Virus record (IMG/VR): IMGVR_UViG_3300036885_000228
Span: 1 to 30,367 of that record
Reading direction: 5' to 3' (one strand)
From: a virus
Taxonomy: Duplodnaviria > Heunggongvirae > Uroviricota > Caudoviricetes
DNA: 30,367 bases
Shown here: positions 1 through 30,367 of the stretch, piece by piece
Position numbering within the stretch: the first letter of the stretch is position 1
How the letters are laid out: every line of letters begins with the position of its first letter
Notes under the pieces: model-generated
Told to the model about the DNA's origin: nothing
Databases searched by the model: none
Seen by the model: the letters and a program-made list of their open reading frames with translations, nothing else
Made by a program: the position numbers and the translations under genes

Positions 1-4
1 CAAT

Positions 5-277
5 ATGTCAATTCAACTCCAAAACATTAATAGACAAATTGTATTAGCATATAAAGAATACGATGAGAAGGTAGACAAATCAAAGAGAGAACCAATTCGT
101 GAAAGAATCGGTCATTTATTTGAAGAAAAAAGAGCAGAATTATCAAGAATTGAATTTGAAAAAGCAGAAAAATTTATTAAACATTTCAATATTTGGACTG
201 TTATAGAAGTAAATAAAGATAATTATAAGATTGATCGATATAATAAGAATCAAATCAAATTGGATAAAAGAAAATAA
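5..277 (+). CDS. Hypothetical protein (90 aa; may extend 5' of the window)
   Basis: ORF track; no recognisable motif. Confidence 0.6.
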   Translation: MSIQLQNINRQIVLAYKEYDEKVDKSKREPIRERIGHLFEEKRAELSRIEFEKAEKFIKHFNIWTVIEVNKDNYKIDRYNKNQIKLDKRK

Positions 278-291
278 ATATTGATATTTTT

Positions 292-945
292 ATGCCAACT
301 GGAATTTATAATAGAACTGAGAAAGGAAGAAATAATATGGCATTAGCTAAAATTGGAAAAGTTGGACAGACAAAAGGTAAGCATTGGAAAGTAAAAGACA
401 CAACAAAGTATAAATGGACAGATGAACGTAAAAAAGAAAGAAGTGAAAAGACAAAAGGTAAACCAAGTCATGCACTTGGAAAACATTGGAAACAATCAGA
501 TGAAACCAAACTAAAACATCAGGAAGCTGCTATGGGTTATAAATTTACAAAAGAACAAATACAACATTGTCGTGATTCGCATATAGGAAATCATCAATCA
601 GAAAAAACTAAAAATAAACAACGATTATCTCATATAAAACGTATTGAATTGAATTATGGAATTTGTTGGCCATCATATAATAAAAAGGCCTGCGAGTATT
701 TCAAAAAGTTTGATGAAGACCATAATACTAAGGGTCACTATGCAATGTATGGTGGAGGAGAACACCAAGTTAAAGAATTAGGATATTTTCTTGACTATAT
801 CAACTTTGAAAAGAAACTAATTATTGAATGGGATGAAAAACATCATTTTGATGAAAAAGGTAATTTGAAAGAAAAAGATATTCAGCGTCAGAAAGAGATT
901 CAAGAATATTATCCAGATTTCGAATTTAAAAGAATAAAAGGATAA
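292..945 (+). CDS. Free-standing homing endonuclease (NUMOD3-like basic repeats + C-terminal DUF559/Vsr-like nuclease)
   Basis: MPTGIY start, repeated KH(W/Q)S(D/E)(E/K)TK motifs, C-terminal YFLDYINFEKKLIIEWDEKHH...KDIQRQKEI typical of Vsr-like PD-(D/E)xK endonucleases. No group I core motifs seen around it. Confidence 0.8.
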   Translation: MPTGIYNRTEKGRNNMALAKIGKVGQTKGKHWKVKDTTKYKWTDERKKERSEKTKGKPSHALGKHWKQSDETKLKHQEAAMGYKFTKEQIQHCRDSHIGNHQSEKTKNKQRLSHIKRIELNYGICWPSYNKKACEYFKKFDEDHNTKGHYAMYGGGEHQVKELGYFLDYINFEKKLIIEWDEKHHFDEKGNLKEKDIQRQKEIQEYYPDFEFKRIKG

Positions 946-1012
946 TAAATTCTTAATGTTATGACAAGAAAAATTTAATAAAGCGTGACTTGCGCAAATA
1001 ATATTTACTTCT

Positions 1013-1150
1013 ATGTCTCCAATACAAGTGAAACGTCAAGAATGTATTGTTTATAGTAGAGTAGTGGGTTATTTGTCTCCAATTCAAGGTTGGAATAAAG
1101 CTAAGAGAGAAGAATTTAAAGATCGTAAGACTTTCAATCTAGACAAATAA
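1013..1150 (+). CDS. nrdD: Stand-alone class III ribonucleotide reductase C-terminal glycyl-radical domain (45 aa; below ORF-track cutoff)
   Basis: Hand translation: MSPIQVKRQECIVYSRVVGYLSPIQGWNKAKREEFKDRKTFNLDK*. Contains the NrdD signature YSRVVGYL..WN..K.EEF.DR. Confidence 0.85.
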   Translation: MSPIQVKRQECIVYSRVVGYLSPIQGWNKAKREEFKDRKTFNLDK

Positions 1151-1205
1151 AAGTTGTCACTAGATTGATTTCAGATAACAGAAAGTATTAAAACAATAAG
1201 AATAT

Positions 1206-1457
1206 ATGACTATTAAGATGATAAAAATTAGAAGACATAAATGGTTTCCTTTTATTGTGAAGGAAGTCATTCTACAAATTACTCCAGATTCTCCATTGAA
1301 GAGTGAAGTCGTCATAAGTGGTAAGACAGAAAAAGGTGAAAGTATCAAGTCATTAGTTGAAACTGAAGAAGAGTCTTATGAACAACCACTCTGTAATAAT
1401 TGGTCACTACATATTAATAAAGGAAAAGTTAATAAAGTAAAAGTAAATTACGACTAA
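1206..1457 (+). CDS. Hypothetical protein
   Basis: ORF track; co-directional, abuts the next gene. Confidence 0.65.
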   Translation: MTIKMIKIRRHKWFPFIVKEVILQITPDSPLKSEVVISGKTEKGESIKSLVETEEESYEQPLCNNWSLHINKGKVNKVKVNYD

Positions 1458-1458
1458 T

Positions 1459-2004
1459 ATGAACATCATCGATGCAATAAAGTATGTAAAATTCAAAGAA
1501 GTAAAAAGAGCAATGAAATATCATTATCCTGACACTAGTAAGAAATCGATGGATCAATATGAAAAGATAATGAAAGAAATTGGAGAGTATAAATTAAAAG
1601 AGGATAAGAATTGGGAACTTAGAATTGATTTGGTTACAGCATCAAAATTTTATGTTAAAAGGGAAAAGAAATGGTATGACGATATTAAGATTGGTGAGGA
1701 ATATTATGTTACGCATGTAAAAAAGATGTTAAAAGATAAAGATGATTATTATGGTTGTTATGCTATTGAATTTACTCGTTGGGAAGAATCGTCAAAATGG
1801 AAAATATCAACTGATGTTTTAAAGAAATATACGCTTCCTGAAATCATTGCTCATTATCTTTGGGAAATAACATATTGTGGATTCACTCAAAAACAAAGTC
1901 AGAATAAATTGAAAGAACTTCATAAACGAATAGCAATGATTAAAGATAATATTGGATCTTCATTACCATTAGATAAGGAAAAACTTAAAAATTTTGGAAA
2001 ATAA
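1459..2004 (+). CDS. Conserved hypothetical protein, DUF6557-like
   Basis: C-terminal WE...EIIAHYLWEITYCGF motif recalled from DUF6557 family; not verified by search. Confidence 0.6.
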   Translation: MNIIDAIKYVKFKEVKRAMKYHYPDTSKKSMDQYEKIMKEIGEYKLKEDKNWELRIDLVTASKFYVKREKKWYDDIKIGEEYYVTHVKKMLKDKDDYYGCYAIEFTRWEESSKWKISTDVLKKYTLPEIIAHYLWEITYCGFTQKQSQNKLKELHKRIAMIKDNIGSSLPLDKEKLKNFGK

Positions 2005-2019
2005 TTATATTTTAAAAAA

Positions 2020-2340
2020 ATGACTAGACAACAATTTGAAGAAGCGGCAAGTAAAATTTTTAAGAATTGTTTAGCAATTAGCAAATCAAAACAGAATGAC
2101 TATTGTGCAAATCAAGATCCATTTGACAATTTGAGGAGATGTGAAATTTGTGGGGTTTCAATAGAACAAGGAATCTTTACTAGATTGTCAGATAAATTTA
2201 GCAGGATTGGGAGTTTAATCAAAAAGATGAACAGTCAAGATGAACAACTAGTAAAAGATGAAACTCTTGACGACACGCTAAATGACTTAATAAATTATAC
2301 AGTCTTGCTGAAAATCTATTTAATTGAGAAATCAAAATAG
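2020..2340 (+). CDS. Nucleotide modification associated domain 1 (Nmad1/DUF1599)-like protein
   Basis: K..DY...DPF.NLR...G...RL.DK..RI..L...V.DE..DDTL.DL.NY pattern of this all-alpha family. Confidence 0.75.
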   Translation: MTRQQFEEAASKIFKNCLAISKSKQNDYCANQDPFDNLRRCEICGVSIEQGIFTRLSDKFSRIGSLIKKMNSQDEQLVKDETLDDTLNDLINYTVLLKIYLIEKSK

Positions 2341-2427
2341 TCACAAATTGACAAAAACTTATGGTTGTAAGGAAAATTGAAATCAAAAGTAAAAAATTTT
2401 GTTAAACATTAAATAAGAAAAAGGGTA

Positions 2428-2456
2428 TTTACAATAGTTTAAAAATATGATATAAT
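2428..2456 (+). promoter_or_regulatory. Sigma70-type promoter with extended -10
   Basis: TTTACA (2428-2433), 17-nt spacer, TGa-TATAAT (2451-2456); followed by ATACT as in the copy at 17307-17335. Confidence 0.75.
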
Positions 2457-2470
2457 ATACTTATAGTGGT

Positions 2471-2590
2471 ATTGTTTTTAGTAATCTGTCTAGGAACGAA
2501 AAGCATGGAGATTTAAACATGCCTCGAGGAGGGTTATTCTTCTAAATAGGTGTCGCAAATCTTCTTTCCTGGCAGATTACTAAACATAAT
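2471..2590 (+). ncRNA. Candidate structured RNA immediately downstream of the promoter
   Basis: 2477-2490 pairs with 2571-2584 (14 bp, one G-U), plus 5 bp after a bulge; inner hairpin GCATG/CATGC (2503-2522). No known family recognised. Confidence 0.45.
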
Positions 2591-2910
2591 ATGAACATTT
2601 GCAAACCTGTCTACTCCACATGATGATATTTTTCATCACTTCCACTAGTGAATGTGATTGAATTTCTCTTTAGCAGATATAAAGAAAAATTTAATCGTAT
2701 CTGGTATTTTGCGACCCGGAAAGAGTGGCTAGTAAATGAGGTTCTATATAATTAGGGAGCAATGAAGAAGGCAAATCGAATCTAAAAAGTAAATGGTCAA
2801 ATTGACAAATACTTATTGATTTTTCTGCTCCCTACAAATCTTTAGACATTTTAAGATATGCCAATAAGCAAAAAGGGAACATGGTATGGATTTAAAAAAG
2901 GAAACCAAAT

Positions 2911-3177
2911 ATGGCTAATGATAAAAAACATCGAGACAAATCAGATAATGAAAAGTATTACAGACACACGACATCTAAAACTGGAAAATGGAGAGGAAAA
3001 TCAATTACTAGTTATAAAAAATATCATTCTCCTTCACATCCGATTAAACATGATGAAATTTTTACAGTTGTATTAAATGGTGCACAGAAAGGTGAAAGTC
3101 AAATAGTTATTAGAGAAGTTTATAAGAGACTATTAACTGATCACAGAATTAAAGAAACAGTTAGGGGAGTGTTATAA
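2911..3177 (+). CDS. Hypothetical basic protein
   Basis: ORF track; AT-rich AAATATG start context like neighbouring genes. Confidence 0.55.
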   Translation: MANDKKHRDKSDNEKYYRHTTSKTGKWRGKSITSYKKYHSPSHPIKHDEIFTVVLNGAQKGESQIVIREVYKRLLTDHRIKETVRGVL

Positions 3178-3193
3178 TTTATGCCAAAATGAT

Positions 3194-3361
3194 ATGTCAG
3201 ATAGGATTATCATTCAAAAACAGACTAGTTGTATTGGAGAACTTTATTGGATGTTTGCAATTGTCTATACATTTATGAAGTGGGGATTCTGGTGGGGTGT
3301 TCTAAGTTTCATTTTACCGATTTTTCCAATAATTGATCTAATTAAATACATTTTCAAATAA
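3194..3361 (+). CDS. Small membrane protein (55 aa; below ORF-track cutoff)
   Basis: Hand translation MSDRIIIQKQTSCIGELYWMFAIVYTFMKWGFWWGVLSFILPIFPIIDLIKYIFK*; hydrophobic, fills the gap between genes. Confidence 0.65.
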   Translation: MSDRIIIQKQTSCIGELYWMFAIVYTFMKWGFWWGVLSFILPIFPIIDLIKYIFK

Positions 3362-3380
3362 GACTCTAGATATCAAGATC

Positions 3381-3900
3381 GTATAACAATTGTAAGAACT
3401 CTTTTAAGAAATGATGTAATGAATCATTGATTTTTTTACTAACGGTGGAATAAAAATATGTCAATAGATCAATCAAAAAACTATCAGGATTCTGAATTTC
3501 AGAAATCTTACAAAAAATTACGAAAAGGTGGAGATGGATCTGGTGGTGCAAGAGAAGGTGCTGGACGACCCGCAGGAAGTGGAGGAAAAGAAATGGGTGG
3601 AGGAAAAGAATTAGGAGGAAAGGAACCAGCAATAAGTAATAAGGTAGATAATAAGACTTATAATAGTATTCGTGATATTATTGAAGGACATTTTGCATCA
3701 GATGAAAAAGATTGGGATAAAGATACGAAAACAGCAATAACAAGATATGTTGCCAATCAAAAAGCAGGAATGTCAAATAGTAAGAATCTTGCAAATATTG
3801 GTGATAAATATGAATCAACGCTTTGGAGAAGAAATGGTGGAGAAAGTGGAATGTAATATATTAAGACCTCAAATATAAAGACTGTATAACAACTGTAAGA
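3381..3900 (+). repeat. Direct repeat pair GTATAACAA(T/C)TGTAAGA at 3381-3397 and 3884-3900
   Basis: 16/17 identical, with weaker similarity extending about 20 nt upstream; both intergenic, bracketing ORF 3458-3856. Confidence 0.7.
3458..3856 (+). CDS. KGG-motif protein 1, putative internal head/cargo protein
   Basis: EFQKSYKKLRK followed by GGDGSGGAREGAGRPAGS, shared with three other ORFs. Confidence 0.75.
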   Translation: MSIDQSKNYQDSEFQKSYKKLRKGGDGSGGAREGAGRPAGSGGKEMGGGKELGGKEPAISNKVDNKTYNSIRDIIEGHFASDEKDWDKDTKTAITRYVANQKAGMSNSKNLANIGDKYESTLWRRNGGESGM

Positions 3901-3929
3901 CTTACTTTATAAAATAACTTAACTCGTTA

Positions 3930-4274
3930 TTGATTTTTTGTTATATGATAGTAGAAGAAAAGACCTATAAATTCAAAAGGGAGAACTGGAAAGAGCTATT
4001 TAGAATAAATGTCTCATCTAAATTGGCAAGTAATGAAATAGAACTCCCAAGAGGATTTATCTATTATGAAACAGATATAGTGAGAGATATTGACGTTTAT
4101 TATTTATGGTTATTAATCCCTATAATGGTTCTGAAAGAAATTGCCACTAATATTTGGTACTTTATACCTAAAAAACTTTATCAGAATGGCCATTTAAGAC
4201 ATATAGAAGGAACTGCAACTAATTGGTTTTACTTTAAAGATATCAGTATAAGGAAAATACTTAAATCAAAATAA
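3930..4274 (+). CDS. Hypothetical protein (start may be ATG 3945)
   Basis: ORF track; central hydrophobic stretch. Confidence 0.6.
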   Translation: MIFCYMIVEEKTYKFKRENWKELFRINVSSKLASNEIELPRGFIYYETDIVRDIDVYYLWLLIPIMVLKEIATNIWYFIPKKLYQNGHLRHIEGTATNWFYFKDISIRKILKSK

Positions 4275-4347
4275 CACATCTTACCTAACGTTTAATAAAA
4301 TTTAGAAAACTGTCAGAATTGTTAACTAAGTTTAAGAAAACATTACT

Positions 4348-4839
4348 ATGGCTGGAAGAGGCGGATTTATGCCAGGAGGTGGACGACCAAAAGGCAGTAA
4401 ATCAAAGACGACAATTGAGAAAGAACATATAAGACAAGAGATACATCAAAGAGTTCTTAAAGGTTCTAAACGGATAATTAATAGCCAGTTCAATCTAGCA
4501 AATGGTTGTAGTTTTTTATATCGAATAGATAAAGATGAAAAAGGACATAATTCAAAACCTGTTCTAGTTAAAGACCAAGCAGAAATAGAGACTTATTTAT
4601 CTGGTGAATATGATGAGGAAGATACATATTACTTTATTACTACAGAGAAACCAGATATTCGAGCAATTCAAGATTTATGGGATAGAGTAATTGGTAAACC
4701 TCCCCAAGTTGTACAGGGAGATGAAGATGCACCGATTTACTCAATAGTCGTAAATAGATTTAATCCAAATGATAATAACGGAAAAACAAGCAATAAACCT
4801 GACGGAATTTCAGGACCGAGCAATATTCAGTCCAAGTAG
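4348..4839 (+). CDS. terS: Terminase small subunit
   Basis: N-terminal GGxxxGxGRPKGSK motif, AI..L.DR..GKP.Q motif, position directly before terL. Confidence 0.75.
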   Translation: MAGRGGFMPGGGRPKGSKSKTTIEKEHIRQEIHQRVLKGSKRIINSQFNLANGCSFLYRIDKDEKGHNSKPVLVKDQAEIETYLSGEYDEEDTYYFITTEKPDIRAIQDLWDRVIGKPPQVVQGDEDAPIYSIVVNRFNPNDNNGKTSNKPDGISGPSNIQSK

Positions 4840-6127
4840 ATTTGTTGCTATTATTTCTGGCATCCAAGGAGGGAAAACGTTTGCTGGTGCTATATGGTCT
4901 CGTTTACAATATGATGAATTTCAACAGGATGATGGATTAATTTGTGCACCAACATATAAAATATTATCACAATCAACATTACCGAAGTTCTTTGAACTAA
5001 ATCCAGATCTAAGAAAGTATTATAGAGAAGGAAGAGGGACAATTGAAGCTCCAGGTCGTGGTATCATATATATCCGATCAACTGAGAACCCAAACGTGAT
5101 TGAAGGTATGACATTACGTTGGATATGGGCAGATGAAGCAGGACAAATGAAACTCCAAGCTTGGATCAATATTCAAGGTCGTGTAAGTATATTGAAAGGC
5201 AAAGTATTCATAACATCAACACCATATAAGATAAACTGGCTTAGAACTGATTTCTTTGAAGCTTGGAAAAAGTGCAATTTAGACTATGATGTAGTTCAAT
5301 TTCGTTCAGTTGATAACCCTTATTTCCCTGCAGATGAATTTGAGAGAGTTAAAAATACGATGGATAGAAGGATATTCGAAAGACGTTATTGCGGATTATT
5401 CACAAAGATGGAAGGATTGGTGTATGAGGACTTTAACTATTCAGCAGCGTGTTCTGACAAATTGCCTAACAAGTTTGATACTGTGATAGGTGGAGTGGAT
5501 TGGGGATGGAATGCTCCTGCAGCAATAATTATAATTGGTATTCATGACAATACATATTATATTATAGACGAATTCTATCAAGAACATCAATCTACTGAAG
5601 ATCTAGCAAAAGTAGCATTAAGATTCAAAGACCAATATGGTGTTTCAATGTTCTACTGTGATAGTGCTGAACCAGATAGAATAGAAGTTTTCAAAAAGAC
5701 TGTAGAAGCAAAAGGATCAAATAAAGACATTTCCTTTGGTGTTGAAAAGATTCAAGGATTGATAAAAGAAGGGAAATTCATAGTTCATCCAAAATGCAAG
5801 TTCTTTCTTGAAGAAATAGAAGCATATCATTATCCTGAACAGAAAGAGAATAAAGCAGAGAAAGAGAATCCAGAAAAAGTAGATGATCATGCAATGGATG
5901 CAATGAGATATGCAATAGTTTCTTATTTGACACAAAACAAGATAATGTTTGTGCAACTTGAGGGAGATCGAAAGTATTTCAATCCAACACTAAATCGAGA
6001 ACCTTTACCTGCAATACCAGTTGCTAATGAGAATTTATCTGAGAAAGAAAGAGTAGAACAAATACGCAAACTCGATAGAGAGATAATTATTGAGGAAGAA
6101 CGTAAAAGATTTAATTCAGGGTATTAA
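4769..6127 (+). CDS. terL: Terminase large subunit (PBSX-like)
   Basis: Walker A SGIQGGKT, Walker B WIWADEA, ITSTP motif, RNase H-like GVDWGWNAP and DDHAMDAMRY. Confidence 0.95.
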   Translation: MIITEKQAINLTEFQDRAIFSPSRFVAIISGIQGGKTFAGAIWSRLQYDEFQQDDGLICAPTYKILSQSTLPKFFELNPDLRKYYREGRGTIEAPGRGIIYIRSTENPNVIEGMTLRWIWADEAGQMKLQAWINIQGRVSILKGKVFITSTPYKINWLRTDFFEAWKKCNLDYDVVQFRSVDNPYFPADEFERVKNTMDRRIFERRYCGLFTKMEGLVYEDFNYSAACSDKLPNKFDTVIGGVDWGWNAPAAIIIIGIHDNTYYIIDEFYQEHQSTEDLAKVALRFKDQYGVSMFYCDSAEPDRIEVFKKTVEAKGSNKDISFGVEKIQGLIKEGKFIVHPKCKFFLEEIEAYHYPEQKENKAEKENPEKVDDHAMDAMRYAIVSYLTQNKIMFVQLEGDRKYFNPTLNREPLPAIPVANENLSEKERVEQIRKLDREIIIEEERKRFNSGY

Positions 6128-6131
6128 AAAT

Positions 6132-6278
6132 ATGGCAAAATTAGGTTCAAAATTCTCAAAGGAATTATACCCTAATAGAGGAATGCGAAATAAAAAACAC
6201 TCGAAAGAAACTATAGAATTGAAATTTAAATGCAAAGATGGAGATAATACAATGGGAATCGGATTAGTAATTCTATGA
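6132..6278 (+). pseudogene. Remnant of a NUMOD3-type homing endonuclease
   Basis: GMRNKKHSKETIE NUMOD3-like motif in a 48-aa ORF with no nuclease domain; its TGA overlaps the FkbM ATG. Confidence 0.55.
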
Positions 6279-6901
6279 GTGAAATAAATACACTATATAA
6301 TAAGCTCTATAGAAAATTAGTATTTGACATTGGTTCGAATGTTGGAGACATGACAAAGAAATATTTGGACTTAGGAGCGGATATAGTTGTAGCAGTAGAA
6401 CCACAATTAGAATGCTTTGACAGCCCAAACTATAGTGAAGCAATTTGCGTAAATAAAGCAATATCAAATATATCAGGACAAAAGATAACGTTCTATCGGA
6501 ATAATCGTTCAGCAATATCTTCATGTTCTAATAGATGGTTAGAAGGCAGATTTAAAGGACAACAATGGAAAGAGGAAGAAGTAGAAACAATTACATTAGA
6601 TGATTTAATCAAGCAATATGGAGTTCCTTATTTTATCAAAATAGATGTTGAAGGATATGAGAGGATGGCATTAGAAGGTCTATCACAAAAAGTAGAATAT
6701 CTATCAATTGAATATACTGAAGAGTTAAAAGATGAAACTCTTAAGTGCATTGAAATGCTAGAAAAACTAGGATATGAGAAATGTACGATTATAGATGAAT
6801 ATCACAATAGGCCAATTAAAGATTTAGATAATATAGAACAAGTAAAAGAGTACCTAAACATATTAGACTACTTAGATTGGGGAACACTTTTATTTTACTA
6901 A
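6275..6901 (+). CDS. FkbM-family SAM-dependent methyltransferase
   Basis: VFDIGSNVG, AVEPQ, TITLDDL, IKIDVEGYE motifs. Confidence 0.9.
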   Translation: MSEINTLYNKLYRKLVFDIGSNVGDMTKKYLDLGADIVVAVEPQLECFDSPNYSEAICVNKAISNISGQKITFYRNNRSAISSCSNRWLEGRFKGQQWKEEEVETITLDDLIKQYGVPYFIKIDVEGYERMALEGLSQKVEYLSIEYTEELKDETLKCIEMLEKLGYEKCTIIDEYHNRPIKDLDNIEQVKEYLNILDYLDWGTLLFY

Positions 6902-6904
6902 ATT

Positions 6905-7504
6905 ATGTCAAGAAATACTTTAAGTATTATCACATCATGTTCAAGGCCAGAAGCAATCTTTGATGTTTATGAGTCAGTGAAAGGATCAGTTAAAAAACTT
7001 GAAGATAGAACTTATAATATTTACTGGTACATAATTTACGACGGTGAAAAAGTAAAAGAAGCAAATAAAAGGAACTTTACAGATGAAGATGCTTGGATTA
7101 TTGAAGGTTCTACAAGTGAAGTTAGTAAAGGATATAAGCAACGGAATTTTGCTCTTGACATGATTAAAGATGGATGGGTATGTTTCTTAGATGATGACAA
7201 TATAATGCATCCAAATTTTTACACTGAAATATCTAAGCATTTAGATGAAGACTTAAATGGGATTGTAATTGATCAGATTTTCAAATTTGGTAATAATCGA
7301 TTAGTTGCAAGACTAGAGAATATGAGAGTTTGTAATATTGATATTGCCCAATACATTCTGAGACGTGAATATATTGGGGATAAACGATTCGACATTGAAT
7401 ATTGTGCTGATGGACATTTCATTGAAGACTTATATCGAGCAAATCCAAAAAAGTTTCTATTTATCAATCAACCACTTTGCTATTATAATTATTTAAAATC
7501 ATGA
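6905..7504 (+). CDS. GT-A fold glycosyltransferase (GT2-like)
   Basis: IITSCSRP start, RNFALD, WVCFLDDDN (DxD), ADGHF. Confidence 0.85.
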   Translation: MSRNTLSIITSCSRPEAIFDVYESVKGSVKKLEDRTYNIYWYIIYDGEKVKEANKRNFTDEDAWIIEGSTSEVSKGYKQRNFALDMIKDGWVCFLDDDNIMHPNFYTEISKHLDEDLNGIVIDQIFKFGNNRLVARLENMRVCNIDIAQYILRREYIGDKRFDIEYCADGHFIEDLYRANPKKFLFINQPLCYYNYLKS

Positions 7505-7800
7505 ATGGAGTATTTCATGAAGGACAACCAACAAATCAGATTCCAGTATTATGTAGAGGAAAAGCACAAGGAAGTAATGAATGGCAATATGGTGATTTAA
7601 GTTTTTCAGTTACTCCAACAATTACTAGAAAAGATGCAAGTTTCTGGTTTAAATATTGGTATGTTATAAGTAATCAAATTGAGCCAAATTACACAGTAAG
7701 TTCTTTTGTTGCTCCAGATTCAATACAACTACAACTTTGCAGATTAGATGAAAAGAAAGATCTATTTGCAAATTTATTTAATATAAGAAAATCTAATTAA
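7501..7800 (+). CDS. Hypothetical protein
   Basis: ATGA-coupled to the upstream gene. Confidence 0.7.
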   Translation: MNGVFHEGQPTNQIPVLCRGKAQGSNEWQYGDLSFSVTPTITRKDASFWFKYWYVISNQIEPNYTVSSFVAPDSIQLQLCRLDEKKDLFANLFNIRKSN

Positions 7801-7816
7801 CTAACATACAACTTAT

Positions 7817-8059
7817 ATGAGCGGTGGTGCATATAAAAAATGTGATTGTTGTTCAAGGTTATTTCCAGAAGATGAATTGGAGACAGTAGTTATCAAAATT
7901 AAGAAATGCAAGACATGCAATCCTAATATTGATAGCATGATTCAGACTCGACCAGAATTAAAATCCCTTGGTGCTCCAGTAAGGAGACCTGCAAGTATTG
8001 CCGAGGTGTCAATGAAACCACCTTCTCCAGACGATGAAGGAGTTCCTCTTAAGAAATAA
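7817..8059 (+). CDS. Small Cys-rich (putative Zn-binding) protein
   Basis: CDCC...CKTC. Confidence 0.65.
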   Translation: MSGGAYKKCDCCSRLFPEDELETVVIKIKKCKTCNPNIDSMIQTRPELKSLGAPVRRPASIAEVSMKPPSPDDEGVPLKK

Positions 8060-8069
8060 TTTTAATAAC

Positions 8070-8288
8070 ATGAAAACACAAGTAACAATACAATTCATAA
8101 TCGATTGTGGAGATACAGAAGCAACAGGATTTCAAGCTCAAAAGATCTTTACAAAAATGCTAAACGAGTTCCTTAATAATAGTTTTGATGTAGATATAGT
8201 TGATACCGATACTAGTGTTTCAGGTAAACACATCTTAATTCTTAACTCTAAAAAAGATGTTCAACCAAACAGTGAAGGGGTTAAGTAA
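8070..8288 (+). CDS. Hypothetical protein (likely start ATG 8070)
   Basis: ORF 8034-8288; ATG 8070 avoids overlap with the upstream gene. Confidence 0.6.
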   Translation: MKTQVTIQFIIDCGDTEATGFQAQKIFTKMLNEFLNNSFDVDIVDTDTSVSGKHILILNSKKDVQPNSEGVK

Positions 8289-8724
8289 AGGATTAGCAAA
8301 AGGAGAGAAGGGATTATTGATACCATCTGCATTTAAGGGTAAGAATCGTAGAATGACTATTCAATTTGCTTGTTTATTTGCATTAAAAGTTGCAGATGAT
8401 TTTATCCAAACTAAGATGGGAAAGGAAGGAAACAGTATAAAGGAGTACATTGAATTCATGAATAGAATATGTGAAGAGAAGTGGAAAGAAATTAGAGCTC
8501 AAGCAAAAGATGGTAAATGGTCAGTGAATTTCGGCATTGAAGATAAATACGATTTGACTGGGCAAAAGGCAATGATTGCAGTAAGTGATGCTACCGATAA
8601 ATTGATTGCATCGAATAGATTTATAAAATCTGCAGTTCGTTTATTCTGGGATAGTCATGGGAGCGAAACGGACAACCTAAAGTATTTCATTGAATGGTTA
8701 AGTAAAAATAGTAGCAAGATTTAA
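8257..8724 (+). CDS. Hypothetical helical protein
   Basis: ORF track; start uncertain. Confidence 0.65.
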   Translation: MFNQTVKGLSKGLAKGEKGLLIPSAFKGKNRRMTIQFACLFALKVADDFIQTKMGKEGNSIKEYIEFMNRICEEKWKEIRAQAKDGKWSVNFGIEDKYDLTGQKAMIAVSDATDKLIASNRFIKSAVRLFWDSHGSETDNLKYFIEWLSKNSSKI

Positions 8725-8755
8725 TTAAAGATATTATTAAAATAAATAAAACATT

Positions 8756-9178
8756 ATGCCTCGTGGATATCGTAAAGACGGTACTCCTCTGGGATTCAGA
8801 GGTGGTAAACAAAAAACAATTAGAGTGACTGGTCATGATGGTAAGATCTTACCTATTGATGAAAAAGGAAAAGTAATAGAAAAGCCAGTTGAAGTAAAAA
8901 AGAAAGTAGAAGATATCATAAAGACTAGAGACGTCAAAGTTGTAGATGATACAATTGCTGATGTTTCTGACATAATTGAAAAAGGAAAAGTATTTTGTAA
9001 ATGTGGAATTCAAATTTGTGAAAAGAATCCAGGAGAAATAAGTCCAGCAAAGAAAATGAATGTGATGACACAGGAAGGATATGTCATGATAATGTGTACA
9101 TGTGGAAAGATTACAAAAGTAGCTAAAGATTATCCAGGTCTTTCGATAATGCAACCGGGATTCAAGAGAATTTATTAA
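8756..9178 (+). CDS. Hypothetical protein with C-terminal Cys pairs (zinc-ribbon-like)
   Basis: FCKCG...MCTCG. Confidence 0.7.
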   Translation: MPRGYRKDGTPLGFRGGKQKTIRVTGHDGKILPIDEKGKVIEKPVEVKKKVEDIIKTRDVKVVDDTIADVSDIIEKGKVFCKCGIQICEKNPGEISPAKKMNVMTQEGYVMIMCTCGKITKVAKDYPGLSIMQPGFKRIY

Positions 9179-9194
9179 TAGGTGGAATATAAAT

Positions 9195-9752
9195 ATGTCA
9201 ACAATATTTTTAAATGAAAAGGAATCTTCTTTTGCTAAAGCATACAAAGAAAGTCTTTCTTCTGAGATAACAAAAGGTGGTCCAGGAAGTGGTGGAGCAA
9301 GGGAAGGAGCAGGTAGACCTTCTGGAAGTACCAGTGAGAATGGAGGGGGAAATCACGGTATGAGAGATGAAGAGATTGAAGATAAGTATGATAGGATGAA
9401 TTCTTCAGAACAGAGAGAATATGATAGATTAAATAATAGTGATAATCCTTCAGAACAAATACAGGCACAATCAATGATTGAAAATGTAGAAGATGAAGTT
9501 CCGAGTTGGGCAGAAGATGCAGATGAAGAGGAGGTTGAAGTAGAATTATTATCTAGTGGTCAAAGTGTACCGGTAAATATTACTGAGTCAATGAGAGAAG
9601 CATTTGGTGATTCAAGAAGTGCAAATGAAGCAGTTAATAGATTTTTAGATGACCCAAGTAATGCTAAATGGTTCGATGACAAATATAGTGGAAATGAATT
9701 TGATCTAAAACATGATATTGAAAACTTAGTTAATCCACGTACTAGAAGATAA
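9195..9752 (+). CDS. KGG-motif protein 2 with acidic body, putative internal head/cargo protein
   Basis: SFAKAYKESLSSEITK followed by GGPGSGGAREGAGRPSGS; D/E-rich remainder. Confidence 0.75.
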   Translation: MSTIFLNEKESSFAKAYKESLSSEITKGGPGSGGAREGAGRPSGSTSENGGGNHGMRDEEIEDKYDRMNSSEQREYDRLNNSDNPSEQIQAQSMIENVEDEVPSWAEDADEEEVEVELLSSGQSVPVNITESMREAFGDSRSANEAVNRFLDDPSNAKWFDDKYSGNEFDLKHDIENLVNPRTRR

Positions 9753-9762
9753 AGAATAATGT

Positions 9763-9945
9763 ATGGAAAAGCAACTAAAACAACTTTGGTTAACTGATGA
9801 AGAAGCAAGTTTAATTGAAATAGTACGTAAAGTGCTATGGGGTGAAGTAGATGTAATTATTAAAGGAGGAGAGATTAAGTATATCAAAAAGGTGGTTGAG
9901 ACATTCGTTTTTGATCGCGATACTAATAAAATTAAAAAAGAATAA
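9763..9945 (+). CDS. DUF2292/YezD-like small protein
   Basis: LI..VR.V.WGEV.VIIKGGEI..I pattern. Confidence 0.55.
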   Translation: MEKQLKQLWLTDEEASLIEIVRKVLWGEVDVIIKGGEIKYIKKVVETFVFDRDTNKIKKE

Positions 9946-9946
9946 T

Positions 9947-10000
9947 AGAATATACATATTATATATATAGATTCATCTGAGGTCAATCTGATGACATCAA
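9947..10000 (+). promoter_or_regulatory. Bipartite repeated element, copy 1 (AGAATATACAT-N13-hairpin)
   Basis: Near-identical to 21960-22013; sits upstream of the tRNAs and portal. Confidence 0.6.
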
Positions 10001-10008
10001 TTATATAG

Positions 10009-10079
10009 CAGGGTATGGTATAAAGGAATTACGTCTGGTTTGGGACCAGATAATCGTGGTTCGATTCCACGTGCCTTGA
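10009..10079 (+). tRNA. tRNA-Pro (anticodon TGG), CCA not encoded
   Basis: Acceptor CAGGGTA/TGCCTTG, anticodon arm TCTGG-TTTGGGA-CCAGA, T arm CGTGG-TTCGATT-CCACG. Confidence 0.9.
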
Positions 10080-10085
10080 CAAAAT

Positions 10086-10158
10086 AGCAGGGTAGAGAAA
10101 TTGGAATCTCGCTTGGCTCATAACCAAGAGATTATCGGTTCGAGTCCGATCCCCGCAA
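10086..10158 (+). tRNA. tRNA-Met (anticodon CAT), initiator-like, CCA not encoded
   Basis: Anticodon arm CTTGG-CTCATAA-CCAAG, T arm ATCGG-TTCGAGT-CCGAT, 1:72 mismatch; only two of the three initiator G-C pairs in the anticodon stem. Confidence 0.9.
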
Positions 10159-10188
10159 CTAATACAAATTAAGGTGGCATAAATTACT

Positions 10189-13100
10189 ATGGAAGATGTA
10201 GAAAAATTTATAATAACAAAACAATCCGAGGGAGTTGTTGACACGATGAAAAATGCTTCGGTCAATATTAAAAAAGCAATCTCTGATAGAGGAGAACCCC
10301 GTGCTTTAGTTCTTGACCCGGGAAAACTTTTTTATCGTACAACCGAGAAGGGAATTCGTAAACCTACTAGAATTACATTCCAGACTCTTAGGAGAATGTC
10401 AAAGGCAGTTCCAGTTGCTCGTTTATGCATTAACACTCTTAAGCATAAAGTCACACAAACTCCTTGGTCAATTAAACCAAAGAAGGGAGAAAAACAGGCA
10501 GATAAAGAACATAGTCGATTAGTTGAAGAGTTATTGACTAATCCAAATCGAAACCGTGAAACATTTAGAACTTTTCTTGATAAAGTTGTAGAGGACTTAT
10601 TAGTATTAGATGCTGGGTGTTTTGAGAAAGTAAAAAATAAAGGAGGAGAACCATGTGAGTTATATTACGTCGATGGGTCGACGATCAAACCGATGTATGA
10701 TATTCATGGAATATTGGGAGAACCGGCATATGTACAATTCATGCCAATGAACTCCGCAAATATACCTGATGCCGAATGGGATTATGATGAGTTCGTTTAT
10801 ATGATGCAAAATCCCCAAGCAGATATTCAGAACTTTGGGTATGGTTTATCTCCACTTGAAGGAGTGATAATGGTTGCCACGAATGCATTAAATGCAGATA
10901 ATTACATGGGACAATTCTTTGATGTTGGTACTCTCCCGCCGAAACTTATAAATTTAGGAAAAGATGTCTCACCAAGTGAAGTAGAATTATTTAGAGCAAT
11001 ATGGAAATCTGAAATAGAAGGAAAGCCCTGGAAAACTGCTATTACTGGAGGTAGTGAAAAAATGGAAGTTATCGACATGGGAAATGGCAAACCTGCAGAT
11101 ATGCAATTTGAGAATTACCAGACCTGGTTGATGAAACTAATGTGTGCCGCTTATGAGATAAGTCCTCAAGATATTGGAATGACTGCAGAAATGGGATTGA
11201 ATAGAGCATTAGGAGAAGTCCAGCAAAATATTTCAAACAATAAAGGATATCGTACAATATTAAATGTATTGAAAGAAACAATAAACATGCAAATTGTGCA
11301 TGAATGGTTTGACTTTAATGATGTTGAATTTGATTGGGTGGGATTAGACAATATTGATCAACTTAATGCAGCAAATATTTTTAATATCGAAAGTAAATGT
11401 GGTGCAACTTCAATCAATGAATATAGAATATCAAAAGGATTAGAACCAATTAAAGGAGGAATTAGTCCTTTCATTATAACTGGTACTGGACAAATTTCAA
11501 TTGATTCAACACCTCTTGATGATATTGATGAAACCGAAGTTATTGCAGAAGAAGAAAATGTAGAAGCACCAGTTGCTGAAGAAGGAGAACAAATTGATGA
11601 AACAAAAGACACATCAAAACCTAAAGTTGAAGAGAAACATATACATAAGGAAGGTGAAAGATCTACACAATTAGATGATATCCGAGGATTAAGAAGTGAG
11701 ATAGGATATGTGACACCAAGAAGTATGGATGATTCAAGTGATTCTGAAACAACTTCAAAATCCTGGGTTGAAAAGAAAGTTCATACTCCTGATGATTATA
11801 TTTGCTGGGTTGATGACAGAGGATTTGGTCAACCATTTATTTTTACTGATAAGTTTGGAAAGAATGGATATGTAATCAAACCTCCAGTTGCAGTGAATAT
11901 CAATGCAATGGAGAAAGAAGTACAAATTACTCATGAAATGAATGATGCTGGATTGAATGTTTTACCAGTTGACATAATGACACCAAAAGATATAAATGAA
12001 TCATTGTTTCCATCTATAAAGATTAAACAAGAATTTGAGAATTATCAATTGATGACTCCCGAATATGATAGTAAGAAATGGGAAGCTAAATTTGGACATT
12101 CAAGAGTTTACGACAAATATAGTGTAATGCAATACATCAAAGGAAGGATATTGAATGATTCTCTACAATTAGAAGACATGAAGAGAGTTCCTGATGAATA
12201 TCAAAAAGCAATTTTAGATTTAGTTGCATTGTGGAAATATGAGAAAGAAAAAGGAATGGGAGATAGAAGAGCAAATCAATATATCATAACTCCCGATAAG
12301 AGAGCTTATGGTTTCGACTATCAGTTTGATGGTAATGAAAAAGCTTGGGCTAAATATGAGTTTAGTATTCCAAAAGCTTTAGCAGGAATCCCAAAACTCT
12401 ATGATGCTTTTATGCGGGAGTCTGGATTAGAAGTTGAGGACATGAAGAAATTTATTACCAAAGGTGGTGAAGGATCAGGAGGTGCACGTGAAGGAGCTGG
12501 TCGTCCTGCAGGTTCTGGAAGTAAAGAAACTTCAGAAGTATTAACTCAAATAAACGTAGGTGGAAAATTAGTCGATATCACTAGAGAAAATTATAATGAG
12601 CATCGCAATTTGTTAACAAGAAGAATGAGACAGGAATTAGATATTAAAACTGAATATGTTCCGCCTTGGAAGAAATCAATCGAAAAAGAAACTAAGATAT
12701 ATACTGAATCTGATGCTTCCAGAATTGGAGATGAATTAGGAGTAAATTGGGCACAAACAGATGTTAATGAATTTGTAACGGGATTGAATGAAGAACAGGA
12801 ACATAAAGACGTAATTGGTGATGACGAAAATTTATTAGGTAAAATTGTTCTTGCACACTTGAATGAAAAACCAGATTATTATACCAGATTAGAAGAGGCA
12901 ATGAGTAAATCTAAAAAAAAAGTAGATGGGAAGGATATTTTGCATAATGGTTGTGGGTGTGATGAATGTAAGAAAACAACTAGAATAAAAACAGAAAAAG
13001 CAATTAAGAACGATGAACATTGGCATGATTTCTGGCACAAGAAGGTAAGTGTTCCAGAAACTAAAATGATTGCACATTTAAAGACACAAAGCAAACAATT

Positions 13101-13860
13101 AAAATCAAATATGGCAAGAGTAATTAAAGACGAACTAGTTACTCGAAAAGCTATAGTTCCAGATAATGTTCTTACTGAATCTGCAAATGCGGTTCCTGAT
13201 TCTGATATTGCACTTAAATACACAAAGACAATGGATAAGATGTATAAGAGTGCATTTGAGATTGGTATAGATAATTTTCTCGTAAAAGCAGAAGACCAAT
13301 TAAAGCATAAAGGAATTACGAAAGAGATGCTTTATGAGATAGTTGGAAAGAAAAAAATATCAAAAGCAATTGAACGTTCAGGATTGTATGACAAATTAAA
13401 AGAACGAGGAACGAATTTAATCACAACAGTAGTTGGTAATAAGCAAAAGAAATTAGTTTCTTATATTCAGGATAGATCAGATAAAGGAGATCCAATGGAT
13501 GAGATATCTAGTGATGCTATGGAAAAATTTGCTCTCCCATTAGAAGATTATGAGGTTGAATGTATTGCAAGAACTGAAACTGCCTGGGCAGCAAATCAAG
13601 GATCATTAGAAGCAGGAAGTGAATTAGGTATTGATAATTTCGAAATAATTTTAGACCCTGATGTCTGTCCAGGTTGTCAAGATGCATATGAAAAATCAAA
13701 TGGAGAAGGAGATGTATTTACCAGTGAAGAATTATCTGACATTGGTGAACCTCCACTTCATCCAAATTGCAGATGTATAGTCGAACCATATATTGATGCA
13801 GACAATTTAGATGATTTAGCAAATAACATAATCGAACAGGCTGGTGGTGATCCTGAATAA
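10189..13860 (+). CDS. Portal protein fused to a kinase-like domain, KGG motif, DUF5661-like domain and MuF (Phage_Mu_F) head morphogenesis domain
   Basis: N-terminal HK97-type portal motifs (LYYVDGSTI, FGYGLSPLE, YEISPQDIG, SINEYR). C-terminal IARTET...CPGC...PPLHPNCRC is MuF. Middle domains are described under findings. Confidence 0.9.
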   Translation: MEDVEKFIITKQSEGVVDTMKNASVNIKKAISDRGEPRALVLDPGKLFYRTTEKGIRKPTRITFQTLRRMSKAVPVARLCINTLKHKVTQTPWSIKPKKGEKQADKEHSRLVEELLTNPNRNRETFRTFLDKVVEDLLVLDAGCFEKVKNKGGEPCELYYVDGSTIKPMYDIHGILGEPAYVQFMPMNSANIPDAEWDYDEFVYMMQNPQADIQNFGYGLSPLEGVIMVATNALNADNYMGQFFDVGTLPPKLINLGKDVSPSEVELFRAIWKSEIEGKPWKTAITGGSEKMEVIDMGNGKPADMQFENYQTWLMKLMCAAYEISPQDIGMTAEMGLNRALGEVQQNISNNKGYRTILNVLKETINMQIVHEWFDFNDVEFDWVGLDNIDQLNAANIFNIESKCGATSINEYRISKGLEPIKGGISPFIITGTGQISIDSTPLDDIDETEVIAEEENVEAPVAEEGEQIDETKDTSKPKVEEKHIHKEGERSTQLDDIRGLRSEIGYVTPRSMDDSSDSETTSKSWVEKKVHTPDDYICWVDDRGFGQPFIFTDKFGKNGYVIKPPVAVNINAMEKEVQITHEMNDAGLNVLPVDIMTPKDINESLFPSIKIKQEFENYQLMTPEYDSKKWEAKFGHSRVYDKYSVMQYIKGRILNDSLQLEDMKRVPDEYQKAILDLVALWKYEKEKGMGDRRANQYIITPDKRAYGFDYQFDGNEKAWAKYEFSIPKALAGIPKLYDAFMRESGLEVEDMKKFITKGGEGSGGAREGAGRPAGSGSKETSEVLTQINVGGKLVDITRENYNEHRNLLTRRMRQELDIKTEYVPPWKKSIEKETKIYTESDASRIGDELGVNWAQTDVNEFVTGLNEEQEHKDVIGDDENLLGKIVLAHLNEKPDYYTRLEEAMSKSKKKVDGKDILHNGCGCDECKKTTRIKTEKAIKNDEHWHDFWHKKVSVPETKMIAHLKTQSKQLKSNMARVIKDELVTRKAIVPDNVLTESANAVPDSDIALKYTKTMDKMYKSAFEIGIDNFLVKAEDQLKHKGITKEMLYEIVGKKKISKAIERSGLYDKLKERGTNLITTVVGNKQKKLVSYIQDRSDKGDPMDEISSDAMEKFALPLEDYEVECIARTETAWAANQGSLEAGSELGIDNFEIILDPDVCPGCQDAYEKSNGEGDVFTSEELSDIGEPPLHPNCRCIVEPYIDADNLDDLANNIIEQAGGDPE

Positions 13861-13865
13861 TAAAT

Positions 13866-14129
13866 ATGGAAGACAAGAATATTACACGACAAGAATGCTT
13901 CGAAAATCACAAAATGATAAACGAAAAGTTAGATAAGATTGACGAAAAAGTCAATGCTTTAAAAGTGCAGGTAGTCCAAATACCAGAGAAGATTCTTGAA
14001 AAGACAGATTTAAAATATGTAGAAAAAGCAGAATTCAAAACTGTACAAAAAATTGCTTACACTTTAGTGGGAGTAATTTTGTTAGCTGTTCTTTATGCAT
14101 TATTACGAAACATTGGGTTGACATTATAA
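13866..14129 (+). CDS. Coiled-coil protein with C-terminal transmembrane helix (holin/XhlA-like)
   Basis: Heptad-like INEKLDKIDEKVNALK; TM segment IAYTLVGVILLAVLYALL. Confidence 0.55.
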   Translation: MEDKNITRQECFENHKMINEKLDKIDEKVNALKVQVVQIPEKILEKTDLKYVEKAEFKTVQKIAYTLVGVILLAVLYALLRNIGLTL

Positions 14130-14178
14130 ATTTATTCATGTATGTCAATTTATAAAAAGACATACTAATCATAATAAT

Positions 14179-14403
14179 ATGAAAGTAATCACAAATTTTT
14201 TAGAAGGTAAGAAGACTTACATCGTGTGTGCTGCGACGATTATCATTGCAGTATGTCAATTCTATTTGAAAGACATCAATGGTACGTATGCTATTTCTGA
14301 AATTCTTGCAGCTTTAGCAGCCGCTGGAATTCGTAATGGTATTACTACTCAAATTGATGCTATCAATAGTCTCATTGCTATTAAGGGACCTGAAACGAAA
14401 TAA
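14179..14403 (+). CDS. Putative holin
   Basis: FLEGKKTYI motif followed by two hydrophobic helices and AAG.R.GI. Confidence 0.6.
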   Translation: MKVITNFLEGKKTYIVCAATIIIAVCQFYLKDINGTYAISEILAALAAAGIRNGITTQIDAINSLIAIKGPETK

Positions 14404-14430
14404 ATTAAATAGTCGGTGGATATAAATATT

Positions 14431-16509
14431 ATGGGAGAAAATGATTTCAAGAAATTTTTTAAGGAGACATTATCGACTGAATCGATAATTGAAAAAGCAA
14501 GTAAAGGAATTCAATTTGTCTTGGGTTTCCCTAAAGGTGGGGAAGGTTCTGAAGTTCAATCTGTTCTTTTCGATAAGGATAATTGGACAACAGCAACTGC
14601 TCAGGCTTGGTTAAAGTCTCATGATTTTTCTGGGACTGAAGTAGATGAAAAAGAAAATACATTGAGGTTTAGACAGAAAGATCCGGGAAAGTATACGAGA
14701 TTTGCAACTATTACTCCTGGAACTAAGAAGCAAAGAGATTTCATGGATTCAATTCAAGATGACAAGACTAAGAAAATGGATGGTAATGATACATACGAAG
14801 GAGGCAATGGTGGGAATGTTGATTCATTAGAACAACCACACAAACCATTAAAACCTGGTCAGAAAACACCTGCTACAAAAAAATCAATTATTGATTTATC
14901 TGAAGTTGAAGAGTTTAAGAAAACTGGTGGTGCTCCATTTCAATTCTTTATTGAAAAAGCAAGCATGTCAGAGAGTGGAGAAATGCAAACAGTGATTGTT
15001 AGAAAGATCGACGGTACTGTTTTGAGAAAACAACAGTTACCAGAACATTTATATGTTGAAGGATTAGCTACGACAACGAATGTCGATCATGATCAAGAAA
15101 GAATGTCTCCAGAAGCTATTCAAGCAATGGAGGCTGAAATAAATAAAAACGGTGTGCCTCTTATCTCTGAACATTCAAAGGAATGGGACGGTGTATTAGG
15201 CAAGGTGTTCGAGGCAAGAGTAGATGACAGAAATCAATTACACATAAAAGCTGAGTTAGATAAAGATATGTCTAAATCAGTTGATTTATACAACGCCCTC
15301 AAGAAAGGAGCTCAACTCGGTCTGTCCATCGCAGGCATAGTTAAGAAAGCTGGACTTGAAATGGTCGAAGGGGTTGGAAAGAAATGTAAGACATTTTATG
15401 ATGTCTTGCTAAAAGAAGTTAGCGTCACTGGCAGACCAAGCAATTTCGATACCTGGTTAGTTGCTAAAGGAATTGCTAAATCAAGAGAAAGTGGGTTATA
15501 CGACAAGTACCTTAATACAGATTCGTATCAAGAATATTTGAAGTCAAACCCTCGGCTTGATTGGCAGTATTCAATTGCAAAGTCTGTTCAAGATGATGTG
15601 CTAAATAAAAACATTTTAAATATGGATGTTATAAAGAAAGAAGAAACTTCAGCGGACGTTAAGCCTGCTGAAGAGAAAACAGAAGAAGTGAAGGAAGAAG
15701 TAAAAGTTGAAGATACTAAAGCTGAAGAAGTGAAAGTAGAGGAAGTCAAGACTGAAGAAGTTAAAGCTCCTGAAGCTGAAACTGAAAAAGCTGAAGTTGA
15801 AAAAGATACTGTTGATGCAGACATTGAAAAGTCAGTTAGTGAACAAGTTGCAAAAGCGAAAGCTGAAACAATTAGTTCTGCAGTTGACGAAGTTGTTAAA
15901 TCGAGAATCGGAGCTATTGCTGCTAAAGCAAAAGCAATTGCTATGAAGCATTTAGACAATGCTTTTAAAGCGATGGGTGGTGATGAATCCGAAACAACTT
16001 CAGACACTGAAGATACTGAAACTAAACCTGCTCCTGCAAAGAAAACAAAGAAAGCTATTGCTGACAGTTCTACTTCAGAAGACACTTCAACTGAAAAGGA
16101 AATGGATTCTGATACAGATTCATCTGAAACAGAAACAAAACCTGCAGCGAAGAAAACCCAAAAAGCTAAACCTGCTCCAAAGACTGAAGATACTGATACA
16201 ACTGAAACTGAAGATGATGAAAGTGAAACCACTTCAAAATCTTTTGTTCAAGCAATCGTATCTGGAGTTACTGCAAATCTTGAAAAGAAACAAATGAGAG
16301 TCATTGGAAATCTTCAAGAAGCAGTAGAAAAGATGATGCAAGTGCCAAATGCTCGCAAGGGTATCGCAATTGCAATGGAGAAGAAGTTTGTTGGTAATGC
16401 AATCGAAGAACAAGTTGAAGAGGGAAAAGTTGAAAAATCCGAAGGAGTTAAAAAGACTGAATCCTTCCAAGATTATTTCAAGACTAATTTTTCCTCAGAG
16501 AAAAAATAG
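14431..16509 (+). CDS. HK97-type prohead protease fused to an acidic scaffold region (start ATG 14431 or GTG 14416)
   Basis: LYVEGLATTTNVDHDQE, LISEHS (catalytic His), GLSIAG (catalytic Ser), EVSVTGRPSN; long E/K/T/D-rich repetitive C-terminal half. Confidence 0.9.
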   Translation: MGENDFKKFFKETLSTESIIEKASKGIQFVLGFPKGGEGSEVQSVLFDKDNWTTATAQAWLKSHDFSGTEVDEKENTLRFRQKDPGKYTRFATITPGTKKQRDFMDSIQDDKTKKMDGNDTYEGGNGGNVDSLEQPHKPLKPGQKTPATKKSIIDLSEVEEFKKTGGAPFQFFIEKASMSESGEMQTVIVRKIDGTVLRKQQLPEHLYVEGLATTTNVDHDQERMSPEAIQAMEAEINKNGVPLISEHSKEWDGVLGKVFEARVDDRNQLHIKAELDKDMSKSVDLYNALKKGAQLGLSIAGIVKKAGLEMVEGVGKKCKTFYDVLLKEVSVTGRPSNFDTWLVAKGIAKSRESGLYDKYLNTDSYQEYLKSNPRLDWQYSIAKSVQDDVLNKNILNMDVIKKEETSADVKPAEEKTEEVKEEVKVEDTKAEEVKVEEVKTEEVKAPEAETEKAEVEKDTVDADIEKSVSEQVAKAKAETISSAVDEVVKSRIGAIAAKAKAIAMKHLDNAFKAMGGDESETTSDTEDTETKPAPAKKTKKAIADSSTSEDTSTEKEMDSDTDSSETETKPAAKKTQKAKPAPKTEDTDTTETEDDESETTSKSFVQAIVSGVTANLEKKQMRVIGNLQEAVEKMMQVPNARKGIAIAMEKKFVGNAIEEQVEEGKVEKSEGVKKTESFQDYFKTNFSSEKK

Positions 16510-16840
16510 TTAGTAGTATATAGGAATATATGAATGTCACCTCTACTGTTTATAGTAAACAATCTGAGGTCAACAGACATATACTAGATATTGACAATAC
16601 AATAAATATATTGGGCGAGAACCTCCCAAACTGGATAGATAGAATTTCTATCAACGAAAGTAAAAGCCAAATTGGTAGTTCTTAAATAGTGATTCGTTGC
16701 TATATGTCAAAACTTTGATATGTAATAGGTCGACAAAGCAATGTAATGCCACGAAAGTGGATAAATTACGCAAATAGATAAAACGAGTTCTTTACAAATA
16801 ATCTTAATGATTTGTACTAAATCAAAAAGATTTAAAACAA

Positions 16841-19834
16841 ATGGATAAAGTTAATCAAGCATTGGATAGATTCGAAAAAGCAGTCGATATTTCTTTCGCG
16901 GGTGGAATTCCGAATAGCATTTTAGCTAGACAGGATTTGGAAGCCGCAATCGTGAAACTTACCTATCGTGAGACTCCTCTCAGAGACATTGTCACAAGAG
17001 TCAAAGGTGAAGGTAGAGCACATTTGTGGAACCAAAGAATCAAATTAGGTTCTAACCCTGCAGAACTTACAACTGCTATGTTCTATGCCGATGGAGGAAC
17101 TCCTACGTTTTCAGATCCAGTTTATGTTCAAAAGACGGCCGCATATAAATACCTTAAACAAATTCTGAGGCATATATTTGTGAAAATATATGAAAATTTG
17201 GCTATATCGGTGAAACTCTTACATTGAGACAATACCGAGGGAAGATTCTAAAAATATTTAGAGAACCCGTAGAGACTACACGCCAAACACTTTATGCTTG
17301 AGATCCTTTACAAATATTGACAAATATGTTATAATATACTATATGAATAAAACATTAATCTGTCAAATTTGTAATAAAAACTTTGTAGTTAGAGATGGTT
17401 CAACTGCTAAATTTTGTAGTTATCATTGTTATTGGATATCGAAAAAGGGACGTAAATGGGGAAGACCATTTATTAAAGGTGGAAAATCTTGGAATTCGGG
17501 GAAAACCGGTTTGCAAATTTCACCATTTAAAGGTTTAACCAAATACGATCACCCAAGTCTGATGTCAAATTCAATAAAAAATTCTGAAAAGACAAAACTT
17601 CAGTATTTAAGAACTGGCAAAGAACAATGGTTATTAGATCGGAAAAGGTTTACTAGAAAAGGAAAGAAAAATTCTGATAAACAAAAGAATGCAGCAAGAA
17701 TTGCAATTCATAAGACAATAGAAAGTGGTAGATTAAGACAAAAATATCATGATACAAATATTGAAGTTAAAGTTGCCAATATTCTAAAAGACTTAGGAAT
17801 ACAATTTGAAAAACAAAAAAGAATACCGAAGATTGTCACACCTGATTTATATATACCGATAATTGATACACATATTTTCTGTGATGGTGATCATTGGCAT
17901 TCATTAGCAAATGTAGTTAAGCGAGACTTATTTGTTAATTCAAAATTGACAGAACTACAAATTAAATTTATTAGATTCAAAGGTTCTTTAATTTTAAAAG
18001 AACCTGATAAAGTAAAAGATCTCATTTTAAAGTTGATGATATAGTCCGAACTCTATGGTGACATAGAGAAATAAATAGAAATATTTATTCGATTACATCA
18101 TGTAATTCGTAACATACTGGGAATTGCGGCAAATATTACTGGACCCATGATTGCGAGTGGACGTTCGTTCACAGATATAGAAGCAGAAGTTGCAGAGGCT
18201 AAACTTCGCCAGGTTATTCAGGGCGAGGAATGGGCCCTATTTCACGGTGACTCTGTAGTCGATCCTTTGCAATTTGATGGACTTGATACACAATTAGTTT
18301 CTAACGTCATCGACAAAAGCGGTGCTGCGTTGAACCTTGAAGATGTCTGGAAAGCTGTAAAGCTTATCAGATTACAAGGTGGACAACCGACACACGTCTT
18401 TTGTTCCTTCGGCGTTCAGAATCAATTGAACTCTTTGCTTATTGGTGATCTGAGATATATTGCTCAGCAAGGTACAGTCGTTACAATGGGATTGAATGCA
18501 AATAACATTCAAACTCCTGCTGGCGTCTTACCTTTGATTGGTGATTTCTTCATCAACCCGAGCTCTCCTTACCAATACAACCAAGCTGGTTCTTCTGGCC
18601 CTCAAGGCAACTCTGTTTCTAGCGTTTACGTGTTAAACGTTCCAGAAATAAATATGGTTAAATCAAATTGACCATACAAAACTTCGCTATATCGGGGAAA
18701 GCTAAATCTAGTATTCTTGCTAGACATGTCAATCCCGAGGCAACCTACACATTGTAGAGAGTCCGTAGAGACTACACGCGAAGAATAGAAATTTTCTATT
18801 ATGATATAGTCCGACCATACGGGAAACCGTATGAGCAAGATAGAAATACTCTTGCAATACCAAATGGTAGATTAACAATTTAGGATTTGATGCCAATCGG
18901 GCGCACAGAACTTGCGAAAGTCGCAGACACGGTTAGATTTTACATAAACGAATACACGTCTATGGCCGTAAACTTTTGCGGCATATGATTGTGAAATCAT
19001 ATTAAAAATTGAGCTATATCGGAAAAACTCCCAACTGAAATAAGTGGACAATTCCGAGGAAAGACTTATAAATTATAAGTATCCGTAGAGACTACACGCT
19101 CGATATCTAAAAATCATGAAATGTTTAAATTGTAAGATTGAAGAAGCAAAAAGAGGTTGTCAATTCTGTTCTAAGAGTTGTCGATATTCTTATTTTTCTG
19201 GTGATAGAAATCCAGCTAAAAGAAAGGATGTCAGACAAAAACTTAAAGAAAAAGCTAGAATTAGAGAATTGAATCCTGACTATTCTTTAAAATTATGGCA
19301 ACGAAATAAATACGGTTGGATAACTAAAACCTGTTTATTTTGCAATACTGAATTTTCGACTCGTAGATGCTATCATCGGAAGTTTTGTTCATTCAATTGT
19401 AGTAAATTATATCATGTAGGCAAGAATCATCATTTTCCATATATTGAACGAAAACCGGGTGCCTATGGATATAATTGGCCAGAACAAAAAAGAAAAGTAA
19501 AAGAAAGAGATAAAAATATTTGCCAAATCTGTGGAAAAAATCAATCACAAAATTTTGGACAAAATATGGATATTCATCATCTTATTCCTTTTCTACTTTT
19601 TACTTCATATGAACAGGCTAACAAGTTAGAAAATCTTACAAGTCTATGCATTGAATGTCATAGACGTCAGAAAAGAAAACTTTCATGGTTTAGAGATAAT
19701 GATATAGTCCGAACTGCATTGGAAGATGCAGAGATAGACAGAAATGTTCTATCACTACTAAAAAGTAGTTAACAAATCGAAAAGCTGAACCTTGGCAAGC
19801 AGTTATCAAGAACGTTAGCGATCCGAATTCCTAA
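16841..19834 (+). CDS. Major capsid protein, spliced: exons 16841-17155, 18120-18659, 18884-18969, 19780-19834 (996 nt, 331 aa); SU10/SPO1-like HK97 fold
   Basis: Joining exons at U|...G| junctions gives a continuous frame: AAYKYL|GIAANITG, EINMV|DLMPIGRTELAKVADTVRFYINEYTSMAV|KAEPWQAVIKNVSDPNS*. Position after the protease; QFDGL and LAK..D.VRF motifs typical of this capsid family. Confidence 0.88.
17307..17335 (+). promoter_or_regulatory. Sigma70-type promoter inside intron 1
   Basis: TTTACA-N17-TATAAT with TGt extended -10; ATG 17343 lies 7 nt downstream. Confidence 0.7.
17343..18044 (+). CDS. Intron-encoded homing endonuclease (Zn-finger + DUF559/Vsr-like, EDxHD-type)
   Basis: CQIC...FCSYHC; T.IE..V..IL..LGIQFE.Q...PDLYIP...FCDGDHWH...RD. 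Confidence 0.85.
   Translation: MNKTLICQICNKNFVVRDGSTAKFCSYHCYWISKKGRKWGRPFIKGGKSWNSGKTGLQISPFKGLTKYDHPSLMSNSIKNSEKTKLQYLRTGKEQWLLDRKRFTRKGKKNSDKQKNAARIAIHKTIESGRLRQKYHDTNIEVKVANILKDLGIQFEKQKRIPKIVTPDLYIPIIDTHIFCDGDHWHSLANVVKRDLFVNSKLTELQIKFIRFKGSLILKEPDKVKDLILKLMI
18660..18883 (+). ncRNA. Group I intron 2 (224 nt, ORF-less)
   Basis: P1 TGGTT|/GACCA, P10 TCAAATT/GATTTGA, P3 TTCGC/GCGAA, P7 GAGACTA (18768)/TAGTC (18807), terminal G. Confidence 0.92.
18884..18969 (+). CDS. Major capsid protein exon 3 (86 nt; absent from ORF track)
   Basis: DLMPIGRTELAKVADTVRFYINEYTSMA + GT, bounded by predicted splice sites. Confidence 0.85.
18970..19779 (+). mobile_element. Group I intron 3 (810 nt) with HNH endonuclease ORF
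   Basis: P1 GCCGT|/GCGGC, P10 CTTTT/AAAAG, P2 ATATGATT/AATCATAT, P3 TTGAGC/GCTCGA, P7 GAGACTA (19088)/TAGTC (19705), terminal G. Confidence 0.92.
19116..19772 (+). CDS. Intron-encoded HNH homing endonuclease with Zn fingers
   Basis: CQICG...DIHHLIPF...NKLENLTSLCIECH; N-terminal CxxC/FCSxxC repeats. Confidence 0.9.
   Translation: MKCLNCKIEEAKRGCQFCSKSCRYSYFSGDRNPAKRKDVRQKLKEKARIRELNPDYSLKLWQRNKYGWITKTCLFCNTEFSTRRCYHRKFCSFNCSKLYHVGKNHHFPYIERKPGAYGYNWPEQKRKVKERDKNICQICGKNQSQNFGQNMDIHHLIPFLLFTSYEQANKLENLTSLCIECHRRQKRKLSWFRDNDIVRTALEDAEIDRNVLSLLKSS
19780..19834 (+). CDS. Major capsid protein exon 4 (55 nt; absent from ORF track)
   Basis: A + KAEPWQAVIKNVSDPNS*; completes the phase-2 GTA codon. 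Confidence 0.85.
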
Positions 19835-19854
19835 TTGAATTCAAAATTCGTATA

Positions 19855-19883
19855 CTGTGCTTCATAATAAAAATGGAGCACAG
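19855..19883 (+). terminator. Hairpin after the capsid gene (terminator or mRNA-stabilising stem)
   Basis: CTGTGCTTCAT/ATGGAGCACAG 11-bp stem; no U-tract. Confidence 0.4.
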
Positions 19884-19893
19884 GAACGAGTAA

Positions 19894-20304
19894 ATGAATA
19901 TTAAAATAAGTATTGTATTAGTGATTATTTTCTCATTAATTGGAATTGCTGTATTACCTTATTTTTCAGAAGGAGATGAACAGATAGCTCAAACAATTGA
20001 TACAGTACAAAATTATTTACCGGTAAATCAGGCCTGGCCTACACAAGATGAAATCAAAACCTACATCACCCAAGAAGCTTTAAAACATGGGATAAGTCCG
20101 ATGGTAGCTTTACGTATTGCAAATTGTGAAAGTGGGTATGATAGATTAGTAAAGAATCAAAATTCTACAGCAACTGGAATTTACCAGTTCTTAGATTCTA
20201 CTTGGGAACATAATTGTACAGGAAATAGATTAGATCCATACGCAAACGTTGATTGCTTTATGGATAATTATATAAGACATAAAGACTGGTGGGTCTGCAA
20301 ATAA
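19894..20304 (+). CDS. Lysozyme-like/SLT lytic transglycosylase with N-terminal membrane anchor
   Basis: ALRIANCESG (catalytic Glu), NSTATGIYQF..STW; hydrophobic N-terminus. Confidence 0.8.
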   Translation: MNIKISIVLVIIFSLIGIAVLPYFSEGDEQIAQTIDTVQNYLPVNQAWPTQDEIKTYITQEALKHGISPMVALRIANCESGYDRLVKNQNSTATGIYQFLDSTWEHNCTGNRLDPYANVDCFMDNYIRHKDWWVCK

Positions 20305-20308
20305 AAAT

Positions 20309-20608
20309 ATGAATGAATTTCAGAAAAATTTTAAAGAGAATTTATCAATTGAGTCAATACTAAAAGGTGGACCAGGGTCTGGCGGTTCTAGAGAAGGTGC
20401 AGGTAGGCCTTCTGGTTCTAGTAATGAACCCAGTGGTAATGAAAAAGAAGCAATAAACACAACTCACGATTTACTCGGTCAAGGACATAGTGAAAACGTA
20501 ATATTAAATAAATTGATAATGTATTTTCCTGAAATATCCGAATATGATTTAGAAAATATAATGAATAATGTCAAATCTGGAAATTTAAAAAGGCAAGACA
20601 TGACATAA
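20309..20608 (+). CDS. KGG-motif protein 3, putative internal head/cargo protein
   Basis: EFQKNFKENLSIESILK followed by GGPGSGGSREGAGRPSGS. Confidence 0.75.
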   Translation: MNEFQKNFKENLSIESILKGGPGSGGSREGAGRPSGSSNEPSGNEKEAINTTHDLLGQGHSENVILNKLIMYFPEISEYDLENIMNNVKSGNLKRQDMT

Positions 20609-20619
20609 ATAGTAGATAG

Positions 20620-21513
20620 TTCTTTGACAATTTACGCTAAGCATAATCGAAAGGTGAGAAGTTGCCTAATTGTGGCACATGAAAACCTATAAAATTTATG
20701 CTAAATAATGGATACGAAGTGAGTGTATTTGTCAACGGTCATAAAGTTGATGAGTATTTAAAAGATGGAAAAGTATATATTGAAGCCAGAAAAGATACAA
20801 AATACACGATAAAGATTAAGAATAATTCTTGGAAAAAAATTCTTGCTGTTCCAACCGTTGATGGGCTCTCAGTTATCAATGGTAAAGAAGCTAGTTTTAA
20901 TTCACCAGGTTATATAATACAACCATATTCATCTACCACAATAGATGGATGGAGGAAAAATGATAGCGAGGTTGCTGAGTTCTATTTTTCTGATATGAAA
21001 AAGTCTTATGCTACCAAGGTTGAAAAGGCTGGAAATCAAGGAGTTATTGGAGTTGCTATATACAGTGAGAAGGAACGAGAAGTTACTATTACTAAGACTT
21101 ATATTTATCCTCAAGTTCAAGTTTGGCCGTGGTGGAATAACTATACGATTTATGGTGGAATTGTTACTACATTTACTTCAGGAATTAGTAATTTAATTGT
21201 TAAAGATTCTGACAATTCGTTTAATCAAGTAAATTGCTTTAGTTGTCAAGCAAGCAATTCAGTTCAAGATGTGGGAACTGGTTGGGGAGAAACTAAGAAG
21301 AGTGAAGTTATAAATACTTCATTTGATGAAGATAAAAGTTCATTGGTATTGTTTGAGATATTCTATAATACTCGAAAAGAATTAGAAAAAGCAGGTATTC
21401 AATTTGAGAAGAAAGTTAATTATGTTAGCTTTCCTAAATCATTTCCTAATGAATATTGCCAAGAACCAAAAGAGTAATTAATTAAGTAAAGCTTAGCGTA
21501 AATTGTTAGAGAA
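20620..21513. repeat. 23-bp inverted repeat (20620-20642 / 21491-21513) bracketing one gene
   Basis: TTCTTTGACAATTTACGCTAAGC versus GCTTAGCGTAAATTGTTAGAGAA: 21 Watson-Crick pairs plus 2 G-U. Confidence 0.85.
20698..21477 (+). CDS. Conserved hypothetical beta-rich protein
   Basis: YIEA...Y.I.I.N....ILAV..VDG.SV..G..AS...GYII.P.....IDGWR......F.F....SYA.....GNQGVIGVAIY.E resembles a widespread uncharacterised bacterial/phage family. Confidence 0.75.
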   Translation: MLNNGYEVSVFVNGHKVDEYLKDGKVYIEARKDTKYTIKIKNNSWKKILAVPTVDGLSVINGKEASFNSPGYIIQPYSSTTIDGWRKNDSEVAEFYFSDMKKSYATKVEKAGNQGVIGVAIYSEKEREVTITKTYIYPQVQVWPWWNNYTIYGGIVTTFTSGISNLIVKDSDNSFNQVNCFSCQASNSVQDVGTGWGETKKSEVINTSFDEDKSSLVLFEIFYNTRKELEKAGIQFEKKVNYVSFPKSFPNEYCQEPKE

Positions 21514-21516
21514 TAT

Positions 21517-21915
21517 TTGTTCTTTAAAATGTGGAGTCAAAGTCAAGTCAAAGTTATGTCACTAAAAAAAATGTTAAGAGATACGGACAAGGATATTATA
21601 ACCATTAAATCCATAGATGGTGGGGGATTTTCAATGGATTGTAAGAATGAAGAAAGTGGTGAGCAATGGGGAACTAATTATTATGGATTAGTTGCCTATG
21701 ACTCATTGAGAAATTTAGAGGGGAAAGTTCTCACACTTATAGATGCTACTTTTACCGATAAAGAGCAACGTAAATCAGTAAAAGATATTTTCCGAAGAAC
21801 GTTTTGGTTCGATTGGGTAGAGAATCATATTTATAGAGGAAAGGATGGTTTGCCAGTTGGGATGCCAACAATTTCTACTATTTCATCAATAGATGATTGT
21901 AATCCTAATCAATAA
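21517..21915 (+). CDS. Hypothetical protein (start uncertain)
   Basis: ORF track; TTG start called, ATG alternatives nearby. Confidence 0.65.
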   Translation: MFFKMWSQSQVKVMSLKKMLRDTDKDIITIKSIDGGGFSMDCKNEESGEQWGTNYYGLVAYDSLRNLEGKVLTLIDATFTDKEQRKSVKDIFRRTFWFDWVENHIYRGKDGLPVGMPTISTISSIDDCNPNQ

Positions 21916-21959
21916 TAAAATAATAAACTTAGACTCCACACTTTAGAGAATAAGATATA

Positions 21960-22013
21960 AGAATATACATAATTGAGATTCTAATTCATCTGAAGTCATT
22001 CAGATGACATCAA
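21960..22013 (+). promoter_or_regulatory. Bipartite repeated element, copy 2
   Basis: AGAATATACAT-N13-ATTCATCTGAAGTCATTCAGATGACATCAA; the 30-nt part is 27/30 identical to copy 1. Confidence 0.6.
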
Positions 22014-22036
22014 AACTGATTAGATTGTTAATATAT

Positions 22037-22774
22037 ATGAAAATAACGGTGGTAATACCAGTTTTTAACCTTTACTTGGAATTCACTAAAAACTGTATAA
22101 AGTCAATACTAAATCAAAACGTACCTGACGAGTATAACGTGAATATTTTAGTAATCAATAATTGCTCAACTGACAATACATCAAATGAAGTAAAAGAATT
22201 GATTAGTTATAATTTACCAATACAGATAATAGATAATCCAGAAAATTATGGATGTGCTAAATCATGGAATCAAGGAAGTAAAGTTGCGTTTGATGAAGGG
22301 TCGGATTATGTATTTATAATCAATAATGATGTACTGTTTCAACGTAGCTGTATCGCAAATCTTGTTAAGAGATTAGAGTTAAATGATGATGTCATTTTAG
22401 TTTCAGCAAAACATGTCAATACTCCTGAAGAAGTCAATCATGAATTAGTACTACCATTTACTGAGGTTGAATCACCCAGTTTTTCTGCATTCATGATTGG
22501 ATGTAACTGTTGGGGATTGATTGGAAATTTTGATGAAGAATTTAAACCTGCTTATTTTGAAGACAATGATTATCATTATAGAATAAAATTAGCAGGTAAG
22601 AAAGCAATAACGACTTCTACAGCAATATATCATCACTTTGGTTCTAGAACACAAAATCAATTACCTGGAGGAGTTTGCAGATCACAACAGTTTGAGAATA
22701 ATAGAGCATATTTTGCAAAGAAATGGGGTGGAGTTCCTGGAAAGGAAATCTACAAAACACCATTTAGTATGTAA
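22037..22774 (+). CDS. GT2 family glycosyltransferase (likely start ATG 22037)
   Basis: ITVVIPVFN, ILVINNCSTD, NYGCAKSWNQG, IINNDV, FDEEF.PAYFEDNDY. Confidence 0.92.
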   Translation: MKITVVIPVFNLYLEFTKNCIKSILNQNVPDEYNVNILVINNCSTDNTSNEVKELISYNLPIQIIDNPENYGCAKSWNQGSKVAFDEGSDYVFIINNDVLFQRSCIANLVKRLELNDDVILVSAKHVNTPEEVNHELVLPFTEVESPSFSAFMIGCNCWGLIGNFDEEFKPAYFEDNDYHYRIKLAGKKAITTSTAIYHHFGSRTQNQLPGGVCRSQQFENNRAYFAKKWGGVPGKEIYKTPFSM

Positions 22775-22775
22775 T

Positions 22776-22958
22776 ATGTCAGATATTGTAAACGGAATGA
22801 CTGCTTATAATAAACACAAAGAGCCAACTAAAAAAATGAAAGAAATTTTAGATAAGAATGGAAGTCTTTCTGATTACAAGAAAGAATTACAAGAGAATCC
22901 ACCAGAAAGATATAAGGAAGATGAAATAAAGATAGATTTTTATAAAATGCTGAGTTAA
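22776..22958 (+). CDS. Hypothetical protein (likely start ATG 22776)
   Basis: Follows the GT2 stop by 1 nt. Confidence 0.6.
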   Translation: MSDIVNGMTAYNKHKEPTKKMKEILDKNGSLSDYKKELQENPPERYKEDEIKIDFYKMLS

Positions 22959-23021
22959 AGGTCGGGGAAATTTAAAGAGGCCACCCTAATTGCCTCTCAA
23001 AAATATAAAGGAGAAAATTAT

Positions 23022-23264
23022 ATGATATTATCAATTGAAAATTTAAGAACTGCTGAACGGTATTTAAAGAATGCTTATCGTGCTGTCAGAGCAGCATCGT
23101 ATTCTGCTAGCGGAGGTTTTGAGCCAGAGTCAGGAAAAGGTTTTGACTGGCCAGGAACTCCAGGTTTAGATCTTGCTGACATTAGAGCAATTATGGCTGG
23201 TTCAACTGATGCATTTGACGCTGCAGAGAATGTTCTTGATGAAGTTAGTGATTACATTTTGTAG
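23022..23264 (+). CDS. Small hypothetical protein, possibly structural
   Basis: Preceded by AAGGAG, the clearest Shine-Dalgarno seen in the window; Ala/Gly/Asp-rich. Confidence 0.7.
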   Translation: MILSIENLRTAERYLKNAYRAVRAASYSASGGFEPESGKGFDWPGTPGLDLADIRAIMAGSTDAFDAAENVLDEVSDYIL

Positions 23265-23275
23265 ACTATTTACAG

Positions 23276-23302
23276 TTGGTACTTCACAAATTGGAGTACC
23301 AA
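23276..23302 (+). terminator. Hairpin after ORF 23022-23264
   Basis: TTGGTACTTCA/TGGAGTACCAA 11-bp stem; no U-tract. Confidence 0.4.
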
Positions 23303-23335
23303 AGTAAGTAGTCATTGAACAATTAGTATAAATCT

Positions 23336-24592
23336 ATGAAAGCGGTGATAATAGACAAAAAATACAGTAATAGATATTATTGGGTGAAAGATTCAACAAA
23401 AGGACACTACATAAATTTTCATGACTATCAAGCAATTGTGAATTCTTCTGAAGCAGTTGAACTTCTTAAAAATGATGAGTTTCAATTCATTCCAGAATTA
23501 TCAGATTATGCATGTGTATTTAATCCCGAGACATGGACTGAGAAATATAAAAAATTGTATTGGGAAGCAAATGCAGACATCTATTCAGGATTTGGAAGTG
23601 TTTCAATGAATGCAGTCAAATCATTATCAAAAAATGGAATTGATGTATGTTTTGGGGGAGAAAGATTTGATGAAAAGACATTTCCCGATAAAGAATTTGA
23701 TGCACTTAAAAAGAATACAGATCCAGATTGTATAATGATACAATATCGTCAACCCGGTCAATATCGGAGGAAGATGACAGAACGAATGTTTGGTTATACA
23801 CCTTGGGAGACTACAAAAATACCAGATTCTTGGATAGACCGAATGAATGAGATGGAAGGTATATTTACGACATGTAAACAAAATAAAGAAGCATTTATTA
23901 ATAGTGGAGTAACAGTACCAATTTATGTTTACTATCATGGTATTAATCCGAAAGATTATCCATTTATAAATCGTCCCGAAGATCCAGTTTGGGTTTTTGG
24001 TACACTTGGACGTCTTTCAGTTAGAAAAGGAACTGACTTGGTTGTGAAAGCATTCAAGGAAGAATTCAAAACTGAACGAGATGTTGCTCTAATACTTAAA
24101 TCAAGTGATGCATTAGTACCATTTGAAGGAATTAGTAATTTAAAAACTACAAGAGATCCAAGAATTACAGTCATCGGTGAAGTATTAAGTCATGAAAAGA
24201 AATTAGAATTATATAAGACAATAGATTGTTTCGTATTCCCTTCAAGAGGTGAGGGATTTGGTCTTCCTCCTCTAGAAGCAATGGCAACAGGATTACCAGT
24301 AATCATGACGAATTGGGCAGGACTTTCAGAATTTGGAAATGTAGAAGATACAATGCTATTGGATTATAAGATGACTAAGGCTGAAAATTTTACTAAACAA
24401 ATTTACAAAGAAGATTGCGGATATTGGTCAGAACCAAATTTTGAACAACTAAAAAAGTATATGAGATGGTCTTATGAACACAGAAAAGAATCAAGAGAGA
24501 TGGGAGAAAAATCAAGTAAGCGAATTAATAAAGACTGGACTTGGGATAAAGTCACTAATAAATTCATCAAACAGATTAATAAAATAATTTAA
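23336..24592 (+). CDS. GT-B fold glycosyltransferase (GT4-like)
   Basis: YTPWETTKIP, YYHGI, FGTLGR...RKG, DCFVFPSRGEGFGLPPLEAMATGLPVI. Confidence 0.92.
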   Translation: MKAVIIDKKYSNRYYWVKDSTKGHYINFHDYQAIVNSSEAVELLKNDEFQFIPELSDYACVFNPETWTEKYKKLYWEANADIYSGFGSVSMNAVKSLSKNGIDVCFGGERFDEKTFPDKEFDALKKNTDPDCIMIQYRQPGQYRRKMTERMFGYTPWETTKIPDSWIDRMNEMEGIFTTCKQNKEAFINSGVTVPIYVYYHGINPKDYPFINRPEDPVWVFGTLGRLSVRKGTDLVVKAFKEEFKTERDVALILKSSDALVPFEGISNLKTTRDPRITVIGEVLSHEKKLELYKTIDCFVFPSRGEGFGLPPLEAMATGLPVIMTNWAGLSEFGNVEDTMLLDYKMTKAENFTKQIYKEDCGYWSEPNFEQLKKYMRWSYEHRKESREMGEKSSKRINKDWTWDKVTNKFIKQINKII

Positions 24593-24598
24593 AATTAT

Positions 24599-24784
24599 AT
24601 GCCAGTAATACAAGGGCAAAACAATTACAAAGTCGTAGAAGTCACAGGATTTACTTCAACATCAGCAATTCAAAATGAATTGAATGCAGAAGAAAAATTA
24701 TTGTACTATCTAAACTCCGTCGTTACGATTGGAGCTAAAGTTTACTTTATTTTCGGAACTCAGTCCGTGAATAGATTGAGCTAA
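24599..24784 (+). CDS. Small hypothetical protein
   Basis: ORF track; tightly packed in the operon. Confidence 0.65.
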   Translation: MPVIQGQNNYKVVEVTGFTSTSAIQNELNAEEKLLYYLNSVVTIGAKVYFIFGTQSVNRLS

Positions 24785-24792
24785 ATAATGAT

Positions 24793-25794
24793 ATGGCAGT
24801 TACAAGGAACATACAAATCACTTGGAATACAGTTCCAGGGACTGTTAATTACAAAGTTTATCGGAAAAAGATTCAACCAAAAGCATCGAATTATACTTTT
24901 GTCAGTAATGTTGCTGCTCCAACATTGAATTATACATTTACTGGTTCAGATGTTGATGAACTTGACGTATATAAAGTTGAAGCGGTCAATGCTTCAGATG
25001 TGATTATCAGTGACTCAAATGCAATTCAAGAAATTTATTTTCCGAATAAATCAGGAGGGGTTTATGAGACAAATTTGTCGACTCCAGACGGTCAACCAGC
25101 AAGTAATCCAGTCGATATACCATATTTGTCAAAAGATGAATTTATTCTGTCACCTATTGCTAATGGTTTGGGTATTAATTCAAGTTCAGATATGTACACG
25201 AATGGTTCTCTTGATAGAATTCTTTTACAAGCTTCATCTCATGTTAATCGATATTGTCGGAGATATTTTCAAAAACAAACTATTGATGAGACATATCCTA
25301 ATCTTACAATTCAAGTATCGAATCCTCGATTGACAGTTATTCCATTGAGGAATTCTCCAGTTCAACGGATCAATTCAGTTACAGTTCAAGTGTTAAAATG
25401 GTTTATACCATTTAATCTTGAGTATTTAATACAACCATTTTACGAACAGCATTATTATCAAATTGTTCCACTTCTTTCTACTGCAGGACAAGGTGCACCT
25501 CTTGGGACTGGAACTCCGATTCCTTCAGTAATTCTTGAACAATCACAATTAGGAATTGTTTGGACTAATTATACTTGTGGATATGACATAATTCCAGAAG
25601 ATATCAAATATGCTACTACTTTAATTGCTGGAAAAATGATTGGATTAGGAAAATACAATCCATTAGGTTTGTCATCTTTTCGAACACAGACTACATCTCA
25701 AACATTTTCAAAAACTAAAGATGATAATCCAATTGATACTGAAGTTGCTGCAATTCTAGATCCGTATAAATTTGCAACATTGAGAATTACTTAA
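24793..25794 (+). CDS. FN3-like domain fused to a head-tail connector/adaptor (gp6/gp15-like)
   Basis: ITWNTVPGTVNYKVYRK; L..IL.QAS..VNRYC.R.F...Y.CGYD.IPEDIK.AT..IA. Confidence 0.75.
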   Translation: MAVTRNIQITWNTVPGTVNYKVYRKKIQPKASNYTFVSNVAAPTLNYTFTGSDVDELDVYKVEAVNASDVIISDSNAIQEIYFPNKSGGVYETNLSTPDGQPASNPVDIPYLSKDEFILSPIANGLGINSSSDMYTNGSLDRILLQASSHVNRYCRRYFQKQTIDETYPNLTIQVSNPRLTVIPLRNSPVQRINSVTVQVLKWFIPFNLEYLIQPFYEQHYYQIVPLLSTAGQGAPLGTGTPIPSVILEQSQLGIVWTNYTCGYDIIPEDIKYATTLIAGKMIGLGKYNPLGLSSFRTQTTSQTFSKTKDDNPIDTEVAAILDPYKFATLRIT

Positions 25795-25816
25795 TAAATA
25801 AGGTGGTTATACTAAT

Positions 25817-27340
25817 ATGGCTATACAACAACCGCAGAGTACAGACCTGCTAAGTAGTCCAGACCATGCAAAATCTCATAGAGTTATTGCTATTGATTCA
25901 GCAGCGACTGATGAGTCTTTTTATGTTGATTCGGCTAGTGATGGACAGTTTGCTAATAATGTAAACATTGCTTCTGGTAAGAAATACAAAATAAATAATG
26001 TCGATTTAGGAGCCTCTGATGTTGGTGCTTTAGCTACTTCTGGTTCTGTTACTGGTGCTACTTCTCAGTCTCAAGTTTTTACAAATGGAGCAACGTTATC
26101 AAACATGACATTGGGTTCAGTTATTTATGCTGGTGCTTCTGGAGTTTTATCACAAGACAATACAAAGTTATTTTACGATTCAACCAATAAACAATTAGGT
26201 GTTGGATCAAATGGTTTCCTTGCAAATGGTAATATAATTAATGCAATCATTACTTCAACTGCTAGTGGACAGATGAATTCTCAGAATTTAAGTTCTACTG
26301 GTTCAGCTTCATCTGATTTAGTTGCTACTGCTGATACAGGAACCAATGCTACGAATTATGTAGATCTTGGAATAAATTCATCCGTTTATAACGATGTAGG
26401 ATATACGATTACTAGTTCTCTTGATTCATATTTGACTAATCTTGGAGGAAATTTAATAATCAATACTGGAACTGCTACAAAAAACATAGTATTTGGAACT
26501 GGTGGAAATTTATCAGCTAATACAAGAATGACATTAAGTGATTCATTGTTGAATTCATTAGTAAATATCACTACCCCTAATCTTAATTTTGGTTATACGT
26601 CTACTGCAACTACTGGAGGAACAACGACTTTGACTGTTAGTAGTAATAATCAACAATATTTTACTGGGACATTAGCACAAACAGTTGTGATGCCAGTTGC
26701 TTCAACATTGACTCTTGGTATGAGATGGAGAGTTATAAATCAAAGTACTGGTGCGGTAACTGTTCAATCTTCTGGTACAAATACAATTTTAATTTTAGCT
26801 GGGGGAACTTCTGCTATTTTCACCTGTATTCTTGCATCAGGAACAACTGCTGCTTCTTGGGCATACATTTATTCTGCTGCTAGTTGTGCTTCTGGTAAGG
26901 CAGCAACGTTCAGTAATTCTATAACTTTTGCTGGAACTGATGCAACCACTCAGACTTTTCAGGCTACAGACACTATTGTTGGTCGTGCTACTACTGATAC
27001 ACTGACGAATAAGAGAAATCAACCTCGTGTTTATAATACTGCTTCAAATACATCACTTACTCCAGAAATAGCTACTTATTCTGAATTTGAAATAACTGCA
27101 TTAGCTGGAGCTATTGCAATAAATAATCACTCTACTTCGACACCGACTGCAGGAGAGAAAATGATTATTACTTTATTAGACAATGGAGTTTCTAGAGCAA
27201 TATCATTCGGTAATAAATATCGTGGATTGCTTTATACTTTACCGACTGCAACTACGGTTTCACATAAGATGGTAATGGGTTTTAGATGGGATAATACTGC
27301 TAGTTATTGGGATTTAATTTCTTATGGTAATCAATTATAA
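25817..27340 (+). CDS. Beta-rich structural/fibre-like protein
   Basis: Ser/Thr/Gly/Asn-rich modules, TDTLTNK linker, C-terminal LPTATT...F.W....WDL. Confidence 0.65.
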   Translation: MAIQQPQSTDLLSSPDHAKSHRVIAIDSAATDESFYVDSASDGQFANNVNIASGKKYKINNVDLGASDVGALATSGSVTGATSQSQVFTNGATLSNMTLGSVIYAGASGVLSQDNTKLFYDSTNKQLGVGSNGFLANGNIINAIITSTASGQMNSQNLSSTGSASSDLVATADTGTNATNYVDLGINSSVYNDVGYTITSSLDSYLTNLGGNLIINTGTATKNIVFGTGGNLSANTRMTLSDSLLNSLVNITTPNLNFGYTSTATTGGTTTLTVSSNNQQYFTGTLAQTVVMPVASTLTLGMRWRVINQSTGAVTVQSSGTNTILILAGGTSAIFTCILASGTTAASWAYIYSAASCASGKAATFSNSITFAGTDATTQTFQATDTIVGRATTDTLTNKRNQPRVYNTASNTSLTPEIATYSEFEITALAGAIAINNHSTSTPTAGEKMIITLLDNGVSRAISFGNKYRGLLYTLPTATTVSHKMVMGFRWDNTASYWDLISYGNQL

Positions 27341-27362
27341 TAATTAATTTAATTCAAAAAAT

Positions 27363-27644
27363 ATGGATAACGTAAAACGTTTAATAGACGTACAAGCACA
27401 AGCTTTAGCTACAGATATTGAAGTCATTGATGACCAAACTGTTCAAGCCACGATTACTGTTCCTGAAACAAAGGAGATTCATGCTTACGATAAAACCTTA
27501 TTACAAAACACTGCTGTAGATTTGCAGAATCAAATTGATGACTTACAGGCTCAATTAGATAAAGTAAATGAATTATTAAGCAATTTTCCACTAGATAAAG
27601 TTCCAGGTGGAATTGCTAATCCAGCTGAGCAACTTGGTGGTTAA
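27363..27644 (+). CDS. Hypothetical protein with short coiled coil
   Basis: LQNQIDDLQAQLDKVNELL. Confidence 0.65.
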   Translation: MDNVKRLIDVQAQALATDIEVIDDQTVQATITVPETKEIHAYDKTLLQNTAVDLQNQIDDLQAQLDKVNELLSNFPLDKVPGGIANPAEQLGG

Positions 27645-27654
27645 AATATAATTT

Positions 27655-28542
27655 ATGGCAAAAATATTTCTAACAAGTGGAACAAGTTTTTCAGTGCAAA
27701 CTGATGGTTCTAATATCACGGTAGAATGCATTGGAGGTGGCGGAGGTGGAACTTCCAGCACTACCGTTATCATGGGTGGTGGTGGAGGTGAATATCGAAG
27801 GTCAGTTGTTGCTTATACTTCTGGTTCGGTTGTCCCGTATACGATAGGTCAAGGAGGAACAGGTGGAACGACTGGAAGTGCTGGAACAAATACTACTTGG
27901 AATACCAATGTCATAATAGCTGTTGGCGGAAATGGTGCCAATACTGCTCCAAATCCTGGCCGTGGCGGACAAGGAGGGACTGGAACTGTTGGATATAATG
28001 GAGGAAATGCTTTAGGCCCTGGAGGTTATGCAGGTGGTTCTGGAGGTGGAGGAGCTGGTGGCCCTACTGGCATTGGACAATCAGCGGGTTCTCGTACTGG
28101 AGGAGGAAATGCAAAAGGTGGTGCTGGTGGCGGAGGTGGAGGAAATGGAAATGCTGTAGCAACAACAAATGCTGGTACTACATCAGGAACAGACGGTGGT
28201 GATGGTTCGGGGGGTTCTGGTCACGGAGTTGGTTCAACTTCAAATGTCGCACCAGGTGCTGCTTCAAATGGTGGTGGTGGTGGAGGGAGTTTTTCGGATG
28301 GTTCTTATGCTGGAGGAGACGGAAGCACTGGAAATGATTTTAGTACTGGTTATGGTCCTGGTGGAGGTGGCGGTGGTGGAGGAAGAACTGCAAATGGAGG
28401 TAATGGTGGATTATATGGTGGTGGAGGAGGAAGTTCTGGATATCGTCTTGCTGCTGAAACTGGAGGTAATGGAGCTAATGGAATTATCGTTATAACCTAT
28501 ACCCCTGCACCTAGTAATTTTTTCCCGTTTTTTGAATATTAA
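27655..28542 (+). CDS. Glycine-rich domain protein (phage fibre/collar-associated type)
   Basis: TVECIGGGGGG...GGGGGEY...GGNGA...YGGGGG...GGNGANGIIVITY. Confidence 0.8.
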   Translation: MAKIFLTSGTSFSVQTDGSNITVECIGGGGGGTSSTTVIMGGGGGEYRRSVVAYTSGSVVPYTIGQGGTGGTTGSAGTNTTWNTNVIIAVGGNGANTAPNPGRGGQGGTGTVGYNGGNALGPGGYAGGSGGGGAGGPTGIGQSAGSRTGGGNAKGGAGGGGGGNGNAVATTNAGTTSGTDGGDGSGGSGHGVGSTSNVAPGAASNGGGGGGSFSDGSYAGGDGSTGNDFSTGYGPGGGGGGGGRTANGGNGGLYGGGGGSSGYRLAAETGGNGANGIIVITYTPAPSNFFPFFEY

Positions 28543-28595
28543 AAGGACATTTAAGAGATGATTTTACTGGTTAATACAATCTAAAGAATTTTAAT

Positions 28596-30367
28596 ATGGC
28601 TTGGTATAACGCTTCGTGGAATTATAGGTTTCAACTTACAGTAGACAAGACTAAAGTTGGGTCAGCTCAGACTAGTTTCCCAGTATTCATTAATTTGGTA
28701 GATTTGGGTTCTGGTCATGGATTTTGGACACATGCAAAAACTAATGGGATTGATATTCGTATTACAAAAGCTGATGGAACAACTGAAGTTGCTCGTGAAA
28801 TAACTTCTTGTGATTTATCTGGAAAAACTGGAGAAGTTCATTTTTTATCAGATTCACTTTCAAGTTCATCAGATACTAAATTTTATGTTTACTATGGAAA
28901 TGCTGATGCTTCAGATTATGCAGTAACAGATACTTATGGTCGTAATGCTGTTTGGATAAATTCAAAATGGGTTTATCATTTTAATGATGCAAATGATTAT
29001 TCAGGAAATGGATTGAATCTGACTCCAGTCGGGTCACTAACTTATACTGTTGGACAGATTGGAAGTTGTGTAAATCTTGGAACTCAGGCTGGTGGAAAAT
29101 ATTTGTCGTATAATGCTACCTGTGGATTAAACATGGCAGCCGATTTTACTTTTACTTTGCTTTGGAAACAAGATGCTGAAGCTACTACTTTTAGGATATT
29201 ACATAGCATGTTAGATGGTGGATTTGTAGATTTAGCTTATGGTCACCCAACAAATTATCAATTACAGATGAATTGTAATAATGGAGATTATCTGTTAAAC
29301 ACAAATGTTTCTCCACCACTTGGAACTACTTGGCATATTTTTTCATTTACTTTGATTAGTGGTGTGGCGACAATGTATCTTGACGGTGTTTTTCAAGATA
29401 GTAAATCCGTAACACTTACTGGTGATGTAAGACATAAGTTTTATATTGGTTCAGATACTGCTGGTGGAACTCAGGCTGGAGGTTATATTGATGAAGCAAG
29501 ACTATTCCAGATTACTAGTGATTCTGGAAGAGTAACTACTGAAAATAATAATTTGTCATCTTCAAGTACATTTTACGCATTAGGTAGTGAGCAAACTCCA
29601 ACTTCTTATGAAGATAAAACTTTTACTACTGATTGTATTGTTGGCGGTTTAAATAGTACTCAAACTTTTACTGAAGACGGAACAATTAAATCTTCAAATT
29701 CAGATAAGGTTTTTACAGAAGATGGAATAATTTTTACTGATTATTTTGATTCATATACAAACGGAGGTTCTGTAACTGGAACAAGTTTGACATATTCTCA
29801 TACCTGTTCTAATATTGATAGAATTTTATTTGTTGGTGTAAGAGGAGATGTCACTAATGATTACGTGACTGGAGTCACCTACAATGGAGTTTCAATGACT
29901 CTCATTGATAAAGATTTATGTCCAGGAGATAGATATGCTTATTTCTATTATTTGAAAAATCCTGCTTCTGGTGCAAATAATGTTGTTGTTAGTGCGAGTC
30001 AGTCTATTTTACTTAGTGCTGATTCTGTTTCTTATTTTGATATTATACAATCAGGAGGATTAGATAATCAAAATAAAGTAGTTGACACATATAATGATAG
30101 TAGTTTAACAGTTCCAATAACGACTGTTGCTGATAATTGTATAGTTGTTGGAATGTTTCACTCTCAGGCTAATGCTACTGCTGGAAGTAATACCACTTTA
30201 AGGTCTGATGGGACTTCAGCAAGACCTCACCTTTGTGATAGTGGAACTGTCATATCTCCAGCAGGTTCAACATCTTTAAGTTTGAACTGGTTACAGACGA
30301 AAAGGTCTGTTGGTATAGTTGCATCTTTTGCTACTCAACAATCTGGAACAACTGATAAAACTTTTAC
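28596..30367 (+). CDS. DUF2341 + LamG/concanavalin-A-like structural protein, 3'-truncated (absent from ORF track because it has no stop)
   Basis: Hand translation MAWYNASWNYR...DIRITKADGTTE.ARE...FYVYYGN; then WVYHF..SGNG.NL...IDEARL; repeated DK(T/V)FT(T/E)D linkers; frame consistent to the window end. Confidence 0.8.
   Translation, partial: MAWYNASWNYRFQLTVDKTKVGSAQTSFPVFINLVDLGSGHGFWTHAKTNGIDIRITKADGTTEVAREITSCDLSGKTGEVHFLSDSLSSSSDTKFYVYYGNADASDYAVTDTYGRNAVWINSKWVYHFNDANDYSGNGLNLTPVGSLTYTVGQIGSCVNLGTQAGGKYLSYNATCGLNMAADFTFTLLWKQDAEATTFRILHSMLDGGFVDLAYGHPTNYQLQMNCNNGDYLLNTNVSPPLGTTWHIFSFTLISGVATMYLDGVFQDSKSVTLTGDVRHKFYIGSDTAGGTQAGGYIDEARLFQITSDSGRVTTENNNLSSSSTFYALGSEQTPTSYEDKTFTTDCIVGGLNSTQTFTEDGTIKSSNSDKVFTEDGIIFTDYFDSYTNGGSVTGTSLTYSHTCSNIDRILFVGVRGDVTNDYVTGVTYNGVSMTLIDKDLCPGDRYAYFYYLKNPASGANNVVVSASQSILLSADSVSYFDIIQSGGLDNQNKVVDTYNDSSLTVPITTVADNCIVVGMFHSQANATAGSNTTLRSDGTSARPHLCDSGTVISPAGSTSLSLNWLQTKRSVGIVASFATQQSGTTDKTF

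Follow-up and report, generated by a model that had tools for sequence, protein, structure and literature searches.

The window analyzed here is a stretch of 30,367 nt, positions 1 to 30,367 of a 94,367-bp virus record (IMGVR_UViG_3300036885_000228), and carries a phage head module. The features that bear on our argument are the following.

3458..3856, + strand: cargo candidate 1, 132 aa; leader at residues 11-23 (nt 3488-3526), motif including its Lys at nt 3524-3580
4348..4398, + strand: N-terminal arm of the small terminase (TerS) candidate, ORF 4348-4839, beginning MAGRGGFMPGGGRPKGS
4769-6127: TerL, from a family search
9195..9752, + strand: cargo candidate 2, 185 aa; leader at residues 9-27 (nt 9219-9275), motif at nt 9273-9329
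10189..13860, + strand: 1223-aa fusion; portal 76-413, putative kinase-like middle, motif 758-776, DUF5661 843-903, MuF-like 1119-1198
12460..12670, + strand: motif plus ~50 further residues in the 1223-aa fusion, a ~70-residue insertion at an inter-domain linker
14416..16509, + strand: prohead protease–scaffold fusion, 697 aa from a GTG; S78 domain at residues 223-346 (nt 15082-15453)
14437..14496, + strand: leader peptide at the protease N-terminus, ENDFKKFFKETLSTESIIEK (leader HMM, relatives)
16456..16506, + strand: scaffold C-terminus with a leader-like peptide, TESFQDYFKTNFSSEKK (E = 0.0021 among the ends of 292 ORFs)
16841..18671, + strand: interrupted major capsid gene in two pieces, 16841-17227 and 18147-18671, with SU10_MCP on 18147-18671
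20309..20608, + strand: cargo candidate 3, 99 aa; leader at residues 1-19 (nt 20309-20365), motif at nt 20363-20419

Cargo candidate 1 lies ~0.5 kb upstream of TerS and has no Pfam or PHROG family match. Cargo candidate 2, whose homologues (P0002 and P0003) retain leader, motif and body, is directly upstream of the portal gene, and cargo candidate 3 begins 5 nt past the gene for an SLT-domain protein. ORF 4348-4839 is a candidate TerS, assigned from its position before TerL and from its N-terminal arm. The MuF-like domain of the 1223-aa fusion scored 27.8 bits, just below the Pfam cut-off of 29.6, and several PHROG minor-head or head-morphogenesis families matched this region at 1e-9 to 1e-13; no toxin family was found within the fusion. 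Three related phages have orthologous fusions without the ~70-residue insertion that carries the motif. The protease–scaffold fusion, for which relatives point to the ATG at 14431 as the start, matched Peptidase_S78 with E = 2.9e-7 and 31.2 bits against a cut-off of 21 (first 361 residues scanned alone), and an acidic, helical scaffold-like tail follows the S78 domain. An intact orthologue of the interrupted major capsid gene, 332 aa in length, is present in a relative (L007:11950-12948). Among cultured phage records, the portal was best matched by Chryseobacterium phage MA9V-3 (27% identity), and tblastn against 50,697 such records matched neither the 99-aa protein nor a motif-rich polyprotein; none of the cultured phages in this collection has the motif.

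Four proteins of the head module share the peptide K↓GGxGSGGxREGAGRPxGS, where the arrow marks the bond before GG. A degenerate DNA pattern of the motif matched at 3527-3570, 9276-9319, 12463-12506 and 20366-20409, all on the + strand, and in 0/100 dinucleotide shuffles, in agreement with the preliminary description of this locus. The matches fall in ORFs 3458-3856, 9195-9752, 10189-13860 (motif at residue 758) and 20309-20608, and the peptides, in order of position, are KGGDGSGGAREGAGRPAGS, KGGPGSGGAREGAGRPSGS, KGGEGSGGAREGAGRPAGS and KGGPGSGGSREGAGRPSGS, with Lys preceding GG in 4/4. A genome-wide scan, suggested in the same description, gave exactly four copies in the 94,367-bp record, all in the head module, and no fifth copy in the remaining 64 kb. 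Between any two copies, 8–10 of the 19 codons differ synonymously and 1–3 non-synonymously, the differences including TCN/AGY switches for Ser and AGR/CGN switches for Arg. Third-position identity among the four copies is 51%, and the DNA flanking them is unrelated. Because of this synonymous divergence, selection acts on the motif peptide and not on the DNA, as had been proposed. Judged against other phages, the motif belongs to a large GGxGSG...GRPG family, within which it is a rare sub-variant. A literature search with motif strings gave nothing relevant. We considered a connection with the ubiquitin-like cassette of this phage (K beside GG) but dropped it, having found no evidence.

The three small ORFs have related leaders (12–20 residues in cargo proteins) and unrelated bodies, the latter as first described and as BLASTP confirmed. 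The bodies matched no family or fold (Pfam and PHROG; ESM Atlas for two of them), and for this reason the earlier designation 'injected effectors' is unsupported for these three proteins.

To examine the leaders, which had been likened to both ends of the protease–scaffold protein, we used profile searches. With an HMM of eight cargo leaders and a 213,000-residue six-frame database, the best non-training matches were protease–scaffold N-termini, namely this phage's own (E = 0.0016) and those of two relatives (E = 0.0019 and 0.0032). An HMM of 14 N-terminal leaders was searched against the last 30 residues of all 292 ORFs, and five orthologous scaffold C-termini ranked 1–5 of 292 (E = 2.5e-4 to 0.04; next 0.24). 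The scaffold likeness is significant only in this test restricted to ORF ends; in the opposite direction, a profile of scaffold C-termini run on the complete six-frame database missed the leaders (E above 1). The match of the three leaders to the protease N-terminus is significant. Relatives L007–L011 lack the Gly-rich motif altogether, yet keep the leader peptide at both ends of the protease–scaffold protein, and at the protease N-terminus it is retained even where the following domain has been deleted or has a gene of its own. Since these relatives are without it, the motif is evidently dispensable for head assembly. The earlier proposal that the leader docks cargo gains from this to the extent that the leader matches a peptide of the protease–scaffold termini, kept where the motif is absent; docking on the capsid protein itself would be a further, conjectural step.

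Contig L013 is, by HMM comparison, a second and independent case of a leader matching the scaffold of its own phage. Three proteins encoded between its portal–MuF and S78 protease genes share a different leader followed by a K↓GG motif, and the only non-self match of this leader's HMM was the scaffold-like protein that follows the protease (E = 3e-4, with the next match at 2.7). The portal–MuF protein of this contig (not P0024) has no motif. In L145, three proteins bear the same leader but just one of these also has the motif, so leader and Gly-rich arm are evidently separable. AlphaFold2 gave a mean pLDDT of 44 for the N-terminal 361 residues of the protease and 52 for the 185-aa protein, low values due to shallow alignments. 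With low confidence in each case, the leader was modeled as a helix and the motif as a coil; the leader is probably helical.

The start of TerS had also been said to resemble the motif, and this proved correct: MAGRGGFMPGGGRPKGS has 10/15 residues identical to the second half of the motif. Viral contigs and prophages encode terminase-like and ribbon-helix-helix-like proteins in which Met is followed at once by the motif pattern; of ten that were tested, three match Terminase_4, one of them above the Pfam cut-off. Species-representative genomes yielded mostly spurious frames in high-GC DNA, and the few real matches were of this after-Met type. Arms of this type lie within 3 residues of a Met in 17/47 instances and within 10 in 28/47, and some are internal. 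Because they are not always at the extreme N-terminus, exposure by cleavage is apparently not required for arm function. The cargo arm is 12–35 residues in, or internal, and would become N-terminal only after the predicted cut. In HK97, the N-terminal arm of the small terminase sits in the DNA minor groove (PMC11331095). The cargo arm has an A-G-R-P core, not R-G-R-P, is flanked by Gly, Ser, Ala and Glu, and has a net charge of about zero; any DNA binding by it would therefore be weak. The preliminary likening to an AT-hook fails on these grounds, as the R-G-R-P core and the basic flanks are both missing. Of the DNA tether proposed with it, what stands is the identity with a small-terminase arm, set against near neutrality and the absence of AT-hook features; a tether through the Gly-rich arm is no more than plausible.

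For comparison, we took in hundreds of other phages. Elsewhere the motif follows short leaders on ADP-ribosyltransferase (E = 6e-11) and zeta toxin (E = 1e-30) proteins, and occurs at domain junctions after portal, MuF and S78_2 prohead-protease domains, with up to 8–11 copies per polyprotein. MuF polyproteins carry 2–8 copies each, between ART, ATLF-like, zeta and SprT-like domains. In the wider GGxGSGNxGHxGRPG family (202 instances at 114 viral loci), the residue before GG was identical in 89% of 209 within-locus pairs versus 19% after shuffling (0/2000 shuffles reached 89%), whereas P2 and P4–P10 agreed in only 8–26% of within-locus pairs. Between phages this residue varies (K, D, L, N, A). 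A genome-specific residue before GG, next to variable flanks, is the signature of a phage-specific protease cut. This is consistent with the cut after Lys suggested earlier, which we infer for the present phage. P3 was hydrophobic in 41/45 instances of the Cys variant and not consistently so in the Gly variant. Ten motif-bearing viral records gave no match to Prp, S78, S78_2 or S77, though the S77 search missed control genomes too.

The best explanation of these data, and probably the right one, is that proteins carried within the phage head bear a tag of two parts. The first part would be the leader, seemingly copied from the peptide with which the phage's own prohead protease begins and its own scaffold ends. 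It would bring the tagged protein into the assembling prohead, either by binding the partner of the scaffold end or by joining the scaffold itself. The second part would be the invariant Gly-rich peptide; the S78 prohead protease most likely cleaves directly before its GG, after Lys in this phage. On the comparative data, cleavage would strip the leader from the three small proteins and divide the 1223-aa fusion into a portal/kinase-like half and a DUF5661–MuF half. The Gly-rich peptide would remain on the mature cargo. Its likeliest role, and the weakest step of the scheme, would be a weak, sequence-independent hold on packaged DNA, keeping cargo with the genome until ejection; we suggest this because many small terminases, and other small phage proteins of DNA-binding appearance, have the same peptide as their N-terminal arm. 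We lean toward this order of events, from docking through cleavage before GG to an arm retained on the cargo. More tentatively, many unrelated tailed phages may use the Gly-rich peptide as a portable 'ride with the DNA' module, whose carriers, released by the phage's head protease, would stay bound to the packaged DNA and exit the capsid together with it; we regard this as possible but doubtful.

A narrower account would keep the cargo tag and make the Gly-rich peptide an extended cleavage recognition element or spacer with no later role. It would suit the position of the motif at polyprotein junctions, the constancy of P1 within genomes, the near-neutral cargo arm without an R-G-R core, and the low-confidence coil given by AlphaFold. 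Yet ~18 invariant primed-side residues are far above the needs of known prohead-protease sites, and the identical peptide follows Met on terminase-like proteins, where a cut is unnecessary. Moreover, the peptide stays the same across phages with differing P1 (K, D, L, N, A), which argues for a partner other than the protease. We consider this account rather unlikely.

The roles of the two parts might instead be reversed, with the Gly-rich peptide docking to the portal, capsid interior or terminase, and the leader serving as a removable pro-peptide, so that cargo would fold or become active only inside the head. Leaders differ between phages while the Gly-rich peptide is invariant, and no leader is recognizable at polyprotein junctions, which would suit such a reversal. 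It is nonetheless improbable: leaders copy same-phage scaffold or protease peptides in two independent lineages, leader-only proteins exist beside leader-plus-motif ones, and relatives build heads without the motif.

Nor need the small proteins be cargo at all. They could be DNA-binding helpers of packaging or early control, with a terminase-type arm and a leader that acts as an uncleaved interaction helix. Counting against a cargo tag, ORF 3458-3856 is upstream of TerS and a motif protein of another phage likewise adjoins TerS, positions that a packaging role also fits; the arm type is also common on small DNA-binding-looking phage proteins. But this would leave unexplained the motif after portal, MuF and protease domains and before toxin domains, the leader match to protease and scaffold ends, and the genome-specific residue before GG, and we think it very improbable. 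Chance low-complexity similarity, for which a short, Gly-rich peptide is an obvious suspect, and a DNA-level repeat (a recombination or regulatory site) were rejected and have a negligible likelihood, given the shuffles, the peptide identity despite synonymous divergence and unrelated flanks, and the recurrence of the motif in unrelated phages.

A two-part head-cargo tag would matter for several reasons. Phage-injected proteins, such as anti-defence enzymes, ADP-ribosyltransferases, toxin-like kinases and peptidases, are hard to recognize from sequence, and a tag readable in sequence would allow head cargo to be listed from metagenomes. Such a tag would also yield a testable rule for the substrate choice of prohead proteases, since different phages have different residues before GG, and foreign proteins could be loaded into capsids by means of it. 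For this phage, it predicts the three small proteins as head cargo and the division of the portal fusion into two products. If the 'ride with the DNA' idea were true, leader plus motif would be a general export signal for phage-delivered enzymes, by which injected effectors could be listed from metagenomes on sequence alone and which could be reused to bring foreign proteins into capsids.

A loading-and-cutting tag of this kind for capsid-internal proteins was not found in the searchable literature; T4 has one of the closest known systems. A capsid targeting sequence (CTS) is all that the T4 internal proteins have in common, and it loads them into the scaffolding core (PMC3012670), and the statements on IPI-III and Alt in that source and in Mullaney and Black 1996, as cited in PMC12991175, have the CTS removed by the prohead protease. 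In both systems, a short N-terminal peptide is the sole feature common to otherwise unrelated head or head-module proteins. T4 cargo includes an ADP-ribosyltransferase, as in related phages here, and the leader in this phage is related by HMM to scaffold/protease core components, in the second lineage (L013) too. Unlike in T4, however, the protease is Peptidase_S78 and not of the gp21 type (S77). T4 cuts after Glu (L/I-x-E), whereas the residue at the predicted junction is Lys in 4/4 here and others elsewhere. The second invariant peptide, 18 Gly-rich residues after the putative cut, has no T4 counterpart, and the same junction also occurs inside portal-, MuF- and protease-fused polyproteins.

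The capsid and scaffolding proteins of phage 80alpha share an N-terminal motif that is cleaved by host Prp (PMC5744158). There, as here, several head proteins have one short N-terminal sequence and a defined bond, which in our case would be the one before GG. Leaders of Cys-variant phages (MNLQ...[FY]A) resemble the 80alpha motif, a likeness limited to that variant; the leaders of the window have Lys as their last residue and lack an F↓A site (N-L-Q ... F↓A). Five Cys-variant phages encode no recognizable Prp; the Prp of 80alpha is a host protein.

Portal and MuF domains fused to enzymes are thought to be packaged and injected, and zincin-type peptidase domains have been proposed for their processing (Iyer et al. 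2017, PMC5512222); the words 'glycine' and 'linker' are absent from the text of that paper. Several motif-bearing proteins are of this MuF-fused kind, and the 1223-aa fusion has a MuF-like domain. What differs here is that one defined peptide is present at every junction and that small free-standing proteins carry it as a tag as well.

The Hin-type G-R-P arm and the AT-hook are, like the N-terminal arm of HK97 TerS, flexible Gly/Arg/Pro-containing arms that lie in the DNA minor groove, that of AT-rich DNA in the case of the AT-hook. Terminase-type arms are close in that the full motif follows Met on Terminase_4-like proteins and a looser copy opens this phage's TerS, but the cargo version would be internal until cut, is nearly uncharged and is without the R-G-R-P core. 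In lambda, Mu and P2, finally, protease and scaffold genes are nested or fused, and a shared terminal peptide targets both products to the prohead. Here, in contrast, a single fusion protein has the peptide twice, once at either end, and extra proteins appear to have received copies of it.

Four copies of a Gly-rich 19-residue peptide, KGGxGSGGxREGAGRPxGS, are encoded in the window, whose genes, all reading on the + strand, form a packaging and head module. The source virus record is 94,367 bp long (∼32% G+C, completeness estimate 77%), and the window is its first 30 kb. Three of the copies lie in small ORFs termed here cargo candidates, in which a leader of 12–20 residues precedes the motif and a body follows it. 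The main features are:

3458–3856, + strand: first cargo candidate, motif at 3524–3580
4348–4839, + strand: small-terminase (TerS) candidate
4769–6127, + strand: TerL
9195–9752, + strand: second cargo candidate, motif at 9273–9329
10189–13860, + strand: portal fusion, 1223 aa, motif at 12460–12516
14416–16509, + strand: protease–scaffold fusion, 697 aa
16841–17227 and 18147–18671, + strand: pieces of an interrupted SU10-type capsid gene
19894–20304, + strand: SLT-domain protein with a hydrophobic N-terminal segment
20309–20608, + strand: third cargo candidate, motif at 20363–20419

The SLT-domain gene ends 5 nt from the third cargo candidate. Residues 223–346 of the protease–scaffold fusion match Peptidase_S78 (E 2.9e-7, 31.2 bits versus a cut-off of 21), a match that appears only if residues 1–361 are scanned alone. 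Endonuclease-like ORFs lie between the capsid gene pieces (17298–18044) and after them (19116–19772), within the region 16841–19834. Among related phage loci, the capsid gene is intact (332 aa) in L007 and interrupted in L008, L009 and L010.

The preliminary description had reported four motif copies, and a degenerate pattern (GGxGSGGxREGAGRP) indeed found 4 sites in the window and 0 in 100 shuffles. No fifth copy was present in the other 64 kb of the record. Per pair of copies, 8–10 of the 19 codons differ synonymously and 1–3 non-synonymously, third-position identity is 51%, and the DNA flanking the copies is unrelated. These data place the constraint on the peptide rather than on the DNA, in line with the earlier proposal. 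Two further observations also held: the bodies behind the motif have no similarity to one another (nor any match to a Pfam, PHROG or Atlas family), and the TerS candidate starts with a copy of the motif, albeit a looser one. In the portal fusion, the motif and ∼50 residues of unknown fold make up a ∼70-residue insertion (12460–12670), located at the linker between a kinase-like region and DUF5661; this insertion is missing from the orthologous portal fusions of three relatives (L007, L008 and L009). In the protease N-terminal domain (14530–14550), the string FPK-GGEGSE repeats the Lys and first five residues of the motif. Relatives have FPK-GSGNSE at this position, so the string is probably a turn inside a folded domain rather than a fifth motif site.

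The leaders had been described as aligning with both termini of the protease–scaffold protein, and a leader HMM scan of the genome and its relatives had been proposed. We built an HMM from eight cargo leaders, of which three belong to this phage and five to relatives in the databases, and ran it against the six translated frames of this genome and of five related loci (213,000 residues). The best non-training matches were the extreme N-termini of protease–scaffold proteins (E 0.0016 for this phage, 0.0019 and 0.0032 for relatives). A second HMM, of 14 N-terminal leaders, was compared with the C-terminal 30 residues of each of the 292 ORFs; five scaffold C-termini took ranks 1–5 (E 2.5e-4 to 0.04), with the next match at 0.24. 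The reverse test, scaffold C-termini versus leaders without restriction to ORF ends, gave no significance. Thus the N-terminal alignment stands, whereas the C-terminal one holds in the ORF-end test but not in the unrestricted reverse test, and the C-terminal likeness is real but weaker. The protease–scaffold ORF as listed starts at a GTG (14416–14433 region). Relatives open with MDNEFKK or MSEFQK, an indication that the true start is the ATG at 14431; from there, the leader peptide would occupy the extreme protease N-terminus.

No Gly-rich motif was found within 10 kb of the protease in L007, L008 or L009. Yet the leader peptide is present at both protease–scaffold ends in all three, and in L009 and L008 it is retained though the next domain has been deleted or replaced. 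In two more distant relatives, L010 (8742–9836) and L011 (9446–9958), the equivalent of the N-terminal domain of the protease fusion is a gene of its own upstream of the protease, with the leader at its start. Because motif-free relatives keep the leader, this comparison of sequences marks it as an older peptide from the ends of the scaffold/protease system, of which this lineage placed copies on three additional proteins. The separate gene of L010 has a leader-like peptide at its end as well.

A second, separate lineage gave a similar picture. A portal-MuF gene on contig L013 precedes genes for three proteins of 141, 398 and 190 aa, which in turn precede the gene for an S78 protease. All three intervening proteins have a common leader, unlike that of this phage, followed by Lys, GG and the rest of the motif. 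An HMM of this leader had one non-self match on the contig, the acidic and scaffold-like product of a gene that follows the protease gene (E 3e-4; next, 2.7). Together with the data from this phage, this indicates that the putative cargo leader mimics the scaffold of its own phage in two lineages.

A leader-plus-motif profile searched against 1.84 billion representative proteins matched just 29 at E ≤ 0.001, in three classes. The first comprises small proteins with the motif 12–35 residues from the start; the second, portal-MuF fusions and one S78_2 protease fusion, in which the motif lies where domains meet. In the third, MuF polyproteins, a Cys variant (GGPGSGCxGxxCGRP) occurs 2–8 times per protein between ART-PolyVal, ATLF-like, zeta-toxin and SprT-like domains. 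Scans of viral contigs placed an ADP-ribosyltransferase (E 6e-11) and a zeta toxin (E 1e-30) behind leader and motif. The motif also occurs ∼10–30 residues past XkdF-type protease domains, after portal C-termini and after the MuF C-terminal Cys motif.

In the Cys variant (L125–L150 and G001–G005), Cys replaces Gly7' and Ala12', positions counted from the start of GG; the pair may point to a tight loop or metal site. Five near-complete to complete (82–100%) phages of 117–131 kb (G001–G005) have 1–4 copies each, on one strand and mostly within a few kb, with a spread of up to ∼19 kb in G004. No S78, S78_2 or Prp protease was recognisable in these five, and across the ten motif-bearing phages searched besides the present one, no protease family could be identified. 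At locus L145 (reverse strand), the same 11-residue leader opens three neighbouring genes, one with the Cys-variant motif plus a zeta-toxin domain and two that lack the motif, which argues that leader and putative Gly-rich arm are separable parts. Short leaders such as MNLQTTISIFA and MNLETTITIFA, common to neighbours with and without the motif in L145, L128, L149 and L150, look like the motif at which Prp cleaves L27 and 80alpha head proteins.

A much larger family, GG-x-GSGN-x-GH-x-GRPG-xx-GGS, includes the window motif as a rare sub-variant. A search with one strict DNA pattern retrieved at least 202 distinct instances in at least 114 viral loci, with up to 11 copies per locus among the matches listed. 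Across the 44 multi-copy loci among these matches, the residue before GG (P1) was the same in 89% of 209 within-locus pairs versus 19% after shuffling, a level reached by 0 of 2000 shuffles. At P2 and P4–P10, just 8–26% of within-locus pairs agreed among the matches listed; hence simple paralogy does not account for the flanks, and each genome has one fixed position. Its identity is K, D, L, N, A or another residue, depending on the phage. Of 45 Cys-variant instances, 41 have a hydrophobic residue at P3. The constancy of P1 within a genome is our main reason for inferring cleavage immediately in front of GG, which in this phage would be after Lys. The genome-specific residue would be read by the protease that each phage encodes.

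Loosened patterns bear on what the Gly-rich peptide may do once freed. They found the second half of the motif, and often all of it, immediately behind the Met of many small proteins from phages and prophages; Terminase_4 small terminases are among them, as are proteins whose continuation is ribbon-helix-helix-like. As an N-terminal arm, the form G-[RST]-GG-x-R-x-GAGRP is common on such proteins (L016–L124, L189, L208, L211 and L223). In the HK97 small terminase–DNA structure, the N-terminal arm sits in the minor groove (PMC11331095), which makes a DNA-contacting arm a reasonable reading. On freed cargo, the arm would contact DNA as a tether, and DNA as universal partner would explain why the same peptide recurs across phages with different cut-site residues. 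But the cargo version has A-G-R-P at its core, not R-G-R-P, between flanks of Gly, Ser and acidic residues; its net charge is about zero, and this arm type is not in every case strictly N-terminal. We regard the tether step as tentative, possible rather than probable.

Cargo loading, cutting and ejection are the steps we infer for this system, with the leader binding, as its presumed partner, capsid protein or scaffold. Among known systems, the T4 capsid targeting sequence comes closest; it is described as the sole element conserved across varied internal proteins that are loaded into the scaffolding core (PMC3012670). A second parallel to the leader is found in 80alpha, whose capsid and scaffolding proteins have a common N-terminal motif cut by host Prp (PMC5744158). 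MuF-fused and polyvalent proteins were already known (PMC5512222), from a text containing neither 'glycine' nor 'linker', and the motif strings had no relevant occurrence in the searchable literature. Unlike the known systems, this phage has a protease of the S78 family, Lys as the presumed cut-site residue and an invariant Gly-rich peptide, and the same junction is reused inside portal, MuF and protease fusions.

Follow-up and report, generated by a model that had tools for sequence, protein, structure and literature searches.

A divergent protein-kinase-like domain predicted within a portal fusion protein of a tailed phage

Introduction

What would a protein-kinase-like domain be doing in the middle of a phage portal protein? 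The locus that raises this question lies in a Caudoviricetes sequence of 30,367 nucleotides (IMG/VR record IMGVR_UViG_3300036885_000228), which was analysed over its whole length and is referred to here as the window. One long ORF in the window joins a portal domain to a MuF minor head protein, and the initial annotation, made from the sequence alone, read the segment between them as a HipA/PI3-4K-like kinase domain that the virion could deliver at infection. Proteins carried in the capsid are at work before phage gene expression begins, which makes them leading candidates for taking over the host and disabling its immunity. Considered here are whether the segment has a kinase fold, whether it keeps a usable active site, and whether it behaves as cargo or as a part of the head.

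The fusion gene

The features of the locus are collected in Table 1. The fusion ORF is a stop-free translation in a head-morphogenesis gene block, near the terminase, portal and capsid genes. Pfam recognises Phage_portal, DUF5661 and, at residues 1119-1198, Phage_Mu_F, while PHROG matches portal and minor-head families. The MuF region is wider by a custom HMM built from fused homologues (966-1219), and PHROG minor-head and head-morphogenesis families match it too. The portal of the window is 27-29% identical to those of Herelleviridae, Bacteroides DAC and Chryseobacterium phages. The kinase-fold domain (K) thus shares one polypeptide with both portal and MuF, the arrangement of portal/MuF-fused effector proteins. 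A family profile maps K to nt 11746-12462 (E 3.5e-104), which bears out the extent of 11761-12459 first proposed.

Table 1 Features of the fusion gene and its downstream neighbour, in window coordinates
Feature	Position	Strand	Basis
Fusion ORF, portal / K / DUF5661 / MuF	10189..13860	+	Open frame, 1223 aa
Portal domain, residues 76-413	10414..11427	+	PF04860, E 4.5e-26
Acidic Ser/Thr-rich linker ending SDSETTSK (K524), candidate maturation-cleavage site	11629..11760	+	Recurring peptide
Predicted protein-kinase-like domain (K), residues 525-758	11761..12462	+	AF2, Foldseek, VIA-align, family profile
Loop DDRGFGQP (542-549) of the strand 1-strand 2 hairpin, replacing the Gly-rich nucleotide loop	11812..11835	+	
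K564, candidate ATP-anchoring strand-3 Lys	11878..11880	+	34/34; last residue of model strand 41-45
E577, candidate helix-C Glu	11917..11919	+	34/34; within first helix, model residues 54-67
Catalytic-loop-like GDRRANQY (691-698), D692 candidate catalytic base	12259..12282	+	
DYQF (710-713), DFG-equivalent, D710 candidate metal-binding Asp	12316..12327	+	
Gly-rich 19-aa peptide after K758 (GGEGSGGAREGAGRPAGSG...), candidate processing/linker element	12463..12519	+	
DUF5661 domain, residues 843-903	12715..12897	+	PF18905, E 3.6e-15
MuF (SPP1 gp7-like minor head protein) region, residues ~966-1219	13084..13845	+	Custom HMM, PF04233, PHROG
697-aa ORF, putative scaffold-like protein	14416..16509	+	Translation, DESETTSK-SFV motif at nt 16222

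A predicted kinase fold that sequence searches do not place

Searches by sequence say little about what K is. Run alone against Pfam and PHROG, the domain matched no kinase, its sole match being a weak one to phrog_7834, of unknown function (E 0.0036), and no Pfam kinase family was matched by 15 family members even at E<=10. Searches of PDB with a single sequence (phmmer) and with the profile (hmmsearch) returned noise only. Named families fared no better: among the 15 members PF00454 (PI3_PI4_kinase) was unmatched at the same threshold, PF01163 (RIO) was not matched in the phage record, and when the 34 family sequences were aligned by hhalign, globally and locally, to 25 RIO1-family kinases of Chloroflexota, probabilities stayed below 1% and the register was wrong, so that K shows no RIO/Bud32 membership by sequence profile. 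With WaaP and SrkA of E. coli, each as a single sequence, hhalign gave no alignment.

Structure prediction points firmly to a kinase. The AF2 models of the window's domain (pLDDT 84.4, pTM 0.81) and of a ~27%-identical relative (pLDDT 86), whose input alignments overlap largely, support the annotation's proposal of a kinase fold: the predicted structure is bilobed, with a five-stranded N-lobe sheet and helix C, a hinge and a helical C-lobe. Foldseek against PDB returned at least 500 matches to the window model at E <= 0.001, and the best 50 listed are all kinases; the neighbours listed from ESM Atlas and BFVD are nearly all kinases as well. BFVD matches listed for the domain include nidovirus replicase polyproteins. 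In a language-model embedding, the closest named clusters are APH, OspG, ABC1/RIO1 and YrbL. VIA-align placed the window model nearest to Bud32 and Rio1 (Z 11.0 each), APH(2'') (10.8) and actin-fragmin kinase (10.2), with Vps34 at 9.4 and PI4KII-alpha at 9.2, and small-molecule kinases (APH, MPH, MTR kinase, choline kinase, WaaP) are among its neighbours. For the relative, whose neighbours for this domain are again kinases, the order was actin-fragmin kinase (11.5), Bud32 (11.2) and PI4KII-alpha (10.9). The best scores, up to 11.0-11.5 in the two models, extend over 166-200 residues.

The predicted fold is minimal. In the window model the C-lobe extends ~45 residues past the DFG-like motif and has no activation segment, and a helical insert of ~45 residues sits between strands 4 and 5, in which S628 and R639 are invariant and W631 is kept in 33 of 34 sequences. 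By these models, residues ~525-758 are a highly divergent, previously undescribed member of the protein-kinase-like (PKL) superfamily.

The narrower HipA/PI3-4K label held only in part. PI4KII-alpha and PI3K tie with the best neighbours (Z 9-10.9), the two models giving 9.2 and 10.9 for PI4KII-alpha and 9.4 and 10.0 for Vps34, all within ~1-2 units of Bud32, RIO, APH and actin-fragmin kinase. The loop of the domain reads GDR[RK]xx[QH], which departs from the GDRHxxN of PI3K and PI4K. A likeness to PI3/4-kinases is possible. HipA, in contrast, is missing from the best 50 structural rows listed for each model, HipA_C (PF07804) has no Pfam match, and the loop lacks the His and Asn of DxHxxN; kinship with HipA is not supported by these results.

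The candidate active site

Conservation was scored in 34 family sequences diverging down to 24% identity. Since alignments to known kinases failed, residues were equated with their canonical counterparts by secondary-structure position in the model. The motifs that had drawn attention to the segment are where they were reported: WVDDRGFGQPFIF at 540-552, YVIK at 561-564, MEKEVQ at 574-579, GLNVLP at 588-593, SVMQYIKG at 645-652, GDRRANQYII at 691-700 and AYGFD at 706-710. K564, E577, D692, R693 and D710 are invariant in all 34. Two alternatives had been offered for the helix-C Glu, and conservation picks E577; E575 is not conserved. By their positions in the model, K564 and E577 would supply the strand-3 Lys and helix-C Glu of the superfamily. 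The Asp pair expected of PKL proteins is likewise present, D692 and D710 lying 18 residues apart. In PKA, D166 and D184 are separated by the same distance.

The surroundings of the candidate residues are well defined. The segment that resembles a catalytic loop follows a long helix (149-169, model numbering) and precedes a strand (179-181); G691, D692 and R693 do not vary, position 694 is R or K, 696 is D, N or G, and 697 is Q or H. DYQF comes directly after the last short strand (187-189), which faces the N-terminal sheet, with D710, Y711 and F713 invariant and Q712 in 33 of 34. The hairpin loop lies between strands 18-22 and 31-35, and in it D542, D543, R544, G545 and P549 are invariant and Q548 is present in 33 of 34.

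Two hallmarks of the superfamily are missing, the catalytic-loop Asn and a GxGxxG Gly-rich loop, which leaves membership of the fold standing. The annotation had warned that the His and Asn positions read Arg and Gln, and the family bears out this caveat: the 'His' position (R694) is R in 26 sequences and K in 8, while the canonical Asn position (D+5, Q697) is Q in 25 and H in 9. An altered catalytic-loop Asn and acidic residues in the Gly-rich loop are known from some pseudokinases and from enzymes of altered chemistry. The models nevertheless support a placement of the invariant candidate Lys, Glu, Asp and Asp on canonical secondary-structure elements, and the phosphotransfer site that they would form looks intact.

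A rare domain in a swappable slot

The family is rare, with 24 clusters among 1.84 billion representatives, all of them uncultured. Searches of 50,697 cultured-phage records by blastn and tblastn found no carrier of the domain, and a scan of GTDB genomes gave only three weak or fragmentary matches, on Chloroflexi/Anaerolineae MAG contigs, which offer no clue to the host. A single-sequence portal scan of IMG/VR returned no matches; the IMG/VR portal relatives discussed here were obtained by an alignment-based scan.

Members occur in six architectures: portal-K, portal-K-MuF, portal-K-DUF5661-MuF, portal-DUF5661-K-MuF, portal-2H-K-MuF and K-MuF. Full-length members carry the domain after the portal, apart from the one that has no portal (K-MuF). 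The fold of the 2H partner resembles LigT, CPDase and Acb1 (Z 16 to 11.8). Placing the domain inside a portal-MuF fusion is right for the ORF of the window, but in most homologues it is a C-terminal portal domain without MuF. The commonest architecture is portal-K, with nothing C-terminal to K; in most of these MuF is neither fused nor detected downstream, and only at locus L024 is it the following gene.

Portal homologues do vary for the insert, a point the annotation had asked to have checked. Among portals at >=36% identity, 24 of 26 carry K. One 55%-identical portal (L072) has an unrelated module of ~270 aa in the same slot, another locus (L076) has no module there, and more distant portals are plain proteins of 440-480 aa. 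In this portal clade the post-portal slot behaves as a swappable cassette that holds the kinase-fold domain, a 2H phosphodiesterase, DUF5661 or another module.

Flanking peptides and candidate processing

If the domain is cargo, the peptides on either side of it are of interest. The SETTSK-S-aromatic-V peptide that precedes it recurs near the C-terminus of the 697-aa ORF (nt 16222), whose C-terminal half is E/K-rich and S/T/D/E-rich; comparable S-rich ...STSK-S ends occur in the downstream ORF of L067. The recurrence suggests that the linker may be cleaved at K524. The 697-aa ORF matches neither Pfam nor PHROG, and a scaffold or protease role for it is putative. The idea that the kinase acts on this Ser/Thr-rich acidic scaffold tract was dropped, such tracts being confined to the closest relatives among K-bearing phages.

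On the other side, peptides nearly identical to the Gly-rich one that follows the domain stand after short leaders in three further ORFs of the window (3458-3856, 9195-9752 and 20309-20608). The peptide is absent from every related locus examined, and a functional link to the domain was dropped because it is specific to this phage.

Proposed action and alternatives

On balance, the domain is probably a capsid-packaged, atypical ATP-dependent phosphotransferase of the 'polyvalent protein' kind that is freed and delivered to the host, in line with other effector domains of such portal/MuF proteins. The domain is encoded as an extension of the portal chain at its C-terminus, so that some twelve copies would sit in every procapsid, facing the capsid interior. 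It would then be cut free at flanking Lys-Ser/Gly sites (K524 and K758), exit the capsid with MuF and the DNA, and modify a host target at the very start of infection, in takeover or counter-defence. Cutting matters, as an uncleaved domain, tethered to the portal, could not be ejected.

It is very improbable that the likeness to kinase motifs arose by chance in what is only a linker or some other fold. Sequence-based methods do fail to detect a kinase family, but two confident AF2 models, the nearly exclusive return of kinases by Foldseek, VIA-align, Atlas and BFVD, and motif residues invariant in 34 homologues all speak against it. More serious, though still unlikely, is that the domain serves head assembly as a nucleotide-binding switch or pseudokinase, retained in the capsid and never injected: tethered at the portal crown, it would, like RIO and Bud32, bind ATP or hydrolyse it and time the assembly or maturation of portal, MuF and scaffold, or it might be a mere structural plug. 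Bud32 and RIO proteins are largely ATPase switches in cells, and Bud32 and Rio1 are the top structural neighbours of the window model (Z 11.0). The minimal fold with its short C-lobe and missing activation segment, the Q or H at the Asn position, the DDRG loop in place of GxGxxG, the prevalence of portal-K without further domain or downstream MuF, and the tight tie to one portal clade (24 of its 26 portals at >=36% identity) fit such a role as well. Against it, the domain is dispensable or replaceable, as L072 and L076 demonstrate; its order relative to DUF5661 flips and some members pair it with an Acb1-like 2H domain, the behaviour of a cargo cassette and not of a core part; and all four candidate catalytic residues are invariant.

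It is also doubtful, if conceivable, that the domain is a kinase-fold enzyme with a non-protein substrate or non-canonical chemistry. The substrate could then be the head group of a lipid or inositol, as for PI3/4-kinases, a sugar or a glycan of the envelope, as for enzymes of the WaaP/Kdo type, or else a nucleotide or a second messenger of immunity, and the chemistry could be AMPylation or NMPylation, as in SelO and NiRAN. The catalytic-loop motif of PI3/4-kinases is G-D-R-H, which the L-G-D-R-[RK] of the domain resembles, and PI4KII-alpha, Vps34, PI3K-gamma and ATM superpose on the relative's model at 3.2-4.0 A rmsd over 176-191 residues (Z 9.1-10.9). In the window model small-molecule kinases score like protein kinases; nidovirus replicase polyproteins appear among the BFVD matches listed; and sister proteins pair the domain with a 2H phosphodiesterase of the cyclic-nucleotide type. 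These Z-scores, however, are within ~1-2 units of those of Bud32 and RIO and do not separate the families, and Pfam PI3_PI4_kinase, APH and Kdo are all unmatched. A role as RNA 5'-kinase, an idea prompted by the 2H partner and a structural match to Ark1, is unlikely, since the phage already has genes for an RNA-ligase-like protein and, ~1.7 kb away, for a P-loop AAA_33 kinase; no Metallophos phosphatase partner for RNA repair was found. A more specific and distinctly improbable version has a portal-tethered enzyme like PI-kinases or actin-fragmin kinase that works with Gln or His for the catalytic-loop Asn and with DDRG for the Gly-rich loop. The prohead protease would free it, and once injected it would counter host defence by acting on a molecule other than a protein, for instance the head group of a lipid or a nucleotide signal of immunity, beside the Acb1-like 2H of sister proteins. 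If true, this would be the first case of a kinase-fold enzyme injected through the portal to overcome defence.

A kinase-fold family thus joins the cargo domains carried by portal and MuF proteins, one without a Pfam or PHROG entry and without a cultured carrier among the records searched. Were the domain active, it would be a compact atypical kinase (~230 aa) whose metal ligands and nucleotide loop are of an unusual kind, a model for studying the release of portal-fused cargo and possibly a new phage counter-defence activity. If inactive, it would be one more case of virus assembly putting a kinase fold to structural or switching use.

Comparison with known systems

The nearest parallel is the set of portal- and MuF-fused effectors, 2H domains among them, described as packaged in the head and probably injected (Iyer, Burroughs, Anand, de Souza and Aravind 2017, PMC5512222). 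As in those polyvalent proteins, a single chain joins a domain of enzymatic fold to portal and/or MuF, the module in a given slot changes between related phages (2H phosphoesterase, DUF5661 or another), and the predicted logic is packaging in the head with probable delivery alongside the DNA (PMC5512222). Unlike them, the fusion protein of the window has few domains, K lies between portal and MuF or at the C-terminus of the portal and not C-terminal to MuF, and it belongs to none of the effector families given for such fusions (PBECR, 2H, InPase, ART, Nudix). The same work describes a clade of kinases in polyvalent proteins, with a proposed role in modifying host proteins, that has lost the whole C-terminal subdomain, carries an insert between the conserved His and Asp and is recognisable by an S/T/Y-kinase sequence signature (PMC5512222). 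K resembles this clade as a kinase-superfamily domain in a phage polyvalent protein with conserved residues for ATP binding and phosphotransfer; judged by that description, it falls outside the clade, having a short helical C-lobe, no conserved His before D692 (L-G-D-R) and no match to a Pfam kinase model even at E<=10.

Among cellular kinases, K is like Bud32/PRPK and RIO (Z 11.0 and 10.6-11.2) in being small, in having no activation segment and in its Lys/Glu/Asp/Asp core. RIO proteins, however, read HGDLSxYN, with an Asn, where K reads GDR[RK]xx[QH], and their P-loop is of the STGKEA type; K has the extra helical insert of ~45 residues between strands 4 and 5; and the context is the ribosome or KEOPS for RIO and Bud32 and the phage capsid for K. 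With PI3K/PI4K (including PI4KII-alpha) and actin-fragmin kinase it shares a catalytic loop that starts G-D-R and a distance of 18 residues to the DFG-like Asp, and it aligns well with them in structure, at Z 10.2-11.5 for actin-fragmin kinase, 9.2-10.9 for PI4KII-alpha and 9.4-10.0 for Vps34. Unlike PI3K and PI4K, it has Arg or Lys for the His of DRH and Gln or His for the Asn, no PF00454 match and no helical or FAT-type accessory domain, and its scores are not above those of unrelated kinase families.

For function, two phage systems are instructive. The kinase gp0.7 of phage T7 rewires proteins of the host at an early stage of infection; it is made after entry, not packaged. T4 Alt is a host-modifying ADP-ribosyltransferase: it is packaged in the head, the prohead protease trims it, and it is injected together with the DNA. 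Both are functional analogies, homology of K to either not having been found; the T7 kinase is also cited as a precedent by Iyer and colleagues (PMC5512222). The route into the capsid sets K apart from Alt, which has a capsid-targeting leader, whereas K is fused to the portal itself.

Domain conservation and genomic context

The segment between the portal and DUF5661 parts of the portal-MuF fusion, here called K (residues ~525 to 758), is a real, conserved domain. The fusion is a single uninterrupted frame of 1223 aa in which Pfam, with PHROGs in accord, recognizes the domains listed in the table and finds no match between residues ~480 and 840. When residues 515 to 775 were run exhaustively with HMMER against 1.84 billion cluster representatives, only 24 clusters matched, 21 of them at E<1e-10. 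K can be found in 26 IMG/VR loci, plus two more via a portal scan, and in GTDB genomes there are only three matches, weak or fragmentary, on two Chloroflexi-group MAGs; none was found in cultured phages. Across a 34-sequence family alignment (pairwise identity minimum 24%, mean 41%), D542, D543, R544, G545, P549, G560, K564, E577, S628, R639, D677, E685, G691, D692, R693, G708, D710, Y711 and F713 are invariant.

The window has a G+C content of ~32% and covers the opening 30 kb of an IMG/VR virus record of 94 kb, whose completeness is estimated at 77%. Downstream of the fusion, capsid fragments alternate with HNH endonuclease ORFs, a stretch in which Rfam at its gathering threshold finds no intron family.

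Features of the window (residues are those of the fusion ORF)
Feature	Position	Strand	Note
Small ORF	3458-3856		Gly-rich peptide after short leader
Large terminase	4769-6127
Methyltransferase-like ORF	6275-6901
Small ORF	9195-9752		Gly-rich peptide after short leader
tRNA-Pro(TGG), tRNA-Met(CAT)	10009-10159		Adjoining, directly upstream of fusion start codon (ARAGORN; Rfam)
Portal-MuF fusion ORF	10189-13860	+
Phage_portal	residues 76-413	+	Pfam
Gly-rich peptide	12463-12519		19 aa, follows K758
DUF5661	residues 843-903	+	Pfam
Phage_Mu_F	residues 1119-1198	+	Pfam
697-aa ORF	14416-16509
Major-capsid-like pieces	within 16841-20304		e.g., 18147-18671 (phrog_752)
HNH endonuclease ORFs	17298-18044; 19116-19772		Interleaved with capsid pieces
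SLT lytic-transglycosylase ORF	19894-20304		136 aa, head-gene block; PF01464, E 1e-06
Small ORF	20309-20608		Gly-rich peptide after short leader
Glycosyltransferases	22004-22774; 23336-24592		Amid head genes

Fold and active site

The initial annotation had proposed a HipA/PI3-4K-like kinase, and the motifs it quoted are all at the residues given. Structure prediction makes a kinase fold almost certain. An AlphaFold2 model built from a 15-sequence alignment is confident (mean pLDDT 84.4, pTM 0.81; five models all 82 to 84), and Foldseek against the PDB gave 500 matches at E <= 0.001, of which the 50 listed are all kinases, including PRPK/Bud32, PknB, APH(3'), actin-fragmin kinase, PI3K and many eukaryotic protein kinases. 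A structural scan of 48,161 chains that does not use Foldseek placed nearest Bud32 (Z 11.0, 180 aligned, 4.5 A), Rio1 (11.0), APH(2'') (10.8), actin-fragmin kinase (10.2), YihE and WaaP (9.6), Vps34 (9.4) and PI4KII-alpha (9.2). ESM-Atlas neighbours (Pkinase, ABC1 and Kdo/APH/RIO clusters, TM 0.52 to 0.55) agree, BFVD viral models point the same way, and the nearest named language-model clusters are APH, OspG, ABC1/RIO1 and YrbL. A second model, of residues 470 to 880 of the homologous fusion P0014 (pLDDT 86), whose K is only ~27% identical and whose input alignment largely overlaps that of the first, again gave a kinase fold (actin-fragmin kinase Z 11.5, Bud32 11.2, PI4KII-alpha 10.9, Rio1 10.6, Vps34 10.0). 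Likeness to PI3/4-kinases is possible, with PI4KII-alpha and Vps34 among the neighbours, and is not distinguished from likeness to Bud32, RIO, APH or actin-fragmin kinase; kinship with HipA is unsupported, and HipA is not among the best 50 structural rows for either model.

In the model, whose numbering is that of the protein less 519, K564 is the final residue of strand 41-45, E577 sits within the first helix (54-67), G691-D692-R693 falls between a long helix (149-169) and strand 179-181, and D710 comes after strand 187-189. The predicted order of strand-3 Lys, helix-C Glu, catalytic loop and DFG is canonical, and D692 and D710 are 18 residues apart, as are D166 and D184 of PKA. Only ~45 residues of helices remain after the DFG-like DYQF, so there is no activation segment, and K resembles minimal kinases such as Bud32, RIO or OspG. 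Strands 4 and 5 are separated by a helical insert of ~45 residues in which S628 and R639 are invariant and W631 nearly so (33/34). A residue-level alignment of the family to known kinases was tried and none was obtained.

That the four catalytic residues are all invariant in both of two deep subfamilies speaks for catalysis. The annotation's caveat about the catalytic loop is borne out family-wide: D+2 is R/K instead of the His of DxHxxN, and D+5, where PKA has its metal-binding Asn, holds Q in 25 sequences and H in 9. The loop between strands 1 and 2 carries an invariant DDRG..QP in place of GxGxxG. The Q/H substitution and acidic loop are compatible with altered chemistry, and also with a pseudokinase or an ATPase switch. 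Two less probable rivals to the favoured reading given below are an assembly-side ATPase or pseudokinase, and an enzyme with a non-protein substrate or non-canonical chemistry.

Two specific substrates were considered. A role as an RNA-repair 5'-kinase is unlikely, as the phage already encodes, at ~51870-55120 of its whole record (G000, beyond the window; L141 and L143), an RNA-ligase-like protein bearing a PHA02142 OB domain and, ~1.7 kb downstream of it, an AAA_33 P-loop kinase, together with an ATP-dependent DNA ligase at ~65.6-66.5 kb; the first two are likely an RNA end-healing and sealing pair. Phosphorylation of Ser/Thr-rich scaffold tracts lacks support across the family.

A probable cargo slot behind the portal

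The position behind one portal clade behaves as a swappable slot, probably for cargo. The commonest architecture is portal-K (about 720 to 840 aa); portal-K-MuF, portal-DUF5661-K-MuF and portal-2H-K-MuF each occur at several loci, portal-K-DUF5661-MuF in the window and the two relatives nearest to it, and K-MuF once. Of the 80 top-ranking portal relatives from IMG/VR, K is present in 24 of the 26 with at least 36% identity, and the 54 more distant are ordinary proteins of 440 to 480 aa or carry other additions. The closest relative without K, L072 (IMGVR_UViG_3300035454_001409, fusion at 3905-7000), has a portal 55% identical to the window's, followed by DUF5661, a segment of ~270 aa and MuF. 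This segment has no Pfam match and no similarity to K, so a different module occupies the slot; the other exception, L076, is a plain portal of 525 aa. Insert content varies among portal homologues, a point the annotation had proposed to check. In the sister fusions P0014, P0019 and L026, a confidently folded 2H phosphodiesterase module (residues ~480 to 610) directly precedes K; its structural neighbours are LigT, CPDase, Acb1 and viral cGAMP/2-5A phosphodiesterases (Z 16.0 to 11.8), with a range of Z 16 to 11.4 for LigT, CPDase, Acb1 and the poxvirus cGAMP phosphodiesterase.

Two further loci show other gene arrangements. In the portal-K phage L024, MuF has an ORF of its own (6641-7444), which lies in a different frame and shares ~30 nt with the end of the portal-K ORF; the arrangement could reflect a recent splitting of the fusion or a variant of it joined by frameshifting. 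In L098 (3860-6295), a LAGLIDADG_3 domain (residues 566 to 631) between portal segments of an 812-aa homologue suggests an intein or homing-endonuclease insertion.

Proposed release from the portal and comparison with known cargo systems

The portal C-terminus faces the capsid interior, and therefore ejection of K requires cleavage. Candidate boundaries flank the domain: SDSETTSK-SWV ends at K524, just before K, with a counterpart, DESETTSK-SFV, in the downstream 697-aa ORF and similar Ser-rich ...STSK-S ends in the closest relative. On the other side lies the Gly-rich peptide (K-GGxGSGG[AS]REGAGRPxGS), near-identical in four copies in the window and absent from every related locus examined; it may serve this phage alone as a signal for capsid targeting or for processing. 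Because this peptide is phage-specific and the search for a protease, which covered the 697-aa ORF, gave no family match, cleavage is a step that we infer; it would free K from the portal.

Taken as a whole, the reading we lean towards, at slightly better than even chances, is that K belongs to the polyvalent portal/MuF type of cargo and acts as an atypical phosphotransferase packaged in the capsid. In polyvalent proteins, effector domains are joined to portal and MuF, packaged in the head and probably injected (PMC5512222; PMC9503650), a concept that the setting of K matches. K differs from the kinase clade described there, which lacks a C-lobe and has a His-insert-Asp arrangement (PMC5512222), and surveys of MuF toxins list no kinase (PMC5576092). 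As a kinase-fold family K is new, and within a known kind of system it would be a new type of cargo.

Follow-up and report, generated by a model that had tools for sequence, protein, structure and literature searches.

The major capsid gene of an uncultured phage carries three related group I introns, and the reading that we prefer, at a probability of about 0.92, is that this single gene gives rise to a precursor RNA of 3 kb in which three related group I ribozymes are embedded, and that these are mobile elements rather than regulators. The phage is represented by an incomplete metagenomic contig (IMG/VR record IMGVR_UViG_3300036885_000228; 94,367 bp, 77% complete), and the window referred to below is the whole stretch of 30,367 nt at positions 1 to 30,367 of that record. 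All features of the window that are given with coordinates lie on the plus strand.

Organization and product of the capsid gene

The capsid gene is divided into four exons, the boundaries of which have been fixed computationally to the nucleotide. Exon 1 (17155 being its last position and 16841 its first; codons 1–105) ends in ...AAATACCTT, and exon 2 (18120–18659; codons 106–285) carries the matches to capsid families (phrog_752 and SU10_MCP). Exon 3 (18884–18969) is 86 nt long and runs from codon 286 to the first two bases of codon 314, and exon 4 (19780–19837) contributes 55 nt of coding sequence (19780–19834), which supplies the third base of codon 314 and continues through codon 331, followed by a TAA stop codon at 19835–19837. 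The joined exons amount to 996 nt and translate into a 331-aa protein; these are exactly the exon coordinates and the restored reading frame that had been proposed in an initial annotation made from the sequence alone, and its estimate that about two-thirds of the locus is intron corresponds to 1998 of 2997 nt. The same annotation had suggested an alignment to intron-less homologues, and the spliced product, exon 1 included, was found to be colinear with four uninterrupted homologues (L001, L003, L005 and L006), with no insertion or deletion at any of the three junctions in either protein or DNA. These four, which come from other viral contigs, are 65–87% identical to the spliced product, and the alignment with L001 (87%) contains one single-residue gap and no other length difference; mini-introns lacking a core are absent from the window. 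Gene callers do fragment the gene, as had been foreseen: separate open reading frames (ORFs) are called at 16841–17227 and 18147–18671, and many fragment-sized relatives are present in protein databases.

Its family matches, its predicted fold and the place of its gene within the head module identify the product as an HK97-fold major capsid protein. It matches the PHROG major head protein family phrog_752 (3.8e-20) and Pfam SU10_MCP (30.7 bits, above the cut-off of 24.1), and tblastn searches with it recover SPO1-like and Twort-like major head proteins. The predicted structure of the 87%-identical L001 protein (pLDDT 77.8) matches the SPO1 capsid 9vel with an E-value of 1.8e-22 in Foldseek, and also the capsids of SU10, phi812 and HK97. 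The gene itself is located between a portal–MuF fusion and a head–tail adaptor.

Architecture of the three introns

The conserved group I core, consisting of the P4–P6 domain, the P3–P8 domain, the P3/P7 pseudoknot and a bulged P7, was located in all three introns. Intron 1 (17156–18119, 964 nt) holds an ORF in its P8 loop; its guide lies at 17161–17170, P2 (with a GTGA loop) at 17171–17192, P3 at 17198–17202/17282–17286, P7 at 17274–17278/18042–18046, P8 at 17299–17305/18018–18024, and P9, P9.1 and P9.2 at 18051–18106. Intron 2 (18660–18883, 224 nt) has neither an ORF nor a P2, and is built from a guide at 18664–18675, P3 at 18683–18687/18778–18782, P7 at 18770–18774/18807–18811, P8 at 18784–18800, and P9, P9.1 and P9.2 at 18816–18869; its minimum free energy fold recovers P3 to P9.2 (z = -5.2). 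In intron 3 (18970–19779, 810 nt), where an ORF starts in the P8 loop, the guide is at 18973–18982, P2 (again with a GTGA loop) at 18983–19002, P3 at 19009–19014/19098–19103, P7 at 19090–19094/19705–19709, P8 at 19106–19111/19689–19694, and P9, P9.1 and P9.2 at 19714–19769.

Each 5′ splice site is preceded by T (U in the RNA) and each intron ends in G, and in all three the guide sequence is contiguous, with the P10 part (5–6 bp) immediately 5′ of the P1 part and with P1 closing in a U·G wobble. The pairings are CCTT/GAGG (P1) and GGAATT/AATTCT (P10) for intron 1, ATGGTT/GACCAT and GATTTG/CAAATT for intron 2, and GCCGT/GCGGC and AAAAG/CTTTT for intron 3. P7 is identical throughout (GACTA/TAGTC plus a G–C pair across a bulged A), and P3 reads TTGGC/GCCAA in intron 1, TTCGC/GCGAA in intron 2 and TTGAGC/GCTCGA in intron 3. 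The U–G P1, P10 and terminal G of the initial annotation, together with its identical P7 and three compensatory P3 helices, are thus all present in the sequence as it had listed them. A 14-mer, GTAGAGACTACACG, and a 12-mer, GATATAGTCCGA, occur in exactly three copies each in the 94,367-bp record, alternating on the plus strand and all within the capsid gene (reversed-pattern controls for both: 0 in the record), a recurrence beyond what chance would give; the R and S core elements are confined, within the genome, to the capsid gene. The frame of exon 1 remains open for 72 nt into intron 1, through P1–P5 (the ORF at 16841–17227), so ribosomes on unspliced RNA could disturb folding, a point that weighs against the splicing of intron 1.

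Between P7 and the 3′ strand of P3 there is CAC alone, and between that strand and P8 there are 1–12 unpaired nucleotides. A P7.1/P7.2 extension in the P3–P8 domain reportedly marks the IA2 subgroup (T4 and Twort type), as Michel and Westhof are said to have set out in 1990; there is no room for it here, and the introns are therefore not filed as IA2, despite the link to the T4 and Twort introns described below.

Covariance models and covariation

The training set of a covariance model, R1, comprised 22 introns from contigs other than this one and contained no sequence from the window. It matches intron 2 with 122.9 bits (E = 5e-32) and finds each of the ORF-containing introns as two halves: 17196–17345 (76.7 bits, with the core match ending at about 17290) and 18016–18090 (49.4 bits) for intron 1, and 19008–19166 (61.8 bits, core match ending at about 19105) and 19650–19754 (51.1 bits) for intron 3. 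E-values over the three introns span 5e-32 to 3.5e-12, those of the half-matches to introns 1 and 3 being about 1e-12 to 1e-19, and no match was found outside the three capsid introns in either the window or the whole 94-kb record. R1 also matches the experimentally proven nrdD intron of T4 (53 bits); further matches in T4 are at what we take to be the td and nrdB intron positions. In Twort, it matches three adjacent sites at 16817–17531, a short way downstream from the tail sheath gene, which from their position are presumably the three-intron gene orf142. SPO1 gave no match to R1, and no link is therefore claimed to the SPO1 polymerase intron. Across the 117 sequences of the family, 93.7% of cells are paired, against 32–42% when the partners are slid, and changes on both sides are seen in 37 of 44 pairs, including the P3/P7 pseudoknot, which lies outside the model; P7 is 99.6% paired.

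The Rfam model RF00028, with a gathering score of 50 bits, matches intron 2 at 60.8 bits when it is given as a short slice, and the ORF-split halves fall below 50 bits in each case (45.7 and 33.0 for intron 1; 45.4 and 33.1 for intron 3), its P1 being aligned at the predicted splice sites in all three introns. Rfam scans of the whole window at the gathering threshold and of 3.3 kb at E ≤ 10, and a genome-wide scan with RF00028, returned no group I match, which we attribute to speed filters and not to absence. The group I model search that the initial annotation had recommended therefore succeeds with R1 and, for intron 2, with RF00028, but not with whole-window Rfam scans or with the RF00028 halves of introns 1 and 3. 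Its central claim, of three related group I introns in a major capsid gene, is upheld by the matches to both models, the HK97-type fold and the colinear homologues. A blastn search with intron 2 against 50,697 cultured-phage records gave no match.

Intron-encoded ORFs and a candidate promoter

The ORF of intron 1 (17343–18044) encodes 233 aa, with a Cys4 zinc-ribbon-like module at the N-terminus and a putative Vsr-like endonuclease domain (...FCDGDHWH...), and its stop codon is the TAG within the S element. Its score against Pfam Vsr (PF03852) is 26.4 bits, for a cut-off of 27, and that against PF18741 (MTES_1575) is also below the cut-off of that family; the PHROG endonuclease family phrog_13076 (9.6e-5) and phrog_559 are matched as well. 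ORFs in the introns of another locus, L031, belong to the same PHROG family. No significant match to PDB sequences was found for the intron-1 ORF; the matches of the two endonuclease ORFs to the PDB are weak (AbaSI, E = 0.19; McrA-like HNH, E = 1e-3). No kinship between this ORF and the I-Bth0305I family is claimed.

The ORF of intron 3 (19116–19772) encodes 218 aa, in which two Cys-rich zinc-ribbon-like modules are combined with an HNH nuclease domain. From its start in the P8 loop this ORF extends across the 3′ strand of P7 and across P9, P9.1 and P9.2, and 7 nt separate its end from the 3′ splice site. Pfam HNH (PF01844) is matched at 33.1 bits (cut-off 21.4), as are the HNH endonuclease families phrog_8446 and phrog_1271 (about 1e-17), and given the motif above threshold and its location inside an intron the product is a putative HNH homing endonuclease. 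The N-terminal modules of the two ORFs are similar, and both ORFs are out of frame with the capsid exons. A promoter-like sequence, TTTACA-N17-TATAAT with TG before the -10 element (17307–17335; 11 of 12 consensus matches), lies 7 nt upstream of the start of the intron-1 ORF; the 94-kb record contains exactly 11 sites of this kind, every one on the plus strand (0 in controls).

Distribution among related loci and alternative explanations

Matches to the intron family were found at nine of 48 related IMG/VR capsid loci (on eight contigs), numbering from one or two up to eight per positive locus, and at none of the remaining 39. The matches are always on the capsid strand, and those that were mapped lie inside the capsid gene, where they occupy at least 10 different codon positions. 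In the locus with eight intron cores, L031, two micro-exons are left, one of 15 nt, which is coding, and another of at most 6 nt; for the latter, between cores 5 and 6, lengths of 1, 4, 6 and 7 nt were weighed, and 6 nt breaks either the frame or the terminal-G rule of the next intron. A second ‘insertion’ in L004 was rejected as an intron, being an in-frame loop of 73 aa.

This distribution bears directly on the proposal, raised in the initial annotation as a timing control or a cost, that the introns were recruited by the phage to slow or limit the production of capsid protein. Production of the capsid protein does need three splicing events, and a strong promoter of early type is predicted inside intron 1, so transcription from exon 2 onward would not be purely late. 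Nothing in the sequence, however, calls for regulation, and intron counts that run from zero to eight across 48 loci are patchy in the way of mobile elements, unlike a regulatory device that is conserved. The three insertion sites fall in the most conserved codons of the capsid gene, and homing endonuclease genes accompany them; these, together with patchy presence, are the features of selfish mobile introns. The idea of a timing control or a cost is speculation, and we regard timing control as very improbable.

More doubtful still is the idea that splicing has been lost from at least one intron, which would make the capsid gene a pseudogene carried by a phage genome that is defective or in decay. 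The incompleteness of the record, the missing P2 of intron 2 and the overlap of the intron-3 ORF with the 3′ core could be cited in its favour, but core helices, guides and terminal G are intact in all three introns, the exons are free of frameshifts and stop codons, and no second capsid gene was seen within the window. Compared with the nearest intron-less allele (L001), moreover, 150 codons show synonymous changes only and 42 non-synonymous ones, which indicates that the capsid gene is under purifying selection. That the insertions are inteins, or free-standing endonuclease genes which split the capsid into separately translated fragments, with no RNA splicing in either case, is scarcely credible: split phage genes are known and the gene callers do give separate ORFs, but an ORF is absent from intron 2, no start codon is present in exon 3 (86 nt) or exon 4 (55 nt), intron 3 interrupts codon 314 between its second and third bases, the endonuclease ORFs lie outside the exon frame, and the ribozyme core is conserved and covarying.

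Comparison with other phage introns

The initial annotation had mentioned a three-intron gene in Twort. This gene, orf142 (Landthaler & Shub 1999, as cited in PMC6669764), is among the closest known systems; the direct precedents for capsid-gene introns (Tuc2009, LittleE and the crAss-like Zeta phages) had been omitted. The introns of orf142 and of T4 nrdD, td and nrdB are related compact phage group I introns, those of Twort being several in one gene of the late or structural region, and they have the core elements R (GUAGAGACUACA) and S (GAUAUAGUC) in common with the present introns; here, in contrast, the host gene is the major capsid gene and two of the three introns bear endonuclease ORFs. 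A capsid-gene intron in mycobacteriophage LittleE is spliced in vivo (PMC3706429), and one in lactococcal phage Tuc2009 is cited in the same paper. Both resemble the present case in that a highly expressed capsid gene is host to an intron of group I type, with U before the 5′ site and a terminal G, and that this intron bears a homing endonuclease gene, but each has one intron rather than three, and the LittleE endonuclease is LAGLIDADG-like and encoded on the opposite strand.

In a crAss-like Zeta genome (cMAG OLRF01000054), five fragments make up the capsid gene, and three insertions of group I type interrupt it (Yutin et al. 2021, PMC7886860). This too is an uncultured phage with a split major capsid gene and the same annotation problem, although it belongs to an unrelated lineage with a different capsid family, and its insertions were recognized by protein domains, whereas here ribozymes, guides and exact junctions are defined; Zeta genomes have up to 14 introns (PMC7886860), compared with introns in the capsid gene alone within the 94-kb record. 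In the Jug jumbo gut phages, short group I introns with endonucleases of the HNH, PD-(D/E)XK and GIY-YIG types interrupt essential genes (terL, nrdD, DNA polymerase) in large numbers, and metatranscriptome reads confirm splicing in about half of those tested (PMC12880540); their genomes are of 360–402 kb with a mean of 18.5 introns genome-wide (PMC12880540), as against one gene here. In PhiPA3, an intron-encoded endonuclease serves phage–phage competition (PMC11620839), and this intron-borne homing endonuclease in an essential gene is a possible model for what the present enzymes may do to co-infecting relatives that lack the introns, though the gene and nuclease families differ.

Proposed splicing and mobility, and significance

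For the preferred reading, of a capsid precursor with three mobile ribozymes, we infer the following course of events. The guide of each ribozyme would pair with the last nucleotides of the exon before it (P1, with U·G at the cut) and with the first ones of the exon after it (P10), and the ribozyme would excise itself by two guanosine-dependent transesterifications, leaving a continuous capsid frame. Introns 1 and 3 each carry a predicted homing endonuclease gene in the P8 loop, Vsr-like and HNH respectively, with similar zinc-ribbon modules for DNA binding. The intron-1 gene appears to be preceded by one of the strong promoters that recur in the phage's own genome, and so is probably expressible independently of late capsid transcription. 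The endonucleases may cleave or nick the capsid genes of co-infecting relatives where these lack the intron, after which repair would copy the intron in; the ORF-less intron 2, being just 86 nt from intron 3, could be carried along by co-conversion.

The three-intron capsid gene is a well-supported new example of a phenomenon published for other phages. The capsid genes of this phage and of several relatives are invisible to ORF callers or fragmented by them, and the introns are missed by routine Rfam scans, so such genomes will be lost from capsid phylogenies and marker-gene surveys. It is also a fully mapped case, with exact junctions, guides, two types of endonuclease in the same ribozyme scaffold and a predicted promoter captured in an intron, and, set within a family of zero to eight introns, it makes a good system for studying intron spread between sites of an essential, highly expressed gene. 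The same system is suited to asking whether intron endonucleases influence competition among related phages. We suggest tentatively that in this lineage the capsid gene is a favoured battleground of mobile introns: should the endonucleases, one of which would be driven by a strong promoter of the phage itself, attack capsid genes without introns in co-infecting relatives, the introns would be phage–phage weapons and not neutral passengers.

The capsid gene and its predicted spliced product

The locus lies in an IMG/VR virus record of 94,367 bp, estimated to be 77% complete and with a G+C content of 33%, of which the window forms the first 30 kb. The left part of the window is a head and packaging module, in which a large terminase, a portal-MuF fusion, a head-tail adaptor and glycosyltransferases are encoded. 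A pair of adjacent tRNA genes, Pro (TGG) and Met (CAT), is found at 10009-10159, just 5' of the 1223-aa portal-MuF fusion gene. Adjoining the capsid gene upstream is a 697-aa ORF (14416-16509), positioned like a scaffold-like protein; its C-terminal half is long, acidic, repetitive and rich in Lys/Glu/Thr, and it has no match in Pfam or PHROG. The capsid gene itself is a single gene in four pieces on the + strand (16841-19837). The exon coordinates proposed in the initial annotation (16841-17155, 18120-18659, 18884-18969 and 19780-19834) hold, in that the joined pieces give 996 nt encoding a 331-aa protein with the C-terminus ...SDPNS. By itself, exon 2 has matches among major head protein families (phrog_752, 3.8e-20; Pfam SU10_MCP, 30.7 bits where the cut-off is 24.1), and it shares 25-33% identity with SPO1-like and Twort-like major head proteins. 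An AlphaFold model (pLDDT 77.8) of the homologous protein of L001, a related IMG/VR viral contig, has the SPO1 capsid 9vel (E 1.8e-22) among its matches, together with the capsid proteins of SU10, phi812 and HK97, so that the assignment of the product as the major capsid protein is sound.

Scanning of IMG/VR with exon 2 recovered six related contigs, and in four of them (L001, L003, L005 and L006) the homologue is uninterrupted and shows 65-87% identity to the query. Each of the four aligns end to end with the spliced window product, with zero residues gained or lost at the three junctions, AAYKYL/GIAAN, EINMV/DLMPIG and SMAV/KAEPW; DNA alignments place the same three junctions to the base. 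Comparison of the window and L001 coding sequences revealed 150 codons with synonymous-only changes and 42 with non-synonymous changes, so the interrupted capsid gene has been evolving as a functional one.

Ribozyme structure of the three introns

The reading of this locus as a capsid gene interrupted by three related group I introns (17156-18119, 964 nt; 18660-18883, 224 nt; 18970-19779, 810 nt) is supported, and the three introns would be removed by splicing. The splice-site and pairing features first noted from the sequence were recovered in all three. T precedes and G terminates each intron, and a contiguous guide sequence lies within its first 27 nt. The 3' part of this guide forms P1, which ends in a U.G wobble, with the final 4-6 nt of the exon before it, and the 5' part forms P10 with the first 5-6 nt of the exon that follows. 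P3, P4, P5, P6/P6a, P7, P8, P9, P9.1 and P9.2 were placed in all three introns, and P2 (with a GTGA loop) in introns 1 and 3, intron 2 being without P2. Each of the two classical core elements, R (GTAGAGACTACACG) and S (GATATAGTCCGA), is present in exactly three copies in the 94-kb record, at this locus only, and the controls for these counts gave none. Folded alone, intron 2 forms P3-P9.2 (z = -5.2). The ribozymes are 61-72% identical pairwise, introns 1 and 3 being the closest pair.

A scan of IMG/VR for the R element returned at least 115 stretches. An independent covariance model (R1), free of window sequence, was built from an alignment of 22 compact introns of other contigs, onto which the structure was written. 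In the window R1 matches the whole of intron 2 (122.9 bits, E 5e-32) and, at 49-77 bits, introns 1 and 3 as separate 5' and 3' halves, with no match beyond the three introns in either the window or the whole 94-kb record. It also matches the experimentally established T4 nrdD intron, the annotation of which was confirmed, and further T4 positions that presumably correspond to td and nrdB; three adjacent matches in Twort, just 3' of the tail sheath gene, are presumably its three-intron gene. Amongst 117 family members, standard pairs fill 93.7% of paired cells as against 32-42% with partners slid, and 37 of 44 pairs have changes on both sides; these counts lean towards the model structure, because the alignment was fitted to it, and they include P7, the pseudoknot partner of P3, which is absent from the model.

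Whole-window Rfam scans (at the gathering threshold, and at E <= 10 on 3.3 kb) gave no group I match, nor did a genome-wide RF00028 search of the 94-kb record. On a 281-nt slice intron 2 reaches 60.8 bits with RF00028, above the gathering score of 50, and the alignment puts P1 at the predicted splice site. On short slices the two halves of intron 1 score 45.7 and 33.0 bits and those of intron 3 score 45.4 and 33.1 bits, each below that gathering score. Since the same model scores on short slices, the misses are due to the speed filters, which hide AT-rich phage introns. The warning that standard pipelines miss this locus holds for RNA scans as well as for gene callers.

The intron core resembles those of T4 and Twort phage introns. 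Subgroup IA2 is defined by P7.1/P7.2. Here the P7-P3' gap is of three bases only and the stretch between P3' and P8 is of 1-12 nt, which leaves no P7.1/P7.2, and membership of IA2 was not adopted.

Putative intron-encoded endonucleases

The intron-1 ORF (17343-18044, + strand) encodes 233 aa, with a Cys4 module at the N-terminus and a nuclease domain that is Vsr-like (Pfam Vsr, 26.4 bits, just under the cut-off of 27; phrog_13076 match), and the intron-3 ORF (19116-19772, + strand) a 218-aa HNH endonuclease (PF01844, 33.1 bits). Each begins in the P8 loop of its intron, and the two have similar Cys-rich modules at the N-terminus. The stop codon of the intron-1 ORF is the TAG within the S element; the intron-3 ORF crosses this element in another frame, continues through P7'-P9.2 and stops 7 nt short of the splice site. 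As ribozymes 61-72% identical carry Vsr-like and HNH ORFs, one scaffold hosts two different nuclease types, both of them presumably active. A promoter-like TTTACA-N17-TATAAT with a TG extension is located in intron 1 (17307-17335, + strand), 7 nt 5' of the ORF ATG. The record has exactly eleven such sites, every one on the + strand (controls, none), and the spacer of the intron-1 copy is nearly identical to that of several others. The short distance to the ATG implies a leaderless or near-leaderless transcript; the promoter would drive transcription of the endonuclease gene, whose mRNA may be leaderless.

Distribution and significance of the introns

Related introns interrupt the capsid gene once in L002, after codon 30 (4805-5775), once in L004, at GPMI/ASG (5644-5999), and twice in L081 (about 5684-7907, - strand); they also interrupt the capsid family in L198, L199, L201 and L205. 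Across these contigs the insertions fall after codon 30, at codons ~100 and ~297, and at GPMI/ASG. L031 (the same contig as L208) has eight group I intron cores within 1050-5207 (- strand), all on the capsid strand, in a homologue 48-57% identical to the capsid gene of the window; one intron, without an ORF, occupies exactly the position that intron 1 has in the window. One micro-exon of 15 nt (GCATATAAGTACCTT) encodes AYKYL, a second is of 6 nt or less, and with the chosen candidate junctions the product aligns full-length to the capsid family. A broader scan yielded 48 capsid loci of the family. R1 matched only nine of these, which belong to eight distinct contigs, in every case on the capsid strand, and gave no intron hit in the other 39. 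Counting the window and L031, our own mapping gives at least ten insertion sites for the intron family.

In L025 (752-800) and L106 (2413-2460 and 4840-4890), an ORF end encoding ...GYKVLRFWE.DI, a Vsr/DUF559-like C-terminus, replaces the 5' part of the intron, so that the endonuclease gene lies upstream of P4-P6 and not in P8. The L004 capsid protein also has an in-frame insertion of ~73 aa (6475-6696) in its variable surface loop, which is not an intron and may represent a decoration-like domain.

The proposal that splicing acts as a timing control is without support: the patchy distribution of the introns and the presence of endonuclease genes point instead to selfish mobile elements. A capsid-gene intron is known in Tuc2009, and splicing of one has been demonstrated in LittleE (PMC3706429). 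The capsid gene of one crAss-like Zeta phage is in five fragments, with group I signatures in three intervening segments (PMC7886860; PMC10136315). The genomes of Jug jumbo phages have a mean of 18.5 group I introns, and their splicing is visible in metatranscriptomes (PMC12880540). Capsid-gene introns are already known in other phages, and to these the window locus adds a well-characterised example.
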